A stretch of 64,000 nucleotides of DNA from a virus, in IMG/VR virus record IMGVR_UViG_3300008113_011148, positions 3,755 to 67,754 of that record; one strand, 5' to 3'. Of this stretch, positions 1 through 64,000 are shown one piece after another (within the stretch, counting starts at the first letter, position 1; each line of letters begins with the position of its first letter). The notes beneath the pieces were generated by a model. It ran no database searches and was not told the origin of the DNA. It was given only the letters and a program-made list of their open reading frames with translations. The position numbers and the translations under genes are program-made.

Positions 1-2
1 GA

Positions 3-563
3 GATGATGAATTTCAAAAATATATTGATGAAGCTTTAAATAAAGACAAAGAAAGTAGAAGAAAAAGATTAGAAATCACAAGACAAGTTCAATCTCAAAA
101 TAATGAACTCATCAAATGGAAAGAGGGAAATGAAAAGATTCAAGAAGAGCTGAAACTTTCATTAGAAAAAACTGAAAAATCTATGTTCGAGGCTCAACAA
201 GCTACTGTAGAGGCTGAATCGGCTAAGGAAGAAGCTGAAAGTGCTAGAATAGAAGCGGAAAAAGCTAAAATTGAGGCTGAAAATGCTAAATTAGCCGCTG
301 AGAATGATTTAGACCTAATACAGAAGAAGACTCAGTTTGAACTGATAGGGACTATAATAAGAGTTGCACTATGGGTTATTTTAGGAGTTGGTATTGTTAC
401 CACTGCTGTTTATCTAATTGCTCTTTTTACAGGAGTTGACACTGCCGTTATAGGATCTACTTGGTCAAATATAATAGGTATTTTACTAACAAACTCATTT
501 AGTATTGTTGGAACAATAATGGGTGTCAAATACGCATCTGAATCAAAAGAAAAAGCCAACTAA
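3..563 (+). CDS. Coiled-coil membrane protein, 5' partial
   Basis: Frame is open from the window start to the stop at 563 (ORF track starts it at 183). Has EA-rich heptad repeats followed by two C-terminal hydrophobic helices. Confidence 0.6.
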   Translation, partial: DDEFQKYIDEALNKDKESRRKRLEITRQVQSQNNELIKWKEGNEKIQEELKLSLEKTEKSMFEAQQATVEAESAKEEAESARIEAEKAKIEAENAKLAAENDLDLIQKKTQFELIGTIIRVALWVILGVGIVTTAVYLIALFTGVDTAVIGSTWSNIIGILLTNSFSIVGTIMGVKYASESKEKAN

Positions 564-576
564 ATTAGTTGGCTTT
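552..576. terminator. Bidirectional intrinsic terminator
   Basis: AAAGCCAACTAA-A-TTAGTTGGCTTT hairpin flanked by A and T runs, between convergent genes. Confidence 0.8.
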
Positions 577-582
577 CTTTTT

Positions 583-858
583 TTAATAATCGTTGTCGTC
601 GTCATAGTCATAATACATATCATCATCTTCATCATCACTCTCATCTTCTCTTTCTAAGTAAGGGAACACATCATTTTCATCAAATGATTCTATAAGTTCA
701 TCAACCTCTTCTTCTTCTAAATCTATATCTACAATTTTGAAAACATCACCATCTAGATCAAATTCGATTTTTCCTTCCTTCTTTAATTCTTTTAATTTCT
801 TTACAATGCCTTTTTTGTCTGTGCATTCATCTAAGCTGTAATAATTGAATAGTGCCAT
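583..858 (-). CDS. Small acidic hypothetical protein
   Basis: 91 aa ORF with a D/E-rich C-terminus. Confidence 0.6.
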   Translation of the reverse strand: MALFNYYSLDECTDKKGIVKKLKELKKEGKIEFDLDGDVFKIVDIDLEEEEVDELIESFDENDVFPYLEREDESDDEDDDMYYDYDDDNDY

Positions 859-866
859 AAGTTTAC

Positions 867-1610
867 TTATTTTTTGTTTAAAATTTTTGCTATCTCTGTT
901 TCTGAAAGTCTTGGTAAGTCTTCTACTACCGGATATTTTGATACTACTCTAAATTTCTCACCATCCTCTAAATAAGAAATATCAAGATAGTAAGACTCAC
1001 ACCTAACCTTCATTATTGAATTTGTTATCTTAATCGGTATAATTTCTGAATCTTTACTTAAGTCATAATTATCTAAATTTTTGATAAAATTCCAATTGTC
1101 ATTGTTATAAAAATGATTTCTTAAAAGTTTTATAAATTTACTTTCTTTTTCAAAAATTTCATTTTTTCTTACACCATGAACATCTTTAAATTTAAAACCA
1201 ATTGTAATGTGAAAGTCAAAATCAGGTAGACCATATCTCTTTCTCACGGCATTTAATTTGTCACTTTGACAAACAATAAAGAAGGACCTATTACCACTCC
1301 TTTCAGCAGTGCCTATACCTTTCATTTTTAAATCATCTATCTCATAACTAAAAATGTAATCTAAAGAATTTACAAACTTATCAATTCCTATTTCTTTAGA
1401 TAAACGATTATACTCACCTACATTAATTACAGTTAGATGATACTTACCTAAATCTCTTGATTTTTGTAAATCCGTAAATTGTTTAAAATCATCTTCTCCA
1501 ATTGAATCTTGAAGTTCGTTCAGAAAGGGTTGAACTATTTCATTTTGAATTTTAAGACCTAAGTAATTATTACCCAATACATCTTTTAAATATTCTACAT
1601 AGTAAATCAT
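867..1610 (-). CDS. 2H phosphoesterase (RNA-repair type)
   Basis: Two HxT motifs (YHLTV, FHITIGF) followed by DVHGVRK. Confidence 0.7.
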   Translation of the reverse strand: MIYYVEYLKDVLGNNYLGLKIQNEIVQPFLNELQDSIGEDDFKQFTDLQKSRDLGKYHLTVINVGEYNRLSKEIGIDKFVNSLDYIFSYEIDDLKMKGIGTAERSGNRSFFIVCQSDKLNAVRKRYGLPDFDFHITIGFKFKDVHGVRKNEIFEKESKFIKLLRNHFYNNDNWNFIKNLDNYDLSKDSEIIPIKITNSIMKVRCESYYLDISYLEDGEKFRVVSKYPVVEDLPRLSETEIAKILNKK

Positions 1611-1640
1611 AATGATTATATATTAAAAAGAAAATAAAGA

Positions 1641-3830
1641 TTATCTTAATAGATTGACATGTCCGTTTATAAGATTGAATCCATCATTATCTTCGTTTCC
1701 AAATCTTATTTTCCAAGTATATATACCACTTTGACAAGGTTTTCCACCATATGTACCATCCCACTTAGCATTGTGATCGAAAGACTCCCAAACAATTTCT
1801 CCCCATCTATTCCAAATTTCTAAATGAAACTCAGCTGGTGAAAACCCAGATGTAAAGACTACCTCAAAAACTTGATTATGCTCATCATCATCTGGTGTAA
1901 AAGAATTAGGTATGTAATAAATTACCTCAGGACAAACTGATATATTAACGGTTGTTGTCTCAATTTCAGAAAAACAACCATTAGATTCTACATAAACAGA
2001 TATGTTACTGATGCCTTCTGAAAAATTAGCTAATAGATTTTGAGATTGTATTGTATCACCATTTAAAATCCAAAAATGATTTGAAGGTTCTTGACTTGAT
2101 GTTACCGAAAGACTAACACTCGCTGAGTCTTCATCACATATTTGAATAAATGCGTTATCTGGATTGATTTCGACTATTTCAGGTTTTGGCGTAACCACAA
2201 TATCTGAAGTTGTTTGAAATTGACAACCTGATAAAGTATAGGAATAAATTACCTGATTGATAGGCAAATTAGTTTGACTCGGACAGAATAAACTGCCGTT
2301 TACACCTAATCCAGAAAATTGACCTCCAGTTGGTATTGCTGACAATTGCTGACAACTCTCATAGATACAAAAAGGACCTATCTGAGTAATTAATGGATTG
2401 ATATCTAGTATAGTTGAAACTATCTGTACAGGCAATCCTAAACAACCATTTTCTACAGGAGTTACTTCAGTAATTACTTGTCCGCTATTTTGTGAAAAGT
2501 CAATAACAATCTGATTAGAACCTTGACCAGATATTATATTACCTGTTGATTGCCAAATATATTGAAAATTAGGATTAACCGAAACAAAAAAAACTTCAGA
2601 GTTTGAACCAACACAAATAGTATCTGGACCTGTAATATTTGAGGTTGTTGGTATAGGTGAATCTATAAGTACAATAGGATTTGTAACTACACTACAGCCT
2701 TGAGCATCCAAAACATTCGCAGTATAGCTTCCTGCACAAAGACCACCAATAGTAGCCCCAATAGTACCAGTAGACCAAGTAATAGTAAATGGTGGAGTGC
2801 CATTTTGTGGTGTTAATGTAGCAGCACCATCACAATCACCATTACAAGATGGATTAGTAATTTGTACTAAAGGTTGTGATAGATTAACAGGACCGGGCTG
2901 AACAAATATAGTGTCAGGTGGCAGCCCTGTCTGTGAATTACAACTTGACCAACCAGCAAAACAAGCTGGGTATTCTAATTTACAAGTGTAATAAGCACCT
3001 GCTTGAGGCGGTGTAACATTAATTGTTAGTCCTGTTCCGATTGCAACTGGATTTCCTACTTGATACCAGGTTGGTGTTGGTGTGATAACAGCACCAGACG
3101 GTACCCATCTTCTCCCATCATTTTGAGCAGTCCATTGTGTTGAGTTTCTTCCAGGAGTTACCACGGCCTGAGTACCATTTGAATTTTGAACACACTGAGT
3201 GGCCGTTCCATTTGCCCAAGCACAGAACTGTTTATTTTGTGTATGAACCTCTATTACATTTGTAGACTCATATAAAACTATATGAAATGTACCAGTAATT
3301 GATGTACAAGAATACATCGGAACATTAATCCAACTTACAACTAATTTACGACAAGGCGCAGTGCCTTGAACTTGATACCTAATTTGACCACCTAATGCTG
3401 GATTCCAATCCTGCCAAACACCCATAACTGAGTTAACAGGAGTAGCATTTGAAGGAACATTAGCGGAAGTATATGTTGTTGGTTGATTTGGTGAAAATGA
3501 TATCCATCCATTACTGCCTATATAAAATTGTGTATAGGAATTGCCATAAAAACAAAAGGTAAATCCAATTTGAAAAGGACCCTGTTGTGAGTCATCTGTC
3601 ATTTGAATTGATGTACCAGTATTTGTTTGATTGACAAAATTAATTTGTGAATTTTGATAAGTTGTGGTTGAATTTGGATTTAATCCAGCACCACATTGAC
3701 TAAGGTCCGCAGTAAGAGTTGTTGAATTTTGTCCACAAGGTAAAAAAATATCAGGACCTATAAATGGGCAATTCTGAGAAAAAAGTGTAGTGGAAAGTAT
3801 TAAAAATAGAATTGAAATAAAATTTCTCAT
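1641..3830 (-). CDS. Secreted adhesin-like protein with SprB repeat, Ig/PKD-like domains and T9SS type B (gliding-motility) C-terminal domain
   Basis: Signal peptide; SprB-like NPSCNG...GTPPFTITWS...DAQGC; C-terminal YIPNSFTPDDD..N..F...IWNRWGE...WDG...G.YTW...GHVNLLR. Confidence 0.8.
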   Translation of the reverse strand: MRNFISILFLILSTTLFSQNCPFIGPDIFLPCGQNSTTLTADLSQCGAGLNPNSTTTYQNSQINFVNQTNTGTSIQMTDDSQQGPFQIGFTFCFYGNSYTQFYIGSNGWISFSPNQPTTYTSANVPSNATPVNSVMGVWQDWNPALGGQIRYQVQGTAPCRKLVVSWINVPMYSCTSITGTFHIVLYESTNVIEVHTQNKQFCAWANGTATQCVQNSNGTQAVVTPGRNSTQWTAQNDGRRWVPSGAVITPTPTWYQVGNPVAIGTGLTINVTPPQAGAYYTCKLEYPACFAGWSSCNSQTGLPPDTIFVQPGPVNLSQPLVQITNPSCNGDCDGAATLTPQNGTPPFTITWSTGTIGATIGGLCAGSYTANVLDAQGCSVVTNPIVLIDSPIPTTSNITGPDTICVGSNSEVFFVSVNPNFQYIWQSTGNIISGQGSNQIVIDFSQNSGQVITEVTPVENGCLGLPVQIVSTILDINPLITQIGPFCIYESCQQLSAIPTGGQFSGLGVNGSLFCPSQTNLPINQVIYSYTLSGCQFQTTSDIVVTPKPEIVEINPDNAFIQICDEDSASVSLSVTSSQEPSNHFWILNGDTIQSQNLLANFSEGISNISVYVESNGCFSEIETTTVNISVCPEVIYYIPNSFTPDDDEHNQVFEVVFTSGFSPAEFHLEIWNRWGEIVWESFDHNAKWDGTYGGKPCQSGIYTWKIRFGNEDNDGFNLINGHVNLLR

Positions 3831-3940
3831 AAATTATATATGTAATTTTTTTTTTTAGTTTTTACGATTTTTTTATAATAGTGATATATAAAATACCAAT
3901 ACTTTAGCATATACGTAAAAAAAATTAACATTGATTGTGT

Positions 3941-5116
3941 TTAGTTGAGCATTTGTTTGAAATTTTCAATTTCAATTCTTTTTATTTCATCACCTAAGGC
4001 TTTTCCTTTGAAACCTTGTGACATCAATTCCTGAGCAGATGTTGTTGGTTTGTATTCTACAAACTTTATTTTTACTGGATCATTTATACCTAACGCTCTA
4101 AACCATTCTAAAATAGTTTTATCTTCTATATGACATTGTAATTTTGATTTATGTAAATCAAATGCAGTATCTGCTGTTAATTCTAAAAGTCTAATTAAAA
4201 AGACAACTTTAGAAGCTATCTGAGAATCTATTCTATATTCTTGCACTAATCTTTTTTCTAAACCATCTGTATTCTCATTTTTAAAAAGGTTGGCAATCAC
4301 AACAACAAAGTCTTTACTATCAACTAATTCAGTATTGATGTTAGATCCTGGAAATACTTCAGACCACATATCAAATTTAGTAAAGAAGTTAAGATAATTT
4401 CTATAGTCTTTTGCTTGTTTCCAAGACTTGCACATTTCTTCCCAAATTCTTTCTTGAGAAATTCTTTTCATTTCACCACTTTCAGGATCAATGTTTTCTA
4501 ATTGTTTTCTTTTTTCAATTGCCTTCTCGGTATCTTTATGTAGTGGGTGTCCATATCTTGAAGCAAAACGGAAAGCTCTTAAAATTCTTAAAGAATCTTC
4601 ATCAAATCTTTCAATCGGATCACCAACCATTTGAGTGACACCTTGCTCTAAATGTTCACGACCACCAGTCAAATCAACTATTTCTTTTTTATCTAAATCG
4701 TAAAAAAGCGCATTATATGTTAAGTCTCTTCGTTTAACATCATCTTCAATAGTAACTCCTAATTTTACTTCAGGGTTTCTACCTTTTGAAACATCTTCTC
4801 TGAATGTAGCAATTTCCATACCCATTGGTTGATCGTTGGTAAATACAACAACAACTCCGAATGCCTTACCCTGTAAATTGGTTTTGTATTTATTTCCTAA
4901 TATTTCTAATACTTCATCTGGAAGTGCATCAGTCGCTAAGTCAAAGTCTTTAGGAGTATCTCCAGTTAAGAAGTCTCTAACGGCTCCTCCAACAACATAT
5001 AGTTTCTTGCCTTTTGATTTGAAAAGTAATTGTAAATCTTTTACAGACTCTGGAATAATATCCCACATATTGTCTGATTTTGATTCTAAAAATTGTTTAT
5101 ATTTTTTTATTTTCAT
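3941..5116 (-). CDS. cca: CCA-adding tRNA nucleotidyltransferase / poly(A) polymerase family
   Basis: VGGAVRD, DFDLAT, RRDLTYNAL, EDSLRILRAFRF and ERIWEE motifs. Extra N-terminal MKIKKYKQFLES tag. Confidence 0.85.
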   Translation of the reverse strand: MKIKKYKQFLESKSDNMWDIIPESVKDLQLLFKSKGKKLYVVGGAVRDFLTGDTPKDFDLATDALPDEVLEILGNKYKTNLQGKAFGVVVVFTNDQPMGMEIATFREDVSKGRNPEVKLGVTIEDDVKRRDLTYNALFYDLDKKEIVDLTGGREHLEQGVTQMVGDPIERFDEDSLRILRAFRFASRYGHPLHKDTEKAIEKRKQLENIDPESGEMKRISQERIWEEMCKSWKQAKDYRNYLNFFTKFDMWSEVFPGSNINTELVDSKDFVVVIANLFKNENTDGLEKRLVQEYRIDSQIASKVVFLIRLLELTADTAFDLHKSKLQCHIEDKTILEWFRALGINDPVKIKFVEYKPTTSAQELMSQGFKGKALGDEIKRIEIENFKQMLN

Positions 5117-5150
5117 ATAGCTATATATTCAGTAAAAGATAATAAAAAGT

Positions 5151-5648
5151 TTAGTATATGACTATACCGAACTCTATAAAATTAGAAGGTGAAACCTCTC
5201 TGAAACTTTTGTTGAGATTGTCTATATTATATTCTAAAATAGAAAATCTTGAATCACCACCACAAGTCCAAAAAAACAATTTTAAAGACTCTTCTCCTAA
5301 ATAAAACTCAAGATGTTTGAGTGTGTTATAAAACCAACTGGTGTTATATTTTCTTGGTTTTAAGAAATCATTTTTTATAAAATTTTTATCAAATTCAAAA
5401 TTTATATAAATTTTAGGTTCGATAGATTTTTTTACCATTGTTGGTAATTTTTTCAATGGAGTTTTAACCAAATTATTAAAATTTAGATCATCGTATGTGA
5501 ATATATCAAACTCCATATCATTTTCTTGAAATTCAATTAGAATATCTTTAATGACTTTACAAGTCGATGTTAAATCTAATTGATTGTTTTCAAAATTAAT
5601 TGAAGTGGATTCGTTAAATTTCTTTAAGTATTTCATAATGTATTTCAT
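5151..5648 (-). CDS. Tagged hypothetical protein, paralog family A (DILxEL-D domain)
   Basis: MKYLKKFNES N-terminus (second Met) and IKDILIEFQEND motif. Confidence 0.6.
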   Translation of the reverse strand: MKYIMKYLKKFNESTSINFENNQLDLTSTCKVIKDILIEFQENDMEFDIFTYDDLNFNNLVKTPLKKLPTMVKKSIEPKIYINFEFDKNFIKNDFLKPRKYNTSWFYNTLKHLEFYLGEESLKLFFWTCGGDSRFSILEYNIDNLNKSFREVSPSNFIEFGIVIY

Positions 5649-5651
5649 AAT

Positions 5652-6929
5652 TTAATCTCTATATAATGAATTTAATCTTGTTATTCTTAACTTATCTATA
5701 AATTCTTCAAACTCTGACAATTCAACTGGTCTTTCATCATGCTCACACCAAGTTTCTAATATATCTTCTTTAAAGTCTTTACCATTAGGTTGTATGTAAT
5801 CGATGTCACCTTCAAAAAGAGCAACTAATAAGTTTCTGAATTTGATTGCTTCCCTTCTATTAGCAAAATAAACTTCACTGAATTCAGACCCCTCAATTGA
5901 TATTACACCCGATGGAGTAAGTGGTAGTTTCACACGATCTTCATCTGTATAATTTTGTGTAGTAAGATTGATATAAATATCTTGTAACCAAATTATACCA
6001 TTCGCTCTATTTGTATAACCTTTAATATCACCACCAGCATACCAATCTAAAACTTCTAAATCTTCTTCTGAAACTGGATGAACTCCAAACATAAATTGTG
6101 GCCAAAGATTATATCTATCAAAATCCATCCATTCTGGTAACAACTCATTTTTGTAATAGTCAGAATTAAAATAAATTTGAATGTAACAGTTTGCAAACCT
6201 TATTTCACTTGCTGATCTACCAGTAAATCTTAATTGAAATTGACCTAACTTTTTTGCTTCTTCTAAAGCCTTTTTGTGTTTAGCTTCTACTTCTCTTTGC
6301 TTAATAGTTTCAGCCCAAGCTTTAAGTTGCTCAGGTCTTTTGATATGACCTAACTTAGACAGTTTATCAGCAGCACTTATATATGTTTGTGGTTTTAATT
6401 CTTCATTAGTTGAAAGATGACCTCTTGTTTTATCTACAACAATTTTATCTTTAGTGAAGGAAATCTCAAATGTGAATTTATTAACTCTATCAAAAGTCAT
6501 TGGATCATAAACTTGTGATTTATTAATTTGAGGTCTTCTTTGGTATTCTTTTTCAATAGACTTCACACCAAATGTTTCCGGATCTGTTGTCCAATGATAA
6601 CCTTTAATTTTCTGGTTAATTGTGAATTCATCTTCTGATTCTTCAAAGTTTTCATCTTCTACACAAGTAAAGTGTTCTATTTCAAATCCTTCAGATTTTA
6701 AATAAGACCAAACTGATTCAATTTGAAGTTTTATATCTCCATAAGTGAATTCTTTAGCCCTACTTACAACAACTTTGACTCTTTCTTTTTGAGAATGATA
6801 ATCTATTTCAGATACTTTAGTCTCAAAATCTTCATCTCTTAAATCAATAAGCAAGTCTTCAATAGTTGATTTCAATTCTGAATTCAATCTAACACCAACA
6901 GCTTCTTCATATCTTTTTAAATACTTCAT
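5652..6929 (-). CDS. Tagged fusion of family A and family B domains
   Basis: MKYLKRYEE; IEDLLIDLRDEDF domain, then internal NEELKPQTYISAADKL domain. Confidence 0.65.
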   Translation of the reverse strand: MKYLKRYEEAVGVRLNSELKSTIEDLLIDLRDEDFETKVSEIDYHSQKERVKVVVSRAKEFTYGDIKLQIESVWSYLKSEGFEIEHFTCVEDENFEESEDEFTINQKIKGYHWTTDPETFGVKSIEKEYQRRPQINKSQVYDPMTFDRVNKFTFEISFTKDKIVVDKTRGHLSTNEELKPQTYISAADKLSKLGHIKRPEQLKAWAETIKQREVEAKHKKALEEAKKLGQFQLRFTGRSASEIRFANCYIQIYFNSDYYKNELLPEWMDFDRYNLWPQFMFGVHPVSEEDLEVLDWYAGGDIKGYTNRANGIIWLQDIYINLTTQNYTDEDRVKLPLTPSGVISIEGSEFSEVYFANRREAIKFRNLLVALFEGDIDYIQPNGKDFKEDILETWCEHDERPVELSEFEEFIDKLRITRLNSLYRD

Positions 6930-6932
6930 CTC

Positions 6933-7793
6933 TTAATCTCTATATAAACCATTTACTGACATTCTCTTAACCGCCTCAATAGCTCCTTTATAAGTATCCT
7001 CTGTAAAAGGATTTTTTGGCCATGTATCTGGATTATTAATATCATATTCATCTTCTCTACCTGGTAAAAACTTATCCATTAGTTTTTCTCTCCAGTCTTC
7101 TTCATCTAAAATAATTACCTCTTTTAATTGTTGAGCAATTGTTCTACCTTTCCAAGTTCCCCAGTTAGCTTTTCCTTCTAATGTATTAGCTAATAAGTTT
7201 CTAAATTTCATAGCTTCTGCTCTTGAATTAAAATGGAATGTAAAACTATCTCTATCTTCAAATCCACCAGCACCTGCCCTACAAAGAGGAACTGCACCTT
7301 TATCACAGAGTGTAAGCCAAAGTCTATTTGTCCAGTATCTATAATCATCTCCCCACATTGAGTTATTTCTAAAATACACTATATCCCCGTCTTCACTTGT
7401 TTCTAACATTCTAAGTGTTTCGTCATCTGAAGGTATAATTGCAAACTCCATAGCAATTCCCATATGCCAATCCATACCCTCATATATCCAATCCCATAAT
7501 TGGTCTTTAAACCAATCAGATTCTAAACACATCTGTAGATAAAATTTACCAGAAAAAACATCTTTCTTATTTGACCCATAACCTCTTGTCATAGTAATAT
7601 CAAATAGACCATACTCTTTATTTTCATCCTGAGCTTGTCTTAACTTTTGAGATTTCTCTCTTAATTCAACTTGAGTCGCATAATCTAATAATTCAGCACC
7701 TCTTCTTTTATGACCCATCTTAGTGAATTTATCACCAGCTGATCTATAAGTAGATGCTTTTAACTCTTCATTAAATCTTTTTAAGTATTTCAT
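6933..7793 (-). CDS. Tagged hypothetical protein, family B
   Basis: MKYLKRFNEELKASTYRSAGDKF..GH..R, and C-terminal NGLYRD. Confidence 0.65.
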   Translation of the reverse strand: MKYLKRFNEELKASTYRSAGDKFTKMGHKRRGAELLDYATQVELREKSQKLRQAQDENKEYGLFDITMTRGYGSNKKDVFSGKFYLQMCLESDWFKDQLWDWIYEGMDWHMGIAMEFAIIPSDDETLRMLETSEDGDIVYFRNNSMWGDDYRYWTNRLWLTLCDKGAVPLCRAGAGGFEDRDSFTFHFNSRAEAMKFRNLLANTLEGKANWGTWKGRTIAQQLKEVIILDEEDWREKLMDKFLPGREDEYDINNPDTWPKNPFTEDTYKGAIEAVKRMSVNGLYRD

Positions 7794-8536
7794 ATCGTTG
7801 AGGAAAGTAAATTTGGAGATATTGTTCTAATGTAGTCAGCTGCATCTTCTAATTTAAATCCATAATCAGAAGAGAATGAATTCTCAGCTAAAATAGTATT
7901 AGTTAATTTTTCATAAAGGTCATCAGCATCAGTATATCCAGATGGATAACCTAATTGTGGATTACTAAATATTTGAATTAGTAAGGTTTTAAATTTATTA
8001 GCAGAAGCTCTATCAGCAAAAGCCACTTTACCATTCATATCTTCATCATAGTCCCAAAGTTCATATTTAGTGAATTTAACTTGATCGTCACTTAAATCAT
8101 ACTTCAATGTAAATATCTTACCCCAGAAGAAACCATTTCCAAAATCATAGTCAGGACAAAGATCCATATATTGATAGATTAAATCTTCAGATGATGGAAT
8201 AAGTCCTAAAAAGAAAGTGATTCCATTTTCAGGTTCATCAGAAAATGCAAGTTCATCAAAGTTAATATCTAAGTGAAAGTCACCAGTAAGTGTATCACCC
8301 TTTCCTGTCCAACTTCTTTTTTCTGGATTTTTTATAGTCATCTTAAATGTTCCAAAAGGAGAATAATCTTGTATGCGGTCTTGCCACTTAATCATTTCTT
8401 CTTTTTTCTCAGTTTCTTTGGCCCAATCTTTAAGAGCATTTGCTCTATCGTGATGACCTAATTTATCTAATTTTCTAGCAGCAGACATATAAGTCTGTGG
8501 TCTTAATTCTTCGTTAAATTTCTTTAAATATTTCAT
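7790..8536 (-). CDS. Tagged hypothetical protein, family B
   Basis: MKYLKKFNEELRPQTYMSAARKL..GH..R, and FADRASANKFK. Confidence 0.65.
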   Translation of the reverse strand: MKYLKKFNEELRPQTYMSAARKLDKLGHHDRANALKDWAKETEKKEEMIKWQDRIQDYSPFGTFKMTIKNPEKRSWTGKGDTLTGDFHLDINFDELAFSDEPENGITFFLGLIPSSEDLIYQYMDLCPDYDFGNGFFWGKIFTLKYDLSDDQVKFTKYELWDYDEDMNGKVAFADRASANKFKTLLIQIFSNPQLGYPSGYTDADDLYEKLTNTILAENSFSSDYGFKLEDAADYIRTISPNLLSSTI

Positions 8537-8544
8537 ACTATTAA

Positions 8545-9363
8545 TTATATTTCTCTAAACCAAGTCGATTGGCTACTTTTATCAATGTCAATTGAAAAAA
8601 GATTATTAACACTTATCTTATTTATTCTATCTTCAAAATCTTCTATGTCGTCAGCTGAAGCATTTACACAACTAAGTAGTTCCATTACCTTTTCTTTGTG
8701 TGGTGATATTAAATCATTTAGTTGTCTTTTGAATTTTAGAGCAGAAGCTCTATCTGAAAATATTCCAAAATATGGATATTCTTTAGCATAATACTTTTTA
8801 ACAGGCTTTGACTTCATAATCAAAACTTCATTTGTCCATTTATACATACCATTTATATCAACTACCGCATCTCCAGTCATTGGCTCTTCAGTATCATAAT
8901 CCCAATTATATTGGTCTAATCCTTCTTCCCAATTACTAAACCAAACTTGAAATGAAAACATCGGTAAATTAGATGTTTTAATTTCTTGCCAGGAGTCATA
9001 TTTATCTTTTGTTTCTTCAGCAGGTTGAAAAGTAAAATTAAAAGTCACACAAAGTGGTTGATTACCAGCTGCCCAATATTCAACCATCTGTTCTGCTGAG
9101 TAATCAAAGGTCTTTAGTTCTGAAGAATTTGGTCTACCAAAATAACAATCACATTTTGGATTAGTAAATTTAGCCGATTGAGCAATAACATTTGTGGTAT
9201 TAGCCCAATGTATATTGTAAAAACCATACTGCTTCTCTAATCCATAGTCAATAAGAGGAGTTGCCCTTTTTTTACCACCACCTGGTAGCTGTCTTAATCT
9301 GTAACCAGCTTGTATATAGGTATTTGGTTTAAGCTCTTCGTTGAATCTTTTAATATACTTCAT
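8545..9363 (-). CDS. Tagged hypothetical protein, family B
   Basis: MKYIKRFNEELKPNTY, and FSDRASALKFK. Confidence 0.65.
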   Translation of the reverse strand: MKYIKRFNEELKPNTYIQAGYRLRQLPGGGKKRATPLIDYGLEKQYGFYNIHWANTTNVIAQSAKFTNPKCDCYFGRPNSSELKTFDYSAEQMVEYWAAGNQPLCVTFNFTFQPAEETKDKYDSWQEIKTSNLPMFSFQVWFSNWEEGLDQYNWDYDTEEPMTGDAVVDINGMYKWTNEVLIMKSKPVKKYYAKEYPYFGIFSDRASALKFKRQLNDLISPHKEKVMELLSCVNASADDIEDFEDRINKISVNNLFSIDIDKSSQSTWFREI

Positions 9364-9369
9364 ACTTTT

Positions 9370-9393
9370 TATATATTAAGTTTTTAATATATA
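9370..9393. promoter_or_regulatory. Back-to-back divergent TAATATATA motifs (putative late promoters)
   Basis: TATATATTA at 9370-9378 (minus) and TAATATATA at 9385-9393 (plus), 6 and 4 nt from the respective ATGs. Confidence 0.6.
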
Positions 9394-9397
9394 ATTT

Positions 9398-9820
9398 ATG
9401 AAATGGATTAAATTATTCAATAAAATGAATGAGAATAATAGTGTTTTCTATAACAAAACCTCTGAGTTTATAATCAAAAGTTTACCTAAAGTCAAAGATG
9501 GTTATATCAGATTATGGAGAGGAAATAGACCAAATGAAGTGGGTATAAATCCAAGTTATACTTCATCTTTAGAAGGAATAGCTTTACCATTTGTCTATGG
9601 ATATGATGGAGTTTTGTCTTATATAGATTTACCAATTAGTGACATATCAAACTATGAAGTTTCTGGTGGAGTTGATGGTGAAGAATTTATAATACCAAAT
9701 TCTTTATTAAAAAATGTTGTTGTTGTTGATAAAATTCTATATAAAAAAAATTTACCAGATACATTATCAGTAGGTAATATATCATCATTTGATGATTTTG
9801 CTGATAATTTTCTTAAATAA
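9398..9820 (+). CDS. Putative ADP-ribosyltransferase-fold protein (R-S-E type)
   Basis: LWRG ... SYTSS ... GEEFII spacing. N-terminal MKWIKLFNKMNEN tag. Confidence 0.45.
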   Translation: MKWIKLFNKMNENNSVFYNKTSEFIIKSLPKVKDGYIRLWRGNRPNEVGINPSYTSSLEGIALPFVYGYDGVLSYIDLPISDISNYEVSGGVDGEEFIIPNSLLKNVVVVDKILYKKNLPDTLSVGNISSFDDFADNFLK

Positions 9821-9831
9821 ATATTTGAAGT

Positions 9832-10086
9832 ATGAGACGAATCAAACTATTTGAAGATTTCAAGCAAAATAATGAAGAAGGAACTCTTATCACAATCGAT
9901 GATATAATCAAATGTATTAAGAAAAGAGGAGTTATTTATTCTACAATTGTTAAAGAGTATCCAGATAATGATCCGAAAGATCCAATCACTCCAGTTGATA
10001 TAGATGAAGATGGTTTAATCACAGTTGATATAGACGGTAGAGAATACTATGTTGATTTAGATGATGTTGAGAAAATCGAATACTAA
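9832..10086 (+). CDS. Small tagged hypothetical protein
   Basis: MRRIKLFEDF N-terminus. Confidence 0.6.
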   Translation: MRRIKLFEDFKQNNEEGTLITIDDIIKCIKKRGVIYSTIVKEYPDNDPKDPITPVDIDEDGLITVDIDGREYYVDLDDVEKIEY

Positions 10087-10580
10087 TCTAAAAGTTTTTT
10101 TAATTTCAAATCTCGAAGAATAGATTTTGTTTTTTCATTTATAATTAATGGTATGTCATTTTCACTTCTGTAATTCATCCCAGTGAGGTCATAAACTAAG
10201 TTGTTGTAATTATCGATAATATTTCGCATTATCGATATATGTGGCTCATTATTTCTCCAAAGATTTTTTTTTGGAAATGGTATCCACATATCTATGTTTT
10301 TATTATTACAATATTCAATCAAATCTGTTATTTTGTGTGTGTCTTGCATATACACATCAGTGTGAAAAAGTATTAAATTTTTTCCATCTAATTTGTCAAA
10401 TATTATTTTATCTGGATGATTGCATCCGAACTTAGTCCATAAATATGTTTCTGCCAATTTATGTCGATATAATATCATACATTTTGGTAAATTATAAAAA
10501 ATATGGAATGTAGCTCTCGCTGCTACATTCCATGCAAGTTTATAATCAATACTCATATCAAATTCTAGTACATAAATCAT
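10083..10580 (-). CDS. Hypothetical protein with C-terminal RxxKLxxLL tag
   Basis: Ends LRDLKLKKLLD. Start moved downstream of the terminator hairpin at 10589-10610. Confidence 0.55.
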   Translation of the reverse strand: MIYVLEFDMSIDYKLAWNVAARATFHIFYNLPKCMILYRHKLAETYLWTKFGCNHPDKIIFDKLDGKNLILFHTDVYMQDTHKITDLIEYCNNKNIDMWIPFPKKNLWRNNEPHISIMRNIIDNYNNLVYDLTGMNYRSENDIPLIINEKTKSILRDLKLKKLLD

Positions 10581-10588
10581 AATCAAAA

Positions 10589-10610
10589 AAGTCAACTTTG
10601 AAGTTGACTT
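10589..10610 (-). terminator. Intrinsic terminator
   Basis: AAGTCAACTT-TG-AAGTTGACTT hairpin followed by a U tract on the minus strand. Confidence 0.7.
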
Positions 10611-10614
10611 ATTT

Positions 10615-12078
10615 TTATTTGTCGGTATTTTCTACCATAATTTGTTTTACTTTGTTGTTAGTTCTAGATATTGGAACTTTAACACCAATTGAAATCATTA
10701 ATACTCTACCTCTAATTTTAGAAAGATCTAAGGAGTCACAATAACCATCTGTCAAAACTACGGTGTTATATTCATTAAACTTCTCAGAAACTAAATCAAT
10801 AGCAGGTTGAAGAATGGTACCACCAAGACCTTTGATAACAAGTGTTTCAAGTTTTTTCTTAGATTTAATGTTCTGAATCCATTTCACTTCTGTGTCAGCC
10901 TCAATAAGATTTACTTCAATATCATTTCTGTAGATGTAGGAAAGCACTCTCTCAAAAGTTCCACCCATTGAACCAGATGTATCTAATATACAATTGATTT
11001 TTGTTTTGACTTTTCGACTACCTTTTAGTCCAGAAATTTGTTTTCTGTTTGGTTTTACTATTGTTTTTTCCTTCACCGTTCCAAAAATCATATTAGATAC
11101 CGCTCTTTTGATTTCACGTAAATAATCTTTGCGTTTCTTACGTAGTTTGTTAAGAGTTTGTTCGACATTACCGGCTGATAATCCACGAGCGGCTAATCTT
11201 TCCATTACGTCTTTTACCATGCCTTCTCTCATTTCTTCAGGAACATCATCGTTGATGTGCTTATCAAGATACTCACCATTTCCATTTTCCATGTCTTGAA
11301 AAATTTGTTCTTTAGACCAAGTATCAAGTGACTCACCATCTTTAGATGGATTTTTACCATAAGGACCATAAGATGGTTTACCACTAGAGTCTTTACCACC
11401 CTCATTACCCGTTCCTTGGCAATCTGAACAAGACTCTCCTTCACCAGGATTTTGGCTCTGATCTTGTCCTGGTTGTTGACCTTCACCTTTATCATCTTGT
11501 TTCTCACCTTTACCGTCACCTGGTTGTTGACCATCTTGTTTTTTACCAGAACCACCACAAGATTGACATTGAGAGTTTTGTTTTTGCTCTTTTTGCCATT
11601 TATCTTTTTCTTCTTTTAACCACTCATATAGTTCTTCGAAAATAAGTTTTCCGGTGTATTCTTTTGGAACAAAGAGTGCCATATTTTTACCATCTGGTGA
11701 TTTTGGAATTTCAACAAAAGCGTGTGGAATATCCTCCCAGATAACGTGATTAATGATCATGTCTTGAGCAATGTTAGACAATTTATGATCATATTGACCT
11801 GTAATTGTTCTACGTGGATGGTTAAAAAGAAGGTGAAAGTCCTCGTGAAGAGTAATAAAATTTACTTCTTTCTGAGACATATTTTCTAAAAACTTTGGTG
11901 AATAGTAGAAGTTCATTCCTTTAGATGTAACATTAACCGCACAAGTTCCTATAGAATCTTGTTCGTGAAAATTAACGTGTAGGTTGAACTCACCATAGTA
12001 AGGTAAATTAACTTTAGTATCAATTAACATGGTTTGAATACCATTAAGTAATTTTTCGTGTATGTTCTTAATTATCAT
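10615..12078 (-). CDS. Metallopeptidase-like plus vWA domain protein (DUF2201-like)
   Basis: LHEDFHLL (HExxH), NIAQDMIIN, Q/G-rich linker with CxxCxGxG pairs, DTSGSM MIDAS, GGGT-like GLGGT and LTDGY. Confidence 0.8.
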   Translation of the reverse strand: MIIKNIHEKLLNGIQTMLIDTKVNLPYYGEFNLHVNFHEQDSIGTCAVNVTSKGMNFYYSPKFLENMSQKEVNFITLHEDFHLLFNHPRRTITGQYDHKLSNIAQDMIINHVIWEDIPHAFVEIPKSPDGKNMALFVPKEYTGKLIFEELYEWLKEEKDKWQKEQKQNSQCQSCGGSGKKQDGQQPGDGKGEKQDDKGEGQQPGQDQSQNPGEGESCSDCQGTGNEGGKDSSGKPSYGPYGKNPSKDGESLDTWSKEQIFQDMENGNGEYLDKHINDDVPEEMREGMVKDVMERLAARGLSAGNVEQTLNKLRKKRKDYLREIKRAVSNMIFGTVKEKTIVKPNRKQISGLKGSRKVKTKINCILDTSGSMGGTFERVLSYIYRNDIEVNLIEADTEVKWIQNIKSKKKLETLVIKGLGGTILQPAIDLVSEKFNEYNTVVLTDGYCDSLDLSKIRGRVLMISIGVKVPISRTNNKVKQIMVENTDK

Positions 12079-12095
12079 ATTTTTTAATATTTATA

Positions 12096-12103
12096 CAAAT
12101 ATA
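12096..12103 (-). promoter_or_regulatory. Bacteroidota housekeeping -7 promoter element TAnnTTTG
   Basis: TATATTTG on minus strand upstream of the vWA gene. Same element at 14318, 15670, 20934, 23916, 26743, 40907 (minus) and 34215, 59256 (plus). Confidence 0.65.
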
Positions 12104-12127
12104 ATATTTATAAATCAATAAACCTAA

Positions 12128-12595
12128 TTATTTTTTTGATTTAGGTTTAATATCAAAGTTTTTAATTTTTTCTAATGTGCTGTCTAACGAGTGATTTATT
12201 TTAGAAAGAACTTCTTTCTTAAATGCATTTCTTCTAATTGACATTTCACGAATAAATTTATCAAGTAAATAACTTTCTAAGTCAGCTCTAATATGAACAT
12301 CGTATCCGAATACCGAATTAATTACTTTAACATTCAATGACTCAAGAAAAACAAAAAGTGTTCTATCCCCAGAGCTTATGTAACATTCTTGAGTTTGTAT
12401 ATCGTAATATAGTTTACTATCCTTATTGTGTAAGATAGTAAGAAATATTTCACAAACCGTATCTTCAGCCTCAGTCAGTCTTTTTGGCTTTGTTAGTTTT
12501 TTTTCTTTACCTAAAGTTTTGAATAATCTTAGGTAATAAACCTTAATCAATCTTCTGAACCTTGTCAACTTTTTATTAAATTCTTCTTTTGTCAT
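12128..12595 (-). CDS. Hypothetical protein
   Basis: 155 aa ORF in a co-oriented block. Confidence 0.6.
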   Translation of the reverse strand: MTKEEFNKKLTRFRRLIKVYYLRLFKTLGKEKKLTKPKRLTEAEDTVCEIFLTILHNKDSKLYYDIQTQECYISSGDRTLFVFLESLNVKVINSVFGYDVHIRADLESYLLDKFIREMSIRRNAFKKEVLSKINHSLDSTLEKIKNFDIKPKSKK

Positions 12596-12602
12596 ATTAT
12601 AT

Positions 12603-12989
12603 TTATTTTAAAATTTTATTAAGTTTATTTTCTCTTAGAATAGATTTGACTTGTTTTATTATATTTTCATCATCAGATGGATCACAATCTTGATTTATTT
12701 TTATATTATCACTAAAAATTAATTTAGCGGTATAAAGACACGCACAAACAACATCATCATAAATTTTTAATTGTGTTTTACAAAAGTTAAGACCATTTTT
12801 ATTTAAAGAAAAGTTAAATGTTTCATGACCATCTTCATCAACACCATTAAATCTAACCTGTGTCTCATTCACGGTCACATCTTCTAAAGAAATTTTCATA
12901 CTATCTATAAGAGTCTGGCAGATAGAAGAGAAGTCTTTAAACTTATCACTATCTAATGATTCAAATTCCCAATATCTTGTAAAACCCAT
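12603..12989 (-). CDS. Hypothetical phage protein with C-terminal tag
   Basis: MGFTRYW...FNG....HETF...FCKT..K.YD; ends LRENKLNKILK. Confidence 0.65.
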   Translation of the reverse strand: MGFTRYWEFESLDSDKFKDFSSICQTLIDSMKISLEDVTVNETQVRFNGVDEDGHETFNFSLNKNGLNFCKTQLKIYDDVVCACLYTAKLIFSDNIKINQDCDPSDDENIIKQVKSILRENKLNKILK

Positions 12990-12993
12990 TTAC

Positions 12994-14304
12994 TTAATTA
13001 CTTGATCCAAATACACCTTTACCGATATCTACAAATCCTTCATCATTTCCTAAATCCATTTCAGTTGATTTATCTTCTTCTTTACTTTCATAAGAATTTG
13101 AGTTACACAATTTATCAAACTCTTCATCTTGTGCAAATCCAGATTTAATCATTTTAGAGACAAGTTGATGCCAGTTTAATTTACCACGGTATCGAAACTC
13201 ACTGTCAGTGAGTGACATCTTACCATCGATATCTAAAGTCATAATCTTATTATAGATTTCTTTGTCTAATTCAAAGTCTTGATTTGAAATATCATCAACC
13301 TTAGCAATTTTGATTTTGTAGTAACCCTCTGTTAGCATCTTAACAATCACATCACCTTTTAATTTCATAATATCTGAAATCTTAAGAGCGATTTTTGTTT
13401 CTTCTTCACTTAATGACTCCATATCTTTTTGTTCTTCAGACACAAAGAATACATAACCATTAGGTTCATCACCCGATTTCATGCTTTCTAATCTGGTTTC
13501 TAAAACGCCAAGTGCTTCAGACTTTTCTTCTGATTTTGATTCAGCTTGTTTTGCTTCATTTTTGTATCGAATGATTTCTTTTTTTGTTTCTTCAATTCGA
13601 TACTCTAATTCTATAATCTTAGCCTCATTCATCTTACGGAATTGCTCTTCCATATAAGACTCTGCTGCTGTTTTTAATTTCTCATTTGGTGTAGATGGAT
13701 TTTCTACTTCTTCAACGATAGTTTTAACATCTTCTTCTGAAAGGTCGTCTAACACACCATTCATAACTTCTGAAAGTGCGTTATCTTCATCCCACTCTTC
13801 TTCAACTTCATCATCATCAGATGAACCGAATAAATCATCAAGTAAACTCAAACTTTTTTTAGAAACTTCAACTTTATCTTCTTCTTCAAAAAGTGACTTT
13901 AATTTATTAATTGGTTTGTCGTGTTCAACTTCTAAATAGCAACGGTCACCATTAATATCATTAAACTCTAAACCAGCTACTACAAATTTTTGCGCATAAC
14001 CAGTTACATCTTTATCATCAATATCCGCAATAAGACGTTTAATCATAGATTCATCTGTTAAGTTAGAACCTTTTTGTTCTTCAAAATTAATCGTTCCTTC
14101 ATCACAGATTGTTACTTTAAGAATGACACCTTCTAAGACACCTGATAGTTTTTCACCTTTAATAAAGGCAACGTCTCTGATAAAACGAATGCGAGCACCA
14201 TTTACTGCAGAAACAAAGTTTAAGAATTTTCTTTTTGGTTTGAAGTTGCCGATTATTGGTTCAGTTCTTACCTCTACATTTTCGTTTTGAATATCTTCTT
14301 GCAT
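12994..14304 (-). CDS. Acidic coiled-coil hypothetical protein
   Basis: 436 aa ORF with a central coiled coil. Confidence 0.65.
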   Translation of the reverse strand: MQEDIQNENVEVRTEPIIGNFKPKRKFLNFVSAVNGARIRFIRDVAFIKGEKLSGVLEGVILKVTICDEGTINFEEQKGSNLTDESMIKRLIADIDDKDVTGYAQKFVVAGLEFNDINGDRCYLEVEHDKPINKLKSLFEEEDKVEVSKKSLSLLDDLFGSSDDDEVEEEWDEDNALSEVMNGVLDDLSEEDVKTIVEEVENPSTPNEKLKTAAESYMEEQFRKMNEAKIIELEYRIEETKKEIIRYKNEAKQAESKSEEKSEALGVLETRLESMKSGDEPNGYVFFVSEEQKDMESLSEEETKIALKISDIMKLKGDVIVKMLTEGYYKIKIAKVDDISNQDFELDKEIYNKIMTLDIDGKMSLTDSEFRYRGKLNWHQLVSKMIKSGFAQDEEFDKLCNSNSYESKEEDKSTEMDLGNDEGFVDIGKGVFGSSN

Positions 14305-14331
14305 AATTATTTTTTTACAAATTTAGGAAAA

Positions 14332-14730
14332 TTATATTAAATTATTATCATTAATAATATTAATTTTTGCATCTCTTACTTCTTCTTTAGTCAAAGGGTC
14401 AGGTAGTTTTTTACCATAAACATCAACTATATTATCAGTTTCAATGTATTTATCACCAGATTCTTCAATCAGTATCTGAAGAATTGGATTTAGAGTTTCT
14501 TTATCATCTTGAATTTCAAATATCTCCATTACTTCTTCTCTGAAAGGTTGAAAGTTATAAACAACTGTTGGTTGTTCATCATCATGCTTATCTAAACAGA
14601 CAGTTAATAATAGATATAACTCTTTCTTAGAAAGTAATTTCATATCTTCAACTACATTAACGACATTGAAATTTTTAAAAATATCAACAAACTCCTTAGA
14701 TACTTTTAGTTGTTTTGTTTCTTCGCTCAT
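14332..14730 (-). CDS. Hypothetical protein with C-terminal tag
   Basis: Ends VRDAKINIINDNNLI. Confidence 0.6.
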   Translation of the reverse strand: MSEETKQLKVSKEFVDIFKNFNVVNVVEDMKLLSKKELYLLLTVCLDKHDDEQPTVVYNFQPFREEVMEIFEIQDDKETLNPILQILIEESGDKYIETDNIVDVYGKKLPDPLTKEEVRDAKINIINDNNLI

Positions 14731-14732
14731 AT

Positions 14733-15026
14733 TTATTTTAGTATTTCGTTTATTTTACCTTCTCTTAATTTATCAATGTTCATTTCAAAGATAGCGTTCA
14801 TGTGTGCTTTTGAAATTTCTTCTTTTTCACCTTTTTCATTTATGACCCAGTATCTACGCCAACCACCATTTAATTTATAAAGTTGATCAGACCAAGTCTC
14901 ATATTCACCATCATACCACTTTCCCTCAATAAATCTATCCTCCCATTGAATATTAGACAAAGATAATCCTTTAGGTGAGCTTTGGTGACTACTTCTCTTA
15001 CAAAGAAATTTAGTTTTAACTATCAT
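14733..15026 (-). CDS. Hypothetical protein with C-terminal tag
   Basis: Ends LREGKINEILK. Confidence 0.6.
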   Translation of the reverse strand: MIVKTKFLCKRSSHQSSPKGLSLSNIQWEDRFIEGKWYDGEYETWSDQLYKLNGGWRRYWVINEKGEKEEISKAHMNAIFEMNIDKLREGKINEILK

Positions 15027-15538
15027 TAGATTCCTAATTTTTCTAATTTATACTCACGGTATTCCAATTTAGAAACAGACCCCAATTCATAAGCTCTATG
15101 AAAGAAAACCTCAAAGATTTCTTCATAACCCATTTCTTTAGCGCTCATAGCTCGATTTATTGCCTTCCATTCATCGGTGATTCGATTTGCTTGTGTTTTT
15201 GCGAGTATTATTGCTTTATCTACATCACCGCCAGATTTAGTCCAAATATCACTAACTCTAACTTTATTCTTTTCAAACTCAGCTTTGGTTTGACCGTTGT
15301 ATTTTCCTTCTTTTAGACCTCTCATATAATTTTCTGTTAATTTATGAAGACAATTATAAAATCCATATTTTAATCTTTGACCATTCCACTCAAAGGTTGC
15401 TGTAAGATTTTGCTCGTAGATTTCTCCAGTATCTCTATTCTTTTTTCTTGTAATTTTTCCTTTATACCAGAACCAATAACAATTCGTTCTTTCTACTTCG
15501 AGATAATCTCGAAATTGTAAATTAGTCCATTTATCCAT
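15026..15538 (-). CDS. Hypothetical protein with C-terminal tag
   Basis: Likely ATG start at 15538 (MDKW); ends YREYKLEKLGI. Confidence 0.6.
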   Translation of the reverse strand: MDKWTNLQFRDYLEVERTNCYWFWYKGKITRKKNRDTGEIYEQNLTATFEWNGQRLKYGFYNCLHKLTENYMRGLKEGKYNGQTKAEFEKNKVRVSDIWTKSGGDVDKAIILAKTQANRITDEWKAINRAMSAKEMGYEEIFEVFFHRAYELGSVSKLEYREYKLEKLGI

Positions 15539-15539
15539 A

Positions 15540-15665
15540 TTAAATTGTACAAAGTAAAGCAAAAACTAACCAACCCCAACCATTAACTCCTGCGAAAGCA
15601 AGAATAGTAATACCAGCAATTAAACCTAATTGTAATAATGTTTTATTTGTTATCTTTTCATTCAT
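15540..15665 (-). CDS. Small membrane peptide (41 aa), not in ORF track
   Basis: MNEKITNKTLLQLGLIAGITILAFAGVNGWGWLVFALLCTI. Fills the gap exactly, directly after TATATTTG at 15670-15677. Confidence 0.6.
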   Translation of the reverse strand: MNEKITNKTLLQLGLIAGITILAFAGVNGWGWLVFALLCTI

Positions 15666-15703
15666 CCTACAAATATAAGAATAAATTTAAAATAAACAAA
15701 AGA

Positions 15704-16459
15704 TTAATTCAAAATATCATCAATGCGATTATTGCGAGACCATGTTATATCAGATTCTCTTACAATTTCTGACTGACTATATTGTATTATTTGACCTTTA
15801 GTGATCATCTTACAAATCTCATAATTCAGTGAAAAGTCTTTTCCATTTTTTTGAGGAATAAAATCCAAAATAAGATAATCCTCTGATTGATCACCAACTT
15901 TTGTAACAATATCACCAATTGAGAATCTAGTTAAAGTGTGTTCACCTCCATCTTCATCATATCCCCAGATTTTAGAAAATATTTCAATTGTATCTTCCAA
16001 AAACATAACATAAGCCATTATTGATGATAAGTGACCTTCAAATTCATAAGTTAATTTAGTGTACTCTTTTTCTTTTACTTTGTGGTCAATTTGTTTCTTT
16101 GATTTAATAATAGAGTCTGATACTTCAATATCACCTATTTTCTCTCGATTACTATTATCAACAAAAAGTGTTTTTGTCTCTATTTTATTTGTGAACCATT
16201 TATTAAAAATATGAAAGAAATTATCTACTCTATTTTTAGCAACCGAAAAAGAAAATTGAAATTTCATATGTGGATCCAATGTCACTACCTCTGATTCTGG
16301 ATCAGAACCAAAAGAGCCAAGTCCATATTTAAGCCTTTGCTTAAAAACAATAGCAGGAAAGGAATTATGTGTGCTATATTTTGGAAAAACATGATAAGGT
16401 GTATTTTCCAGTCTATCATTCCAATTTAAAATTTCACTATCTGATAAGTATTTTTTCAT
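15704..16459 (-). CDS. Hypothetical protein with C-terminal tag
   Basis: Ends SRNNRIDDILN. Confidence 0.6.
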   Translation of the reverse strand: MKKYLSDSEILNWNDRLENTPYHVFPKYSTHNSFPAIVFKQRLKYGLGSFGSDPESEVVTLDPHMKFQFSFSVAKNRVDNFFHIFNKWFTNKIETKTLFVDNSNREKIGDIEVSDSIIKSKKQIDHKVKEKEYTKLTYEFEGHLSSIMAYVMFLEDTIEIFSKIWGYDEDGGEHTLTRFSIGDIVTKVGDQSEDYLILDFIPQKNGKDFSLNYEICKMITKGQIIQYSQSEIVRESDITWSRNNRIDDILN

Positions 16460-16463
16460 ATTT

Positions 16464-16955
16464 TTATTTTTTTATCCAAATTACCGCAATGTACTTTGTA
16501 CCAAACTCAACTGGTAAACCAGCGTGTATACTATCTTTATTTACTTTACCATCACTATCTAAATTTTCCCAAATGATAAGTTTGCCAGTTTCTGGTTTTA
16601 TTTTATTATTAACCTTCGGAAAAAAAGTTTCACCACCTACAAAACTATTATTTAAGTATATCAGTGCGGTCTTTGATCTTGAAGCCCCATCATGATGTTC
16701 TTTGTACTCACCATTTGGCTCATATTTAACAAAATGAAAATCTTCTTGATTTTTTTGAGGTAGATTTGCAAGTTCTGATACTTCTAATTTTATCCTATCT
16801 ACAAGTGGGTGGTCATTGAACCACCTAACTTTAGCCTTTCTATAACCAAGTCGATTTCCTGTGGTAGTGCCGGCTCTGAGTTGACCAGATTCACCTAAAC
16901 TTATTAGTGTTTCGCACTCTTGTTGTGTAAGAAAATTTTTATATTCAGTTATCAT
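16464..16955 (-). CDS. 2OG-Fe(II) oxygenase (prolyl 4-hydroxylase-like)
   Basis: YKEHHD (HxD), TALIYLN, GGETFF, IHAGLPV..GTKY. Confidence 0.85.
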   Translation of the reverse strand: MITEYKNFLTQQECETLISLGESGQLRAGTTTGNRLGYRKAKVRWFNDHPLVDRIKLEVSELANLPQKNQEDFHFVKYEPNGEYKEHHDGASRSKTALIYLNNSFVGGETFFPKVNNKIKPETGKLIIWENLDSDGKVNKDSIHAGLPVEFGTKYIAVIWIKK

Positions 16956-17187
16956 CTAATATCTCGTTAATTTTTGAATTTCTCATTTCATCGATGGTTG
17001 TAAAATATTTATCAAAAATATTCATAGTTAAAGGTATTTTTTCACCACTTTCAGATTGTGACCATAATATAAGGCCGCTTTTATACTCAAACTCAGATGG
17101 AGGTGTCGTCTGGTATATTTTTCCTTTAGCACATATAACCCTTTTTTCATCTGGATCGAACATCGTTCTTTTGCAGTAAATGAACAC
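16945..17187 (-). CDS. Small hypothetical protein with C-terminal tag
   Basis: Ends MRNSKINEILDDN. Confidence 0.6.
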   Translation of the reverse strand: MFIYCKRTMFDPDEKRVICAKGKIYQTTPPSEFEYKSGLILWSQSESGEKIPLTMNIFDKYFTTIDEMRNSKINEILDDN

Positions 17188-17192
17188 TCATA

Positions 17193-17519
17193 TTATTTAG
17201 TTTTTGTATCAAAATCAACATTAACATTTGTGATTTGATTAAGTTTTATTTCTCTCATTAATTGAATAAAATATCTTTCTAAATCCGCCACAGAATTAAA
17301 TTCAACGCCTATATAACTACTCTTACTATCAAAACACAAAAAGTTGCCAGAAGAATAGATATGTTGATATTGGGTTACTCCTGGGATGATAATAATACTA
17401 TCTATATCATTACCATTGTAACCGGGATCAACCTCATCTTTAGTATACCATTTGATACTAACAACTTTTGGTGTTTCTTTAGTTATTCTCAACATAATCT
17501 TTAATTCTTTTGTTAGCAA
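17193..17519 (-). CDS. Hypothetical protein with near-C-terminal tag
   Basis: Contains MREIKLNQITN. True start probably MLRITKE. Confidence 0.55.
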   Translation of the reverse strand: MLTKELKIMLRITKETPKVVSIKWYTKDEVDPGYNGNDIDSIIIIPGVTQYQHIYSSGNFLCFDSKSSYIGVEFNSVADLERYFIQLMREIKLNQITNVNVDFDTKTK

Positions 17520-18297
17520 CCTCTATGTATTCTATTTGTTTCTCAAATCCAATAAAATTTCTACCAAGTTTTTTTGAAGAAACGGCTGTTGTTCCAGTTC
17601 CCATAAAAGGATCTAAAACCAAATCACCTTCATCAGTTGAGCCTTTTATAAAATAATCAACTAACTCAACTGGATAAACAGCAACGTGATTATCTGCTAT
17701 TCTTTTAGCCTCAGATGATATATTAATTAGTGTTGTAGGAAGTGCGCCTTTTGGATTTGGTTCCCAATTCTTATATTGTTTATTAGTTTGATTTTGTTCG
17801 TCTCTAGCAAATCTCTTAATGAGAGGATTTTTCATTCTTTGAATAGACTTCTCAGCATATGGCGTTCTCATTTCATCGATATTAAATTTGAATCCTTTTT
17901 CTTTTGCGAACCAAAAAAGATATTCAACTCTATCACCAAATCTACTTTTATTGGGAAGACTTTTTAATTTATTCCAAAAAAGCCTTTCAAATAGTTTTAA
18001 ATCTGTTCTTTTATGAATTTCAGAAATCAGTTCAAAAACATAGGGATGTCTAAACCCGCCTTCTACTTTGTCATTGATATTTAAAATAAAAGAACCTGTC
18101 GGTTTAATAACACGACAGATTTCATTACAATAAGGTAAAAACCATTCAACATAATTATCAGCTAGTATTCCTGGATTATCGATATAAACTTTCAAGTCAG
18201 CATAGGGTGGTGAAGTAATAACTAAATCAACTGAGTTATCATCTAATTCTTTCAAAAGTGATAAGGATTCTCCGTGAAATATTTTATTTAATTCCAT
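17479..18297 (-). CDS. DNA methyltransferase, N4-cytosine/N6-adenine beta class
   Basis: DLVITSPPY catalytic motif followed by VLDPFMGTGTT SAM-binding motif. Confidence 0.9.
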   Translation of the reverse strand: MELNKIFHGESLSLLKELDDNSVDLVITSPPYADLKVYIDNPGILADNYVEWFLPYCNEICRVIKPTGSFILNINDKVEGGFRHPYVFELISEIHKRTDLKLFERLFWNKLKSLPNKSRFGDRVEYLFWFAKEKGFKFNIDEMRTPYAEKSIQRMKNPLIKRFARDEQNQTNKQYKNWEPNPKGALPTTLINISSEAKRIADNHVAVYPVELVDYFIKGSTDEGDLVLDPFMGTGTTAVSSKKLGRNFIGFEKQIEYIEVANKRIKDYVENN

Positions 18298-18300
18298 TGA

Positions 18301-18876
18301 TTACATTTCTTTACTTTTCTTATCAAGAAATTCTTTTTCTTCTATAGTCAAAGAATTCATTCCATTGTTAGCTATTTTGTCAAGTATATCATCAATATCA
18401 AGAGATACATTGTAATCACTTTTGACTAAGTCTTTAATCATTTCGAAAGAAACTACTGATTTATCAACATCTGGAATAGAATTTTTCACACTTTGATTAT
18501 TATGGTACTCAAATTCAACAAGCATTTTGACTTTTGTGATTTCACTTACAATATCTTTGATAATTTGAGGCAAAAAATCTTTAATTCTATTAGATAGTAC
18601 AAATTGTCCTACTTTAAGAGTTAATTCGACTCTTACTTTCGACAATTCAAATTCGACTCTTTGATTGTATTCCATTTTAGAACACTTTTCAAATAATTCT
18701 GTATAGTATTTTTCTTTATCTTCTACTTTCGGATGAAAAAACCCATAAGAGTATAAAAATTCAACTTTATCAACATTTATATCCTTACCCGTTAGTTTCT
18801 CAGCTATTTCTATCCATTCTGTAACTTGTGGATAATCGTGAAAAACTTCTTCTTTTGTAGCTAAAATTGTAAACAT
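18301..18876 (-). CDS. Hypothetical protein with C-terminal DUF6576-like helical hairpin
   Basis: Ends IDDILDKIANNGMNSLTIEEKEFLD. Confidence 0.6.
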   Translation of the reverse strand: MFTILATKEEVFHDYPQVTEWIEIAEKLTGKDINVDKVEFLYSYGFFHPKVEDKEKYYTELFEKCSKMEYNQRVEFELSKVRVELTLKVGQFVLSNRIKDFLPQIIKDIVSEITKVKMLVEFEYHNNQSVKNSIPDVDKSVVSFEMIKDLVKSDYNVSLDIDDILDKIANNGMNSLTIEEKEFLDKKSKEM

Positions 18877-18922
18877 AATTTATTGGTTTTATTTATTTTT
18901 ATATAAAATTTTTTTACTTAGT

Positions 18923-19357
18923 TTATTTGTCTCCCAATAGGTTAGACAATCTACCAGATCGAAACTCAGATAGACTTATTCCCTTAGCTATTTCTAAAAG
19001 TGTATCTTCTACATCTGAAATCGACGGTGACATATCTTTACAGAAGTTTGTTAAGATTGAATTTCTTAACTTTAGTGTCTCACCATCACTTCTGAATGAA
19101 CTGACTAACATCATGGTATCTGGTAGCTTATTGTTTCTAATCCAAAGAGAAGCTTCATCGTCAATTACCCAGTTATCATTTTTGAGAAGATATTTAATCT
19201 CTATCTCATACTTAGTCCCATCTTCACCTTCTGAGAACATCTTTCTTTTGAATGATCTGTTTGGGTGATTCGGATCTTCTTCCTTCCAAATCATTATATT
19301 TTTATCGGTATATAAAGTAAGACTTTTAACTATTTCTATTATTCTATCTTTCAACAT
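18923..19357 (-). CDS. Hypothetical protein with C-terminal tag
   Basis: Ends FRSGRLSNLLGDK. Confidence 0.6.
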   Translation of the reverse strand: MLKDRIIEIVKSLTLYTDKNIMIWKEEDPNHPNRSFKRKMFSEGEDGTKYEIEIKYLLKNDNWVIDDEASLWIRNNKLPDTMMLVSSFRSDGETLKLRNSILTNFCKDMSPSISDVEDTLLEIAKGISLSEFRSGRLSNLLGDK

Positions 19358-19556
19358 AACTAAAATTTTTATTTATATAATCTATAGGAAAATTGTTATA
19401 TTCATTTCCATATAGATTATGGTTAAGAGTGACCATTATTTTCAATGATTCATTATCAATGTAAAGAACCTCATATTCTTTACCTTTTTCAAAGAGGGGC
19501 ATCCCAAAGATATTATTCACCGTCTCTTTGCAAATAAGTTTGTCTCCCTTTCTCAT
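19344..19556 (-). CDS. Small hypothetical protein
   Basis: 70 aa, KGDKLICK...FEKGKEYEV, SH3-like pattern. Confidence 0.55.
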   Translation of the reverse strand: MRKGDKLICKETVNNIFGMPLFEKGKEYEVLYIDNESLKIMVTLNHNLYGNEYNNFPIDYINKNFSYVER

Positions 19557-19558
19557 AA

Positions 19559-20041
19559 TTATTTACTTCTATCAATCACAACATAAATGGTGTCAATAAC
19601 TTTTCCACCGGTTTTACAATCACAATCAGAGTTTTTAGATTTCTTAGAATCATCACCGAAAAGATTACCAATTGGGTTTTTATCTAATACTTCTACTTCT
19701 TTAACAAAGTAATTAGTTTCTCCTCGATTAGATAACCAGTTTTTACCAAATGTTTCGTGATATTTAATTTTTACTTTCCAACCATTTGTTGCAGCTGAGT
19801 CTAATGTCTTAATGACTTTTTCATCATTGACATCATTATCTACAGAGAAGTGAAAAGGTTCTGCGGAGTTCATACCTGTTTGAGTTGTGTTAAGTGTTCC
19901 TTCCCAGGAATTCCAAACAAGTCCTTTTTGTGAGAATTTTGTAATCATACCAATACGTTCACCATTAGAGTAGTTCTCAGTACAAGAAGTCATTGTGATT
20001 GCGGCTACTAAAGCCAAAAAGATAAATTTAATTGTTTTCAT
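19559..20041 (-). CDS. Lipoprotein (YSxGxRxG..KFSxKG...EG family)
   Basis: Lipobox MTSC; NYSNGERIGMITKFSQKGLVWNSWEG. Confidence 0.65.
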   Translation of the reverse strand: MKTIKFIFLALVAAITMTSCTENYSNGERIGMITKFSQKGLVWNSWEGTLNTTQTGMNSAEPFHFSVDNDVNDEKVIKTLDSAATNGWKVKIKYHETFGKNWLSNRGETNYFVKEVEVLDKNPIGNLFGDDSKKSKNSDCDCKTGGKVIDTIYVVIDRSK

Positions 20042-20069
20042 TTTTTATTTTGTTTTTAATTGTTACTTA

Positions 20070-20441
20070 TTATATTCCTAATACTTTGAGTTTATCCTCT
20101 CTTAATGAGATTTTATTTGGTTTAAAAGTTGTCTTGATATAATCAAACCACTCAGACCAATTATCAAATACTGGTTCTGAATACCATCTATCTAAATCTT
20201 TAGATGAAACAGCATCTTCTTGTAGAGAATAAAGTGACATAATTTTTTCTCTATCTGACTCTTTGAGATTGTTCCACCAATACTTATCAATTTTTGTAAT
20301 CAAAAACTTTTGATAAAATAAAGTTAATCGTTGTTGTTTTTCTCTACGAATCTGTCTTTCTGACCTCTGTGACCAAAATCCGACTTCACCGTCTCTTTGT
20401 TTTTCTTGGTATTTTGCAAATCTTTTATCTTGATATTTCAT
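20070..20441 (-). CDS. Hypothetical protein with C-terminal tag
   Basis: Ends LREDKLKVLGI. Confidence 0.6.
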   Translation of the reverse strand: MKYQDKRFAKYQEKQRDGEVGFWSQRSERQIRREKQQRLTLFYQKFLITKIDKYWWNNLKESDREKIMSLYSLQEDAVSSKDLDRWYSEPVFDNWSEWFDYIKTTFKPNKISLREDKLKVLGI

Positions 20442-20929
20442 ACTATTATATTATCAATTTTCATATTTCTTAAAACAACTTTGATGTTGTTTTTATTTCC
20501 ATCTAAGATTTCATCAACAAATTTATTTGTTCTATGGTGTAATCCCGGTTTATCTGGATCATCTGATATCATGCTCATTGAACCAATGTATTCCTCAAAC
20601 TTCTCAGACATTAATACTATACTCAAATTTTGAGTTGAGTAAAGATACATCAAAATATTTTTTAATTTAAGATTTATATCTTTTGTGTTTGGTCCATTAT
20701 TGTACTTTCTCCACATTTTCCAATATTTATTGAAAAAGTCGGTCATATCATCTGGTGTGTATAACTTACTTTCAACCGTTGGTTCAAATCCAATCCAGTG
20801 ATTATATTTCTCAAGAATATAGTCTGGACTTTGTTTTAAAAGGTCACAACTATCCACATACTTACTGAAATTAACATTGAATTTAGTAAGATTAACAATT
20901 TTATTATATTCTTTATCTAAAGATATCAT
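20438..20929 (-). CDS. Hypothetical protein with C-terminal tag
   Basis: Ends LRNMKIDNIIV; TATATTTG lies 4 nt upstream of the ATG. Confidence 0.6.
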   Translation of the reverse strand: MISLDKEYNKIVNLTKFNVNFSKYVDSCDLLKQSPDYILEKYNHWIGFEPTVESKLYTPDDMTDFFNKYWKMWRKYNNGPNTKDINLKLKNILMYLYSTQNLSIVLMSEKFEEYIGSMSMISDDPDKPGLHHRTNKFVDEILDGNKNNIKVVLRNMKIDNIIV

Positions 20930-20989
20930 TTTACAAATATAAACAAAAAAACTGGTTCTTTATATATAACTTAAAATATATTTTTTAAA

Positions 20990-21934
20990 ATGAAGATTAA
21001 ACATAAAGTAGTCAAAGAATTCCAGTATCTAAGTCCAGATAAAAAAATCTTTATACTTAAAGTTGGAACTTTACTTCAAGAGTATAACTACACAGTAAAA
21101 TCCGAAATTATTCCAATTGATAAAGATATCATCGATAATAATCCGGAATTTTTTGAAGTCGTAGACTGGAAGAGTGAATTATTAACACATATGCGGGCTA
21201 ATAAGTTTCCAACACCTACTCAGTTTCATAAAAAATTAGTTCCTTTTATTGAAGAAATGGTCCTTTCATCTATTCAACAAAACTCAGGACCAGTTTCAAC
21301 TATCGATGAATCTAAAGTAAGAGAAGTTGAATGGAAAGAAATTGACCTTAATAATAGAGAAAAGAGAATCAAAGATAAAGAAGAAGAAATTGATATTCGT
21401 TTAAAAAGAGTTGAGAAAAGAGAAGAGGATCATAAATCAGAGCTGAAATCTTTAGATAAAAAGGAGGATGAGTTAAGGTCAAGATCAAGAGAGCTTACTG
21501 AGAAGCAATTAGGTTTAGAAGATAAACTACAAGACTTAAATGAAAAAGAAAGAAACTTTGATAGGAGTGTTTTAGAATCTGCTAAGGATTTAGATGTTAA
21601 GTATGCCGACTTACAAAATAAAATTGATGACGACTTAAAGAAAGTTACTGATAAAGAAAAAGAATTAGAAAATTTATCTAAGGAATTAAGAAGAAAAGAG
21701 GAAGACCTTCTTCAAAAAGAATCAGATTTGATAGAGTTAGAAAAATTAATTCAAATCAAAATAGAGGAAATTAATTTAGAGGAAGATTCATTAATGAAGC
21801 TAAGTCAAGAAATAAAAGATTGGGAATCACTACATTGGAAGTTTCAAAGAAACACAAAACCACCTTCGGCTATTCCTGATTCTATTTCACAAAGTTTATT
21901 AAGTAAATACCCAGGGCTTATAAATATTAAATAA
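20990..21934 (+). CDS. Long coiled-coil protein
   Basis: About 170 aa K/E-rich heptad region. Confidence 0.65.
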   Translation: MKIKHKVVKEFQYLSPDKKIFILKVGTLLQEYNYTVKSEIIPIDKDIIDNNPEFFEVVDWKSELLTHMRANKFPTPTQFHKKLVPFIEEMVLSSIQQNSGPVSTIDESKVREVEWKEIDLNNREKRIKDKEEEIDIRLKRVEKREEDHKSELKSLDKKEDELRSRSRELTEKQLGLEDKLQDLNEKERNFDRSVLESAKDLDVKYADLQNKIDDDLKKVTDKEKELENLSKELRRKEEDLLQKESDLIELEKLIQIKIEEINLEEDSLMKLSQEIKDWESLHWKFQRNTKPPSAIPDSISQSLLSKYPGLINIK

Positions 21935-21955
21935 AGAGGACTTAAAGTCCTCTTT
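21933..21955. terminator. Bidirectional intrinsic terminator
   Basis: AAAGAGGACTT-A-AAGTCCTCTTT between convergent genes. Confidence 0.8.
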
Positions 21956-21956
21956 T

Positions 21957-22304
21957 TTATGATTTTAATTTTTTGATTTGGTCACGCAATTGAGCTGCTT
22001 TTTCAAACTCTTCTTTTTCAATTGCTTCTTTTAAAGCCGATTCAAGCACTTTAACATCAACTTTTGGTTTTTGATTTTTACTTTCAGAATAAGTTCTGGT
22101 GAATTTATATCTACCATCTGTACTAACCCAAGTTTCTTTTTTAATAATGTGGGTATCAGATTCTGTTTCTTCAATAGTTTTGTTGTAGCGACTATCATTA
22201 TCTTTTGGAAAGTATTCATCGTCGCTTTTAGAAAAGTCACTAAACATATTTTTAGATGTTAGTGAAAATAGATCTGATAGGTCAAATAAATAAATTTTTC
22301 TCAT
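21957..22304 (-). CDS. UvrB/UvrC (UVR) motif protein
   Basis: C-terminal LKEAIEKEEFEKAAQLRDQIKKL. Confidence 0.75.
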   Translation of the reverse strand: MRKIYLFDLSDLFSLTSKNMFSDFSKSDDEYFPKDNDSRYNKTIEETESDTHIIKKETWVSTDGRYKFTRTYSESKNQKPKVDVKVLESALKEAIEKEEFEKAAQLRDQIKKLKS

Positions 22305-22328
22305 AGTTTTAGTTTTTTTTCTTACATA

Positions 22329-22373
22329 TTGTCAAATTATAGACCAAAATATAATTTATGTCATATTGTCATA
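22329..22373 (-). promoter_or_regulatory. Sigma54-like promoter with TGACA direct repeat (copy 1)
   Basis: Minus strand TATGACAATATGACATA-N10-TGGTCTATAATTTGACAA. Same layout as 52092-52136. Confidence 0.55.
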
Positions 22374-22419
22374 TTTACTTACAATTAAAATAAATAGATA
22401 AAAAGTTAATATATAGATT

Positions 22420-23166
22420 ATGACCGAATTAAAAAGACTTTATAACTATTTAAAAAAGAATCCTAAAAAGAAGATTCTTTTCTTAACCACATCGAATAGA
22501 TGGTCTGGTGATAAAGAGCTTCCAAAGTCTTCTATCATTGCTGAAGAAATTATGAAAAAATTGGGAGATGATAGATGTCAAATTATGAATGTCGCAAAAC
22601 TTAAAATATTTGCTTGTGAAGGTAATGTTTCAACTAAAAGAGGAAATACTTGTGGATTAAAAGATGCTATACTTAAAGATAAAGAAAAAAATCCAACAGG
22701 ACATATAAGATGTTGGGCATCGCTTAATAACAAGTCTGATGAAATGTATAAAGTAGCAAATGCTATTTTTGAATCAGACATAGTAATTTTCTTTGGATCA
22801 ATCAGATGGGGTAAGATGAATGCTATTTACACATCACTTATTGAGAGATTAACTTGGCTTGAAAACAGACACACAACACTTGGTGAGAGCAACTTACTTA
22901 AGAATAAAGAAGCTGGAGTAATTGCAGTTGGGCACAACTGGAATGGTTCAGAAGCCGTCAAGTTAGAAAAAGAAGTATTAAGTTTCTTTGGATTTAAAAC
23001 ACCACAACAACTATCATTTAATTGGCAATTCCTTAAAAACGCAAATGACGAATCTAAAGAGGGTTACGTTGAAGAATTCGGGAAGTTTTTAACAGATTTT
23101 AATTTCGTAGAAAACTTACAAGAAGCAATACTCAGATTCAAAGATTGGTATAAAAGCCAAAATTAA
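22420..23166 (+). CDS. Flavodoxin-fold NAD(P)H-dependent FMN reductase / iron-sulfur flavoprotein-like
   Basis: LTTSNRW, CEGNVS...C...C, D.M..V...I.ESDIVIFFGSIRWG, LIERL. Confidence 0.65.
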   Translation: MTELKRLYNYLKKNPKKKILFLTTSNRWSGDKELPKSSIIAEEIMKKLGDDRCQIMNVAKLKIFACEGNVSTKRGNTCGLKDAILKDKEKNPTGHIRCWASLNNKSDEMYKVANAIFESDIVIFFGSIRWGKMNAIYTSLIERLTWLENRHTTLGESNLLKNKEAGVIAVGHNWNGSEAVKLEKEVLSFFGFKTPQQLSFNWQFLKNANDESKEGYVEEFGKFLTDFNFVENLQEAILRFKDWYKSQN

Positions 23167-23189
23167 TATATTAAGGATATCATGATGTT

Positions 23190-23540
23190 TCATGATTGTT
23201 GATTCTGACTGGTTTTTTTTAATTTCTCTTTAAACAACAATAATGAAAAAATTTTGTTTTCCTTAATTAAATCACTTGTTCTTTCTTTACACCATTCTAA
23301 ATCCTTCACTCTTTTTTTTGCGTAAATTACATAATAAGTAGTGTATTTTTTTTTGAAATTTATAACATCCCAGTTTTTTATTAAATAAGATAAAGAAACA
23401 TTAATGTAACTATCACGCGCTGAAAACTTGTTTATATTTTCATATAAATAATTTATTGTTGATTCTATACTATTTGAAGAGTCTGAAAACTTTTCTAAAA
23501 TTTTTTTATCAATAAATGATTCTATTTTTTCAGGTGCCAT
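23190..23540 (-). CDS. Hypothetical protein
   Basis: 116 aa; weakly similar to 23540..23911 (Y.I.AK....DL.W.K). Confidence 0.5.
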   Translation of the reverse strand: MAPEKIESFIDKKILEKFSDSSNSIESTINYLYENINKFSARDSYINVSLSYLIKNWDVINFKKKYTTYYVIYAKKRVKDLEWCKERTSDLIKENKIFSLLLFKEKLKKTSQNQQS

Positions 23541-23911
23541 TACGATGATTTAGATTTAGTTTTTAATTTTTTTTTAAATTCAATTAAATTATGTAGCTCA
23601 ATTAGCGTTTTGTTTTGGAATTTATGACTATTGTCTTTCATCCAAAATAAATCTTCAATTTTTTCTTTAGCAACAATGATGAAATACAGAGCGTAAAGTC
23701 CTCTATGTGTAATATCAAGTTCTTCTAAACAAATATATTTAAAAGGAATATTTGCTAAATAAGTCAAGTCTGTCTTTTCTTTGCTAAGTAATTTTGAAAT
23801 ATTTAATTTTCTAACTTGTAAATCGACCATAATCTTTTCAAGTGAGTCGCCATTAGTAAGTCCTATTTTTACTATATTATTTATATTATTAGAGACCAAG
23901 TCGATATTCAT
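23540..23911 (-). CDS. Hypothetical protein
   Basis: 123 aa; TATCTTTG promoter element just upstream. Confidence 0.55.
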   Translation of the reverse strand: MNIDLVSNNINNIVKIGLTNGDSLEKIMVDLQVRKLNISKLLSKEKTDLTYLANIPFKYICLEELDITHRGLYALYFIIVAKEKIEDLFWMKDNSHKFQNKTLIELHNLIEFKKKLKTKSKSS

Positions 23912-23952
23912 TTTACAAAGATAGTAAAAAGTTTATGATATAGTTTGTTTTA

Positions 23953-24522
23953 TTATGAATTTTTTTTGAATAAATCATAATGATTTATTAATAGATAAAT
24001 TATAGCAAAAATAGAACCGAATATATGAGCCCAATGACCAATATTGTCATTGGTTCCTACAATAACATAATAAAACTCAAGTATTATTAGTGAGATAGAA
24101 ATTATATTTATAAGTTTTAATGATACTAATTTTTTGTATCTTTCACTTCTTAATGAAATAAAAATTGAAGCTGACATTACAGCGAAAACAGCACCAGATG
24201 AACCTATGATGGCACCATCAACACCTAAGCAGTATAATCCAGAACTAAATATACCTGAAAATAAATAAAATGATAGAAATTTTTTTCCTAAAAATTTCTC
24301 TACTTCAGTACCAAAAACTAAAAGGAAAAACATATTAAAAAAAAGATGATCTATGTTTTCGTGAATAAAAAGATGAGATATTAATTGGTATGGTGAAAAG
24401 TAATTAGAGGTAACTGGATAAAGAGCCAATATATTATCAAAGTATAAACCATAGATAGATAAAAAATTTAAAATGCCAAATGCAACAATGTTTATAATCA
24501 ATATTTTACTAACATAACTCAT
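23953..24522 (-). CDS. Rhomboid family intramembrane serine protease
   Basis: H..F.H...HL.FNM, GSSGAVF (catalytic Ser) and HWAHIFG (catalytic His); multiple TM segments. Start taken at MSYVSK. Confidence 0.85.
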   Translation of the reverse strand: MSYVSKILIINIVAFGILNFLSIYGLYFDNILALYPVTSNYFSPYQLISHLFIHENIDHLFFNMFFLLVFGTEVEKFLGKKFLSFYLFSGIFSSGLYCLGVDGAIIGSSGAVFAVMSASIFISLRSERYKKLVSLKLINIISISLIILEFYYVIVGTNDNIGHWAHIFGSIFAIIYLLINHYDLFKKNS

Positions 24523-24682
24523 CTTTGTCACGATTATCCATTACTATTCTTTTACAACCAAGACATACAATGACAGGACCATTTTGTGTCATAATAATTC
24601 TTCTCTCACACTTCATTTGACAATCTTTTTCACCAACTGGTGCAAAATCATCCTCTATTTTGCGAAGCTTTTTATTTTTCAT
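24509..24682 (-). CDS. Small Cys-rich (zinc-ribbon-like) protein, not in ORF track
   Basis: 57 aa MKNKKLRK...CQMKC...CLGC..., filling the gap between neighbours. Confidence 0.55.
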   Translation of the reverse strand: MKNKKLRKIEDDFAPVGEKDCQMKCERRIIMTQNGPVIVCLGCKRIVMDNRDKDELC

Positions 24683-25008
24683 ATAATACCTTTTATAATA
24701 AGTTCTCTTCTTAATGATTTCAATAAACTCAATTCATCTTCAAATTGATTAAAATCATTTGTTAATTTTTTTATTTGTTCATTCAATAGTGACAAAGATA
24801 AGGATTTTTTATTATATTTTATCCAATCCTCTTTGATATAAATAGGCATTTGAGATATATCGAATATTTTTTGTTCCTCTTCTACCAAAAAAGAATATTC
24901 ACCATCTTTTTCTATCAAAATGGTCAAATAATTATCTAAACTGTAATAATTGATTTTAGATGTGGTAGTGATGTGATTCCACGGACTTACATTAATTTCT
25001 CTTTTCAT
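24679..25008 (-). CDS. Hypothetical protein with degenerate C-terminal tag
   Basis: Ends LRRELIIKGII. Confidence 0.55.
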   Translation of the reverse strand: MKREINVSPWNHITTTSKINYYSLDNYLTILIEKDGEYSFLVEEEQKIFDISQMPIYIKEDWIKYNKKSLSLSLLNEQIKKLTNDFNQFEDELSLLKSLRRELIIKGII

Positions 25009-25618
25009 TTGAGTAATTATCTAAAAATAATCTTTCTTCAATAGTTAAAGAAGATATTCCGTATTCGGAAATTTTATCTAAGATTTCATCAATATCAAAT
25101 CTAACAGAATTTTCCGAAACAATATTATCAATTTCTGATAAGTTTAAGTTTTCTTTGACCCTTTGTAAATCATCGTATTTCATGTTGAAATTCTTTTCAA
25201 ATTCTGATTTTGACAATACTAAACCTAGTACATTTACAACATCATTTATTTCTTTGATGAAAGCAGATTCAATAAATTCTGAAATTTTGAATAAAGTTTC
25301 TTTTTCAACTAACTCAGATGTGTGTATACATACACCATTCTGAAATATCGCAACTTCTTTTTTATCTAAAAAATAAGCCACCTCTACAATACCTTTATCA
25401 TCGATTTCAGATAAAAGATGGCAGATTTGATTCACTCTACTTTTGAACTTAACTTTACCATTCAGAAAAGAATTTAATAGTTTTTTATAAACATTATTAA
25501 TATCATTAAGGACTTTTTCCTGAGCTGACTTTTGACTTTTCTCAAACAAGAAATTTGAAACCTTCAAACCAATATAAAGACCAAGTATAAAAAAAAATGA
25601 GGATGCTAGTATTATCAT
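24992..25618 (-). CDS. Membrane-anchored protein with C-terminal DUF6576-like hairpin
   Basis: N-terminal TM helix; ends IDEILDKISEYGISSLTIEERLFLD. Confidence 0.6.
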   Translation of the reverse strand: MIILASSFFFILGLYIGLKVSNFLFEKSQKSAQEKVLNDINNVYKKLLNSFLNGKVKFKSRVNQICHLLSEIDDKGIVEVAYFLDKKEVAIFQNGVCIHTSELVEKETLFKISEFIESAFIKEINDVVNVLGLVLSKSEFEKNFNMKYDDLQRVKENLNLSEIDNIVSENSVRFDIDEILDKISEYGISSLTIEERLFLDNYSNEKRN

Positions 25619-25622
25619 AAAA

Positions 25623-26732
25623 TTATATATTATAAAAATTCTTTCTTATTTTTAGTAAAAGAGTAGTAATAAAGTTGTCTTCAATTTTATCCGGAATTGA
25701 AGAATTTTCAAAAATTTTATCAACTTCTTTAATTTCCTCTTCAACTTGGTCAATTAGAGTCTGTAAATCAACCTCACCTTTACGGATAGCAATAAGTTCT
25801 GAAGCATTTGGACGTCTTACAATAATACCTTTACCCTGACCTATTTCTTTAGCCATTTCCATTAAACGTTTGCAGTGCATCATATTTTTTCCGTCAATTT
25901 TTTGACCGTGTGAAGTGACATCTATCCAACGAGCTTCATTTCTATTTTTTAGCCATTCTTGATAAGAAAGATAGTCTTTACAATGTTGTGAATATCCATC
26001 TTTGTTATAAGAAACATAACCCATAAATGAGCCCTCAAATTCTTTATCTATTGAACTTAATCTAACTTCATTAGAATCCTCAAAGGCTATTCCTTTAAAT
26101 TTAGCACTACTTCCAATGCTTCTATCATAGTAAAGAGCGTATAAATCTTTACAATGTGGAATCTTTGATAGACCACAGAGTTCCTGTCTCATTCCTCTAA
26201 AATTTAACCATTCAACTAACGGAATTGATTTGTTCTTATCATAGATATAACAAAAATCTAAAGGTGTTTTACGAGTTACTTTATCTTTTTCCCAGTTTTG
26301 TTTTTTATCTTGACCTTTTGCTTTTTGAATCTGAGCATGTGCGTAACCAGCAAATGAGTTTTTACATTTTTTTGTTAAAAATTTACTTTTGTTATCCAGT
26401 ATCAAATCAAAAATTGGATTTTTATAAACAACACAATCTTCTGGCATATTAAGTAGTTCCAATAAATTTGGATTAGCAGATGATATCAGACTAAGAAATC
26501 TACCTATTTCATATCCAACTACATCATTCGTATCGTCATTTACCTGTTCAACTATATTACCAGATAAAATATAACTTATTGGTAGTATATAAACATATCT
26601 CCTATCCTCATCAGAAGTTGGTAGATTTGTTCCATAGGCAATTGATCCAGATATGACCTCATAGAGTATCAGATTCCTTTCCTTTAACCATTTATAGTCT
26701 ATTTTTTGATTTTCCATAAATAAAAACACCAT
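25623..26732 (-). CDS. Predicted nucleotidyltransferase (Pol-beta superfamily, phage-type)
   Basis: GSIAYGTNLPTSDEDRR, NPNLLELL, K.MMH..RL, L.IRKG. Confidence 0.8.
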   Translation of the reverse strand: MVFLFMENQKIDYKWLKERNLILYEVISGSIAYGTNLPTSDEDRRYVYILPISYILSGNIVEQVNDDTNDVVGYEIGRFLSLISSANPNLLELLNMPEDCVVYKNPIFDLILDNKSKFLTKKCKNSFAGYAHAQIQKAKGQDKKQNWEKDKVTRKTPLDFCYIYDKNKSIPLVEWLNFRGMRQELCGLSKIPHCKDLYALYYDRSIGSSAKFKGIAFEDSNEVRLSSIDKEFEGSFMGYVSYNKDGYSQHCKDYLSYQEWLKNRNEARWIDVTSHGQKIDGKNMMHCKRLMEMAKEIGQGKGIIVRRPNASELIAIRKGEVDLQTLIDQVEEEIKEVDKIFENSSIPDKIEDNFITTLLLKIRKNFYNI

Positions 26733-26845
26733 AATAAGGATACAAATATATGGAAAATATAAATAATAAAAAAGAAGAAATAGTAAAATTACAAAAATAT
26801 GTATCGGAAGTAATTTATTTAATTATTAAAACTAATATATAACTA

Positions 26846-27553
26846 ATGAAATTAAAAAATATATTATTCGCAGTAATAACTTTACTTTTGGTAAGTTGTA
26901 AAGTTACAAGTCAAACAAATAGAGAACTTTATGAGAAATCTATGATTAATTCTATCAGACCTAATAGTTCTAAAATCTCTTATGATTTAGTACAAATTAA
27001 TGATTCTAATACTAATCTTATTAGAAAGACTATTAATGGAGAAGAATATATTTTAGTATGTACTTGGAAACAAAATGTGAGTTTTTATCAAAAAGATACT
27101 ATTTTTAACACAGGTTCTTATAACATTTGGGTAACAACGGCACCTGAGTTAAAAGAAAGAATTAAATTAGAATCTCCTAAAGATACTAACTTAAGATTAA
27201 TTCAGTTATTGGGATTGCCACCTACTTCTAAGTATTCCTACTTTGTTGAGTTTTGGGTTAGACCGGTAGACCTTTTCAGACCTTGTCCTGATAAAGAAAT
27301 TTGGGATGGTAATTGTGATTTGTGTTTTCCAGAAGGAACTTCTAAAGAACACATTGATTGGATAAATGAAAATCGTATTTCAAGATACTATCAGTGTGAC
27401 CTTTACAATCAGTATCCGTGGGGTCAATTAGGTTATACTTATGATTGGAATCCTAAGAATAAGACACATATAGGTTTAAGTGAGTTTATTATTGATAAGA
27501 ATAAAACTATTTATGTAAATAGAATAGTTACTACTTCTGAGTATTTCAAATAA
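26846..27553 (+). CDS. Lipoprotein of unknown function
   Basis: Lipobox LVSC; RL.QLLGLPP, LFRPCPD, YPWGQLGYTYDW. TAATATATA upstream. Confidence 0.65.
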   Translation: MKLKNILFAVITLLLVSCKVTSQTNRELYEKSMINSIRPNSSKISYDLVQINDSNTNLIRKTINGEEYILVCTWKQNVSFYQKDTIFNTGSYNIWVTTAPELKERIKLESPKDTNLRLIQLLGLPPTSKYSYFVEFWVRPVDLFRPCPDKEIWDGNCDLCFPEGTSKEHIDWINENRISRYYQCDLYNQYPWGQLGYTYDWNPKNKTHIGLSEFIIDKNKTIYVNRIVTTSEYFK

Positions 27554-27607
27554 GTCAAAATTTTTTTTTAAACTAGTTTAAAGACCTAACTCATTTATTT
27601 TATCTAA

Positions 27608-28951
27608 TTATTTAAATTTCTTTTTTAATTCGTTTAAATCTTGAATATACATATCCTTTGGATCTGTTTCTTCCATCTTTTGAATCTCTGTTTTCTTTTC
27701 AACAAAGTCAGCTTTCAATTTATCAAAAACTTCTTTTGTAAGTGAGTAGATTGGCATTCTGAGTAGATAGTCATAAGAGTCATCAATTTTATCGAGTGAC
27801 ATTTCTTCTATACCTTTTATAATTTCAGCTTTAGGAACATTATTGACTTTTAGTTTTTCATCTAAAATTGCTTTAATAAATTTACCTCTATTTGAAAGAA
27901 TTTTTAAATCTCTATTCATTCTTTCAAGTAGATAAGCTTTTCTTTTATGATAATATTCTAATCTAAAATTAACAAAGTATTTAATTATCTCTTGAGTGCA
28001 TTCAAATATTTTTAACTTACCAAATTCATCTAATGTTGAAAATATTTCAGTAGATGATTCTTCTAATTTTAAGAGTTTAACCAATTTTTCATCATCCATT
28101 TTTTCTAAATCAGCTCTTGTAAATTTAATAGTATAATCAATATTATCTTTACAATTGTCATCATAAGAAACAATTAGTTTATCATCAACTAACTTATCTA
28201 AAATATCTTCATACTTTTCATACGTCATCGATGGTGGAAGTTCCGTTATTTTGACAGTAGATGTATTTGCTCTTACAAACTTTCCTCTAATTATCCATCT
28301 TTTTAAATTCTCAGTATCTTGAATGTAATCACCAGTGAATCCATTTAAGGATGGTTTAATCTCACCTGGTTCTTTTCCACTAAGAACTCTAAGACAGGCA
28401 TCGATAATAGTTTTAATGTCTCTATTTAATATGTTAGAAGCAAAACCTACTGCTATTCCAGATGATCCATTTAATAAAACTGTTGGAACAATAGGAAGAA
28501 AATAATGTGGCTCAATTACCTCACCTTCTTCTTCTTTAAAATCTAATAGTTCAAAGTCTTTATAAATAAGTCTGAAATTCTCGGATAGTTTAGTTCCGAT
28601 ATAACGAGGAGCACCTGGTTGTGGTGACCTCAAAGAACCAAATTGTCCTTCTTCTTCTAAAAGAGGAGCATTATTCTTAAATCTTTGAGCCATTGTAATA
28701 ATGGCATTCGAAAGTGAAGCATCTCCGTGATGGTAAAAACAATCAGATGCAACTTTACCACTTAATTGAAATACTTTAAGTGTTTTTTCATTTCCGGTTC
28801 TCCAGATTTGGTTAGCAATATGTATAATCTTTCTTTGAGTTGGTTTGAATCCATCTATTACAGAAGGAATTGCACGACCTTCAATAACATACATTGCAAA
28901 CTCTTTATACTCATCGGATAAGAATTGTGATATACTTTTTTCTGTCATCAT
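27608..28951 (-). CDS. Type II DNA topoisomerase, cleavage subunit (T4 gp52 / GyrA-like)
   Basis: RAIPSVIDGFKPTQRK, YHHGDASL, APRYI (catalytic Tyr), GIAVGF. Confidence 0.92.
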   Translation of the reverse strand: MMTEKSISQFLSDEYKEFAMYVIEGRAIPSVIDGFKPTQRKIIHIANQIWRTGNEKTLKVFQLSGKVASDCFYHHGDASLSNAIITMAQRFKNNAPLLEEEGQFGSLRSPQPGAPRYIGTKLSENFRLIYKDFELLDFKEEEGEVIEPHYFLPIVPTVLLNGSSGIAVGFASNILNRDIKTIIDACLRVLSGKEPGEIKPSLNGFTGDYIQDTENLKRWIIRGKFVRANTSTVKITELPPSMTYEKYEDILDKLVDDKLIVSYDDNCKDNIDYTIKFTRADLEKMDDEKLVKLLKLEESSTEIFSTLDEFGKLKIFECTQEIIKYFVNFRLEYYHKRKAYLLERMNRDLKILSNRGKFIKAILDEKLKVNNVPKAEIIKGIEEMSLDKIDDSYDYLLRMPIYSLTKEVFDKLKADFVEKKTEIQKMEETDPKDMYIQDLNELKKKFK

Positions 28952-28987
28952 AACTCGTATATAGTAAAAACTTATTTTTGTTTTTAT

Positions 28988-29722
28988 CTAATCTAATATA
29001 ACAAGTTTGATATCACCACTTAAATCCTCATATAAAAATGAGCAACTCTCACAGAAATCACCTGTATTATAGTATGTTTTTTCACCTATTTTTTCAATTG
29101 CTGGTGTGTGAATATGACCTATCATAATTGAATCACAATTTACTTCTTCAACTTTTTTTATTGATAGAATCTTAAAATCATTAATAAATGAAATAGCATT
29201 TTTAACTTTCGATTTAAGATATTGTGAAAGTGACCAATATTCCATTCCAAATACTTTTCTAAGTTTATTATAACATTTATTAATTTTAAAACTCATCTCG
29301 TAAGCCCAGTCACCTAAAACATATAAGAAAGGATGTAGTCTAATAAAGCCATCAAATTGGTCACCATGACAAATATAAATCTTTTCTCCTTTAGATGTCT
29401 GATAAAAATACTCATCACAAATAAGAATATCTCCTAAGTTTATATTATCTTCTTTTATCAGACCTCTCAAGAAGTAATCGTGGTTTCCTAAAATATAAGT
29501 AACTTTAGTTTCTTTTCTGGATGCTCTTAGAATCTTTTGTATTACAGTAGAATGGTCAGGTTTCCAATAAAACTTTCTTTTGAGTGATGTTAAATCTATA
29601 AAATCACCAACTATAACCAACTCTTTAAATTCATAGTCTTTTAGAACTTGAAGTAGTTTATCTGCTTGACATTTCGATGTTCCTAAATGAACATCAGATA
29701 TAAATAATGTTCTAACCTTCAT
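28988..29722 (-). CDS. Metallophosphoesterase (UDP-2,3-diacylglucosamine diphosphatase-like)
   Basis: SDVHLG, GDFID, GNHD, HGD, GHIH motifs. Confidence 0.8.
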   Translation of the reverse strand: MKVRTLFISDVHLGTSKCQADKLLQVLKDYEFKELVIVGDFIDLTSLKRKFYWKPDHSTVIQKILRASRKETKVTYILGNHDYFLRGLIKEDNINLGDILICDEYFYQTSKGEKIYICHGDQFDGFIRLHPFLYVLGDWAYEMSFKINKCYNKLRKVFGMEYWSLSQYLKSKVKNAISFINDFKILSIKKVEEVNCDSIMIGHIHTPAIEKIGEKTYYNTGDFCESCSFLYEDLSGDIKLVILD

Positions 29723-30677
29723 ATATGTTTTTAATTTTTAATAGAATATCCTCTATTGGATTTTCCCATTTGTAATCAACTTTTTTGTAATTTACTAGCC
29801 AATTTTTTAAGTTAACACTATCAAACTTGTCCGTAAAAACACCCATATGTTTTAATAGTAAAGAATTAGATAATTGTTCATACTGACTTTGAATAGGAAT
29901 TGACCACAACTTTTTGTTTAATATTAAAGCCTCTGATGTTGTTGAAAATCCAGATGCTGTTATTACACCACTACAATTAGTTAAATCTTTTTGAAATTTC
30001 TCTTTATTTAGTTTTATAACTTTTATATTTTTCGATTCATTTGAGTGTCCTTCATTAGAATAAACTCTAAATTTATGTTTTTTAAATTCTGATAATTGGT
30101 TAAGTATATAATCTAAATTATAAGATGGTAAATAAATTAAAAAGAAATTCTTATCATTAATTTCACTATTTAAAAAGTAGTCAGATATAAACGGTTGATA
30201 AATAAAATCGTCAAATTTTTCATAGCTAAGTGCAATATACTCATCACAAGGTGCAAAATTTCTTATGAATTGCAGTGAGAATATACCTTTAATTTTAGGT
30301 GTTTTATTTGATATCAATGAATACTGATTAGCAATTCCTAAAGATTTCACACCACATCTTTTTGCAGACCAGGCAGATATAGGTTCGAAATCAGATATAA
30401 CTAAATCATATTCAGTTACATCTTGCATTGAATCCTTTATTAGTTTTATAATGTTAGCTTGTTTTATTGTTTTTCTCCAGTCAATTGAACCAGATTTATT
30501 TGAAAATATTGACAAACCATCAAAGTGTTTATGTTTAAATGGAAGTTCTAAATTAGAGTTACTACCTGAAGAAAAAATATCAACATCATATCCAACTGAC
30601 TTTAGTTTATTGATTAGTTCAATTGATCTTGTTATGTGGCCATTGCCATTAAGTTGAATTCCATATAGAATTTTCAT
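29712..30677 (-). CDS. Glycosyltransferase (MJ1255-like, GT-B fold)
   Basis: MKILYGIQ..GNGHITRS, DLVISDFEP, SGF...SEAL, QYEQ..N. Confidence 0.8.
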   Translation of the reverse strand: MKILYGIQLNGNGHITRSIELINKLKSVGYDVDIFSSGSNSNLELPFKHKHFDGLSIFSNKSGSIDWRKTIKQANIIKLIKDSMQDVTEYDLVISDFEPISAWSAKRCGVKSLGIANQYSLISNKTPKIKGIFSLQFIRNFAPCDEYIALSYEKFDDFIYQPFISDYFLNSEINDKNFFLIYLPSYNLDYILNQLSEFKKHKFRVYSNEGHSNESKNIKVIKLNKEKFQKDLTNCSGVITASGFSTTSEALILNKKLWSIPIQSQYEQLSNSLLLKHMGVFTDKFDSVNLKNWLVNYKKVDYKWENPIEDILLKIKNIYEG

Positions 30678-30787
30678 AACTTATTTATTCTGTAAAAAAG
30701 TATCTTAGTTTATGGAATCGACTAAAAAATAAAATTATAAAGGATTTTAAAATGTTAAATTAATATTAAATAATTAATATATAGATT

Positions 30788-31483
30788 ATGAAAAGACTTA
30801 ATAAGTATGACCAGTTTCTTATTTTAGAGAAGTTTGACGATAATTTCAAAGCTGAATTACAGAGACTTGGTATAACAGATGAAGATGAAATCAATCGTCA
30901 TCTTTATTTTGCACATAGAGGACACTTATCTGACTATTTACGAACACAGGGTAAAGAAATTAAGTTTGGTATGATAAGAGCTCTTTTCTTAGATGCTCAA
31001 GTCGCTAAAAAAAGAACAGATTTAAAAGTAGGAATTGTTAAAGCTATACATAGAATACTTCCTATGGCACTTGCTCCTTTCTTTCCTATAGCGGCAATAT
31101 TTGGAATGATATTTGGATCCACCAGAGCATTTAACAAAATATTAGCTCCGATATTACAAGACTCATCACATTCTTACGAAGGATTTCTAAAAAGTTTTAT
31201 TGATAGCTCAATGAAAGTGGCTGAAGGTGAGATTCCAGTTAAAGACCGTTTTACAAGAGCATTCGTTGTTTCTGATAGATTAGTAGCAGCAATAAGACCA
31301 GAAGTCTTACAACAATTCTCTTTTGATTTATCGAATAGAATGTCTAAGGAAGATCCAGACATGGTTGTTCCAGATAATTATATTGAAAATGAATTAAAAG
31401 AATTCTTAAATAGAAATTTCGATGTAAACCCACCAATACCATTAAAAGGTGATACCAATTGGGATGATATTGAATCGATGTAA
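30788..31483 (+). CDS. Tagged hypothetical protein
   Basis: MKRLNKYDQFLILE; TAATATATA 4 nt upstream; central hydrophobic segment. Confidence 0.6.
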   Translation: MKRLNKYDQFLILEKFDDNFKAELQRLGITDEDEINRHLYFAHRGHLSDYLRTQGKEIKFGMIRALFLDAQVAKKRTDLKVGIVKAIHRILPMALAPFFPIAAIFGMIFGSTRAFNKILAPILQDSSHSYEGFLKSFIDSSMKVAEGEIPVKDRFTRAFVVSDRLVAAIRPEVLQQFSFDLSNRMSKEDPDMVVPDNYIENELKEFLNRNFDVNPPIPLKGDTNWDDIESM

Positions 31484-31484
31484 A

Positions 31485-31985
31485 TTAACAAACAGGTAAT
31501 TTCCAACCAGGACAATTACCATTTACTAAACCCTCTGATTCTACTAACAAATTTTCATCGATTATATAAGCTAGTAAATTACCATTTAAATCGGTAGCTG
31601 GTTGCTGACCAAGTGAATCATAGTATAAATTACAATCAACGGCATCATAGTATAATTTACCATCTAAATCAGTTGATTGGTTTTGTAAATAATAATCACA
31701 TAAATTGGTCGGTGAATTAAAAACTTTATAATTTAACTCTCTGGCTACTATTCTTGAGAAATTATTAATACCAGCATTAGTATCTTCGACTGTGCAATTT
31801 ATAACCAATGGTCTTACGGTAACGTTACCAGGAATTAAGACAATTTTATTTCCATCAAAATTTATAGAAAGAATACTACCCGATGAAATTGAAAAATTAT
31901 TCGATTCTGAGGATGAATTTATATTCTTTTCGAACAATAAAGTAATCTCACCATCTGCTTCGTAACATTTAACTAAACTATTCAT
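31485..31985 (-). CDS. Hypothetical protein
   Basis: 166 aa ORF; TAATATATA upstream at 32005-32013. Confidence 0.55.
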   Translation of the reverse strand: MNSLVKCYEADGEITLLFEKNINSSSESNNFSISSGSILSINFDGNKIVLIPGNVTVRPLVINCTVEDTNAGINNFSRIVARELNYKVFNSPTNLCDYYLQNQSTDLDGKLYYDAVDCNLYYDSLGQQPATDLNGNLLAYIIDENLLVESEGLVNGNCPGWKLPVC

Positions 31986-32082
31986 AATTACTATTTTTTT
32001 GTTATATATATTATAGTCAATTTATTTCGTATAAAACAATTTTTGACTTTTACTATATACATTCTAAAAATTAAAAAAAAAT

Positions 32083-33927
32083 ATGTCACTTGATAAGAAG
32101 TTTCAGAAACTTGACGATATTGAACATGTAATTTTAAGACCTGGTATGTATATCGGTTCAATCAAACCACATACTTCTAACAAATGGTTAATTTCAGAAG
32201 AAGGTGTTCAACTAAAAGAAGTAACTTATAATCCTGGCTTTTTAAAGATATTTGATGAGATTATCACTAACTCGGTTGATGAGTCTAAAAGAAAAGGAAG
32301 TAAATTAAATTCAATTAAAGTAACTATAGATAGAAGTACAAATACAATTACCATTTGGGATAATGGTGGAATTCCTGTTGTCAAACACACTGAACACAAA
32401 GAATGGATTCCAGAAATGATATTTTCGAATCTAAAAGCTGGTTCTAACTTTGATGATTCAGAAGCCAGAAGTTGGGCAGGAACTAATGGTGTTGGTTCTA
32501 CTTTGACAAATATCTATTCAAAAAGATTTACTATTTCAACTTGTGATGGTAAAAATAATTTCACTCAAACTTTCTCAAATAATATGAGAGAAAGAACAGA
32601 GCCAATAATTAGTGCTTCTAAAAAAGGATACACAGAGATTTCATTTATGACTGATTTTGAAAAGTTTGCACTAACAGGAATAGATGATGACCATTTTAAA
32701 ATGTTAGAGAAAAGAGTTTATGATTTAGCAGCTTGTAATACACATCTTAAAATACACTTCAATGGAAAACTGCTCTCATTTAATTCATTTGAAGATTACA
32801 TAAAATTATATGTCAAAGATTATTTCTTTGAATCATCTAAAGATAAAAATTGGTCTTTTGGAATTGCTCTTTCCGATAATGGATTTCAACAAGTAAGTTT
32901 TGCCAACTCAACAGAGACATATGATGGTGGAACTCATGTTGATTATATTATGAATCAAATAGTTGTATCTCTAAGAGAATTCTTTATGAAAAAACATAAA
33001 GTAGATGTAAAGCCATCCGAATTAAAGCAACATATGTTTCTTTTCTTAGACTCAACTATAATTAATCCATCATTTTCTTCTCAAACAAAAGAGAAACTAA
33101 TTACAGAAGTTAAAGACTTTGGTTCAACTTATGAGGTTCCAAATAAATTAATCCAATCTATTCTTAAATCTGAGATTGTCAATTCTATTTTAGACTGGAT
33201 TCAACAAAAGAAAAGTGCTGAAGACTCAAAACTTCAAAGAGAATTAAATAAAAAGTTATCTAAAATCAAAGTTGAAAAACTAATTGATGCTAAAGGAAAA
33301 GATCGTTGGAAATGTTCCATTGGATTATTCGAGGGAGACTCCGCTATTTCAGCTTTTAGAAAATACAGGACTCCGGAGACGATGGGTGCTTTTGCACTTA
33401 AAGGAAAGTTTGTTAATGTATCTGAGATGACTAATCAAAAACTGGTTGGAAATGATGAAGTGGTTAATTTGATGGCGGCAATTGGACTAAAGTTAGGTCA
33501 AGAGATAGATTTAAAATCTCTGAGATATGGTCGAATTCTTTTTTATGTGGATGCTGATGTCGATGGTAATTCAATTGCTGGACTTTTGATTAACTTCTTT
33601 CATAAATACTGGCCAGATATGTTTGAAAGAAAAATGATTTGGAAAGTAGAAACTCCTATTGTTGTAGCAATACCGAAACAAAAAGGTAAAAAGAAAATTC
33701 TTTTTTACTCACAGACTGAATACAATGAATGGGAAAGTAAGAATGATCCAAAACAATATGAGATTAAGTATAAAAAAGGTTTGGCAGCTCTTGTCGATGA
33801 TGAATATCAAGATATCATTAATTCACCAAGAATGACAATGATTACAAAAGATGAGGCTTCTAAATCATCACTTGATGTTTGGTTCGGAAAGAATTCAGAC
33901 TTAAGAAAAGTAGAATTATTGAAATGA
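32083..33927 (+). CDS. Type II DNA topoisomerase, ATPase/TOPRIM subunit (T4 gp39+60 / GyrB-like)
   Basis: HVILRPGMYIGS, EIITNSVDE, GTNGVGS, EGDSA, DADVDG, YKKGLA. Confidence 0.92.
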   Translation: MSLDKKFQKLDDIEHVILRPGMYIGSIKPHTSNKWLISEEGVQLKEVTYNPGFLKIFDEIITNSVDESKRKGSKLNSIKVTIDRSTNTITIWDNGGIPVVKHTEHKEWIPEMIFSNLKAGSNFDDSEARSWAGTNGVGSTLTNIYSKRFTISTCDGKNNFTQTFSNNMRERTEPIISASKKGYTEISFMTDFEKFALTGIDDDHFKMLEKRVYDLAACNTHLKIHFNGKLLSFNSFEDYIKLYVKDYFFESSKDKNWSFGIALSDNGFQQVSFANSTETYDGGTHVDYIMNQIVVSLREFFMKKHKVDVKPSELKQHMFLFLDSTIINPSFSSQTKEKLITEVKDFGSTYEVPNKLIQSILKSEIVNSILDWIQQKKSAEDSKLQRELNKKLSKIKVEKLIDAKGKDRWKCSIGLFEGDSAISAFRKYRTPETMGAFALKGKFVNVSEMTNQKLVGNDEVVNLMAAIGLKLGQEIDLKSLRYGRILFYVDADVDGNSIAGLLINFFHKYWPDMFERKMIWKVETPIVVAIPKQKGKKKILFYSQTEYNEWESKNDPKQYEIKYKKGLAALVDDEYQDIINSPRMTMITKDEASKSSLDVWFGKNSDLRKVELLK

Positions 33928-34210
33928 AAATTACAATAAAAAAAATCGGTTTAGAATCAAAAGACCAACTTATTCGTTTCGACAAATCTTTTGAAATTAT
34001 AGACGATTTAAATCACCGATACGATTGGAGTTTTGAAGATGGAACTTGCTTATTGTATAAAGCACCAAAGAACTTATTGACAATAAATACTTGGGTCGAG
34101 AATACTGGGCTAAGTTTATAAGTAGGTCAAGAATAGATGGTGGTCCAATTTTCATTATAGATACTTTACAAGTAGAAAGAGATGAGAAGATTTCGGAAAT
34201 TCTAAAATAA
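33924..34210 (+). pseudogene. Frameshifted small gene with C-terminal tag
   Basis: MKITIKK...CLLY continues in the -1 frame as STKELIDNKYLG...VERDEKISEILK. One missing A at TATAAAGC (34056-34063) would restore it. Confidence 0.5.
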
Positions 34211-34227
34211 ATCTTATATTTGCGATT

Positions 34228-34554
34228 ATGAGAGGTCGTGCCTGGCGGAGACATATCGAGGAAAAAGTAATTGTAAGTCGTCTAAAAAGACATACACAAG
34301 GTTATAGATATTGGTATTCAGAGGATGCTAACAAGAATTATTTTAAAAAAGTTATTATAGTTGATTTTTTAGAAAAGAAGGATTACTTTGATTCTAAGAC
34401 AATTACTACACCTATGTGGGATTCAAAAAATAAAGTAAAGTATTCACCAAATAGAAATAAACCTTACTATAGGGATGGTAAAAAAAGATTTGATACAAGA
34501 GAATATAATAAGACTTTTTTTCACAAAATATTAAAAGAAAATGGACTTAAATAA
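34228..34554 (+). CDS. Basic hypothetical protein
   Basis: 108 aa; TATATTTG 5 nt upstream. Confidence 0.6.
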   Translation: MRGRAWRRHIEEKVIVSRLKRHTQGYRYWYSEDANKNYFKKVIIVDFLEKKDYFDSKTITTPMWDSKNKVKYSPNRNKPYYRDGKKRFDTREYNKTFFHKILKENGLK

Positions 34555-35062
34555 GATAATGCCTAATGGTGATAGTTGGTCTTTTTCGAAAGGTATCATC
34601 TATTTTAAAAAAATACAAAAAATTCCAATTTGTATTTTAATAGATGACGTTCCACATATTATTTTAGAGAATAAAATTCCCAAAAGAGTATTAGAATTAA
34701 CTAAAAACTTTATGAAAAGTGGCCAGGAGTTTTACTTTACTACGCCACTTGCGACTAATCCCTCTGGAGTGATTGATTTTAAAAATGAAGTAATAAGAAG
34801 TTATTTATACTCTTATGCTAATACTAAATTTTTTGTTGGTTTCAAAAAAATTAACTTTGACCTAATAAAGAATCTAATAGATTGGTCTGAAAAAAATGAT
34901 GCTTGGTATCTTGTGAAATCGAAATATGATGAGATAAATAAAAAAATACAGAAATCTTACTACGATTATTATCAACAAAAGGATCTTTATGATTATGATT
35001 ATGAAATCAGAGAAGAATTCAGAACTCTTTGGAGAGAAATTCAAATAAATAAAATTATATAA
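34541..35062 (+). CDS. Hypothetical protein with C-terminal tag
   Basis: Ends WREIQINKII. Confidence 0.6.
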   Translation: MDLNKIMPNGDSWSFSKGIIYFKKIQKIPICILIDDVPHIILENKIPKRVLELTKNFMKSGQEFYFTTPLATNPSGVIDFKNEVIRSYLYSYANTKFFVGFKKINFDLIKNLIDWSEKNDAWYLVKSKYDEINKKIQKSYYDYYQQKDLYDYDYEIREEFRTLWREIQINKII

Positions 35063-35085
35063 ACTTTCCAATCATTGTTTATAAA

Positions 35086-35454
35086 ATGCTTATGGCTAAA
35101 AAACAAACATCATTAAATATCCCTTCTGGGGTATTAGGAATTACTGGATCATCGTCAAATACATCGGCCACAATTTCTGGAACAAGTTTAGTTTATAATG
35201 GATCATCATTTACAATAGGAGTTTCAAAAACGACTTATTATATTTTAGGAGAAGATGTTGAAATTTCAAATAGTGGTCCTTATAGAGATTCGAATTTAAT
35301 AACTAATATTGCTATACTAAATGTTTTAGGAAAACCTTTTCTGGATGAATTACATAAAAATAATACCTTCTTTCCATCTGAAATTGAAGATTATTTAGAA
35401 AAGAAATTTAAGTGGTTAGAAAGAGATAAGAAAATAGATGACATCATAAACTAA
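35086..35454 (+). CDS. Hypothetical protein with C-terminal tag
   Basis: Ends ERDKKIDDIIN. Confidence 0.6.
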   Translation: MLMAKKQTSLNIPSGVLGITGSSSNTSATISGTSLVYNGSSFTIGVSKTTYYILGEDVEISNSGPYRDSNLITNIAILNVLGKPFLDELHKNNTFFPSEIEDYLEKKFKWLERDKKIDDIIN

Positions 35455-35475
35455 AAATAAATAAATCCATATAAT
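35447..35475 (+). promoter_or_regulatory. TAAACT-N16/17-TATAA(A/T) promoter-like element
   Basis: TAAACT-17-TATAAT here. Also at 59020-59047 (+), 45715-45743 (-), 52158-52185 (-) and ending at 18925 (-). Confidence 0.55.
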
Positions 35476-35494
35476 TAAAAAATAATAAATTTTA

Positions 35495-36472
35495 ATGTTA
35501 TGTGATTTAATAATTGATGGAAACTATATTTTAAGTAGACTAGTTTTCACACTACACAAAAACAATTTACTTTTTGGCGCACTACATAAATCGTTAGATA
35601 ACACCATAGGTAATTACAGAAAATGGTATCCGTTTTCTAACATTTATTTAGTATCAGATTCTAAAGAGAAATCTTGGAGAAAACAATTAACAGGTAACTA
35701 TAAATCTAACAGAAAAAAGGACTCTGATATAGATTGGAATTTTGTTTATACCGCTTATTCAGAGTTTAAAGAATCATTAGTGGGTGTGAAAGTACTTGAA
35801 GCACCTCATGTCGAGGGTGATGATTGGATTTCGTTCCTTTGCCATAAAGCTAATTTAGAAAGTCGTTCTACTATAATAGTTTCAAATGATTATGATATTA
35901 AACAAATTGTTAAATTTAACCTGGAACCTCTTTGGATAAATATTATGACAAATGAGATGTATAATAAAGAAAAATTATTTTTGCCAAAAAATTATCAAAT
36001 TTTTCTAAATTCAGTATCTAGATTGAACAATCATGATATATTCAATCTCAATGATAATACCGACTTTTTAAAGCTTATGGATAGATTTACTAATAAATAT
36101 GAAATCAATGAGATAGATTCTACTGAATCGCTTTTAATAAAACTTATATCTGGTGATAAAAGTGACAACATAAATTCAGTTTGGTCACAAGTAAAGAATG
36201 GTAAAAAAAGAGGAATCGGAGAAAAAGGTGCCAAGACCATTTATGATGACTATTTGATTGAGTTTGGTGAAATTAATTTGAAAGATCCTGATTTGTATGA
36301 AAATATAGCTGATTTAATTTGTGAAAAAAAGAAAATTAGTAAAACTCAAATTGAAAGTATCGTAGAAAATTTACTTGAGAATGTAAAGCTTATAGATTTA
36401 AGAATTGAAAATATTCCAGATGAAATTATTGATAAAATGGAGGAAAAGTATATTAATACCATAAGGTCTTAA
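35495..36472 (+). CDS. 5'-3' exonuclease / T4 RNase H-like flap nuclease
   Basis: LIIDGN, SWRK...YKSNR, EGDD, SNDYD, GDKSDNI, GIGEKGA. Confidence 0.85.
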   Translation: MLCDLIIDGNYILSRLVFTLHKNNLLFGALHKSLDNTIGNYRKWYPFSNIYLVSDSKEKSWRKQLTGNYKSNRKKDSDIDWNFVYTAYSEFKESLVGVKVLEAPHVEGDDWISFLCHKANLESRSTIIVSNDYDIKQIVKFNLEPLWINIMTNEMYNKEKLFLPKNYQIFLNSVSRLNNHDIFNLNDNTDFLKLMDRFTNKYEINEIDSTESLLIKLISGDKSDNINSVWSQVKNGKKRGIGEKGAKTIYDDYLIEFGEINLKDPDLYENIADLICEKKKISKTQIESIVENLLENVKLIDLRIENIPDEIIDKMEEKYINTIRS

Positions 36473-36488
36473 AAAATAAAAAAAATGA

Positions 36489-36884
36489 ATGGCTAACTTA
36501 AAACTTGTTGCTGATGCAATTTTTACAAAAAAAGTTAGTTGGGAGGAAGTTTCAGATGAAGAAAAAGAAACATGTTTTTTTATATTCAATAGATATTTTT
36601 CAAAAAAATATCCTGAAAAGTCTCAACTTTTAAATTTAAAAACAATAGATAAGGTAACAGGTATGAACCTGTGGTATCATTTTTTTAAAGGAAAACCTTA
36701 TCCAAATTGGCTTTGGATTAAAAATGAAACTAAAGAAAAGTCCGAAATTTCGGAAAAAGATTATAAATTACTTCTTGAAAAATTGAAAATTAAAGATTTA
36801 GATTTAAATTATCTAATTGATAATCATCTTGAATTTGTAAAAGAAGAACTGAAATATTATAAAAGTTTACAAAAAGAACAATAA
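36489..36884 (+). CDS. Possible clamp-loader small subunit (gp62-like)
   Basis: FFIFNRYFS...Y...LLN...W.K pattern and replication-gene context; similarity is weak. Confidence 0.35.
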   Translation: MANLKLVADAIFTKKVSWEEVSDEEKETCFFIFNRYFSKKYPEKSQLLNLKTIDKVTGMNLWYHFFKGKPYPNWLWIKNETKEKSEISEKDYKLLLEKLKIKDLDLNYLIDNHLEFVKEELKYYKSLQKEQ

Positions 36885-36893
36885 ATAAAAATT

Positions 36894-37439
36894 ATGAGTG
36901 TATTAGAAAGAACAACCACAATGAGATGGTACATCGTTAGAGCTCAATCTAACAAAGAAAGAAATGTCGCTGAAAGAATTACTTCTCAATCTGAGAAAGG
37001 TGACCTTATAGGTAAAGTTGGAAGAGTTTTAGTTCCAACTGAAAATACTTTTTATATGAAAAATAATAAAAAAGTAAAAAGAGAAAAAGTACTTTACCCT
37101 GGTTATATTTTTGTGGAGACTAATGCAATTGGTGAATTGAAATACTGGTTAAAAGGTCTTAACGGCGCATCTGGATTTTTGACTAATAGAGCTGGTGAAA
37201 TATTACCACTTAGTGACTCAGAAGTAAATAGAATGATAGGCCAACAAGAAGAACAAAAGGTTGAAGTTGAAACTCCATTTGTTGTCGGAGAAGAAGTGAA
37301 AATAATCGATGGTCCTTTCTCGAGTATGTTCGGTAAAATCGAATCAGTCACCGACCAAAAAGTTAAATTAAATGTTAGTATTTTCGGAAGAATTACTCCT
37401 CTTGAATTAAATGTATTACAAATCGATAAAAAATCTTAG
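36894..37439 (+). CDS. nusG: Transcription termination/antitermination factor NusG
   Basis: WYIVR, LYPGYIFVE, KOW domain GEEVKIIDGPF, VSIFGRITPLEL. Confidence 0.9.
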   Translation: MSVLERTTTMRWYIVRAQSNKERNVAERITSQSEKGDLIGKVGRVLVPTENTFYMKNNKKVKREKVLYPGYIFVETNAIGELKYWLKGLNGASGFLTNRAGEILPLSDSEVNRMIGQQEEQKVEVETPFVVGEEVKIIDGPFSSMFGKIESVTDQKVKLNVSIFGRITPLELNVLQIDKKS

Positions 37440-37441
37440 TC

Positions 37442-37996
37442 ATGAAAAAGTATAATATTACTCTTTCCGGTTACGGAGCTGAAGTCACAATTGGTAGATT
37501 AAATGAAGAACAATGTGAAATTCTTAAAAAAGCAAAATCAGAAGAAAAATCATTCAACGAAGTGGTTTGGGATGAAGAGCTTGGTTCGTCTTGGTATGAG
37601 TTAGATGATTTTTATCATAATTATAATGTAGGTGATACTTTCACTATTACTATAGAAGATGAAGAAGGTAATGAGTTACATTCTTTTACAGAAGATATAC
37701 TTTATTCAGATGTTGATTTTTTAGACTATCAAGATAAATTTACAGATACTGATGAGTCACTTATAATGTGTGTTAGTGGTGAGAAAGGTGTATTCTTTGA
37801 AGCAACATTAGAATTAGAAGAAGAATTCGATCTTTCAAAGTTTAAGATAATGGTCGATGAAGAAGTTGGAATTCCAGGTACTTACTTTGGTGATATGTTA
37901 TCTAAAGTTTATTATGATGGTGAAGAACTTGATAATTGGGGAGGTTCAACCGATGGTAAATATTTTGATGTTTACACAAATCTTAAATTTGAGTAA
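37442..37996 (+). CDS. Acidic hypothetical phage protein
   Basis: GYGAE...EKG.FF...YDGEEL...GSTDGK. Confidence 0.6.
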   Translation: MKKYNITLSGYGAEVTIGRLNEEQCEILKKAKSEEKSFNEVVWDEELGSSWYELDDFYHNYNVGDTFTITIEDEEGNELHSFTEDILYSDVDFLDYQDKFTDTDESLIMCVSGEKGVFFEATLELEEEFDLSKFKIMVDEEVGIPGTYFGDMLSKVYYDGEELDNWGGSTDGKYFDVYTNLKFE

Positions 37997-38162
37997 TAAA
38001 AAATTGGTTGATAAATTACTACAAGCCTCTGCGTTGATAAATAATAAATCATCCAGAGGTTATGGTAATTACATAGTAGTAAACTCAACTATAGCATCAG
38101 TGTTATCTAAATTAAGACCAAAATCAATAAAAGACAAAATCAAAAGGTTATTCAATGAATAG
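37989..38162 (+). CDS. Mini-protein resembling a segment of T4-like major capsid protein, with C-terminal tag
   Basis: TTG start; LVDKLLQASALINNKSSRGYGNYIVVNSTIASVL then IKDKIKRLFNE. Confidence 0.45.
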   Translation: MSNKKLVDKLLQASALINNKSSRGYGNYIVVNSTIASVLSKLRPKSIKDKIKRLFNE

Positions 38163-38775
38163 ATATTTAGAAGGAGTCACAAAAGATATTGTAGAATCAC
38201 AGGGTTATCTTTACGATGAGATGAGTCCTATGATTATAGATATGAAAGTAGTTGAAAAATCTGAAAAGGATTCTATGAGAATGATAATTAAAGAAAAGTC
38301 TGGTAAAGAAAAGAATATAGACGGATTGGATAATATCACAACATTTATTGATGAACTTAAATTCAGATATAAACAACAAAGATATGATAAGACTTATCTA
38401 AAAATGGCTAAAGAATGGTCTAATCTCTCCTACTGCACAAGATTAAAAGTAGGAGCACTTATTGTAAAAGATGATATGATCATTTCTGATGGTTATAATG
38501 GCTCACCAACCGGATTTGATAATCAATGTGAGCTAAATCCTGATGAGACACATTGGTATGTACTTCATGGTGAAGCAAACGCTATATTGAAGTGTGCTCG
38601 TAGAGGTCAATCTTGTGATGGCGCGACTCTTTATTTAACCCATTCTCCTTGTAAAGAATGCTCAAAACTTATTCTTCAGGCTGGTATTAAAAGGCTTGTG
38701 TATTCCGATGAATACCGAGATAATAAAGGTGTGGATTTTTTAAAGCAAACCGGTGTTGAAGTTTTAAAATATTAG
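38155..38775 (+). CDS. dCMP deaminase with N-terminal extension
   Basis: VGALIVK, GYNG, HGEANA, SPCKEC. Confidence 0.9.
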   Translation: MNRYLEGVTKDIVESQGYLYDEMSPMIIDMKVVEKSEKDSMRMIIKEKSGKEKNIDGLDNITTFIDELKFRYKQQRYDKTYLKMAKEWSNLSYCTRLKVGALIVKDDMIISDGYNGSPTGFDNQCELNPDETHWYVLHGEANAILKCARRGQSCDGATLYLTHSPCKECSKLILQAGIKRLVYSDEYRDNKGVDFLKQTGVEVLKY

Positions 38776-38778
38776 GTT

Positions 38779-39486
38779 ATGAATGAATTTTTAAACTCGA
38801 TTAAAATAGAAGAAATTTATTCTTTTAAGTTGATCTCTCTTAAAGAGATATGTGACTTTTTAGAAATTTGGAACGATTTATCAGATGATGAAAAAAATTT
38901 ATATGAAGAAATAGATAACATACCGTCTATAATCAAAAATTCTACAATTGATAGAACTGCCGAAGATGAATTTTGGGAAAAATTCGAAGACTATTATGTT
39001 TATGGTGAGATAAAAAAAGAAGGTGTTCAAAATCTATCTGAGTGTTTAAAAGAATTCAGTGGTAATTTTTACGATATAGGTTCTGGTAATGGTAAATTGT
39101 TATTACATCTATCTCTTATTTCTAATTTTGATAGCTATACCGGAATAGAAATCTCTAAACCAAGACACTTATATGCCAAAGCAATTCAATCATCAATATC
39201 TATATCAAATGATACAATAACCAATGACTATTTAAATTTAGAACAAAAAGTTAAATTTATTTGTGACGATGTGATGAATTTTGACCTATCCAATGCAGAT
39301 GTTGTTTTTTATAATGATGTTACATTTCCTGATAATTTTAGAAATGTTTTAAGTGAAAAAATGCCATCTGGATGTTACTATATCAGTGCTCATTTAAACG
39401 AGGAAGAATACTTAGAAACAATTTATTTATCAGTAACTTGGTTTGATTATGAAAAAAATCCTTTTTACTTATATAAAAAAAAATAA
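38779..39486 (+). CDS. Class I SAM-dependent methyltransferase (DOT1-like)
   Basis: FYDIGSGNGK, GIEIS..R, ADVVFYN. Confidence 0.7.
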   Translation: MNEFLNSIKIEEIYSFKLISLKEICDFLEIWNDLSDDEKNLYEEIDNIPSIIKNSTIDRTAEDEFWEKFEDYYVYGEIKKEGVQNLSECLKEFSGNFYDIGSGNGKLLLHLSLISNFDSYTGIEISKPRHLYAKAIQSSISISNDTITNDYLNLEQKVKFICDDVMNFDLSNADVVFYNDVTFPDNFRNVLSEKMPSGCYYISAHLNEEEYLETIYLSVTWFDYEKNPFYLYKKK

Positions 39487-39489
39487 TAC

Positions 39490-39951
39490 ATGGAACTAAT
39501 AACAACAAAAATTTGTATGGCACTCGATATTGGAGTGCATGGTAATCTATTCGGAGGAAATATGATGTGTTTTATTGATGAGGCAGCGGCGGCTTATGCG
39601 TGTCAAATATGTGATACACCAAGAATGGTTACTAAAAAAATGGAAGAAGTCGTTTTTGATAATCCAGTTAAAGTTGGAAACATAATCAAAATATATGGAG
39701 AAGTTGAGAAAATCGGAAATACATCAATAACTCTTAAAATGGAAGCCAGAAAACATAGCGTTTATACCGGTGATGAAAAAATTGTTTGTTCAACTAAAGT
39801 AGTTTTCGTTAGAATCGATGATGAAGGACAACCAGTTCCTATTTCTGAAAGAGTTAAAGTAAGATATGATGAGCGAGTAAAACTTTATGGAAGAGGTTTA
39901 CTAACTCCTGAGGAATTAGCAGTTATTAAGAAAAAGAAAAAAGAGAGTTAG
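39490..39951 (+). CDS. Acyl-CoA thioesterase (hotdog fold)
   Basis: HGNLFGG...DEAA, F..PV.VG, GNTSI. Confidence 0.85.
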   Translation: MELITTKICMALDIGVHGNLFGGNMMCFIDEAAAAYACQICDTPRMVTKKMEEVVFDNPVKVGNIIKIYGEVEKIGNTSITLKMEARKHSVYTGDEKIVCSTKVVFVRIDDEGQPVPISERVKVRYDERVKLYGRGLLTPEELAVIKKKKKES

Positions 39952-39970
39952 TTAACTAACTCTCTTTTTT
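39937..39970. terminator. Bidirectional terminator (34 bp perfect palindrome)
   Basis: AAAAAAGAGAGTTAGTT-AACTAACTCTCTTTTTT between convergent genes. Confidence 0.8.
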
Positions 39971-40901
39971 ATTTAAGTAGTTGTTTTAACTTAAATTGTG
40001 ATCTATATCTTAATAGAGCCAAGTCCTTCATTTTACATTCCAATTCCGTATCAAAGTCGAGACCGAATGTTTTAATTTCTTCATAAATATAATCCGCATG
40101 TGCTGTTTGTCTACCAGTAAAATCCTCAATAGTTTTTGGAGAACTCATATGTGTAAGTGGTCTTATATCACCCCAAGTCGAGCAAGCTAATCTAAGAGCT
40201 TCCTCCATAGTTTGGTCTTGAGGACCATAGTTGAAGTGGTGTTGGTCAAAAACAATTGGAATTCCGATTTCTTTATGAATCCAATCATACAACATCTTTA
40301 CTGAAAACTGATTTGGTGAATCATCATTTTCAATTGTAAGTCTTTTTTTACAGGAATCTGATAGCAATTGAAAACTTTCACAGAATTTCTTAGCTGCATC
40401 AAAAGTTGTAGGCTTTGTAGTTCCAACGTGAATATTTATTGGATAATAGTTAGACTGGTCCAAACCCATCAAATCCATAAGATAAGCATGTTGGTCTAAT
40501 TCAGAAATTGCTTTATAAATAACATCCTGTCTTTCGGATGCTAAAATATTGAATGGACCGGGGTGATACGAAAGTCTCATACCATTTTCTTTTGCTTTAT
40601 CACCTATTCTTTTCAGTAAGTTTTTGATTGTATGGAAATCAGGCAAGTCGTCAAAGATGTATTCTGACATCCAGGGAAAAGAGTCACTAGACATACGATA
40701 TACATAAATATCGTTTTCTAAGTTCCAATCTAAGACTTTAATAGTATCAATTAAATTAAGTATGATTAGTTCAGAGACATATGAAAGACCTTTTGCATCA
40801 AAGGTTTTTCTGACCATACTTCTATTGACTAAGATTTGTTCTTTCTTTTTTTTACCTTCGTTGCATCCGAGTGAAATGCAGCAGTATCCTAAATTTTTCA
40901 T
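39969..40901 (-). CDS. uvsE: UV damage endonuclease
   Basis: LGYCC, YRMSS, HPGPF, INIHVG, LTIENDD, VFDQHH, HADY, ECKMKD. Confidence 0.88.
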   Translation of the reverse strand: MKNLGYCCISLGCNEGKKKKEQILVNRSMVRKTFDAKGLSYVSELIILNLIDTIKVLDWNLENDIYVYRMSSDSFPWMSEYIFDDLPDFHTIKNLLKRIGDKAKENGMRLSYHPGPFNILASERQDVIYKAISELDQHAYLMDLMGLDQSNYYPINIHVGTTKPTTFDAAKKFCESFQLLSDSCKKRLTIENDDSPNQFSVKMLYDWIHKEIGIPIVFDQHHFNYGPQDQTMEEALRLACSTWGDIRPLTHMSSPKTIEDFTGRQTAHADYIYEEIKTFGLDFDTELECKMKDLALLRYRSQFKLKQLLK

Positions 40902-40921
40902 ATTTACAAATATATGAAAAA

Positions 40922-42418
40922 TTATTCTAAGGAAGAAATAACTGTCAATTTTTCTTGACCTCTTTGAACCATTTTAACGGGAAATCCCCAAAGATATTTA
41001 ATATGTGGAAGAACTTTATCAACCTCATTTATATCTAATTCTCGTCCGTTTAATGGTGTGTATTCTAAAGTAAGACTACGGTTACCATAAACATCAACAT
41101 TATAAACTTGTATATCTGGAATATATCTACTTCTGTTATAAAATTCAGAAAGTGATTGTCTCACCTTTTTATAACCTTTTTCATTATGAATTGAACTAAC
41201 TTTATAAAAATTAGAATCTTGTTCATCAGAAATCTCAAATAATCTCATATCACGCATCACTTTTGGTGAAAGATATTGAAGAACAAATGTCTCATCTTTA
41301 AAATTTTCAACAATCCATCTAAAGTTTTCAGCCCAATTTCCTTTACCAGCAATTTCTGGAAACCATTGTAAATCCTCTGGTGTTGGATCCAATGACATTC
41401 TTTTTAAGTCAGAAAATATATTAAATCCTAAAGTATATGGATTAAGACCTGAATAAAACTTAGAATCGAATCCTGGTTGAAATATAACATTTGAGTGATG
41501 ATGCATAAATTCTAACATAAAACCATCATCTAGATATCCTTCTTCAAACATCTTATTTACAATCTCGTAGTGACAAAATGTGGCACAGCCTTCATTGATG
41601 ACCTTAGTTTGTCCTTGTGGATAAAAATATTGAGATATTTTTCTAACAATTCTAACAATTTCTCTTTGCCATCCTTTTAACTTTGGTGAATTCTTTTCAA
41701 TAAAGTAAAGAATATTTTCTTCTGGTTGAGCCGGGAATCTTTCTTTCCTTTTTCTTTTTTGTTCTTCTTTTGGAAGAGTTCTCCAAATATCATCTAATAA
41801 GATTCTATCGTCTTCTATTTTCTTTATCAATCTTTCGTGTTCTTCTTTTGGTGTCAATTTAGCTGGTTTTTTATACTTATCAACTCCATAGTTCATTAGG
41901 GCATGACAAGAATCTAAAACCATCTCTACTTCTTCATATCCATACTTCTCTTCACATTTAGCAATAAAGTTTTTAGCAAATAACATATAATCAATAATTG
42001 AATCTGCTTGTGTCCACTGCTTGAAAAGATAGTTGTTTTTAAAGAAGTGGTTATGGCCCTGAACATGCGCATAAACTAATAACATAAGACAAGTGTCATT
42101 GTCCTCTAAGTTATAAGAGATACACGGATTTGAGTTAATTACCATTTCGTAAGATAACCCCATTCTTCCTTTTTTATAATTATTTGAATTTACCACATAA
42201 TCTTTTCCGAATTTCCAATGGTTATAGGAAAGAGGAAGACCTATAAGTGAATAAGCATCTAAAAGTTGTTCGGAAGACACAATCTCAAATTGGTTTGGAT
42301 AAACATCAAGTCCAAGTAAGTCTATAGACATTTTATCAATTATTTCAGAAAAAACTTGAATAGTTTCTTCATTCCAATCTGATTTTGAGAATAAGTTTTT
42401 AATATCTTTTTTCTTCAT
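40922..42418 (-). CDS. spoVR: SpoVR family protein (YcgB)
   Basis: HWKFGK, YEMVINSNPCISY, AHVQGHNHFFKNN, TKVINEG.A, NPY.LG. Confidence 0.9.
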   Translation of the reverse strand: MKKKDIKNLFSKSDWNEETIQVFSEIIDKMSIDLLGLDVYPNQFEIVSSEQLLDAYSLIGLPLSYNHWKFGKDYVVNSNNYKKGRMGLSYEMVINSNPCISYNLEDNDTCLMLLVYAHVQGHNHFFKNNYLFKQWTQADSIIDYMLFAKNFIAKCEEKYGYEEVEMVLDSCHALMNYGVDKYKKPAKLTPKEEHERLIKKIEDDRILLDDIWRTLPKEEQKRKRKERFPAQPEENILYFIEKNSPKLKGWQREIVRIVRKISQYFYPQGQTKVINEGCATFCHYEIVNKMFEEGYLDDGFMLEFMHHHSNVIFQPGFDSKFYSGLNPYTLGFNIFSDLKRMSLDPTPEDLQWFPEIAGKGNWAENFRWIVENFKDETFVLQYLSPKVMRDMRLFEISDEQDSNFYKVSSIHNEKGYKKVRQSLSEFYNRSRYIPDIQVYNVDVYGNRSLTLEYTPLNGRELDINEVDKVLPHIKYLWGFPVKMVQRGQEKLTVISSLE

Positions 42419-43684
42419 TTAGGCCGTTTTCTTTTTAAAGAAGTCTTGAAATACTGTCCATATTTCTGAAACTTCGTGAATTTTTCCAATCTCAAAATTC
42501 TTTCTTTTTTCAGAAAGTAATTTATAGTTACTCCAAAGATCACCATCATTTTCTCTACAAACTTCAATATAAATCATGTATTGAATTTTATTAAGTATAT
42601 CAGAATCTAATATTTTATAGCAGTCATCAGCATCTGAACGGTTCCAAACATCACCATCTGAGGCTTGAGCGGCATAAATATTCCAATTTTGAGAATATCT
42701 CTCTTTGATAATCTTATTCATCAATTCAAGTGCTGGAGTTACAACAGTGCCACCCGTTTCTCTCGAATTAAAGAATTCTTCTTCAGTAACTTCTTTTGCT
42801 TCTGTGTGGTGTCTAATAAAAACAATTTCAATTTTTTCATATTGTTTTGTTAAAAACATATAAAGTAACATAAAGAATCTTTTAGAAATATCTTTTTCTT
42901 TTTCACCCATTGAACCAGAAATATCCATAATACAGAACATCACAGCACAAGTTGTAGGAACAGCAACCTTTTCAAAATTATTATATTGAAGGTCTACTTC
43001 TTCCATAAAAGAAACAGACAATTTCATTTTTTTAAGTTTGTCTAGTTCTAGCTCGAGTTCTAATCTCTTTTCATCAGTTAAATTAGAGTCTTTTAATAAC
43101 TCTTCAACATCTTTGATTTTCTTATCAAAGAAGAAACCTAAAGCCATTCTACGAGCCATTGAGTTCTTAAATGATTTAACAACATTTAATCTACTTGGAT
43201 TTCCATAATTTGAAAAACCAGCACGTTTTTGTTTCCAGTCAACTATTGTATTAAGATGTTTTTTAACCATATCTGGAAGTTCTAAATCAGCAAAAAAGTA
43301 ATCTAAAAATTCATCTCTACTAATTGTAACTGAAAATTCATCTTCTCCTGTTTCTGGACTATTCGAACCTTGTCTTCCGTTTCCTTTACCAGATCCACCT
43401 TGTGGTTTTTTTATTTTATCACCAGGCACATATTCTTTATTTCCTGGATGAACATATTTTTTATCACCAGAATCTTTATCATACGTAAATTGTGGCTCAG
43501 ATATTCCTTTTACCGGAACTTTTACTTTATCTTTTGAACTAGTGATATCTTTGATACCGGTTCCTTTAACAATGTCTGGTAAGGCCTTTTTTATTTGACC
43601 TTCAATCCTTTTGAGAAACCTCTGACGATTTTCAGAGGATTTCCCTTTTGGATTTTTTCTTCTATCTACGATGTTTATTGACAT
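42419..43684 (-). CDS. yeaH: YeaH/YhbH family (DUF444) vWA-like protein
   Basis: IVDRRKN..GKS..NRQRF, MDISGSM, FIRHHT.A, ETGGT, ASDGD. Confidence 0.9.
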   Translation of the reverse strand: MSINIVDRRKNPKGKSSENRQRFLKRIEGQIKKALPDIVKGTGIKDITSSKDKVKVPVKGISEPQFTYDKDSGDKKYVHPGNKEYVPGDKIKKPQGGSGKGNGRQGSNSPETGEDEFSVTISRDEFLDYFFADLELPDMVKKHLNTIVDWKQKRAGFSNYGNPSRLNVVKSFKNSMARRMALGFFFDKKIKDVEELLKDSNLTDEKRLELELELDKLKKMKLSVSFMEEVDLQYNNFEKVAVPTTCAVMFCIMDISGSMGEKEKDISKRFFMLLYMFLTKQYEKIEIVFIRHHTEAKEVTEEEFFNSRETGGTVVTPALELMNKIIKERYSQNWNIYAAQASDGDVWNRSDADDCYKILDSDILNKIQYMIYIEVCRENDGDLWSNYKLLSEKRKNFEIGKIHEVSEIWTVFQDFFKKKTA

Positions 43685-43772
43685 TGAATATTCTTTCTAT
43701 TTTAAGCTTTCGCATAACTATCTTTTTAATACGATAGTATTCTTTTGTAAATAAGTCCTTTACGGGTCTCAT
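43662..43772 (-). CDS. 36 aa micro-ORF consisting largely of the C-terminal tag
   Basis: MRPVKDLFTKEYYRIKKIVMRKLKIERIFNVNKHRR. ATG abuts the prkA stop and the ORF overlaps the yeaH start. Confidence 0.5.
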   Translation of the reverse strand: MRPVKDLFTKEYYRIKKIVMRKLKIERIFNVNKHRR

Positions 43773-45695
43773 TTACGAAGATTTCCTAACTCTGAGGTAC
43801 CAGTCTGTTAACAATTTGATTTGTTTATTGGTATATCCTCTTTCTTTCATTCTATTAACAAATTCAGAGTGTTTCTTTTCTTCATCTTTAGAAGTTTTAC
43901 CAGTAAATGAAATCACTGGAATAAGGTCTTCAGTTTTAGAGAATATTCTTTTTTCAATCACATTCTTAATTTTCTCATAAGAATCCCAAGAAGGCGATTT
44001 ACTATTTTTTGCCTTATGTCTTAGATAGAATTGAACAACATCATTTCTAAAATCTTTTGGATTAGCAATACCAGCTGGTTTTTCAATTTTTTCTAATTCT
44101 TCATTAAGTGCACCTCTATCAAATTGTTGACCAGTTTCAGGATCTCTATAATCATTATCTTGACACCAGTGATCAGCATAAGTGATGTATCTCTCAAATA
44201 AATTTTGTCCGTATTCTTGATAAGAATCAACATAAGCTTTTTGAATTTCATCACCAATAAATTCGGCATATTTAGAAGTCATAGTGGACTTTAGAAGATT
44301 AAGATAATATTCTTCAGTGTCTTTATTCATCTGAGCCTTAACAATCTCTTGCTCCAAAACATAGAAAAGATGAACCGGATTAGCGGCAACCTCTTCTGAG
44401 TCATGATTAAATACTTTTGAAAGTACCTTAAAAGCAAAACGAGTAGAAATTCCATTCATTCCTTCGGTAATTCCGGCATCATCTTTATATTCTTGTAAGG
44501 ATTTTGCTTTTGGGTCAGATTCTTTTAGGTTTTCACCATTATAAACTCTCATTTTTGAATACATAAGTGAGTTTTCTGGTCTTTTCATTCTTGTCATTAC
44601 ACAAAATTGAGCTAACATTTCTAATGTCTTAGGCGCACAAGGTGCTTCAGATAGAGAAGAATGTTTAAGTAATTTTTTGTAGATTTCAACCTCTTCATCA
44701 ATACGAAGACAATAAGGAACTCTTACGATATAAACTCTATCTAAAAAAGCTTCGTTCTTTTTATCATTTGAGAAAGTTTCCCATTCGGACTCATTTGAGT
44801 GAGCTAAAAGAATTCCTTGAAAAGGAATTGCTGGAAGATTTTCAGTTCCATTGAAATTACCTTCTTGTGTTGCGGTAAGTAGTGGATGTAAAAGTTTAAT
44901 TGGTGCTTTAAACATCTCAACAAACTCCATAAGTCCTTGATTGGATTTACAAAGTGAACCTGAGTAAGAATAAGCATCAGCATCATTTTGAGGAAACTCA
45001 GCCAATTTTCTAATATCAACTTTTCCAACAAGTGCTGAAATATCTTGATTGTTTTCGTCTCCTGGTTCTACTTTAGAGATACCAATTTGTGAAGAGATAG
45101 AACATTTTAATTTTCTAACTTTAAATTTTGAAATATCACCTTCAAACTCAGCTAATCTTTTAGTAGCCCACGGTGAAGGACAAGAAGGAACATATCTTCT
45201 GTGAATACCATATTCTTCTTCTAATTCTGTTCTGTAGTTAGAAAAAAGACCAAGTGGATTTTCCCAAACAGGTGAAACCTCACCATCAGCCACAAGGACA
45301 TAAATATGACTTTTTTCCATTAATTGTTTTAATCTCTCAGCCAAAGAAGATTTACCACCACCAACTGGTCCGAGTAAGTAAAGAATTTGTTTCTTTTCTT
45401 CAAGTCCTTGTGCGGCATGTTTGAAAAAAGAAACAATTTGTTCGATTGTGTCTTCCATTCCATAAAATTCAGAAAATGCTGGATATCTTTTAATAACTCT
45501 ATTAGAGTAGATACGACTTAGTCGCTCATCGAGTTTTGTGTCAATTATTTCCGGATCACCTATAGCTTTAAGCATTCTTTCGGCTGGTGATGAATAAGTA
45601 GACTTATCATTCTTACAAATCTCTAAAAACTCTTTGATAGTTAAATCTTTTTCAGTTTGAATAAACTCTTTTTTAATCGTGTTTAATAGGCTCAT
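43773..45695 (-). CDS. prkA: PrkA/YeaG family AAA+ serine protein kinase
   Basis: LLGPVGGGKSS Walker A, EPGDENNQDISALVG, EFVEMFK, NEAFLDR, GISTRF. Confidence 0.92.
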   Translation of the reverse strand: MSLLNTIKKEFIQTEKDLTIKEFLEICKNDKSTYSSPAERMLKAIGDPEIIDTKLDERLSRIYSNRVIKRYPAFSEFYGMEDTIEQIVSFFKHAAQGLEEKKQILYLLGPVGGGKSSLAERLKQLMEKSHIYVLVADGEVSPVWENPLGLFSNYRTELEEEYGIHRRYVPSCPSPWATKRLAEFEGDISKFKVRKLKCSISSQIGISKVEPGDENNQDISALVGKVDIRKLAEFPQNDADAYSYSGSLCKSNQGLMEFVEMFKAPIKLLHPLLTATQEGNFNGTENLPAIPFQGILLAHSNESEWETFSNDKKNEAFLDRVYIVRVPYCLRIDEEVEIYKKLLKHSSLSEAPCAPKTLEMLAQFCVMTRMKRPENSLMYSKMRVYNGENLKESDPKAKSLQEYKDDAGITEGMNGISTRFAFKVLSKVFNHDSEEVAANPVHLFYVLEQEIVKAQMNKDTEEYYLNLLKSTMTSKYAEFIGDEIQKAYVDSYQEYGQNLFERYITYADHWCQDNDYRDPETGQQFDRGALNEELEKIEKPAGIANPKDFRNDVVQFYLRHKAKNSKSPSWDSYEKIKNVIEKRIFSKTEDLIPVISFTGKTSKDEEKKHSEFVNRMKERGYTNKQIKLLTDWYLRVRKSS

Positions 45696-45811
45696 GATTT
45701 TTTTTCATTTTTTATTTATACGTCTTGTAACGAAATAAGTTTATACCTTATATATCAACAACATCTCTCTTTACTTACCAAAAAAGCCAATATATTTTTA
45801 ATATATACTTT

Positions 45812-46369
45812 ATGAAAATCGTAAAATACCAAGAATTTATAAAAGAGGAATTACAAGATACTCCTGAGACTTATGTTGCTACCGCTTTAAACAATTTGAA
45901 GCGAAAGATTGATAAAATGTTTGAATTTCAATCTGATGACGAAAATGATAAAGAAGAGAATAAAGAGCAAGATATAAAAAGTGTAAAGAAAAAAAGTAAA
46001 GAGAAAATGAGTTTCGAAGACTTGGGTGTTAGACTTGAAAGTTCTGAAATTTCTAAATATTCAAAACTATTTGATTCATTGACTGTCAAATTTTCAGACG
46101 ATCAGAATACTTATACTCTTATATTTATGATAGATTTAAAAGATGCTATGCCGAAAGATCCTGCAAAAGATTTTGACATAGACCAAATAGAAAAGTGTTA
46201 TATTAAATTTAAAAAATATGACTTAGACACATTTGAGGTAATTGGTCAATTAAGTAAAAATGTAGAAATGAAAAAAATTGATGAGGACTTCATTATAGAG
46301 TTAAAATTAGAACTCGATGAGAAATTTGGAGACTCAGATGAGGAAAAATTTGAGATAGAAACAGAATAA
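45812..46369 (+). CDS. Tagged hypothetical protein
   Basis: MKIVKYQEFIKEE; TAATATATA 4 nt upstream. Confidence 0.65.
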   Translation: MKIVKYQEFIKEELQDTPETYVATALNNLKRKIDKMFEFQSDDENDKEENKEQDIKSVKKKSKEKMSFEDLGVRLESSEISKYSKLFDSLTVKFSDDQNTYTLIFMIDLKDAMPKDPAKDFDIDQIEKCYIKFKKYDLDTFEVIGQLSKNVEMKKIDEDFIIELKLELDEKFGDSDEEKFEIETE

Positions 46370-46398
46370 GAGAGACCCTAAAATTTAATAAATAATTT

Positions 46399-46911
46399 AT
46401 GGGTTTAAATATAGTTTCAAGTCAGTTTGTTTCTAATTGTTTCAAAAAATCAAGATTTTTTAGAAAAAATTTAGGATTAGTCTCTACCATAGATAAGAAT
46501 GGTAAAAGAATTGCTAATGATAAAGATAAATTTAGCTCTCACTATAATGGAATATATCGAACTACAATTTTTGCACAAGGTAATGTTGGTGATATAAAGT
46601 TTTACATAGACCATTACATTCGTGATAATACATTTGCTGTTTATAGTGGTGATACTTTTGAAGAATTTATTTTCACATTTGATGTGTCATTTTTTACAGA
46701 AAAAGGCGCCGATAATTATTTAGGCTTTATATTAAAAAGTGTAGATGATATGTATGAAGAAAGAGTGAAAAATAATGAGCTTAAGAAGTTAGAACCAAAA
46801 CCTGTAGGTAATGCTGATATGATTACTAAAAATCCAGGAAATGTATCATATGCCGACCTAAAAGCTTATTTAGAAAAGAAAAGAGCTGAAAGATATAAAA
46901 AATTTGATTAA
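46399..46911 (+). CDS. Hypothetical protein
   Basis: 170 aa ORF. Confidence 0.6.
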   Translation: MGLNIVSSQFVSNCFKKSRFFRKNLGLVSTIDKNGKRIANDKDKFSSHYNGIYRTTIFAQGNVGDIKFYIDHYIRDNTFAVYSGDTFEEFIFTFDVSFFTEKGADNYLGFILKSVDDMYEERVKNNELKKLEPKPVGNADMITKNPGNVSYADLKAYLEKKRAERYKKFD

Positions 46912-46914
46912 ACA

Positions 46915-47910
46915 ATGAAACTTAAAAGAGTAATTCAACTTAAAATGACTGGTGATGATGTAAAATACATTCAAACACTTCTTAAAGAATATGGTTTTTT
47001 TAAAGATAGAGTTGATGGTTATTTCGGACAAAATACACTTGTAGCGGTTTCAAATTTTCAAAGAGCTGTTTCTACAAAAGCGGATGGTATTGTTGGACCT
47101 TTGACTTGGAATAAATTACAACTATATGGAACAGATATGCCAGTATTTCAGAAAAAAAATGACAAAGAAATTCCCTATAAGGTTTCATTCGTATCTGAAA
47201 GTGGACTTGAGATTTATGATAATTTTTTATCTGAAGATGAGTATTATAAAAAGGAAACAAATAAAAATACAATCTGGTTACACCATACCGCCGGTGGTTC
47301 TAGGCCTGATTGGACAATAGGTGGTTGGGAAAAAGATTTTCAAAAAGACGAAGAGGGCAATCCTAAATTAGATTCAGATGGTAATGCTTTACCTTTGAGA
47401 GTGGGTACACACTTTGTCATCGGAAGAAAATCATCATCAACTGATTTTCCACTCTGGGATGGTAAAGTTTTAAGAGCATTCGATGAAAGATATTGGGCAT
47501 ATCACCTTGGAATATCTACTAAGAACAGTGAACAACTAAATTCACGTTCAATAGGAATAGAAATATGTAATTATGGACCTTTGACTTTAGGAAAAGATGA
47601 GAAATTTTATAACTATGTTAATAAACCAGTTAATAAAATTGATGTTGTTGAATTATCTAAACCATTCAGGGGTTATAAATTTTGGGAAAAATATACTGAC
47701 GCTCAACTTGAAAGTACAAGAAAATTAATTATCCACCTTAGTAAAATATGGAATATGGAAATTGAATCTGGTATCTATGATGAAAATTGGTTTAATTATG
47801 ACCAGAAATGGTTTAGTTTAGGTGGTTTGAGAACTCATACACAAGTAAGAAAAGATAAGTTTGACCTTTTTCCTCAACCAGAATTGATTCAAATGTTAAA
47901 TAGTCTTTAA
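46915..47910 (+). CDS. Endolysin: peptidoglycan-binding domain plus N-acetylmuramoyl-L-alanine amidase
   Basis: GDDVKYIQ..L..G...DG.FG..T..AV..FQ...DGIVGP.TW; LHHTAG, AYHLG, SIGIEICN, HTQVRKDKFD. Confidence 0.85.
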   Translation: MKLKRVIQLKMTGDDVKYIQTLLKEYGFFKDRVDGYFGQNTLVAVSNFQRAVSTKADGIVGPLTWNKLQLYGTDMPVFQKKNDKEIPYKVSFVSESGLEIYDNFLSEDEYYKKETNKNTIWLHHTAGGSRPDWTIGGWEKDFQKDEEGNPKLDSDGNALPLRVGTHFVIGRKSSSTDFPLWDGKVLRAFDERYWAYHLGISTKNSEQLNSRSIGIEICNYGPLTLGKDEKFYNYVNKPVNKIDVVELSKPFRGYKFWEKYTDAQLESTRKLIIHLSKIWNMEIESGIYDENWFNYDQKWFSLGGLRTHTQVRKDKFDLFPQPELIQMLNSL

Positions 47911-48147
47911 TGATTGATAGATTGTAATTTTATCCCACTCATCTAAATCCTCAAAATCAAAACTAATATCGAAGTCATCATAAAAACAATGTATTAGTAT
48001 TCTATTTTCATTTTTTATATATTCAATAGATTCTACTTTACCGAAACTGACCTCTATTTCGATAACAATTTCAGAAATACCTTTACCTAACCTATTGATG
48101 ATATCAATGGTTTTCTTTTTGAGTACATTATCTAAAATTTTTTTCAT
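47896..48147 (-). CDS. Small hypothetical protein
   Basis: 83 aa; AAATATATA 4 nt upstream. Confidence 0.55.
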   Translation of the reverse strand: MKKILDNVLKKKTIDIINRLGKGISEIVIEIEVSFGKVESIEYIKNENRILIHCFYDDFDISFDFEDLDEWDKITIYQSLKTI

Positions 48148-48220
48148 AACATATATATTTTTGTTTTTTTATGATTAAAAAAAATAACATTTGAATTTTT
48201 AAAAATTAATATATATCCAT

Positions 48221-49462
48221 ATGAAAGTTTTTAAATATTCAGAGTTTTTAACTGAAAGTAAGATTGAAGAATTACTTTTAGAATCTAAAGTTGTTTTTTC
48301 AAAGAAGTTTTTAAATCTTCTTAATAGAATGAGAACAAATAAAATCGCTAGTGATTTATTAAATATTTATTCGAAAGATTACAATGTTCAACATAATTAT
48401 ATTGATATTACGGATAATAAAGAAGAGGTATCATTTACACCTGATAGAAAGGTTCAAGAATTGATTGCAGGGAAACCAGAAGTATATAAAGTTGGAACTC
48501 GTCGTCAATTAACACATAGTGATTCAAATAACAAATTATTTGAAGCTTTGGGATATGATAAAAATCAAGAATATTGGACGCCAAATGATGGACAAAGAGG
48601 TTTAATTAAATCAGAGGTTGTTAGTCCAACTTCTGGTAAAGTATTTGTCCTTTTTGAAGAATTAACTGATGAAGTTGAAAAAAGATATGCTGTTTTAAAT
48701 AAAGATTGCTTAAGCTTAGCAGATTTTGATGATTCAAACATATGGAAAACTTCTCGTAATCCGATTAGAATTGGAAGACTTATAAGACCACTTCTAAGAT
48801 CTGTTGGTGTTACTGTTACTGATAGAGAAGTCGAGGAGTTTACAAATATGTGGAAAGCAACATACGATTTTGCAGCAGATGTTTTAAAACAATTTGATAT
48901 TGTTAAAGGTAATACTATTGCTTATTGGTATGACTATGGAAAATATGTTGATGGTGGTGGAACACTTAACAACTCTTGTATGGCTGAAGTTGATTCGGAT
49001 TACTTTGAGATTTATACTTCAAATTCACAAGTTCAATTAGTTATCCTTTATGATGATAACGGACAAGTTCAAGATGGTAAATACACATCAACTAAAATTA
49101 AAGGTAGAGCAATTCTTTGGGATGCTGAACTAAATGGTCAAAAAGAAATGTTTATGGATAGAATCTATACTACTTATGATTCAGATGTAGACCTTTTCAA
49201 ACAATTCGCTCAAAAGAATGGTTGGTTTTATAAAGACTCTCAAAGTATGACACCAAGAGAATATATTACAAACGGAACATCTAAATCAAGACCAGAGATA
49301 ATTGTTAAAGTAGATAACGCAGATTGTGAATACTATCCATATGTTGATACTATGTGTTTTTGTTATACTGGTTCTAATGAGTTAAGAAATACACAAGACG
49401 ATGATGATTCTTCTATGAGAGTTCTTCGCTCAACTGAAGGTGAATGGTATAGTGATTATTAA
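48221..49462 (+). CDS. Tagged conserved phage protein
   Basis: MKVFKYSEFLTES; NSCM, GRAILW, FMDRIY, YPYVDT motifs. Confidence 0.65.
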   Translation: MKVFKYSEFLTESKIEELLLESKVVFSKKFLNLLNRMRTNKIASDLLNIYSKDYNVQHNYIDITDNKEEVSFTPDRKVQELIAGKPEVYKVGTRRQLTHSDSNNKLFEALGYDKNQEYWTPNDGQRGLIKSEVVSPTSGKVFVLFEELTDEVEKRYAVLNKDCLSLADFDDSNIWKTSRNPIRIGRLIRPLLRSVGVTVTDREVEEFTNMWKATYDFAADVLKQFDIVKGNTIAYWYDYGKYVDGGGTLNNSCMAEVDSDYFEIYTSNSQVQLVILYDDNGQVQDGKYTSTKIKGRAILWDAELNGQKEMFMDRIYTTYDSDVDLFKQFAQKNGWFYKDSQSMTPREYITNGTSKSRPEIIVKVDNADCEYYPYVDTMCFCYTGSNELRNTQDDDDSSMRVLRSTEGEWYSDY

Positions 49463-49464
49463 TT

Positions 49465-59022: not shown

Positions 59023-59051
59023 ACTTTATTTATTTACAAATTATAATATTA

Positions 59052-59249
59052 ATGAAGTTTAAAAATAAAGTTCTGTCTCAAGATTTAAAAAGAATATTAG
59101 AAAATAAACTAGTTTTCGAAAGGGGCAATGTTAGTGGTTTTTCAATTGAAATATTCGAACCAGAAACTGAATCTTATTCATCTTACATTTACTATGATGA
59201 TGAATATAATAGAGATAAAGATTATAAATTACTTTGTGATTTAAAATAA
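59052..59249 (+). CDS. Small hypothetical protein
   Basis: 65 aa; TAAACT-16-TATAAT upstream. Confidence 0.55.
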   Translation: MKFKNKVLSQDLKRILENKLVFERGNVSGFSIEIFEPETESYSSYIYYDDEYNRDKDYKLLCDLK

Positions 59250-59267
59250 TTTAATTATCTTTGTTTT

Positions 59268-59489
59268 ATGAAAATAAACAAAGGAAATCTCTGGTCAGTT
59301 TTAGAAAAATACGATTCAAAAGAATTTAGTGGTCTTTGTAATGGACTTTCTAATATCATACAAAACAAATCAAATTCAGGTGATTTACTTGATGTTTTTA
59401 CATTCATGGAAAAAATCGAAAAATCAGACAGAGATATTCTCGAAAAAGAAATCGGAAACGATATAACTACCGTTTTATTTATGATTTAA
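59268..59489 (+). CDS. Small hypothetical protein
   Basis: 73 aa; TATCTTTG 4 nt upstream. Confidence 0.55.
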   Translation: MKINKGNLWSVLEKYDSKEFSGLCNGLSNIIQNKSNSGDLLDVFTFMEKIEKSDRDILEKEIGNDITTVLFMI

Positions 59490-59506
59490 GTATTAATATA
59501 TACTTA

Positions 59507-59791
59507 ATGAAATATATTAAAGATTTCTGTAATTACAATCCCGTTTTAAATTTGAAGGTTTCTGAATTTATTGAAAGGAATAAAACTGGCTTACTCCATT
59601 TATGGAATAAAGACAAATCTGAAGAAGAGAATATTGAGTTCTTAACTAATTATTTTACTGAGTATCCTGAGTTAATGGATGATAAAATTGACTTGAAAAG
59701 AATCACAACAATTCAATCAAAATCCAGTATTAAAAACTCAGCACCTATTTTACAAAATATAGGAGGTGTTAAAGATTTTAGAAGTTTCTAA
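59507..59791 (+). CDS. Small hypothetical protein with degenerate N-terminal tag
   Basis: MKYIKDFCNYN; TAATATATA 4 nt upstream. Confidence 0.55.
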   Translation: MKYIKDFCNYNPVLNLKVSEFIERNKTGLLHLWNKDKSEEENIEFLTNYFTEYPELMDDKIDLKRITTIQSKSSIKNSAPILQNIGGVKDFRSF

Positions 59792-60585
59792 ACCAAATGT
59801 GATTTAATTAAAAGACATGGACCTTCTGTCCATATTTGTTTTCCAGTTTCTGTCTTAAAATTTTGGTCATAGTTTAATAATTGAAAACCTCTTGATTTAG
59901 GATTGAATAAACTATTGTTTATAAAATTGTAACAATCTTCACCGGTAATTTCATTTGGTCTTTTCCAACTAAACTCAGCATGTCTCATTAAAAAATTATC
60001 TACTGCTTCTTGATCTTTATTAGGCATTTCGGAAATTTTACTTCCGTAGAAACTATTACCCAACGATTTCAATTTAGTCTCAATCGTTCCACCACCAATT
60101 TGTTCCCAACTTGTATCTAAACCAATTGAATCTAAAAACCATTCAACTAAGTAAATATCACCACCAAATTCATTATCATCATTACCTAATGATTCCCAGA
60201 TAGTTGATTTCGGACAAACTACTATTTTAATATCATCGAATGGTATCAACTCATAGACAGATTCACCATATGTTCCAGTTGCTGAACCACGAGTTCCACC
60301 AATAACACATCTTTCATATTTAGGATAATCTTTCCAACTTGGTAGATTTGAAAGTAAGTCTAAGTGTATGTTGGTATCTTCAATTGAACTTCTGAAGTCT
60401 CCTTTTAATGGATCTATATATAAGTAGTCTCCTAAATCTGGCATACCTCTATAAAGTTCAGTTTCTACCTTAGTCCAGTTTTTGCAATTTTCTTTTCTGA
60501 TTTGGTCAAACTCTACTTCAGTTAGAGTTTTAGTTCCAAATCTATTATAATTTTCAAATATCTTATATGTCTTAAGCCACTTCAT
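59788..60585 (-). CDS. Tagged hypothetical protein (LYRG motif, possible ART-like fold)
   Basis: MKWLKTYKIFEN; ELYRGM...YG..VY.LIP...QIW.EG. Confidence 0.6.
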   Translation of the reverse strand: MKWLKTYKIFENYNRFGTKTLTEVEFDQIRKENCKNWTKVETELYRGMPDLGDYLYIDPLKGDFRSSIEDTNIHLDLLSNLPSWKDYPKYERCVIGGTRGSATGTYGESVYELIPFDDIKIVVCPKSTIWESLGNDDNEFGGDIYLVEWFLDSIGLDTSWEQIGGGTIETKLKSLGNSFYGSKISEMPNKDQEAVDNFLMRHAEFSWKRPNEITGEDCYNFINNSLFNPKSRGFQLLNYDQNFKTETGKQIWTEGPCLLIKSHLV

Positions 60586-60874
60586 CTATTAATTCAGCTA
60601 ATTTTATATCTTTCTCAGTAATAATATCACCAGCATCATGTGTTGATAATTTTAGAGTTATCTTATTATAAACCCAATTGATTTCTGGATGATGGTTTTC
60701 TGATTCACAAATTTGTGAGATTTTATTTATGAATTGTAAAGCCTCATTGAAATCAGAAAAATCGAAATCTCTACAAAGTTTTCCATCAATCTCTATCCAG
60801 TTCTGAACAGACTCAAATAATTTAGTCTCATCAGAGAATCTCTCGAAGAGAGTATATGTTTTTATTCTTTTCAT
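60572..60874 (-). CDS. Pterin-4-alpha-carbinolamine dehydratase with N-terminal tag
   Basis: F.F.DF..A..F...I....E..NHHPEI...YNK....L.THDAG..IT.KD..LA. Start at MKRIKTYTLFER. Confidence 0.85.
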   Translation of the reverse strand: MKRIKTYTLFERFSDETKLFESVQNWIEIDGKLCRDFDFSDFNEALQFINKISQICESENHHPEINWVYNKITLKLSTHDAGDIITEKDIKLAELIDEVA

Positions 60875-60882
60875 ACTTCTAA

Positions 60883-61512
60883 TTATTTCCCAAATATCAT
60901 ATTTTGCCAACTGGTAGATAACATATAATAAGAATCACACTTAAATGATACTTCATGACATCTACTACCAACACCAGCACCATCAATGTATTCATTTGTG
61001 TATGTATCAACCACTTGTTTAACATCTACTTCATTATCTAATATTTCTTCTTTCAAGTCACCCCAAACATCTTTATATTCTTTAGAGTAACAAAACTCAA
61101 AATCACCAATTGGAATCATCATGAACGCCTCTGGATATCTGCTCCATCTCTTTGCATAGTTAACAGCAACTAAGTAATTTCTAAGAGCAAACACACCATT
61201 TCTAACGGGCCAATGAAATTTACTTTCTAATTCTTTATTCAATTCATCATGAAACCAATTAGGAGAATCTACTGGTTTTCTATTCCAGTTGTGATTAACC
61301 TTCCAACATCCCCATCTGTGTAGACTTTCACCATTTTGATTTAACCATTCTTCAGATGTTCCTCTTAAAAAAACCAACGGATATTCACAAGTCTTTGATA
61401 GCTCTAAAAATGGAGCACAGTCTTGTTTTATCTTATTGACCAATTCTGATCTGGTTTGATGTAGTTCATCAAAATTACCTTCAAATAATTTATATGTCTT
61501 TATTCTCTTTAT
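60883..61512 (-). CDS. Tagged hypothetical protein, paralog of 59788..60585; apparent ATA start
   Basis: In-frame upstream extension (I)KRIKTYKLFEG; FLRG...R.P.DSP...IPIGDF...EVSF. Confidence 0.55.
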   Translation of the reverse strand: MKRIKTYKLFEGNFDELHQTRSELVNKIKQDCAPFLELSKTCEYPLVFLRGTSEEWLNQNGESLHRWGCWKVNHNWNRKPVDSPNWFHDELNKELESKFHWPVRNGVFALRNYLVAVNYAKRWSRYPEAFMMIPIGDFEFCYSKEYKDVWGDLKEEILDNEVDVKQVVDTYTNEYIDGAGVGSRCHEVSFKCDSYYMLSTSWQNMIFGK

Positions 61513-61994
61513 AATTTAATTATTAATTTTAATCCAGTAAAAGAAATAAAATCACCTAAAGTAAAATCTTCTGCTTTGTGCCATCCTATACCAAACTCAG
61601 TTCCACCATTTTTCATTCTAAATGGTGATTTTGCAAAATGTTCCTGTTGTAAATAAAATTGTTGAAAATGTCTATCCTCAATTGGTTCTAATTCAGTTTC
61701 TGAATAAACATACTCACATAATCTTATAATAGTATCTTTTATTTCCATCCAAAGAAAAATTTCTGATGAATAACCTCCACCTGGTGGGATAGGAGCTCCA
61801 GGTATTTCTCTCTTACTATTCAAATGATCAATCCAAGATTTTTTTCTAGTTCTGGTTATATAAACTTCTAAATGATTATCTACTTCTTTGATTTCAACAT
61901 TGAAATTACTATCATCAGTTATCTCTAATAATATGTCTCTTACTGTTTGCTCAGATACTGATTCAAATAATTTGTATGATTTTAAATGTCTCAT
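61509..61994 (-). CDS. Tagged hypothetical protein, family A
   Basis: MRHLKSYKLFES; VRDILLEITD; TAATATATA 4 nt upstream. Confidence 0.65.
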   Translation of the reverse strand: MRHLKSYKLFESVSEQTVRDILLEITDDSNFNVEIKEVDNHLEVYITRTRKKSWIDHLNSKREIPGAPIPPGGGYSSEIFLWMEIKDTIIRLCEYVYSETELEPIEDRHFQQFYLQQEHFAKSPFRMKNGGTEFGIGWHKAEDFTLGDFISFTGLKLIIKL

Positions 61995-61997
61995 TAA

Positions 61998-62411
61998 CTA
62001 TATATTAAAAAATACAGCCAAATTTACGATTCCTGCAGTTGAAGTTTGAAACCAATCATCTAAATGGTCATAATCTTTTTCATCTATATAAACTTCTATT
62101 CTTTTCGGGTCATTTTCAAAGACAACACCACATTTGAACCATCTATCATCTAAGTAAGATTTAATCTGAAGTAGTTCATCTTTTACATCTGAGAATTTAA
62201 AACGGTTAGGATGGTATTTTTCAGCAATTATGAAATAAGGATTGAAGTCAGAAATTCCTATATCTTTACTCAAACCGTTATTTGAAATGGAGTAGAAAAA
62301 TCCTCTATCCTGTAATTCTAAAAGTGTATCTGAAATAAAATTCTTATCTTCTTCAAATTGAAGAATGTTAATTTTTTCATTAAAAATTCGATATGGTTTT
62401 AACTTTTTCAT
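61998..62411 (-). CDS. Tagged hypothetical protein, family A
   Basis: MKKLKPYRIFNE; ISDTLLELQDRGF...F.FSDVKD.L..I.SYL. Confidence 0.65.
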   Translation of the reverse strand: MKKLKPYRIFNEKINILQFEEDKNFISDTLLELQDRGFFYSISNNGLSKDIGISDFNPYFIIAEKYHPNRFKFSDVKDELLQIKSYLDDRWFKCGVVFENDPKRIEVYIDEKDYDHLDDWFQTSTAGIVNLAVFFNI

Positions 62412-62821
62412 TTTTGTATTAGAATTTGGTATTCAACTTCATATTTATCAGTAAGTCCAACTCTTTCTTCTTCTTTTTTATTTGATCCATAACAAAATCT
62501 GTAACTCTTTAAATAATTTTTTATTGTATCAATTAAATCATTAATTAAAATCTCATTAGAATTCCACAATTTGCTATCACATTTAATGTTTAGAAATAAC
62601 TTAGGTGATGTTTGTTCAATACACATATATGTCATCGGTGTATAATCTATACTTGTAAAAATTTCCAAATCATTCAATTCTAATAACATATCTTTTACAT
62701 CACTTATAACTGAGTCGCACTCTTCTATTTCTTCTAAACCATACTTTTTAATCATCATTTCTCTATGAATGTCTTCTTCAGTGGACTCATTAAAATTTTG
62801 ATATGTTTTTAACTTTTTCAT
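62408..62821 (-). CDS. Tagged hypothetical protein, family A
   Basis: MKKLKTYQNFNESTEEDIHREMMIKKYG; VKDMLLELND. Confidence 0.65.
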   Translation of the reverse strand: MKKLKTYQNFNESTEEDIHREMMIKKYGLEEIEECDSVISDVKDMLLELNDLEIFTSIDYTPMTYMCIEQTSPKLFLNIKCDSKLWNSNEILINDLIDTIKNYLKSYRFCYGSNKKEEERVGLTDKYEVEYQILIQK

Positions 62822-63999
62822 TTTTGTATTAGAATTTGTCTACATAACTTTCTATCATCTGATGTGAAAGTATTTTTACCAGTTGAGAATCCTAATGATT
62901 TTACATATCCTAAAAGTGTATCTGTGAAAATATCTATATCAGCAATTTTTCCAGCAAAAAGTTTCTCATCAGCAATAACACTAACTGAAATTTTAGGAGT
63001 TGATTCAGCAGACATATAAAAGTTAATAATTGGAGACCTATAACCAACTAATACAGTTATACCTAAGTCTTCGACTTCTAAAGCCATATCACTAATGTTT
63101 CTAATAACCTCATCACACTCTTCTATTTCTTGTATACCATACTTTTTAATCATCATTTCTCTATGAATGTCTTCTTCAGTAGATTCATTTGTTTTTGTTT
63201 CTTTTTCAATGAAGTTAATTTGAAGATGGTGAAATCTATCAACTTTTTCTCTATTATATGTCATCAAATCACCATTTTGGTATTCTAAAAAATTATGACT
63301 AGCTGGATCTTCCGGTGTAGAATAAACAAATCTAAGTATTTCAAAATCCTCACTATTCATATATTCTATCATTCTCTCAAAAACATCTCTAACGTCATCA
63401 TAAGTAAAGGGTTTATACCTCCACTCATCACCTACATTAGGCTTACCAGCAACTGAAACAGAAATTCTATCTGGATTAAATATACCACTTCCTTTCAAAT
63501 CTTGAATGAAAAAAGAATAGTCCTCATCAGATAATTCTAAACAAATATCATTTAAAATTTTTATAGGTTCATCATTTTGACCAAATGATTCATAAGTTTT
63601 AACTTCTTTTTCAACAAACTTAACTATCAATTGGTCAAATTGATAGTCTATTTCTTCTCCCAATATAGTTACTAATTTATCACCATCCAATCTACAATAA
63701 AGAGGACCCGATACAATGTGTGTAAATTCCATATTTAGAATTTCCCAACCTTCTCTATCCATATACCCAACCATTTCTAAAATCTCTTCTTTTATCTCTG
63801 TATAAATAAATTTTTTAGAACCTTTTTTAACTATATTAACAACGATACACTGATGCTCTCTACTTATAATCTCATCAGTAACTTGAACATTAAAATCTTT
63901 ATCCCAAAGTGGAAGTGACATATCCGAAAGCACATCGATATGGTCTCTCATTTCATACCAATTTGATTCAAGCAATTTAGACTTTTTTCTTTTATTCAT
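62818..63999 (-). CDS. Three-repeat family A polyprotein-like ORF (may be 5' partial)
   Basis: Three DxxLEL.D domains separated by KTYES and KTNES linkers. The last domain's N-terminal part is near-identical to that of 62408..62821. Confidence 0.65.
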   Translation of the reverse strand: MNKRKKSKLLESNWYEMRDHIDVLSDMSLPLWDKDFNVQVTDEIISREHQCIVVNIVKKGSKKFIYTEIKEEILEMVGYMDREGWEILNMEFTHIVSGPLYCRLDGDKLVTILGEEIDYQFDQLIVKFVEKEVKTYESFGQNDEPIKILNDICLELSDEDYSFFIQDLKGSGIFNPDRISVSVAGKPNVGDEWRYKPFTYDDVRDVFERMIEYMNSEDFEILRFVYSTPEDPASHNFLEYQNGDLMTYNREKVDRFHHLQINFIEKETKTNESTEEDIHREMMIKKYGIQEIEECDEVIRNISDMALEVEDLGITVLVGYRSPIINFYMSAESTPKISVSVIADEKLFAGKIADIDIFTDTLLGYVKSLGFSTGKNTFTSDDRKLCRQILIQK

Positions 64000-64000
64000 T

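Follow-up and report, generated by a model that had tools for sequence, protein, structure and literature searches.

Why do many small proteins of a single phage, with bodies that appear to be unrelated, end in the same short peptide? The DNA that raises this question is a stretch of 64,000 nucleotides (the window), which is a fragment of a Bacteroidota-type megaphage, and in which a first-pass annotation had listed about 17 such proteins. We find all of the listed peptides (17/17) at the places given for them, with the coordinates being those of the gene ends, and we show that the shared tail is genuine, that its extent exceeds what had been described, and that it follows the consensus h-R-[DEN]-x-K-[IL]-x-x-[IL]-[LG]-x(0-3)-end. 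Using the pattern R..[KR][IL]..[IL][ILG] on the genome to which the window belongs (67,754 bp, 94 greedy ORF-genes, 21,705 aa), we identified matches no more than 6 residues from the C-terminus in 10 of 94 genes and in a 39-aa ORF (34091-34210), and only one internal match. The chance expectation was 0.02 with whole-protein shuffling (200 shuffles, maximum 1) and 0.07 with the last 20 residues shuffled (2000 shuffles, maximum 2), i.e., the tail is enriched at C-termini over shuffled controls; the first-pass annotation's own pattern gave 6 C-terminal matches and 1 internal match in this genome against ~0.04 expected. As an out-of-sample test, a position matrix built from 98 tails of the related megaphage LR745206 alone was applied to the C-termini of the window, with shuffled C-termini reaching 8.5 bits at the 99.9th percentile and the top internal control reaching 1.8 bits. 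This analysis placed 13 of the 17 listed tails above every control (8.9 to 27.7 bits), left one borderline and two weak, and removed one from the list. The tail alone carries ~25 bits, which is too little for significance in 1.8 billion proteins.

On the minus strand, tails running to the stop codon are KSILRDLKLKKLLD (10083..10130; gene 10083-10595, 170 aa; 25.9 bits), KSILRENKLNKILK (12603..12650; gene 12603-12989, 128 aa; 27.7 bits), KLREGKINEILK (14733..14780; gene 14733-15026, 97 aa; 18.1 bits), EYREYKLEKLGI (15026..15073; gene 15026-15538, 170 aa, in an ORF that extends to 15562; 22.8 bits), WSRNNRIDDILN (15704..15751; gene 15704-16459, 251 aa; 16.9 bits), which is also found in LR745206, L002 and L003, EMRNSKINEILDDN (16945..16992; gene 16945-17187, 80 aa; 23.6 bits), EFRSGRLSNLLGDK (18923..18970; gene 18923-19357, 144 aa; 8.9 bits), which reads FR[DE]G[KR][IL]NKILN in orthologues, SLREDKLKVLGI (20070..20117; gene 20070-20441, 123 aa; 18.0 bits) and VLRNMKIDNIIV (20438..20485; gene 20438-20929, 163 aa; 16.2 bits). 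The plus strand contributes VERDEKISEILK (34163..34210; the putative 39-aa gene 34091-34210; 24.3 bits) and LERDKKIDDIIN (35407..35454; gene 35086-35454, 122 aa; 13.9 bits), both also ending at the stop. Orthologues share the variants found at 14332, 17193, 34541 and 43662. For example, VRDAKINIIN followed by 5 residues (14332..14379, minus strand; gene 14332-14730, 132 aa; 11.2 bits) is retained as RDAKI[DN]IIN in three orthologues, and three orthologues likewise retain LMREIKLNQIT with an 11-residue extension (17193..17267, minus strand; gene 17193-17519, 108 aa; 19.5 bits). The weak variant WREIQINKII-stop, with Q for K (35015..35062, plus strand; gene 34541-35062, 173 aa; 4.2 bits), corresponds to YRDIQINMIL in an orthologue. 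The borderline case, MRKLKIERIF followed by 7 residues (43662..43724, minus strand; 36-aa ORF 43662-43772; 8.1 bits), belongs to a sub-flavour, R-K-x-K-I-x-R-I-F plus an extension, which is conserved in LR745206, where R-K-x-K-I-x-[KR]-I-F is common to four tiny proteins. The tail LRRELIIKGII-stop, without K (24679..24726, minus strand; gene 24679-25008, 109 aa; 4.3 bits), is doubtful. The ending KIKRLFNE of a ~57-aa mini-protein (37989..38162, plus strand, probable TTG start near 37989), which had been listed as a member, was ruled out at -4.0 bits with the same matrix.

The tail is restricted to one clade. In LR745206, 98 of 1004 ORF-genes (199,791 aa) carry it at the C-terminus and 21 matches are internal, so that ~10% of the proteins of one megaphage lineage are tagged, and dozens of tails occur in related contigs of 77-640 kb. 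Whole-record pattern counts, with the reversed pattern as control in brackets, separate tag-rich records, namely LR745206 with 42 (3), LR756502 with 55 (2) and five IMG/VR contigs with 18-39 (0-2), from the tag-poor huge phages LR756501 with 5 (4) and LR756504 with 12 (8) and from Cellulophaga phage phi38:1 with 0 (0). No C-terminal match was found among 1606 ORF-genes from Bacteroidota-type cellular loci, and 1.29 Mb of Bacteroidota DNA is almost tail-free. Our literature search on huge and jumbo phages returned nothing relevant on the motif, and the available part of the paper treating LR745206 and LR756502 does not mention it. The ~10% proteome scale, the one-clade restriction, the tandem arrays, the internal copies and the capsid-copy bodies described here are all absent from the first-pass annotation.

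In the 98 LR745206 tails, which were picked with a regex that fixed R0 and K3 beforehand, the informative positions are 0, +1, +3, +4, +7 and +8 and, more weakly, -4, -3, -1 and +5, while +2, +6 and +9 are variable and there is no conservation upstream of -5. At +1, 88 of the 98 tails have D, E or N, and at -1, 60 have an aliphatic residue or Tyr; the stop codon follows 0 to 6 residues beyond the motif. About one in six motif copies in LR745206 (21 of 119) is internal, and some orthologues add 4-13 residues beyond the motif, with 0-13 tolerated overall; therefore, a free carboxyl end is probably not required, which fits a helix module and weakens the analogy with C-end readers. Codon choice at R0, K3, position 4 and the Gly/Leu options follows genome usage (R, p 0.98), with mild skews at Ile +7 and Leu +8 and nowhere else among the motif positions tested, so selection acts on the protein level. 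AF2 models the 128-aa protein (12603-12989) with mean pLDDT 94.5 and pTM 0.89 and predicts helices at 104-120 and 124-127, with the first half of the motif closing the long helix, and part of the tail may thus pack onto its own body in this model; in the 170-aa protein (15026-15538), the prediction is a single terminal helix at 157-168. Foldseek searches of the PDB with both models gave no match at E<=0.001, VIA-align wide gave the 128-aa model a top Z of 5.9 that represents a generic alpha/beta match, and a BFVD structure search returned three viral relatives. The last 25 residues used as query against the ESM Atlas gave no usable match, and a complex prediction of the 128-aa protein with residues 85-170 of the 170-aa protein returned no answer (score 0.00), which is evidence neither way.

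The bodies carrying the tail are unrelated, as had been proposed: once tails were trimmed, no pair from the window fell below E 0.18 (blastp), 97 of the 98 tagged LR745206 bodies are blastp singletons, hhalign of two tagged families gave a probability of 0.75%, and one of the two AF2 models is largely helical and the other alpha/beta. Tagged proteins are small, soluble-looking, fast-evolving and almost wholly unannotated (96 of 98 in LR745206 without a Pfam family; nothing above cut-off for the window candidates in Pfam and PHROGs), and they are unremarkable in composition, charge and transmembrane content (TM-like segments in 7.1% vs 12.7%). The 128-aa body has 3562 representative relatives (clusters) at E<=0.001; among the best 149 of these, a tail is present in 8 (strict) to 12 (loose) and the remainder have other C-terminal ends, so the tail is a portable add-on. 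Its retention is seen in several sets: 77 of 82 homologues of the 128-aa protein among the matches listed (read by eye) retain the tail, a relaxed regex fits 111 of 120 listed homologues of gene 15026-15538, with the other 9 having Q for K, and orthologues down to 47% identity retain the tail while its variable positions change. In addition, one tagged body is a paralogue of the capsid protein (E 6e-15), and therefore the tail sits on bodies of independent origin. The short body of ORF 34091-34210 is similar to part of the major capsid protein (SRIDG.PIF; tblastn E 0.005 to a tagged LR745206 protein and E 0.086 to the capsid gene). The untagged mini-protein at 37989..38162 is likewise a copy of part of this capsid protein (a sub-threshold Pfam match to Gp23, E 6e-4; tblastn E 9e-10 to a relative's small ORF and E 0.003 to the LR745206 capsid gene). 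The capsid protein gene itself lies outside the window, and the copy examined is that of LR745206.

The phage also has an N-terminal tag, MK[YH][IL]Kx[YF] (MKYLKxF), and as stated in the first-pass annotation, no tailed protein carries it: the overlap is 0/10 in the window and 0/98 in LR745206 against 4.3 expected. Host-type promoters had been proposed for the blocks that hold most of the tailed proteins, and this holds in so far as the starts at 20929, 15665, 14304, 12078 and 34228 each have a TAnnTTTG box 12-25 nt upstream (raw positions); there is no such box before the N-tag block at 3941-9363. The wider proposal of a second addressing system is partly supported, in that the tail is discrete, protein-level, portable, separate from the N-tag and found in blocks with these -7 boxes. 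We put at about even the chance that the tail serves as an address, a helix by which tagged proteins dock to one common, putative partner. In this reading, some 13 residues at the C-terminus, [K/h]-[S/Q]-x-h-R-[D/E/N]-x-K-[I/L]-x-x-[I/L]-[L/G]-x, would form an amphipathic helix, and on a helical wheel the conserved R and K would share one face with three or four aliphatics; this face could dock in a groove with an acidic pocket on that partner. Each variable body would bind or do something different, with the constant tail wiring all of them to one machine or place; candidates include a protease or chaperone of phage or host origin, the procapsid or scaffold, and other hubs. Such tagged proteins could arise by tandem duplication, with the body then diverging rapidly, or by grafting of the tail onto pre-existing domains.

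Three other explanations each retain a low probability. The tail could be a cargo-loading helix, with the procapsid or scaffold as partner, by which small proteins are packed into the head and later ejected. The C-terminal helices of the P22 scaffolding protein bind coat protein through contacts of Y292, R293 and K296, and T4 internal proteins are diverse with only a targeting sequence in common (available excerpts of PMC9965877 and PMC3012670, respectively); EYREYKLEKLGI in the window shows the P22-like aromatic-R-x-x-K spacing and G-I ending, and some tagged bodies are capsid-protein fragments. However, the hydrophobic positions are 4 and 7 here and 2 and 6 in P22, the AF2 models may depart from a helix-loop-helix (one terminal helix in the 170-aa protein, helix 104-120 plus the short helix 124-127 in the 128-aa protein), and a T4-CTS-like tag already exists at the N-terminus of other proteins of this phage, never together with the tail. 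Tagged genes are also intermixed with genes for DNA metabolism downstream of host-type -7 boxes, the part of LR745206 at 100-250 kb that includes the capsid gene is tag-poor (5 of 188 genes), and ~100 cargo species would be many.

Equally improbable is a degron or adaptor tail for a host or phage AAA+ protease or chaperone, serving either timed removal or delivery of the target bound by the body. Protease tags work in just this way, with a single terminal signal on many unrelated short-lived effectors, and the phage encodes PrkA, Hsp70, a subtilase, a rhomboid protein and a DUF2201 peptidase/VWA protein. The DUF2201 gene, which is inside a tagged block, is the only stretch at 10-21 kb with megaphage conservation at the DNA level (76-78%), and capsid-fragment bodies could serve as baits. 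Against this, the tail has no visible sequence likeness to the familiar ClpX or SspB signals, the internal and extended copies speak against a C-end reading, and every candidate machine also occurs in tag-poor relatives; the presence of DUF2201 peptidase/VWA, phage Hsp70, PrkA and DUF6576 is the same in tag-rich and tag-poor huge phages.

Alternatively, and with no better prospects, the tail could have no common partner and be a generic stabilising helix left over from an ancient, expanded multigene family. Gene arrangement fits this: a one-stranded tandem array of 6 kb holds 11 strict tails and 1 variant among 17 minus-strand ORFs, including a true paralogue trio, tagged genes adjoin beyond chance (23 pairs vs ~9.6 expected), and tails of the LGI-ending flavour cluster along the genome (9 neighbour pairs vs 3.1 expected, P 0.0007). 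The LGI clustering and the trio show that some tail sharing is by descent. However, tagged LR745206 proteins range from 41 to 731 aa with differing predicted folds, most of the 128-aa body family (best 149) lacks the tail, one tagged body is the capsid paralogue, so that the tail sits on bodies of separate origin, and a structural helix would hardly need an invariant R and K across unrelated folds.

Self- or cross-association, in which tagged proteins oligomerise or co-assemble via their tails, is slightly less likely still. Oligomerisation is often driven by short terminal helices, and the conserved Arg beside the acidic +1 could be self-complementary, but an interface common to ~100 proteins would cross-react indiscriminately, and 13 residues with Arg in the middle of the apolar face would hardly form a good coiled coil. 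A signal at gene ends that acts through the nucleic acid or through translation (a promoter, terminator, coupling or arrest element) is extremely improbable and was rejected, since, despite the motif lying near stop codons in tightly packed operons, codons of the conserved residues are genome-like, the downstream DNA is not shared between genes, the motif lies at varying distances from the stop and 21 copies are internal.

The idea of a common docking partner can be taken further, although we regard this extension as rather unlikely: one lineage of phages of 0.5-0.64 Mb would use a two-label sorting code, in which the C-tag wires ~100 small hypervariable binders, including decoys that copy pieces of the capsid protein, to one machine (such as a protease or chaperone), with host factors being neutralised or removed by this phage-encoded adaptor system. 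In such a two-label scheme, the separate sets defined by the N-tag MKYLKxF and the C-tag R-D-x-K-I-x-x-I-L would together account for much of the proteome. Most of what megaphage genomes encode is dark matter, and the tag offers a handle on ~100 unannotated proteins at once; a common partner could be fished out with a single peptide, and the label could mark members of this protein class in metagenomes. If the partner is a protease, chaperone or capsid, this would be a new phage sorting or adaptor system, and the tag could double as a portable tool.

Several known systems invite comparison. The untagged DUF6576 (PF20216) proteins of the window (18301-18876, E 5e-10, and 24992-25618, E 1e-8) have a first helix, D-I-D-D-I-L-D-K-I, that resembles the I-D-D-I-L of many tails and is also at protein ends in these phages, but the invariant R and K are missing from it and the sequence runs on as G-x-x-S-L-T-x-x-E-K-x-F-L, and the DUF6576 profile matches none of 16 window candidates and none of the 98 tagged LR745206 proteins. 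The P22 scaffolding protein gp8 ends in ...ETYRKLKAKLKGIR (NC_002371), a basic amphipathic helix at the very C-terminus that has the aromatic-R-x-x-K order and finishes in G-I, and its Y292, R293 and K296 anchor to acidic residues of the coat N-arm (PMC9965877, available excerpt). An aromatic residue before a C-terminal R-x-x-K, as in P22, is found here too, with R0 and K3 preset by the selecting regex; however, gp8 is one protein with two helices, against ~100 tailed proteins, its hydrophobic register differs and no acidic residue follows its Arg. In T4-type phages, a capsid targeting sequence (CTS) steers proteins into the capsid and is cleaved off by the prohead protease. The T4 internal proteins are diverse defence proteins, and as in our tagged set, a short terminal peptide, serving as an address (putatively so in our set), is the sole element common to diverse, fast-evolving small phage proteins (PMC3012670, available excerpt). 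Unlike the tail, which is C-terminal (98 vs 21 internal) and never occurs together with the CTS-like N-terminal tag of this phage, the T4 CTS stands at the N-terminus and sends proteins to the scaffolding core. The XB tail of SspB for ClpX and the poxvirus ankyrin/PRANC proteins combine a variable binding domain with a constant C-terminal docking element. These have no visible sequence resemblance to the tail, but they share its architecture, i.e., a variable body and a constant C-terminal element that recruits, here putatively, one machine.

Using greedy, uncurated ORF calls, we observe that the pattern R..[KR][IL]..[IL][ILG] has 15 matches among six-frame ORFs 30 aa or longer, with 11 of these 15 stopping 1-3 residues short of the stop codon of genes named in the first-pass annotation. 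Among 94 ORF-genes the motif is C-terminal in 10 and internal in 1, where shuffling leads one to expect 0.02-0.07, so that the tail is enriched at C-termini over composition, one of the points on which that annotation had let its proposal stand or fall. Since this pattern was derived from sequences of the same window, scoring was carried out with an independent matrix from a different genome, that of the related megaphage LR745206; under this matrix shuffled C-termini reach 8.5 bits at the 99.9th percentile, and internal controls 1.8 bits at best. The out-of-sample matrix lifts 13 of the 17 listed tails above all controls (8.9-27.7 bits), confirming a shared C-terminal motif in the window; membership of the original list is clear for these 13, borderline for the tail at 43662 and weak for those at 24679 and 34541, and the one at 38162 fails. 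Orthologues keep variant tails.

The virus record holding the window is 67,754 bp long, with a GC content of ~30%. Pfam matches include type II topoisomerase subunits, 5'-3' exonuclease, NusG, dCMP deaminase and UvdE, together with a PrkA/DUF444/SpoVR trio, a phage Hsp70, a subtilase, a rhomboid, a DUF2201 peptidase/VWA protein and type IX secretion (CHU_C) domain proteins. Within the phage collection, two uncultured megaphages come nearest, LR745206 (634,780 bp) and LR756502 (642,428 bp), and the window shows synteny to LR745206 at about 470-515 kb. A published note counts both among the >630 kb phages sampled from a freshwater lake and from the subsurface (PMC9723777). DnaK proteins from Chitinophagales, Saprospiraceae, Cytophagales and Sphingobacteriaceae share 57-62% identity with the phage Hsp70, and from the Pfam content, the megaphage synteny and this identity we therefore infer that the window is a piece of a megaphage infecting Bacteroidota. 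An Hsp70 with 78% identity, well above every cellular DnaK match, is encoded on a 13-kb contig (25% GC; locus L021) binned in a 'Candidatus Muiribacterium' MAG, which is probably a mis-binned relative of the window phage. The PrkA/DUF444 (YeaH-like)/SpoVR trio is complete and is accompanied by the phage's own Hsp70 (40922-45695 and 50207-52066, both minus strand); LR745206 and LR756502 have PrkA at 86% identity, and LR756501 lacks it. T9SS C-terminal domains (CHU_C) occur with SprB, PKD, CUB and GEVED on phage proteins (1641-3830, minus strand; 54144-59022, plus strand), which suggests that the CHU_C-bearing proteins may be exported via the host T9SS.

The tail belongs to one megaphage lineage and is not due to AT-rich genomes or host phylum, because counts are high in that lineage, near control in other huge phages and zero at C-termini in Bacteroidota loci. 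LR745206 carries it on 98 of 1004 greedy ORF-genes, with a median length of 105 aa for tagged genes vs 140 aa for all genes, and has 21 internal matches in 199,791 aa, many of which lead into a polar linker and another domain. At ORF level, tagged genes number 21 of 114 in the first 50 kb of LR756502, 0 of 57 and 1 of 75 in sampled 50-kb stretches of LR756501 and LR756504, and 0 of 94 in a sampled stretch of Cellulophaga phage phi38:1. Whole records were counted using a degenerate DNA pattern (the motif, one codon and a stop), with the reversed pattern as control. This gave 42 against 3 reversed in LR745206 (635 kb), 55 against 2 in LR756502 (642 kb), and, in the related IMG/VR contigs, 33 against 2 in G003 (476 kb), 39 against 2 in G004 (172 kb), 23 against 0 in G005 (85 kb), 21 against 0 in G006 (77 kb) and 18 against 1 in G007 (483 kb). 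The same counts are 5 against 4 in LR756501 (735 kb), 12 against 8 in LR756504 (636 kb) and 0 against 0 in phi38:1 (73 kb). A stricter pattern for the flavour of tail ending L-G-I matches 82 stretches across IMG/VR as a whole, vs 3 for a reversed pattern that carried one extra N, and many of these stretches occur several per large contig. Across 79 Bacteroidota-type cellular loci (1.29 Mb, 1606 ORF-genes) there is no C-terminal tail, and there are 8 internal matches.

Conservation of the tail acts on the protein, not the DNA. Codons for its Arg, Lys, Leu and Ile are varied, the DNA 3' of the tails is unlike between genes, and across the 98 LR745206 tails codon usage at conserved residues is that of the genome, with mild skews only at Ile +7 and Leu +8. 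An Arg-anchored alignment of these 98 reads [K/I/L] (-4), [S/Q/E] (-3), a hydrophobic residue (-1), R (0) and D47/E23/N18 (+1), followed by K (+3), L/I (+4), N/K/D (+5), I/L (+7) and L62/G23/I13 (+8), with no conservation upstream beyond -5; past +8 there is one residue in 41 tails, two in 23, none in 9 and 3-6 in 25. A helical-wheel projection would place the conserved positions on one face and +2, +6 and +9 on the opposite one, and the L-G-I ending would resemble a helix cap. The tail comes out helical in the AF2 models of two proteins, the 170-aa protein (15026-15538; helix 157-168) and the 128-aa protein (12603-12989; helices 104-120 and 124-127).

The proteins had been described as small and unrelated, and BLAST-type, hhalign and AF2 comparisons indeed show no common body. 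Tail-trimmed window bodies have no match below E 0.18 to other window proteins, 97 of 98 tagged LR745206 bodies are singletons at E<1e-3, and a profile-profile comparison of two tagged families found no match (hhalign probability 0.75%). The AF2 models are unlike, one being mostly helical in its C-terminal half (mean pLDDT 71.8) and the other a compact alpha/beta domain (pLDDT 94.5). For 96 of the 98 LR745206 proteins there is no Pfam family at E<=0.001, whereas one is found for many untagged window proteins of at least 100 aa. Relatives of the 128-aa protein's body form a very large family, with 3562 cluster representatives at E<=0.001, and since only 8 (strict) to 12 (loose) of the best 149 of these end in the tail, the tail is a subfamily add-on lying outside the domain proper; many tail-less members among the 149 keep the preceding S-S-D-G stretch and then have other endings. 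Among the matches listed, the tail is kept, at identities as low as 47%, in 77 of 82 tag-bearing orthologues in this family (counted by eye), with fragments making up the remaining 5, and tag-bearing orthologues of the 170-aa protein fit it in 111 of 120, with Q for K in 9.

Tagged genes tend to be neighbors. There are 23 adjacent tagged pairs vs ~9.6 expected, and 9 L-G-I neighbor pairs vs 3.1 expected (P 0.0007), with the neighbors' bodies dissimilar all the same. A 6-kb array on an IMG/VR contig has 17 minus-strand ORFs, 11 with the strict tail and 1 with a variant, and only one trio of bodies is recognizably related (25-33% identity). The adjacency, the L-G-I clustering and the array fit tandem duplication, after which the body would diverge fast and the tail stay constant. 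In locus L191 (G004, 117000-123000), beside the array of C-tagged mini-genes, lies an N-tagged (MKKLKTFEGF) leucine-rich-repeat protein (ORF 200-748, plus strand). Other endings are also common to neighboring window genes, N-x-L-Y-R-D-stop at 5652-6929/6933-7793 and Q-I-L-I-Q-K-stop at 62408-62821/62818-63999, and these pairs are probably local paralogues. The DUF2201 metallopeptidase/VWA gene (10615-12078, minus strand) sits in a tagged block; nowhere else within 10-21 kb does the DNA itself resemble that of the megaphages (76-78%; protein identity 83-86%), so that this gene is unusually constrained.

Some tagged proteins resemble parts of the major capsid protein. A tagged 243-aa LR745206 protein is paralogous to the gp23-like major capsid protein over capsid residues 344-530 (E 6e-15), and an S-R-I-D-G-x-P-I-F segment is common, weakly (E 0.005-0.09), to the capsid protein, a second tagged LR745206 protein and the window's 39-aa ORF 34091-34210. 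The ORF ending at 38162 is a ~57-aa mini-protein copying another capsid segment, and its ending differs from the tail. Such small copies, some of them tagged, lie at 37989-38162 and 34091-34210 (both plus strand) in the window and at 207176-207907 and 598978-599391 in LR745206, and could act as decoys or assembly regulators.

A separate N-terminal tag, MK[YH][IL][KR]x[YF]xx[FL], stands at the beginning of 9 of the 94 genes of the window's genome by strict regular expression (~18 by eye) and 44 of 1004 in LR745206. As the first-pass annotation had claimed, no tailed protein carries it: overlap is zero in both genomes, with 4.3 expected in LR745206. Gene starts of the form M-K-[YH]-[IL]-K-x-[YF]-x-x-[FL]-(E/N) lie at 3941-9363, 9398-10086, 30788, 45812, 48221, 49465 and 59507-62821, one carrier being a poly(A)-polymerase-head (CCA-adding type) enzyme (3941-5116). 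This tag resembles the T4 capsid targeting sequence. As candidates for the TAnnTTTG promoters proposed in the first-pass annotation, boxes lie 12-25 nt upstream of several starts in C-tag blocks, and none lies before the N-tag block 3941-9363; by eye, a AATATATA-like box lies immediately 5' of some N-tag genes. These differing box types agree with two sets that may be separately regulated.

Our findings support a portable helix with a conserved face read by something common to all carriers. The candidate readers (DUF2201/VWA peptidase, Hsp70, PrkA and DUF6576 proteins) occur in tag-rich and tag-poor relatives alike. Pfam DUF6576 ends two window proteins, 18301-18876 and 24992-25618 (both minus strand; E 5e-10 and 1e-8), and is present in 1-6 copies, some N-terminal, in each of four huge phages; in Bacteroidota this domain is fused to rhomboid proteases, and the phage rhomboid (23953-24531) is without it. 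By likeness only, the T4 capsid targeting sequence offers the nearest precedent for the logic of the tail (PMC3012670); for its sequence, likewise by likeness only, the P22 scaffolding protein does so with its coat-binding C-terminus.
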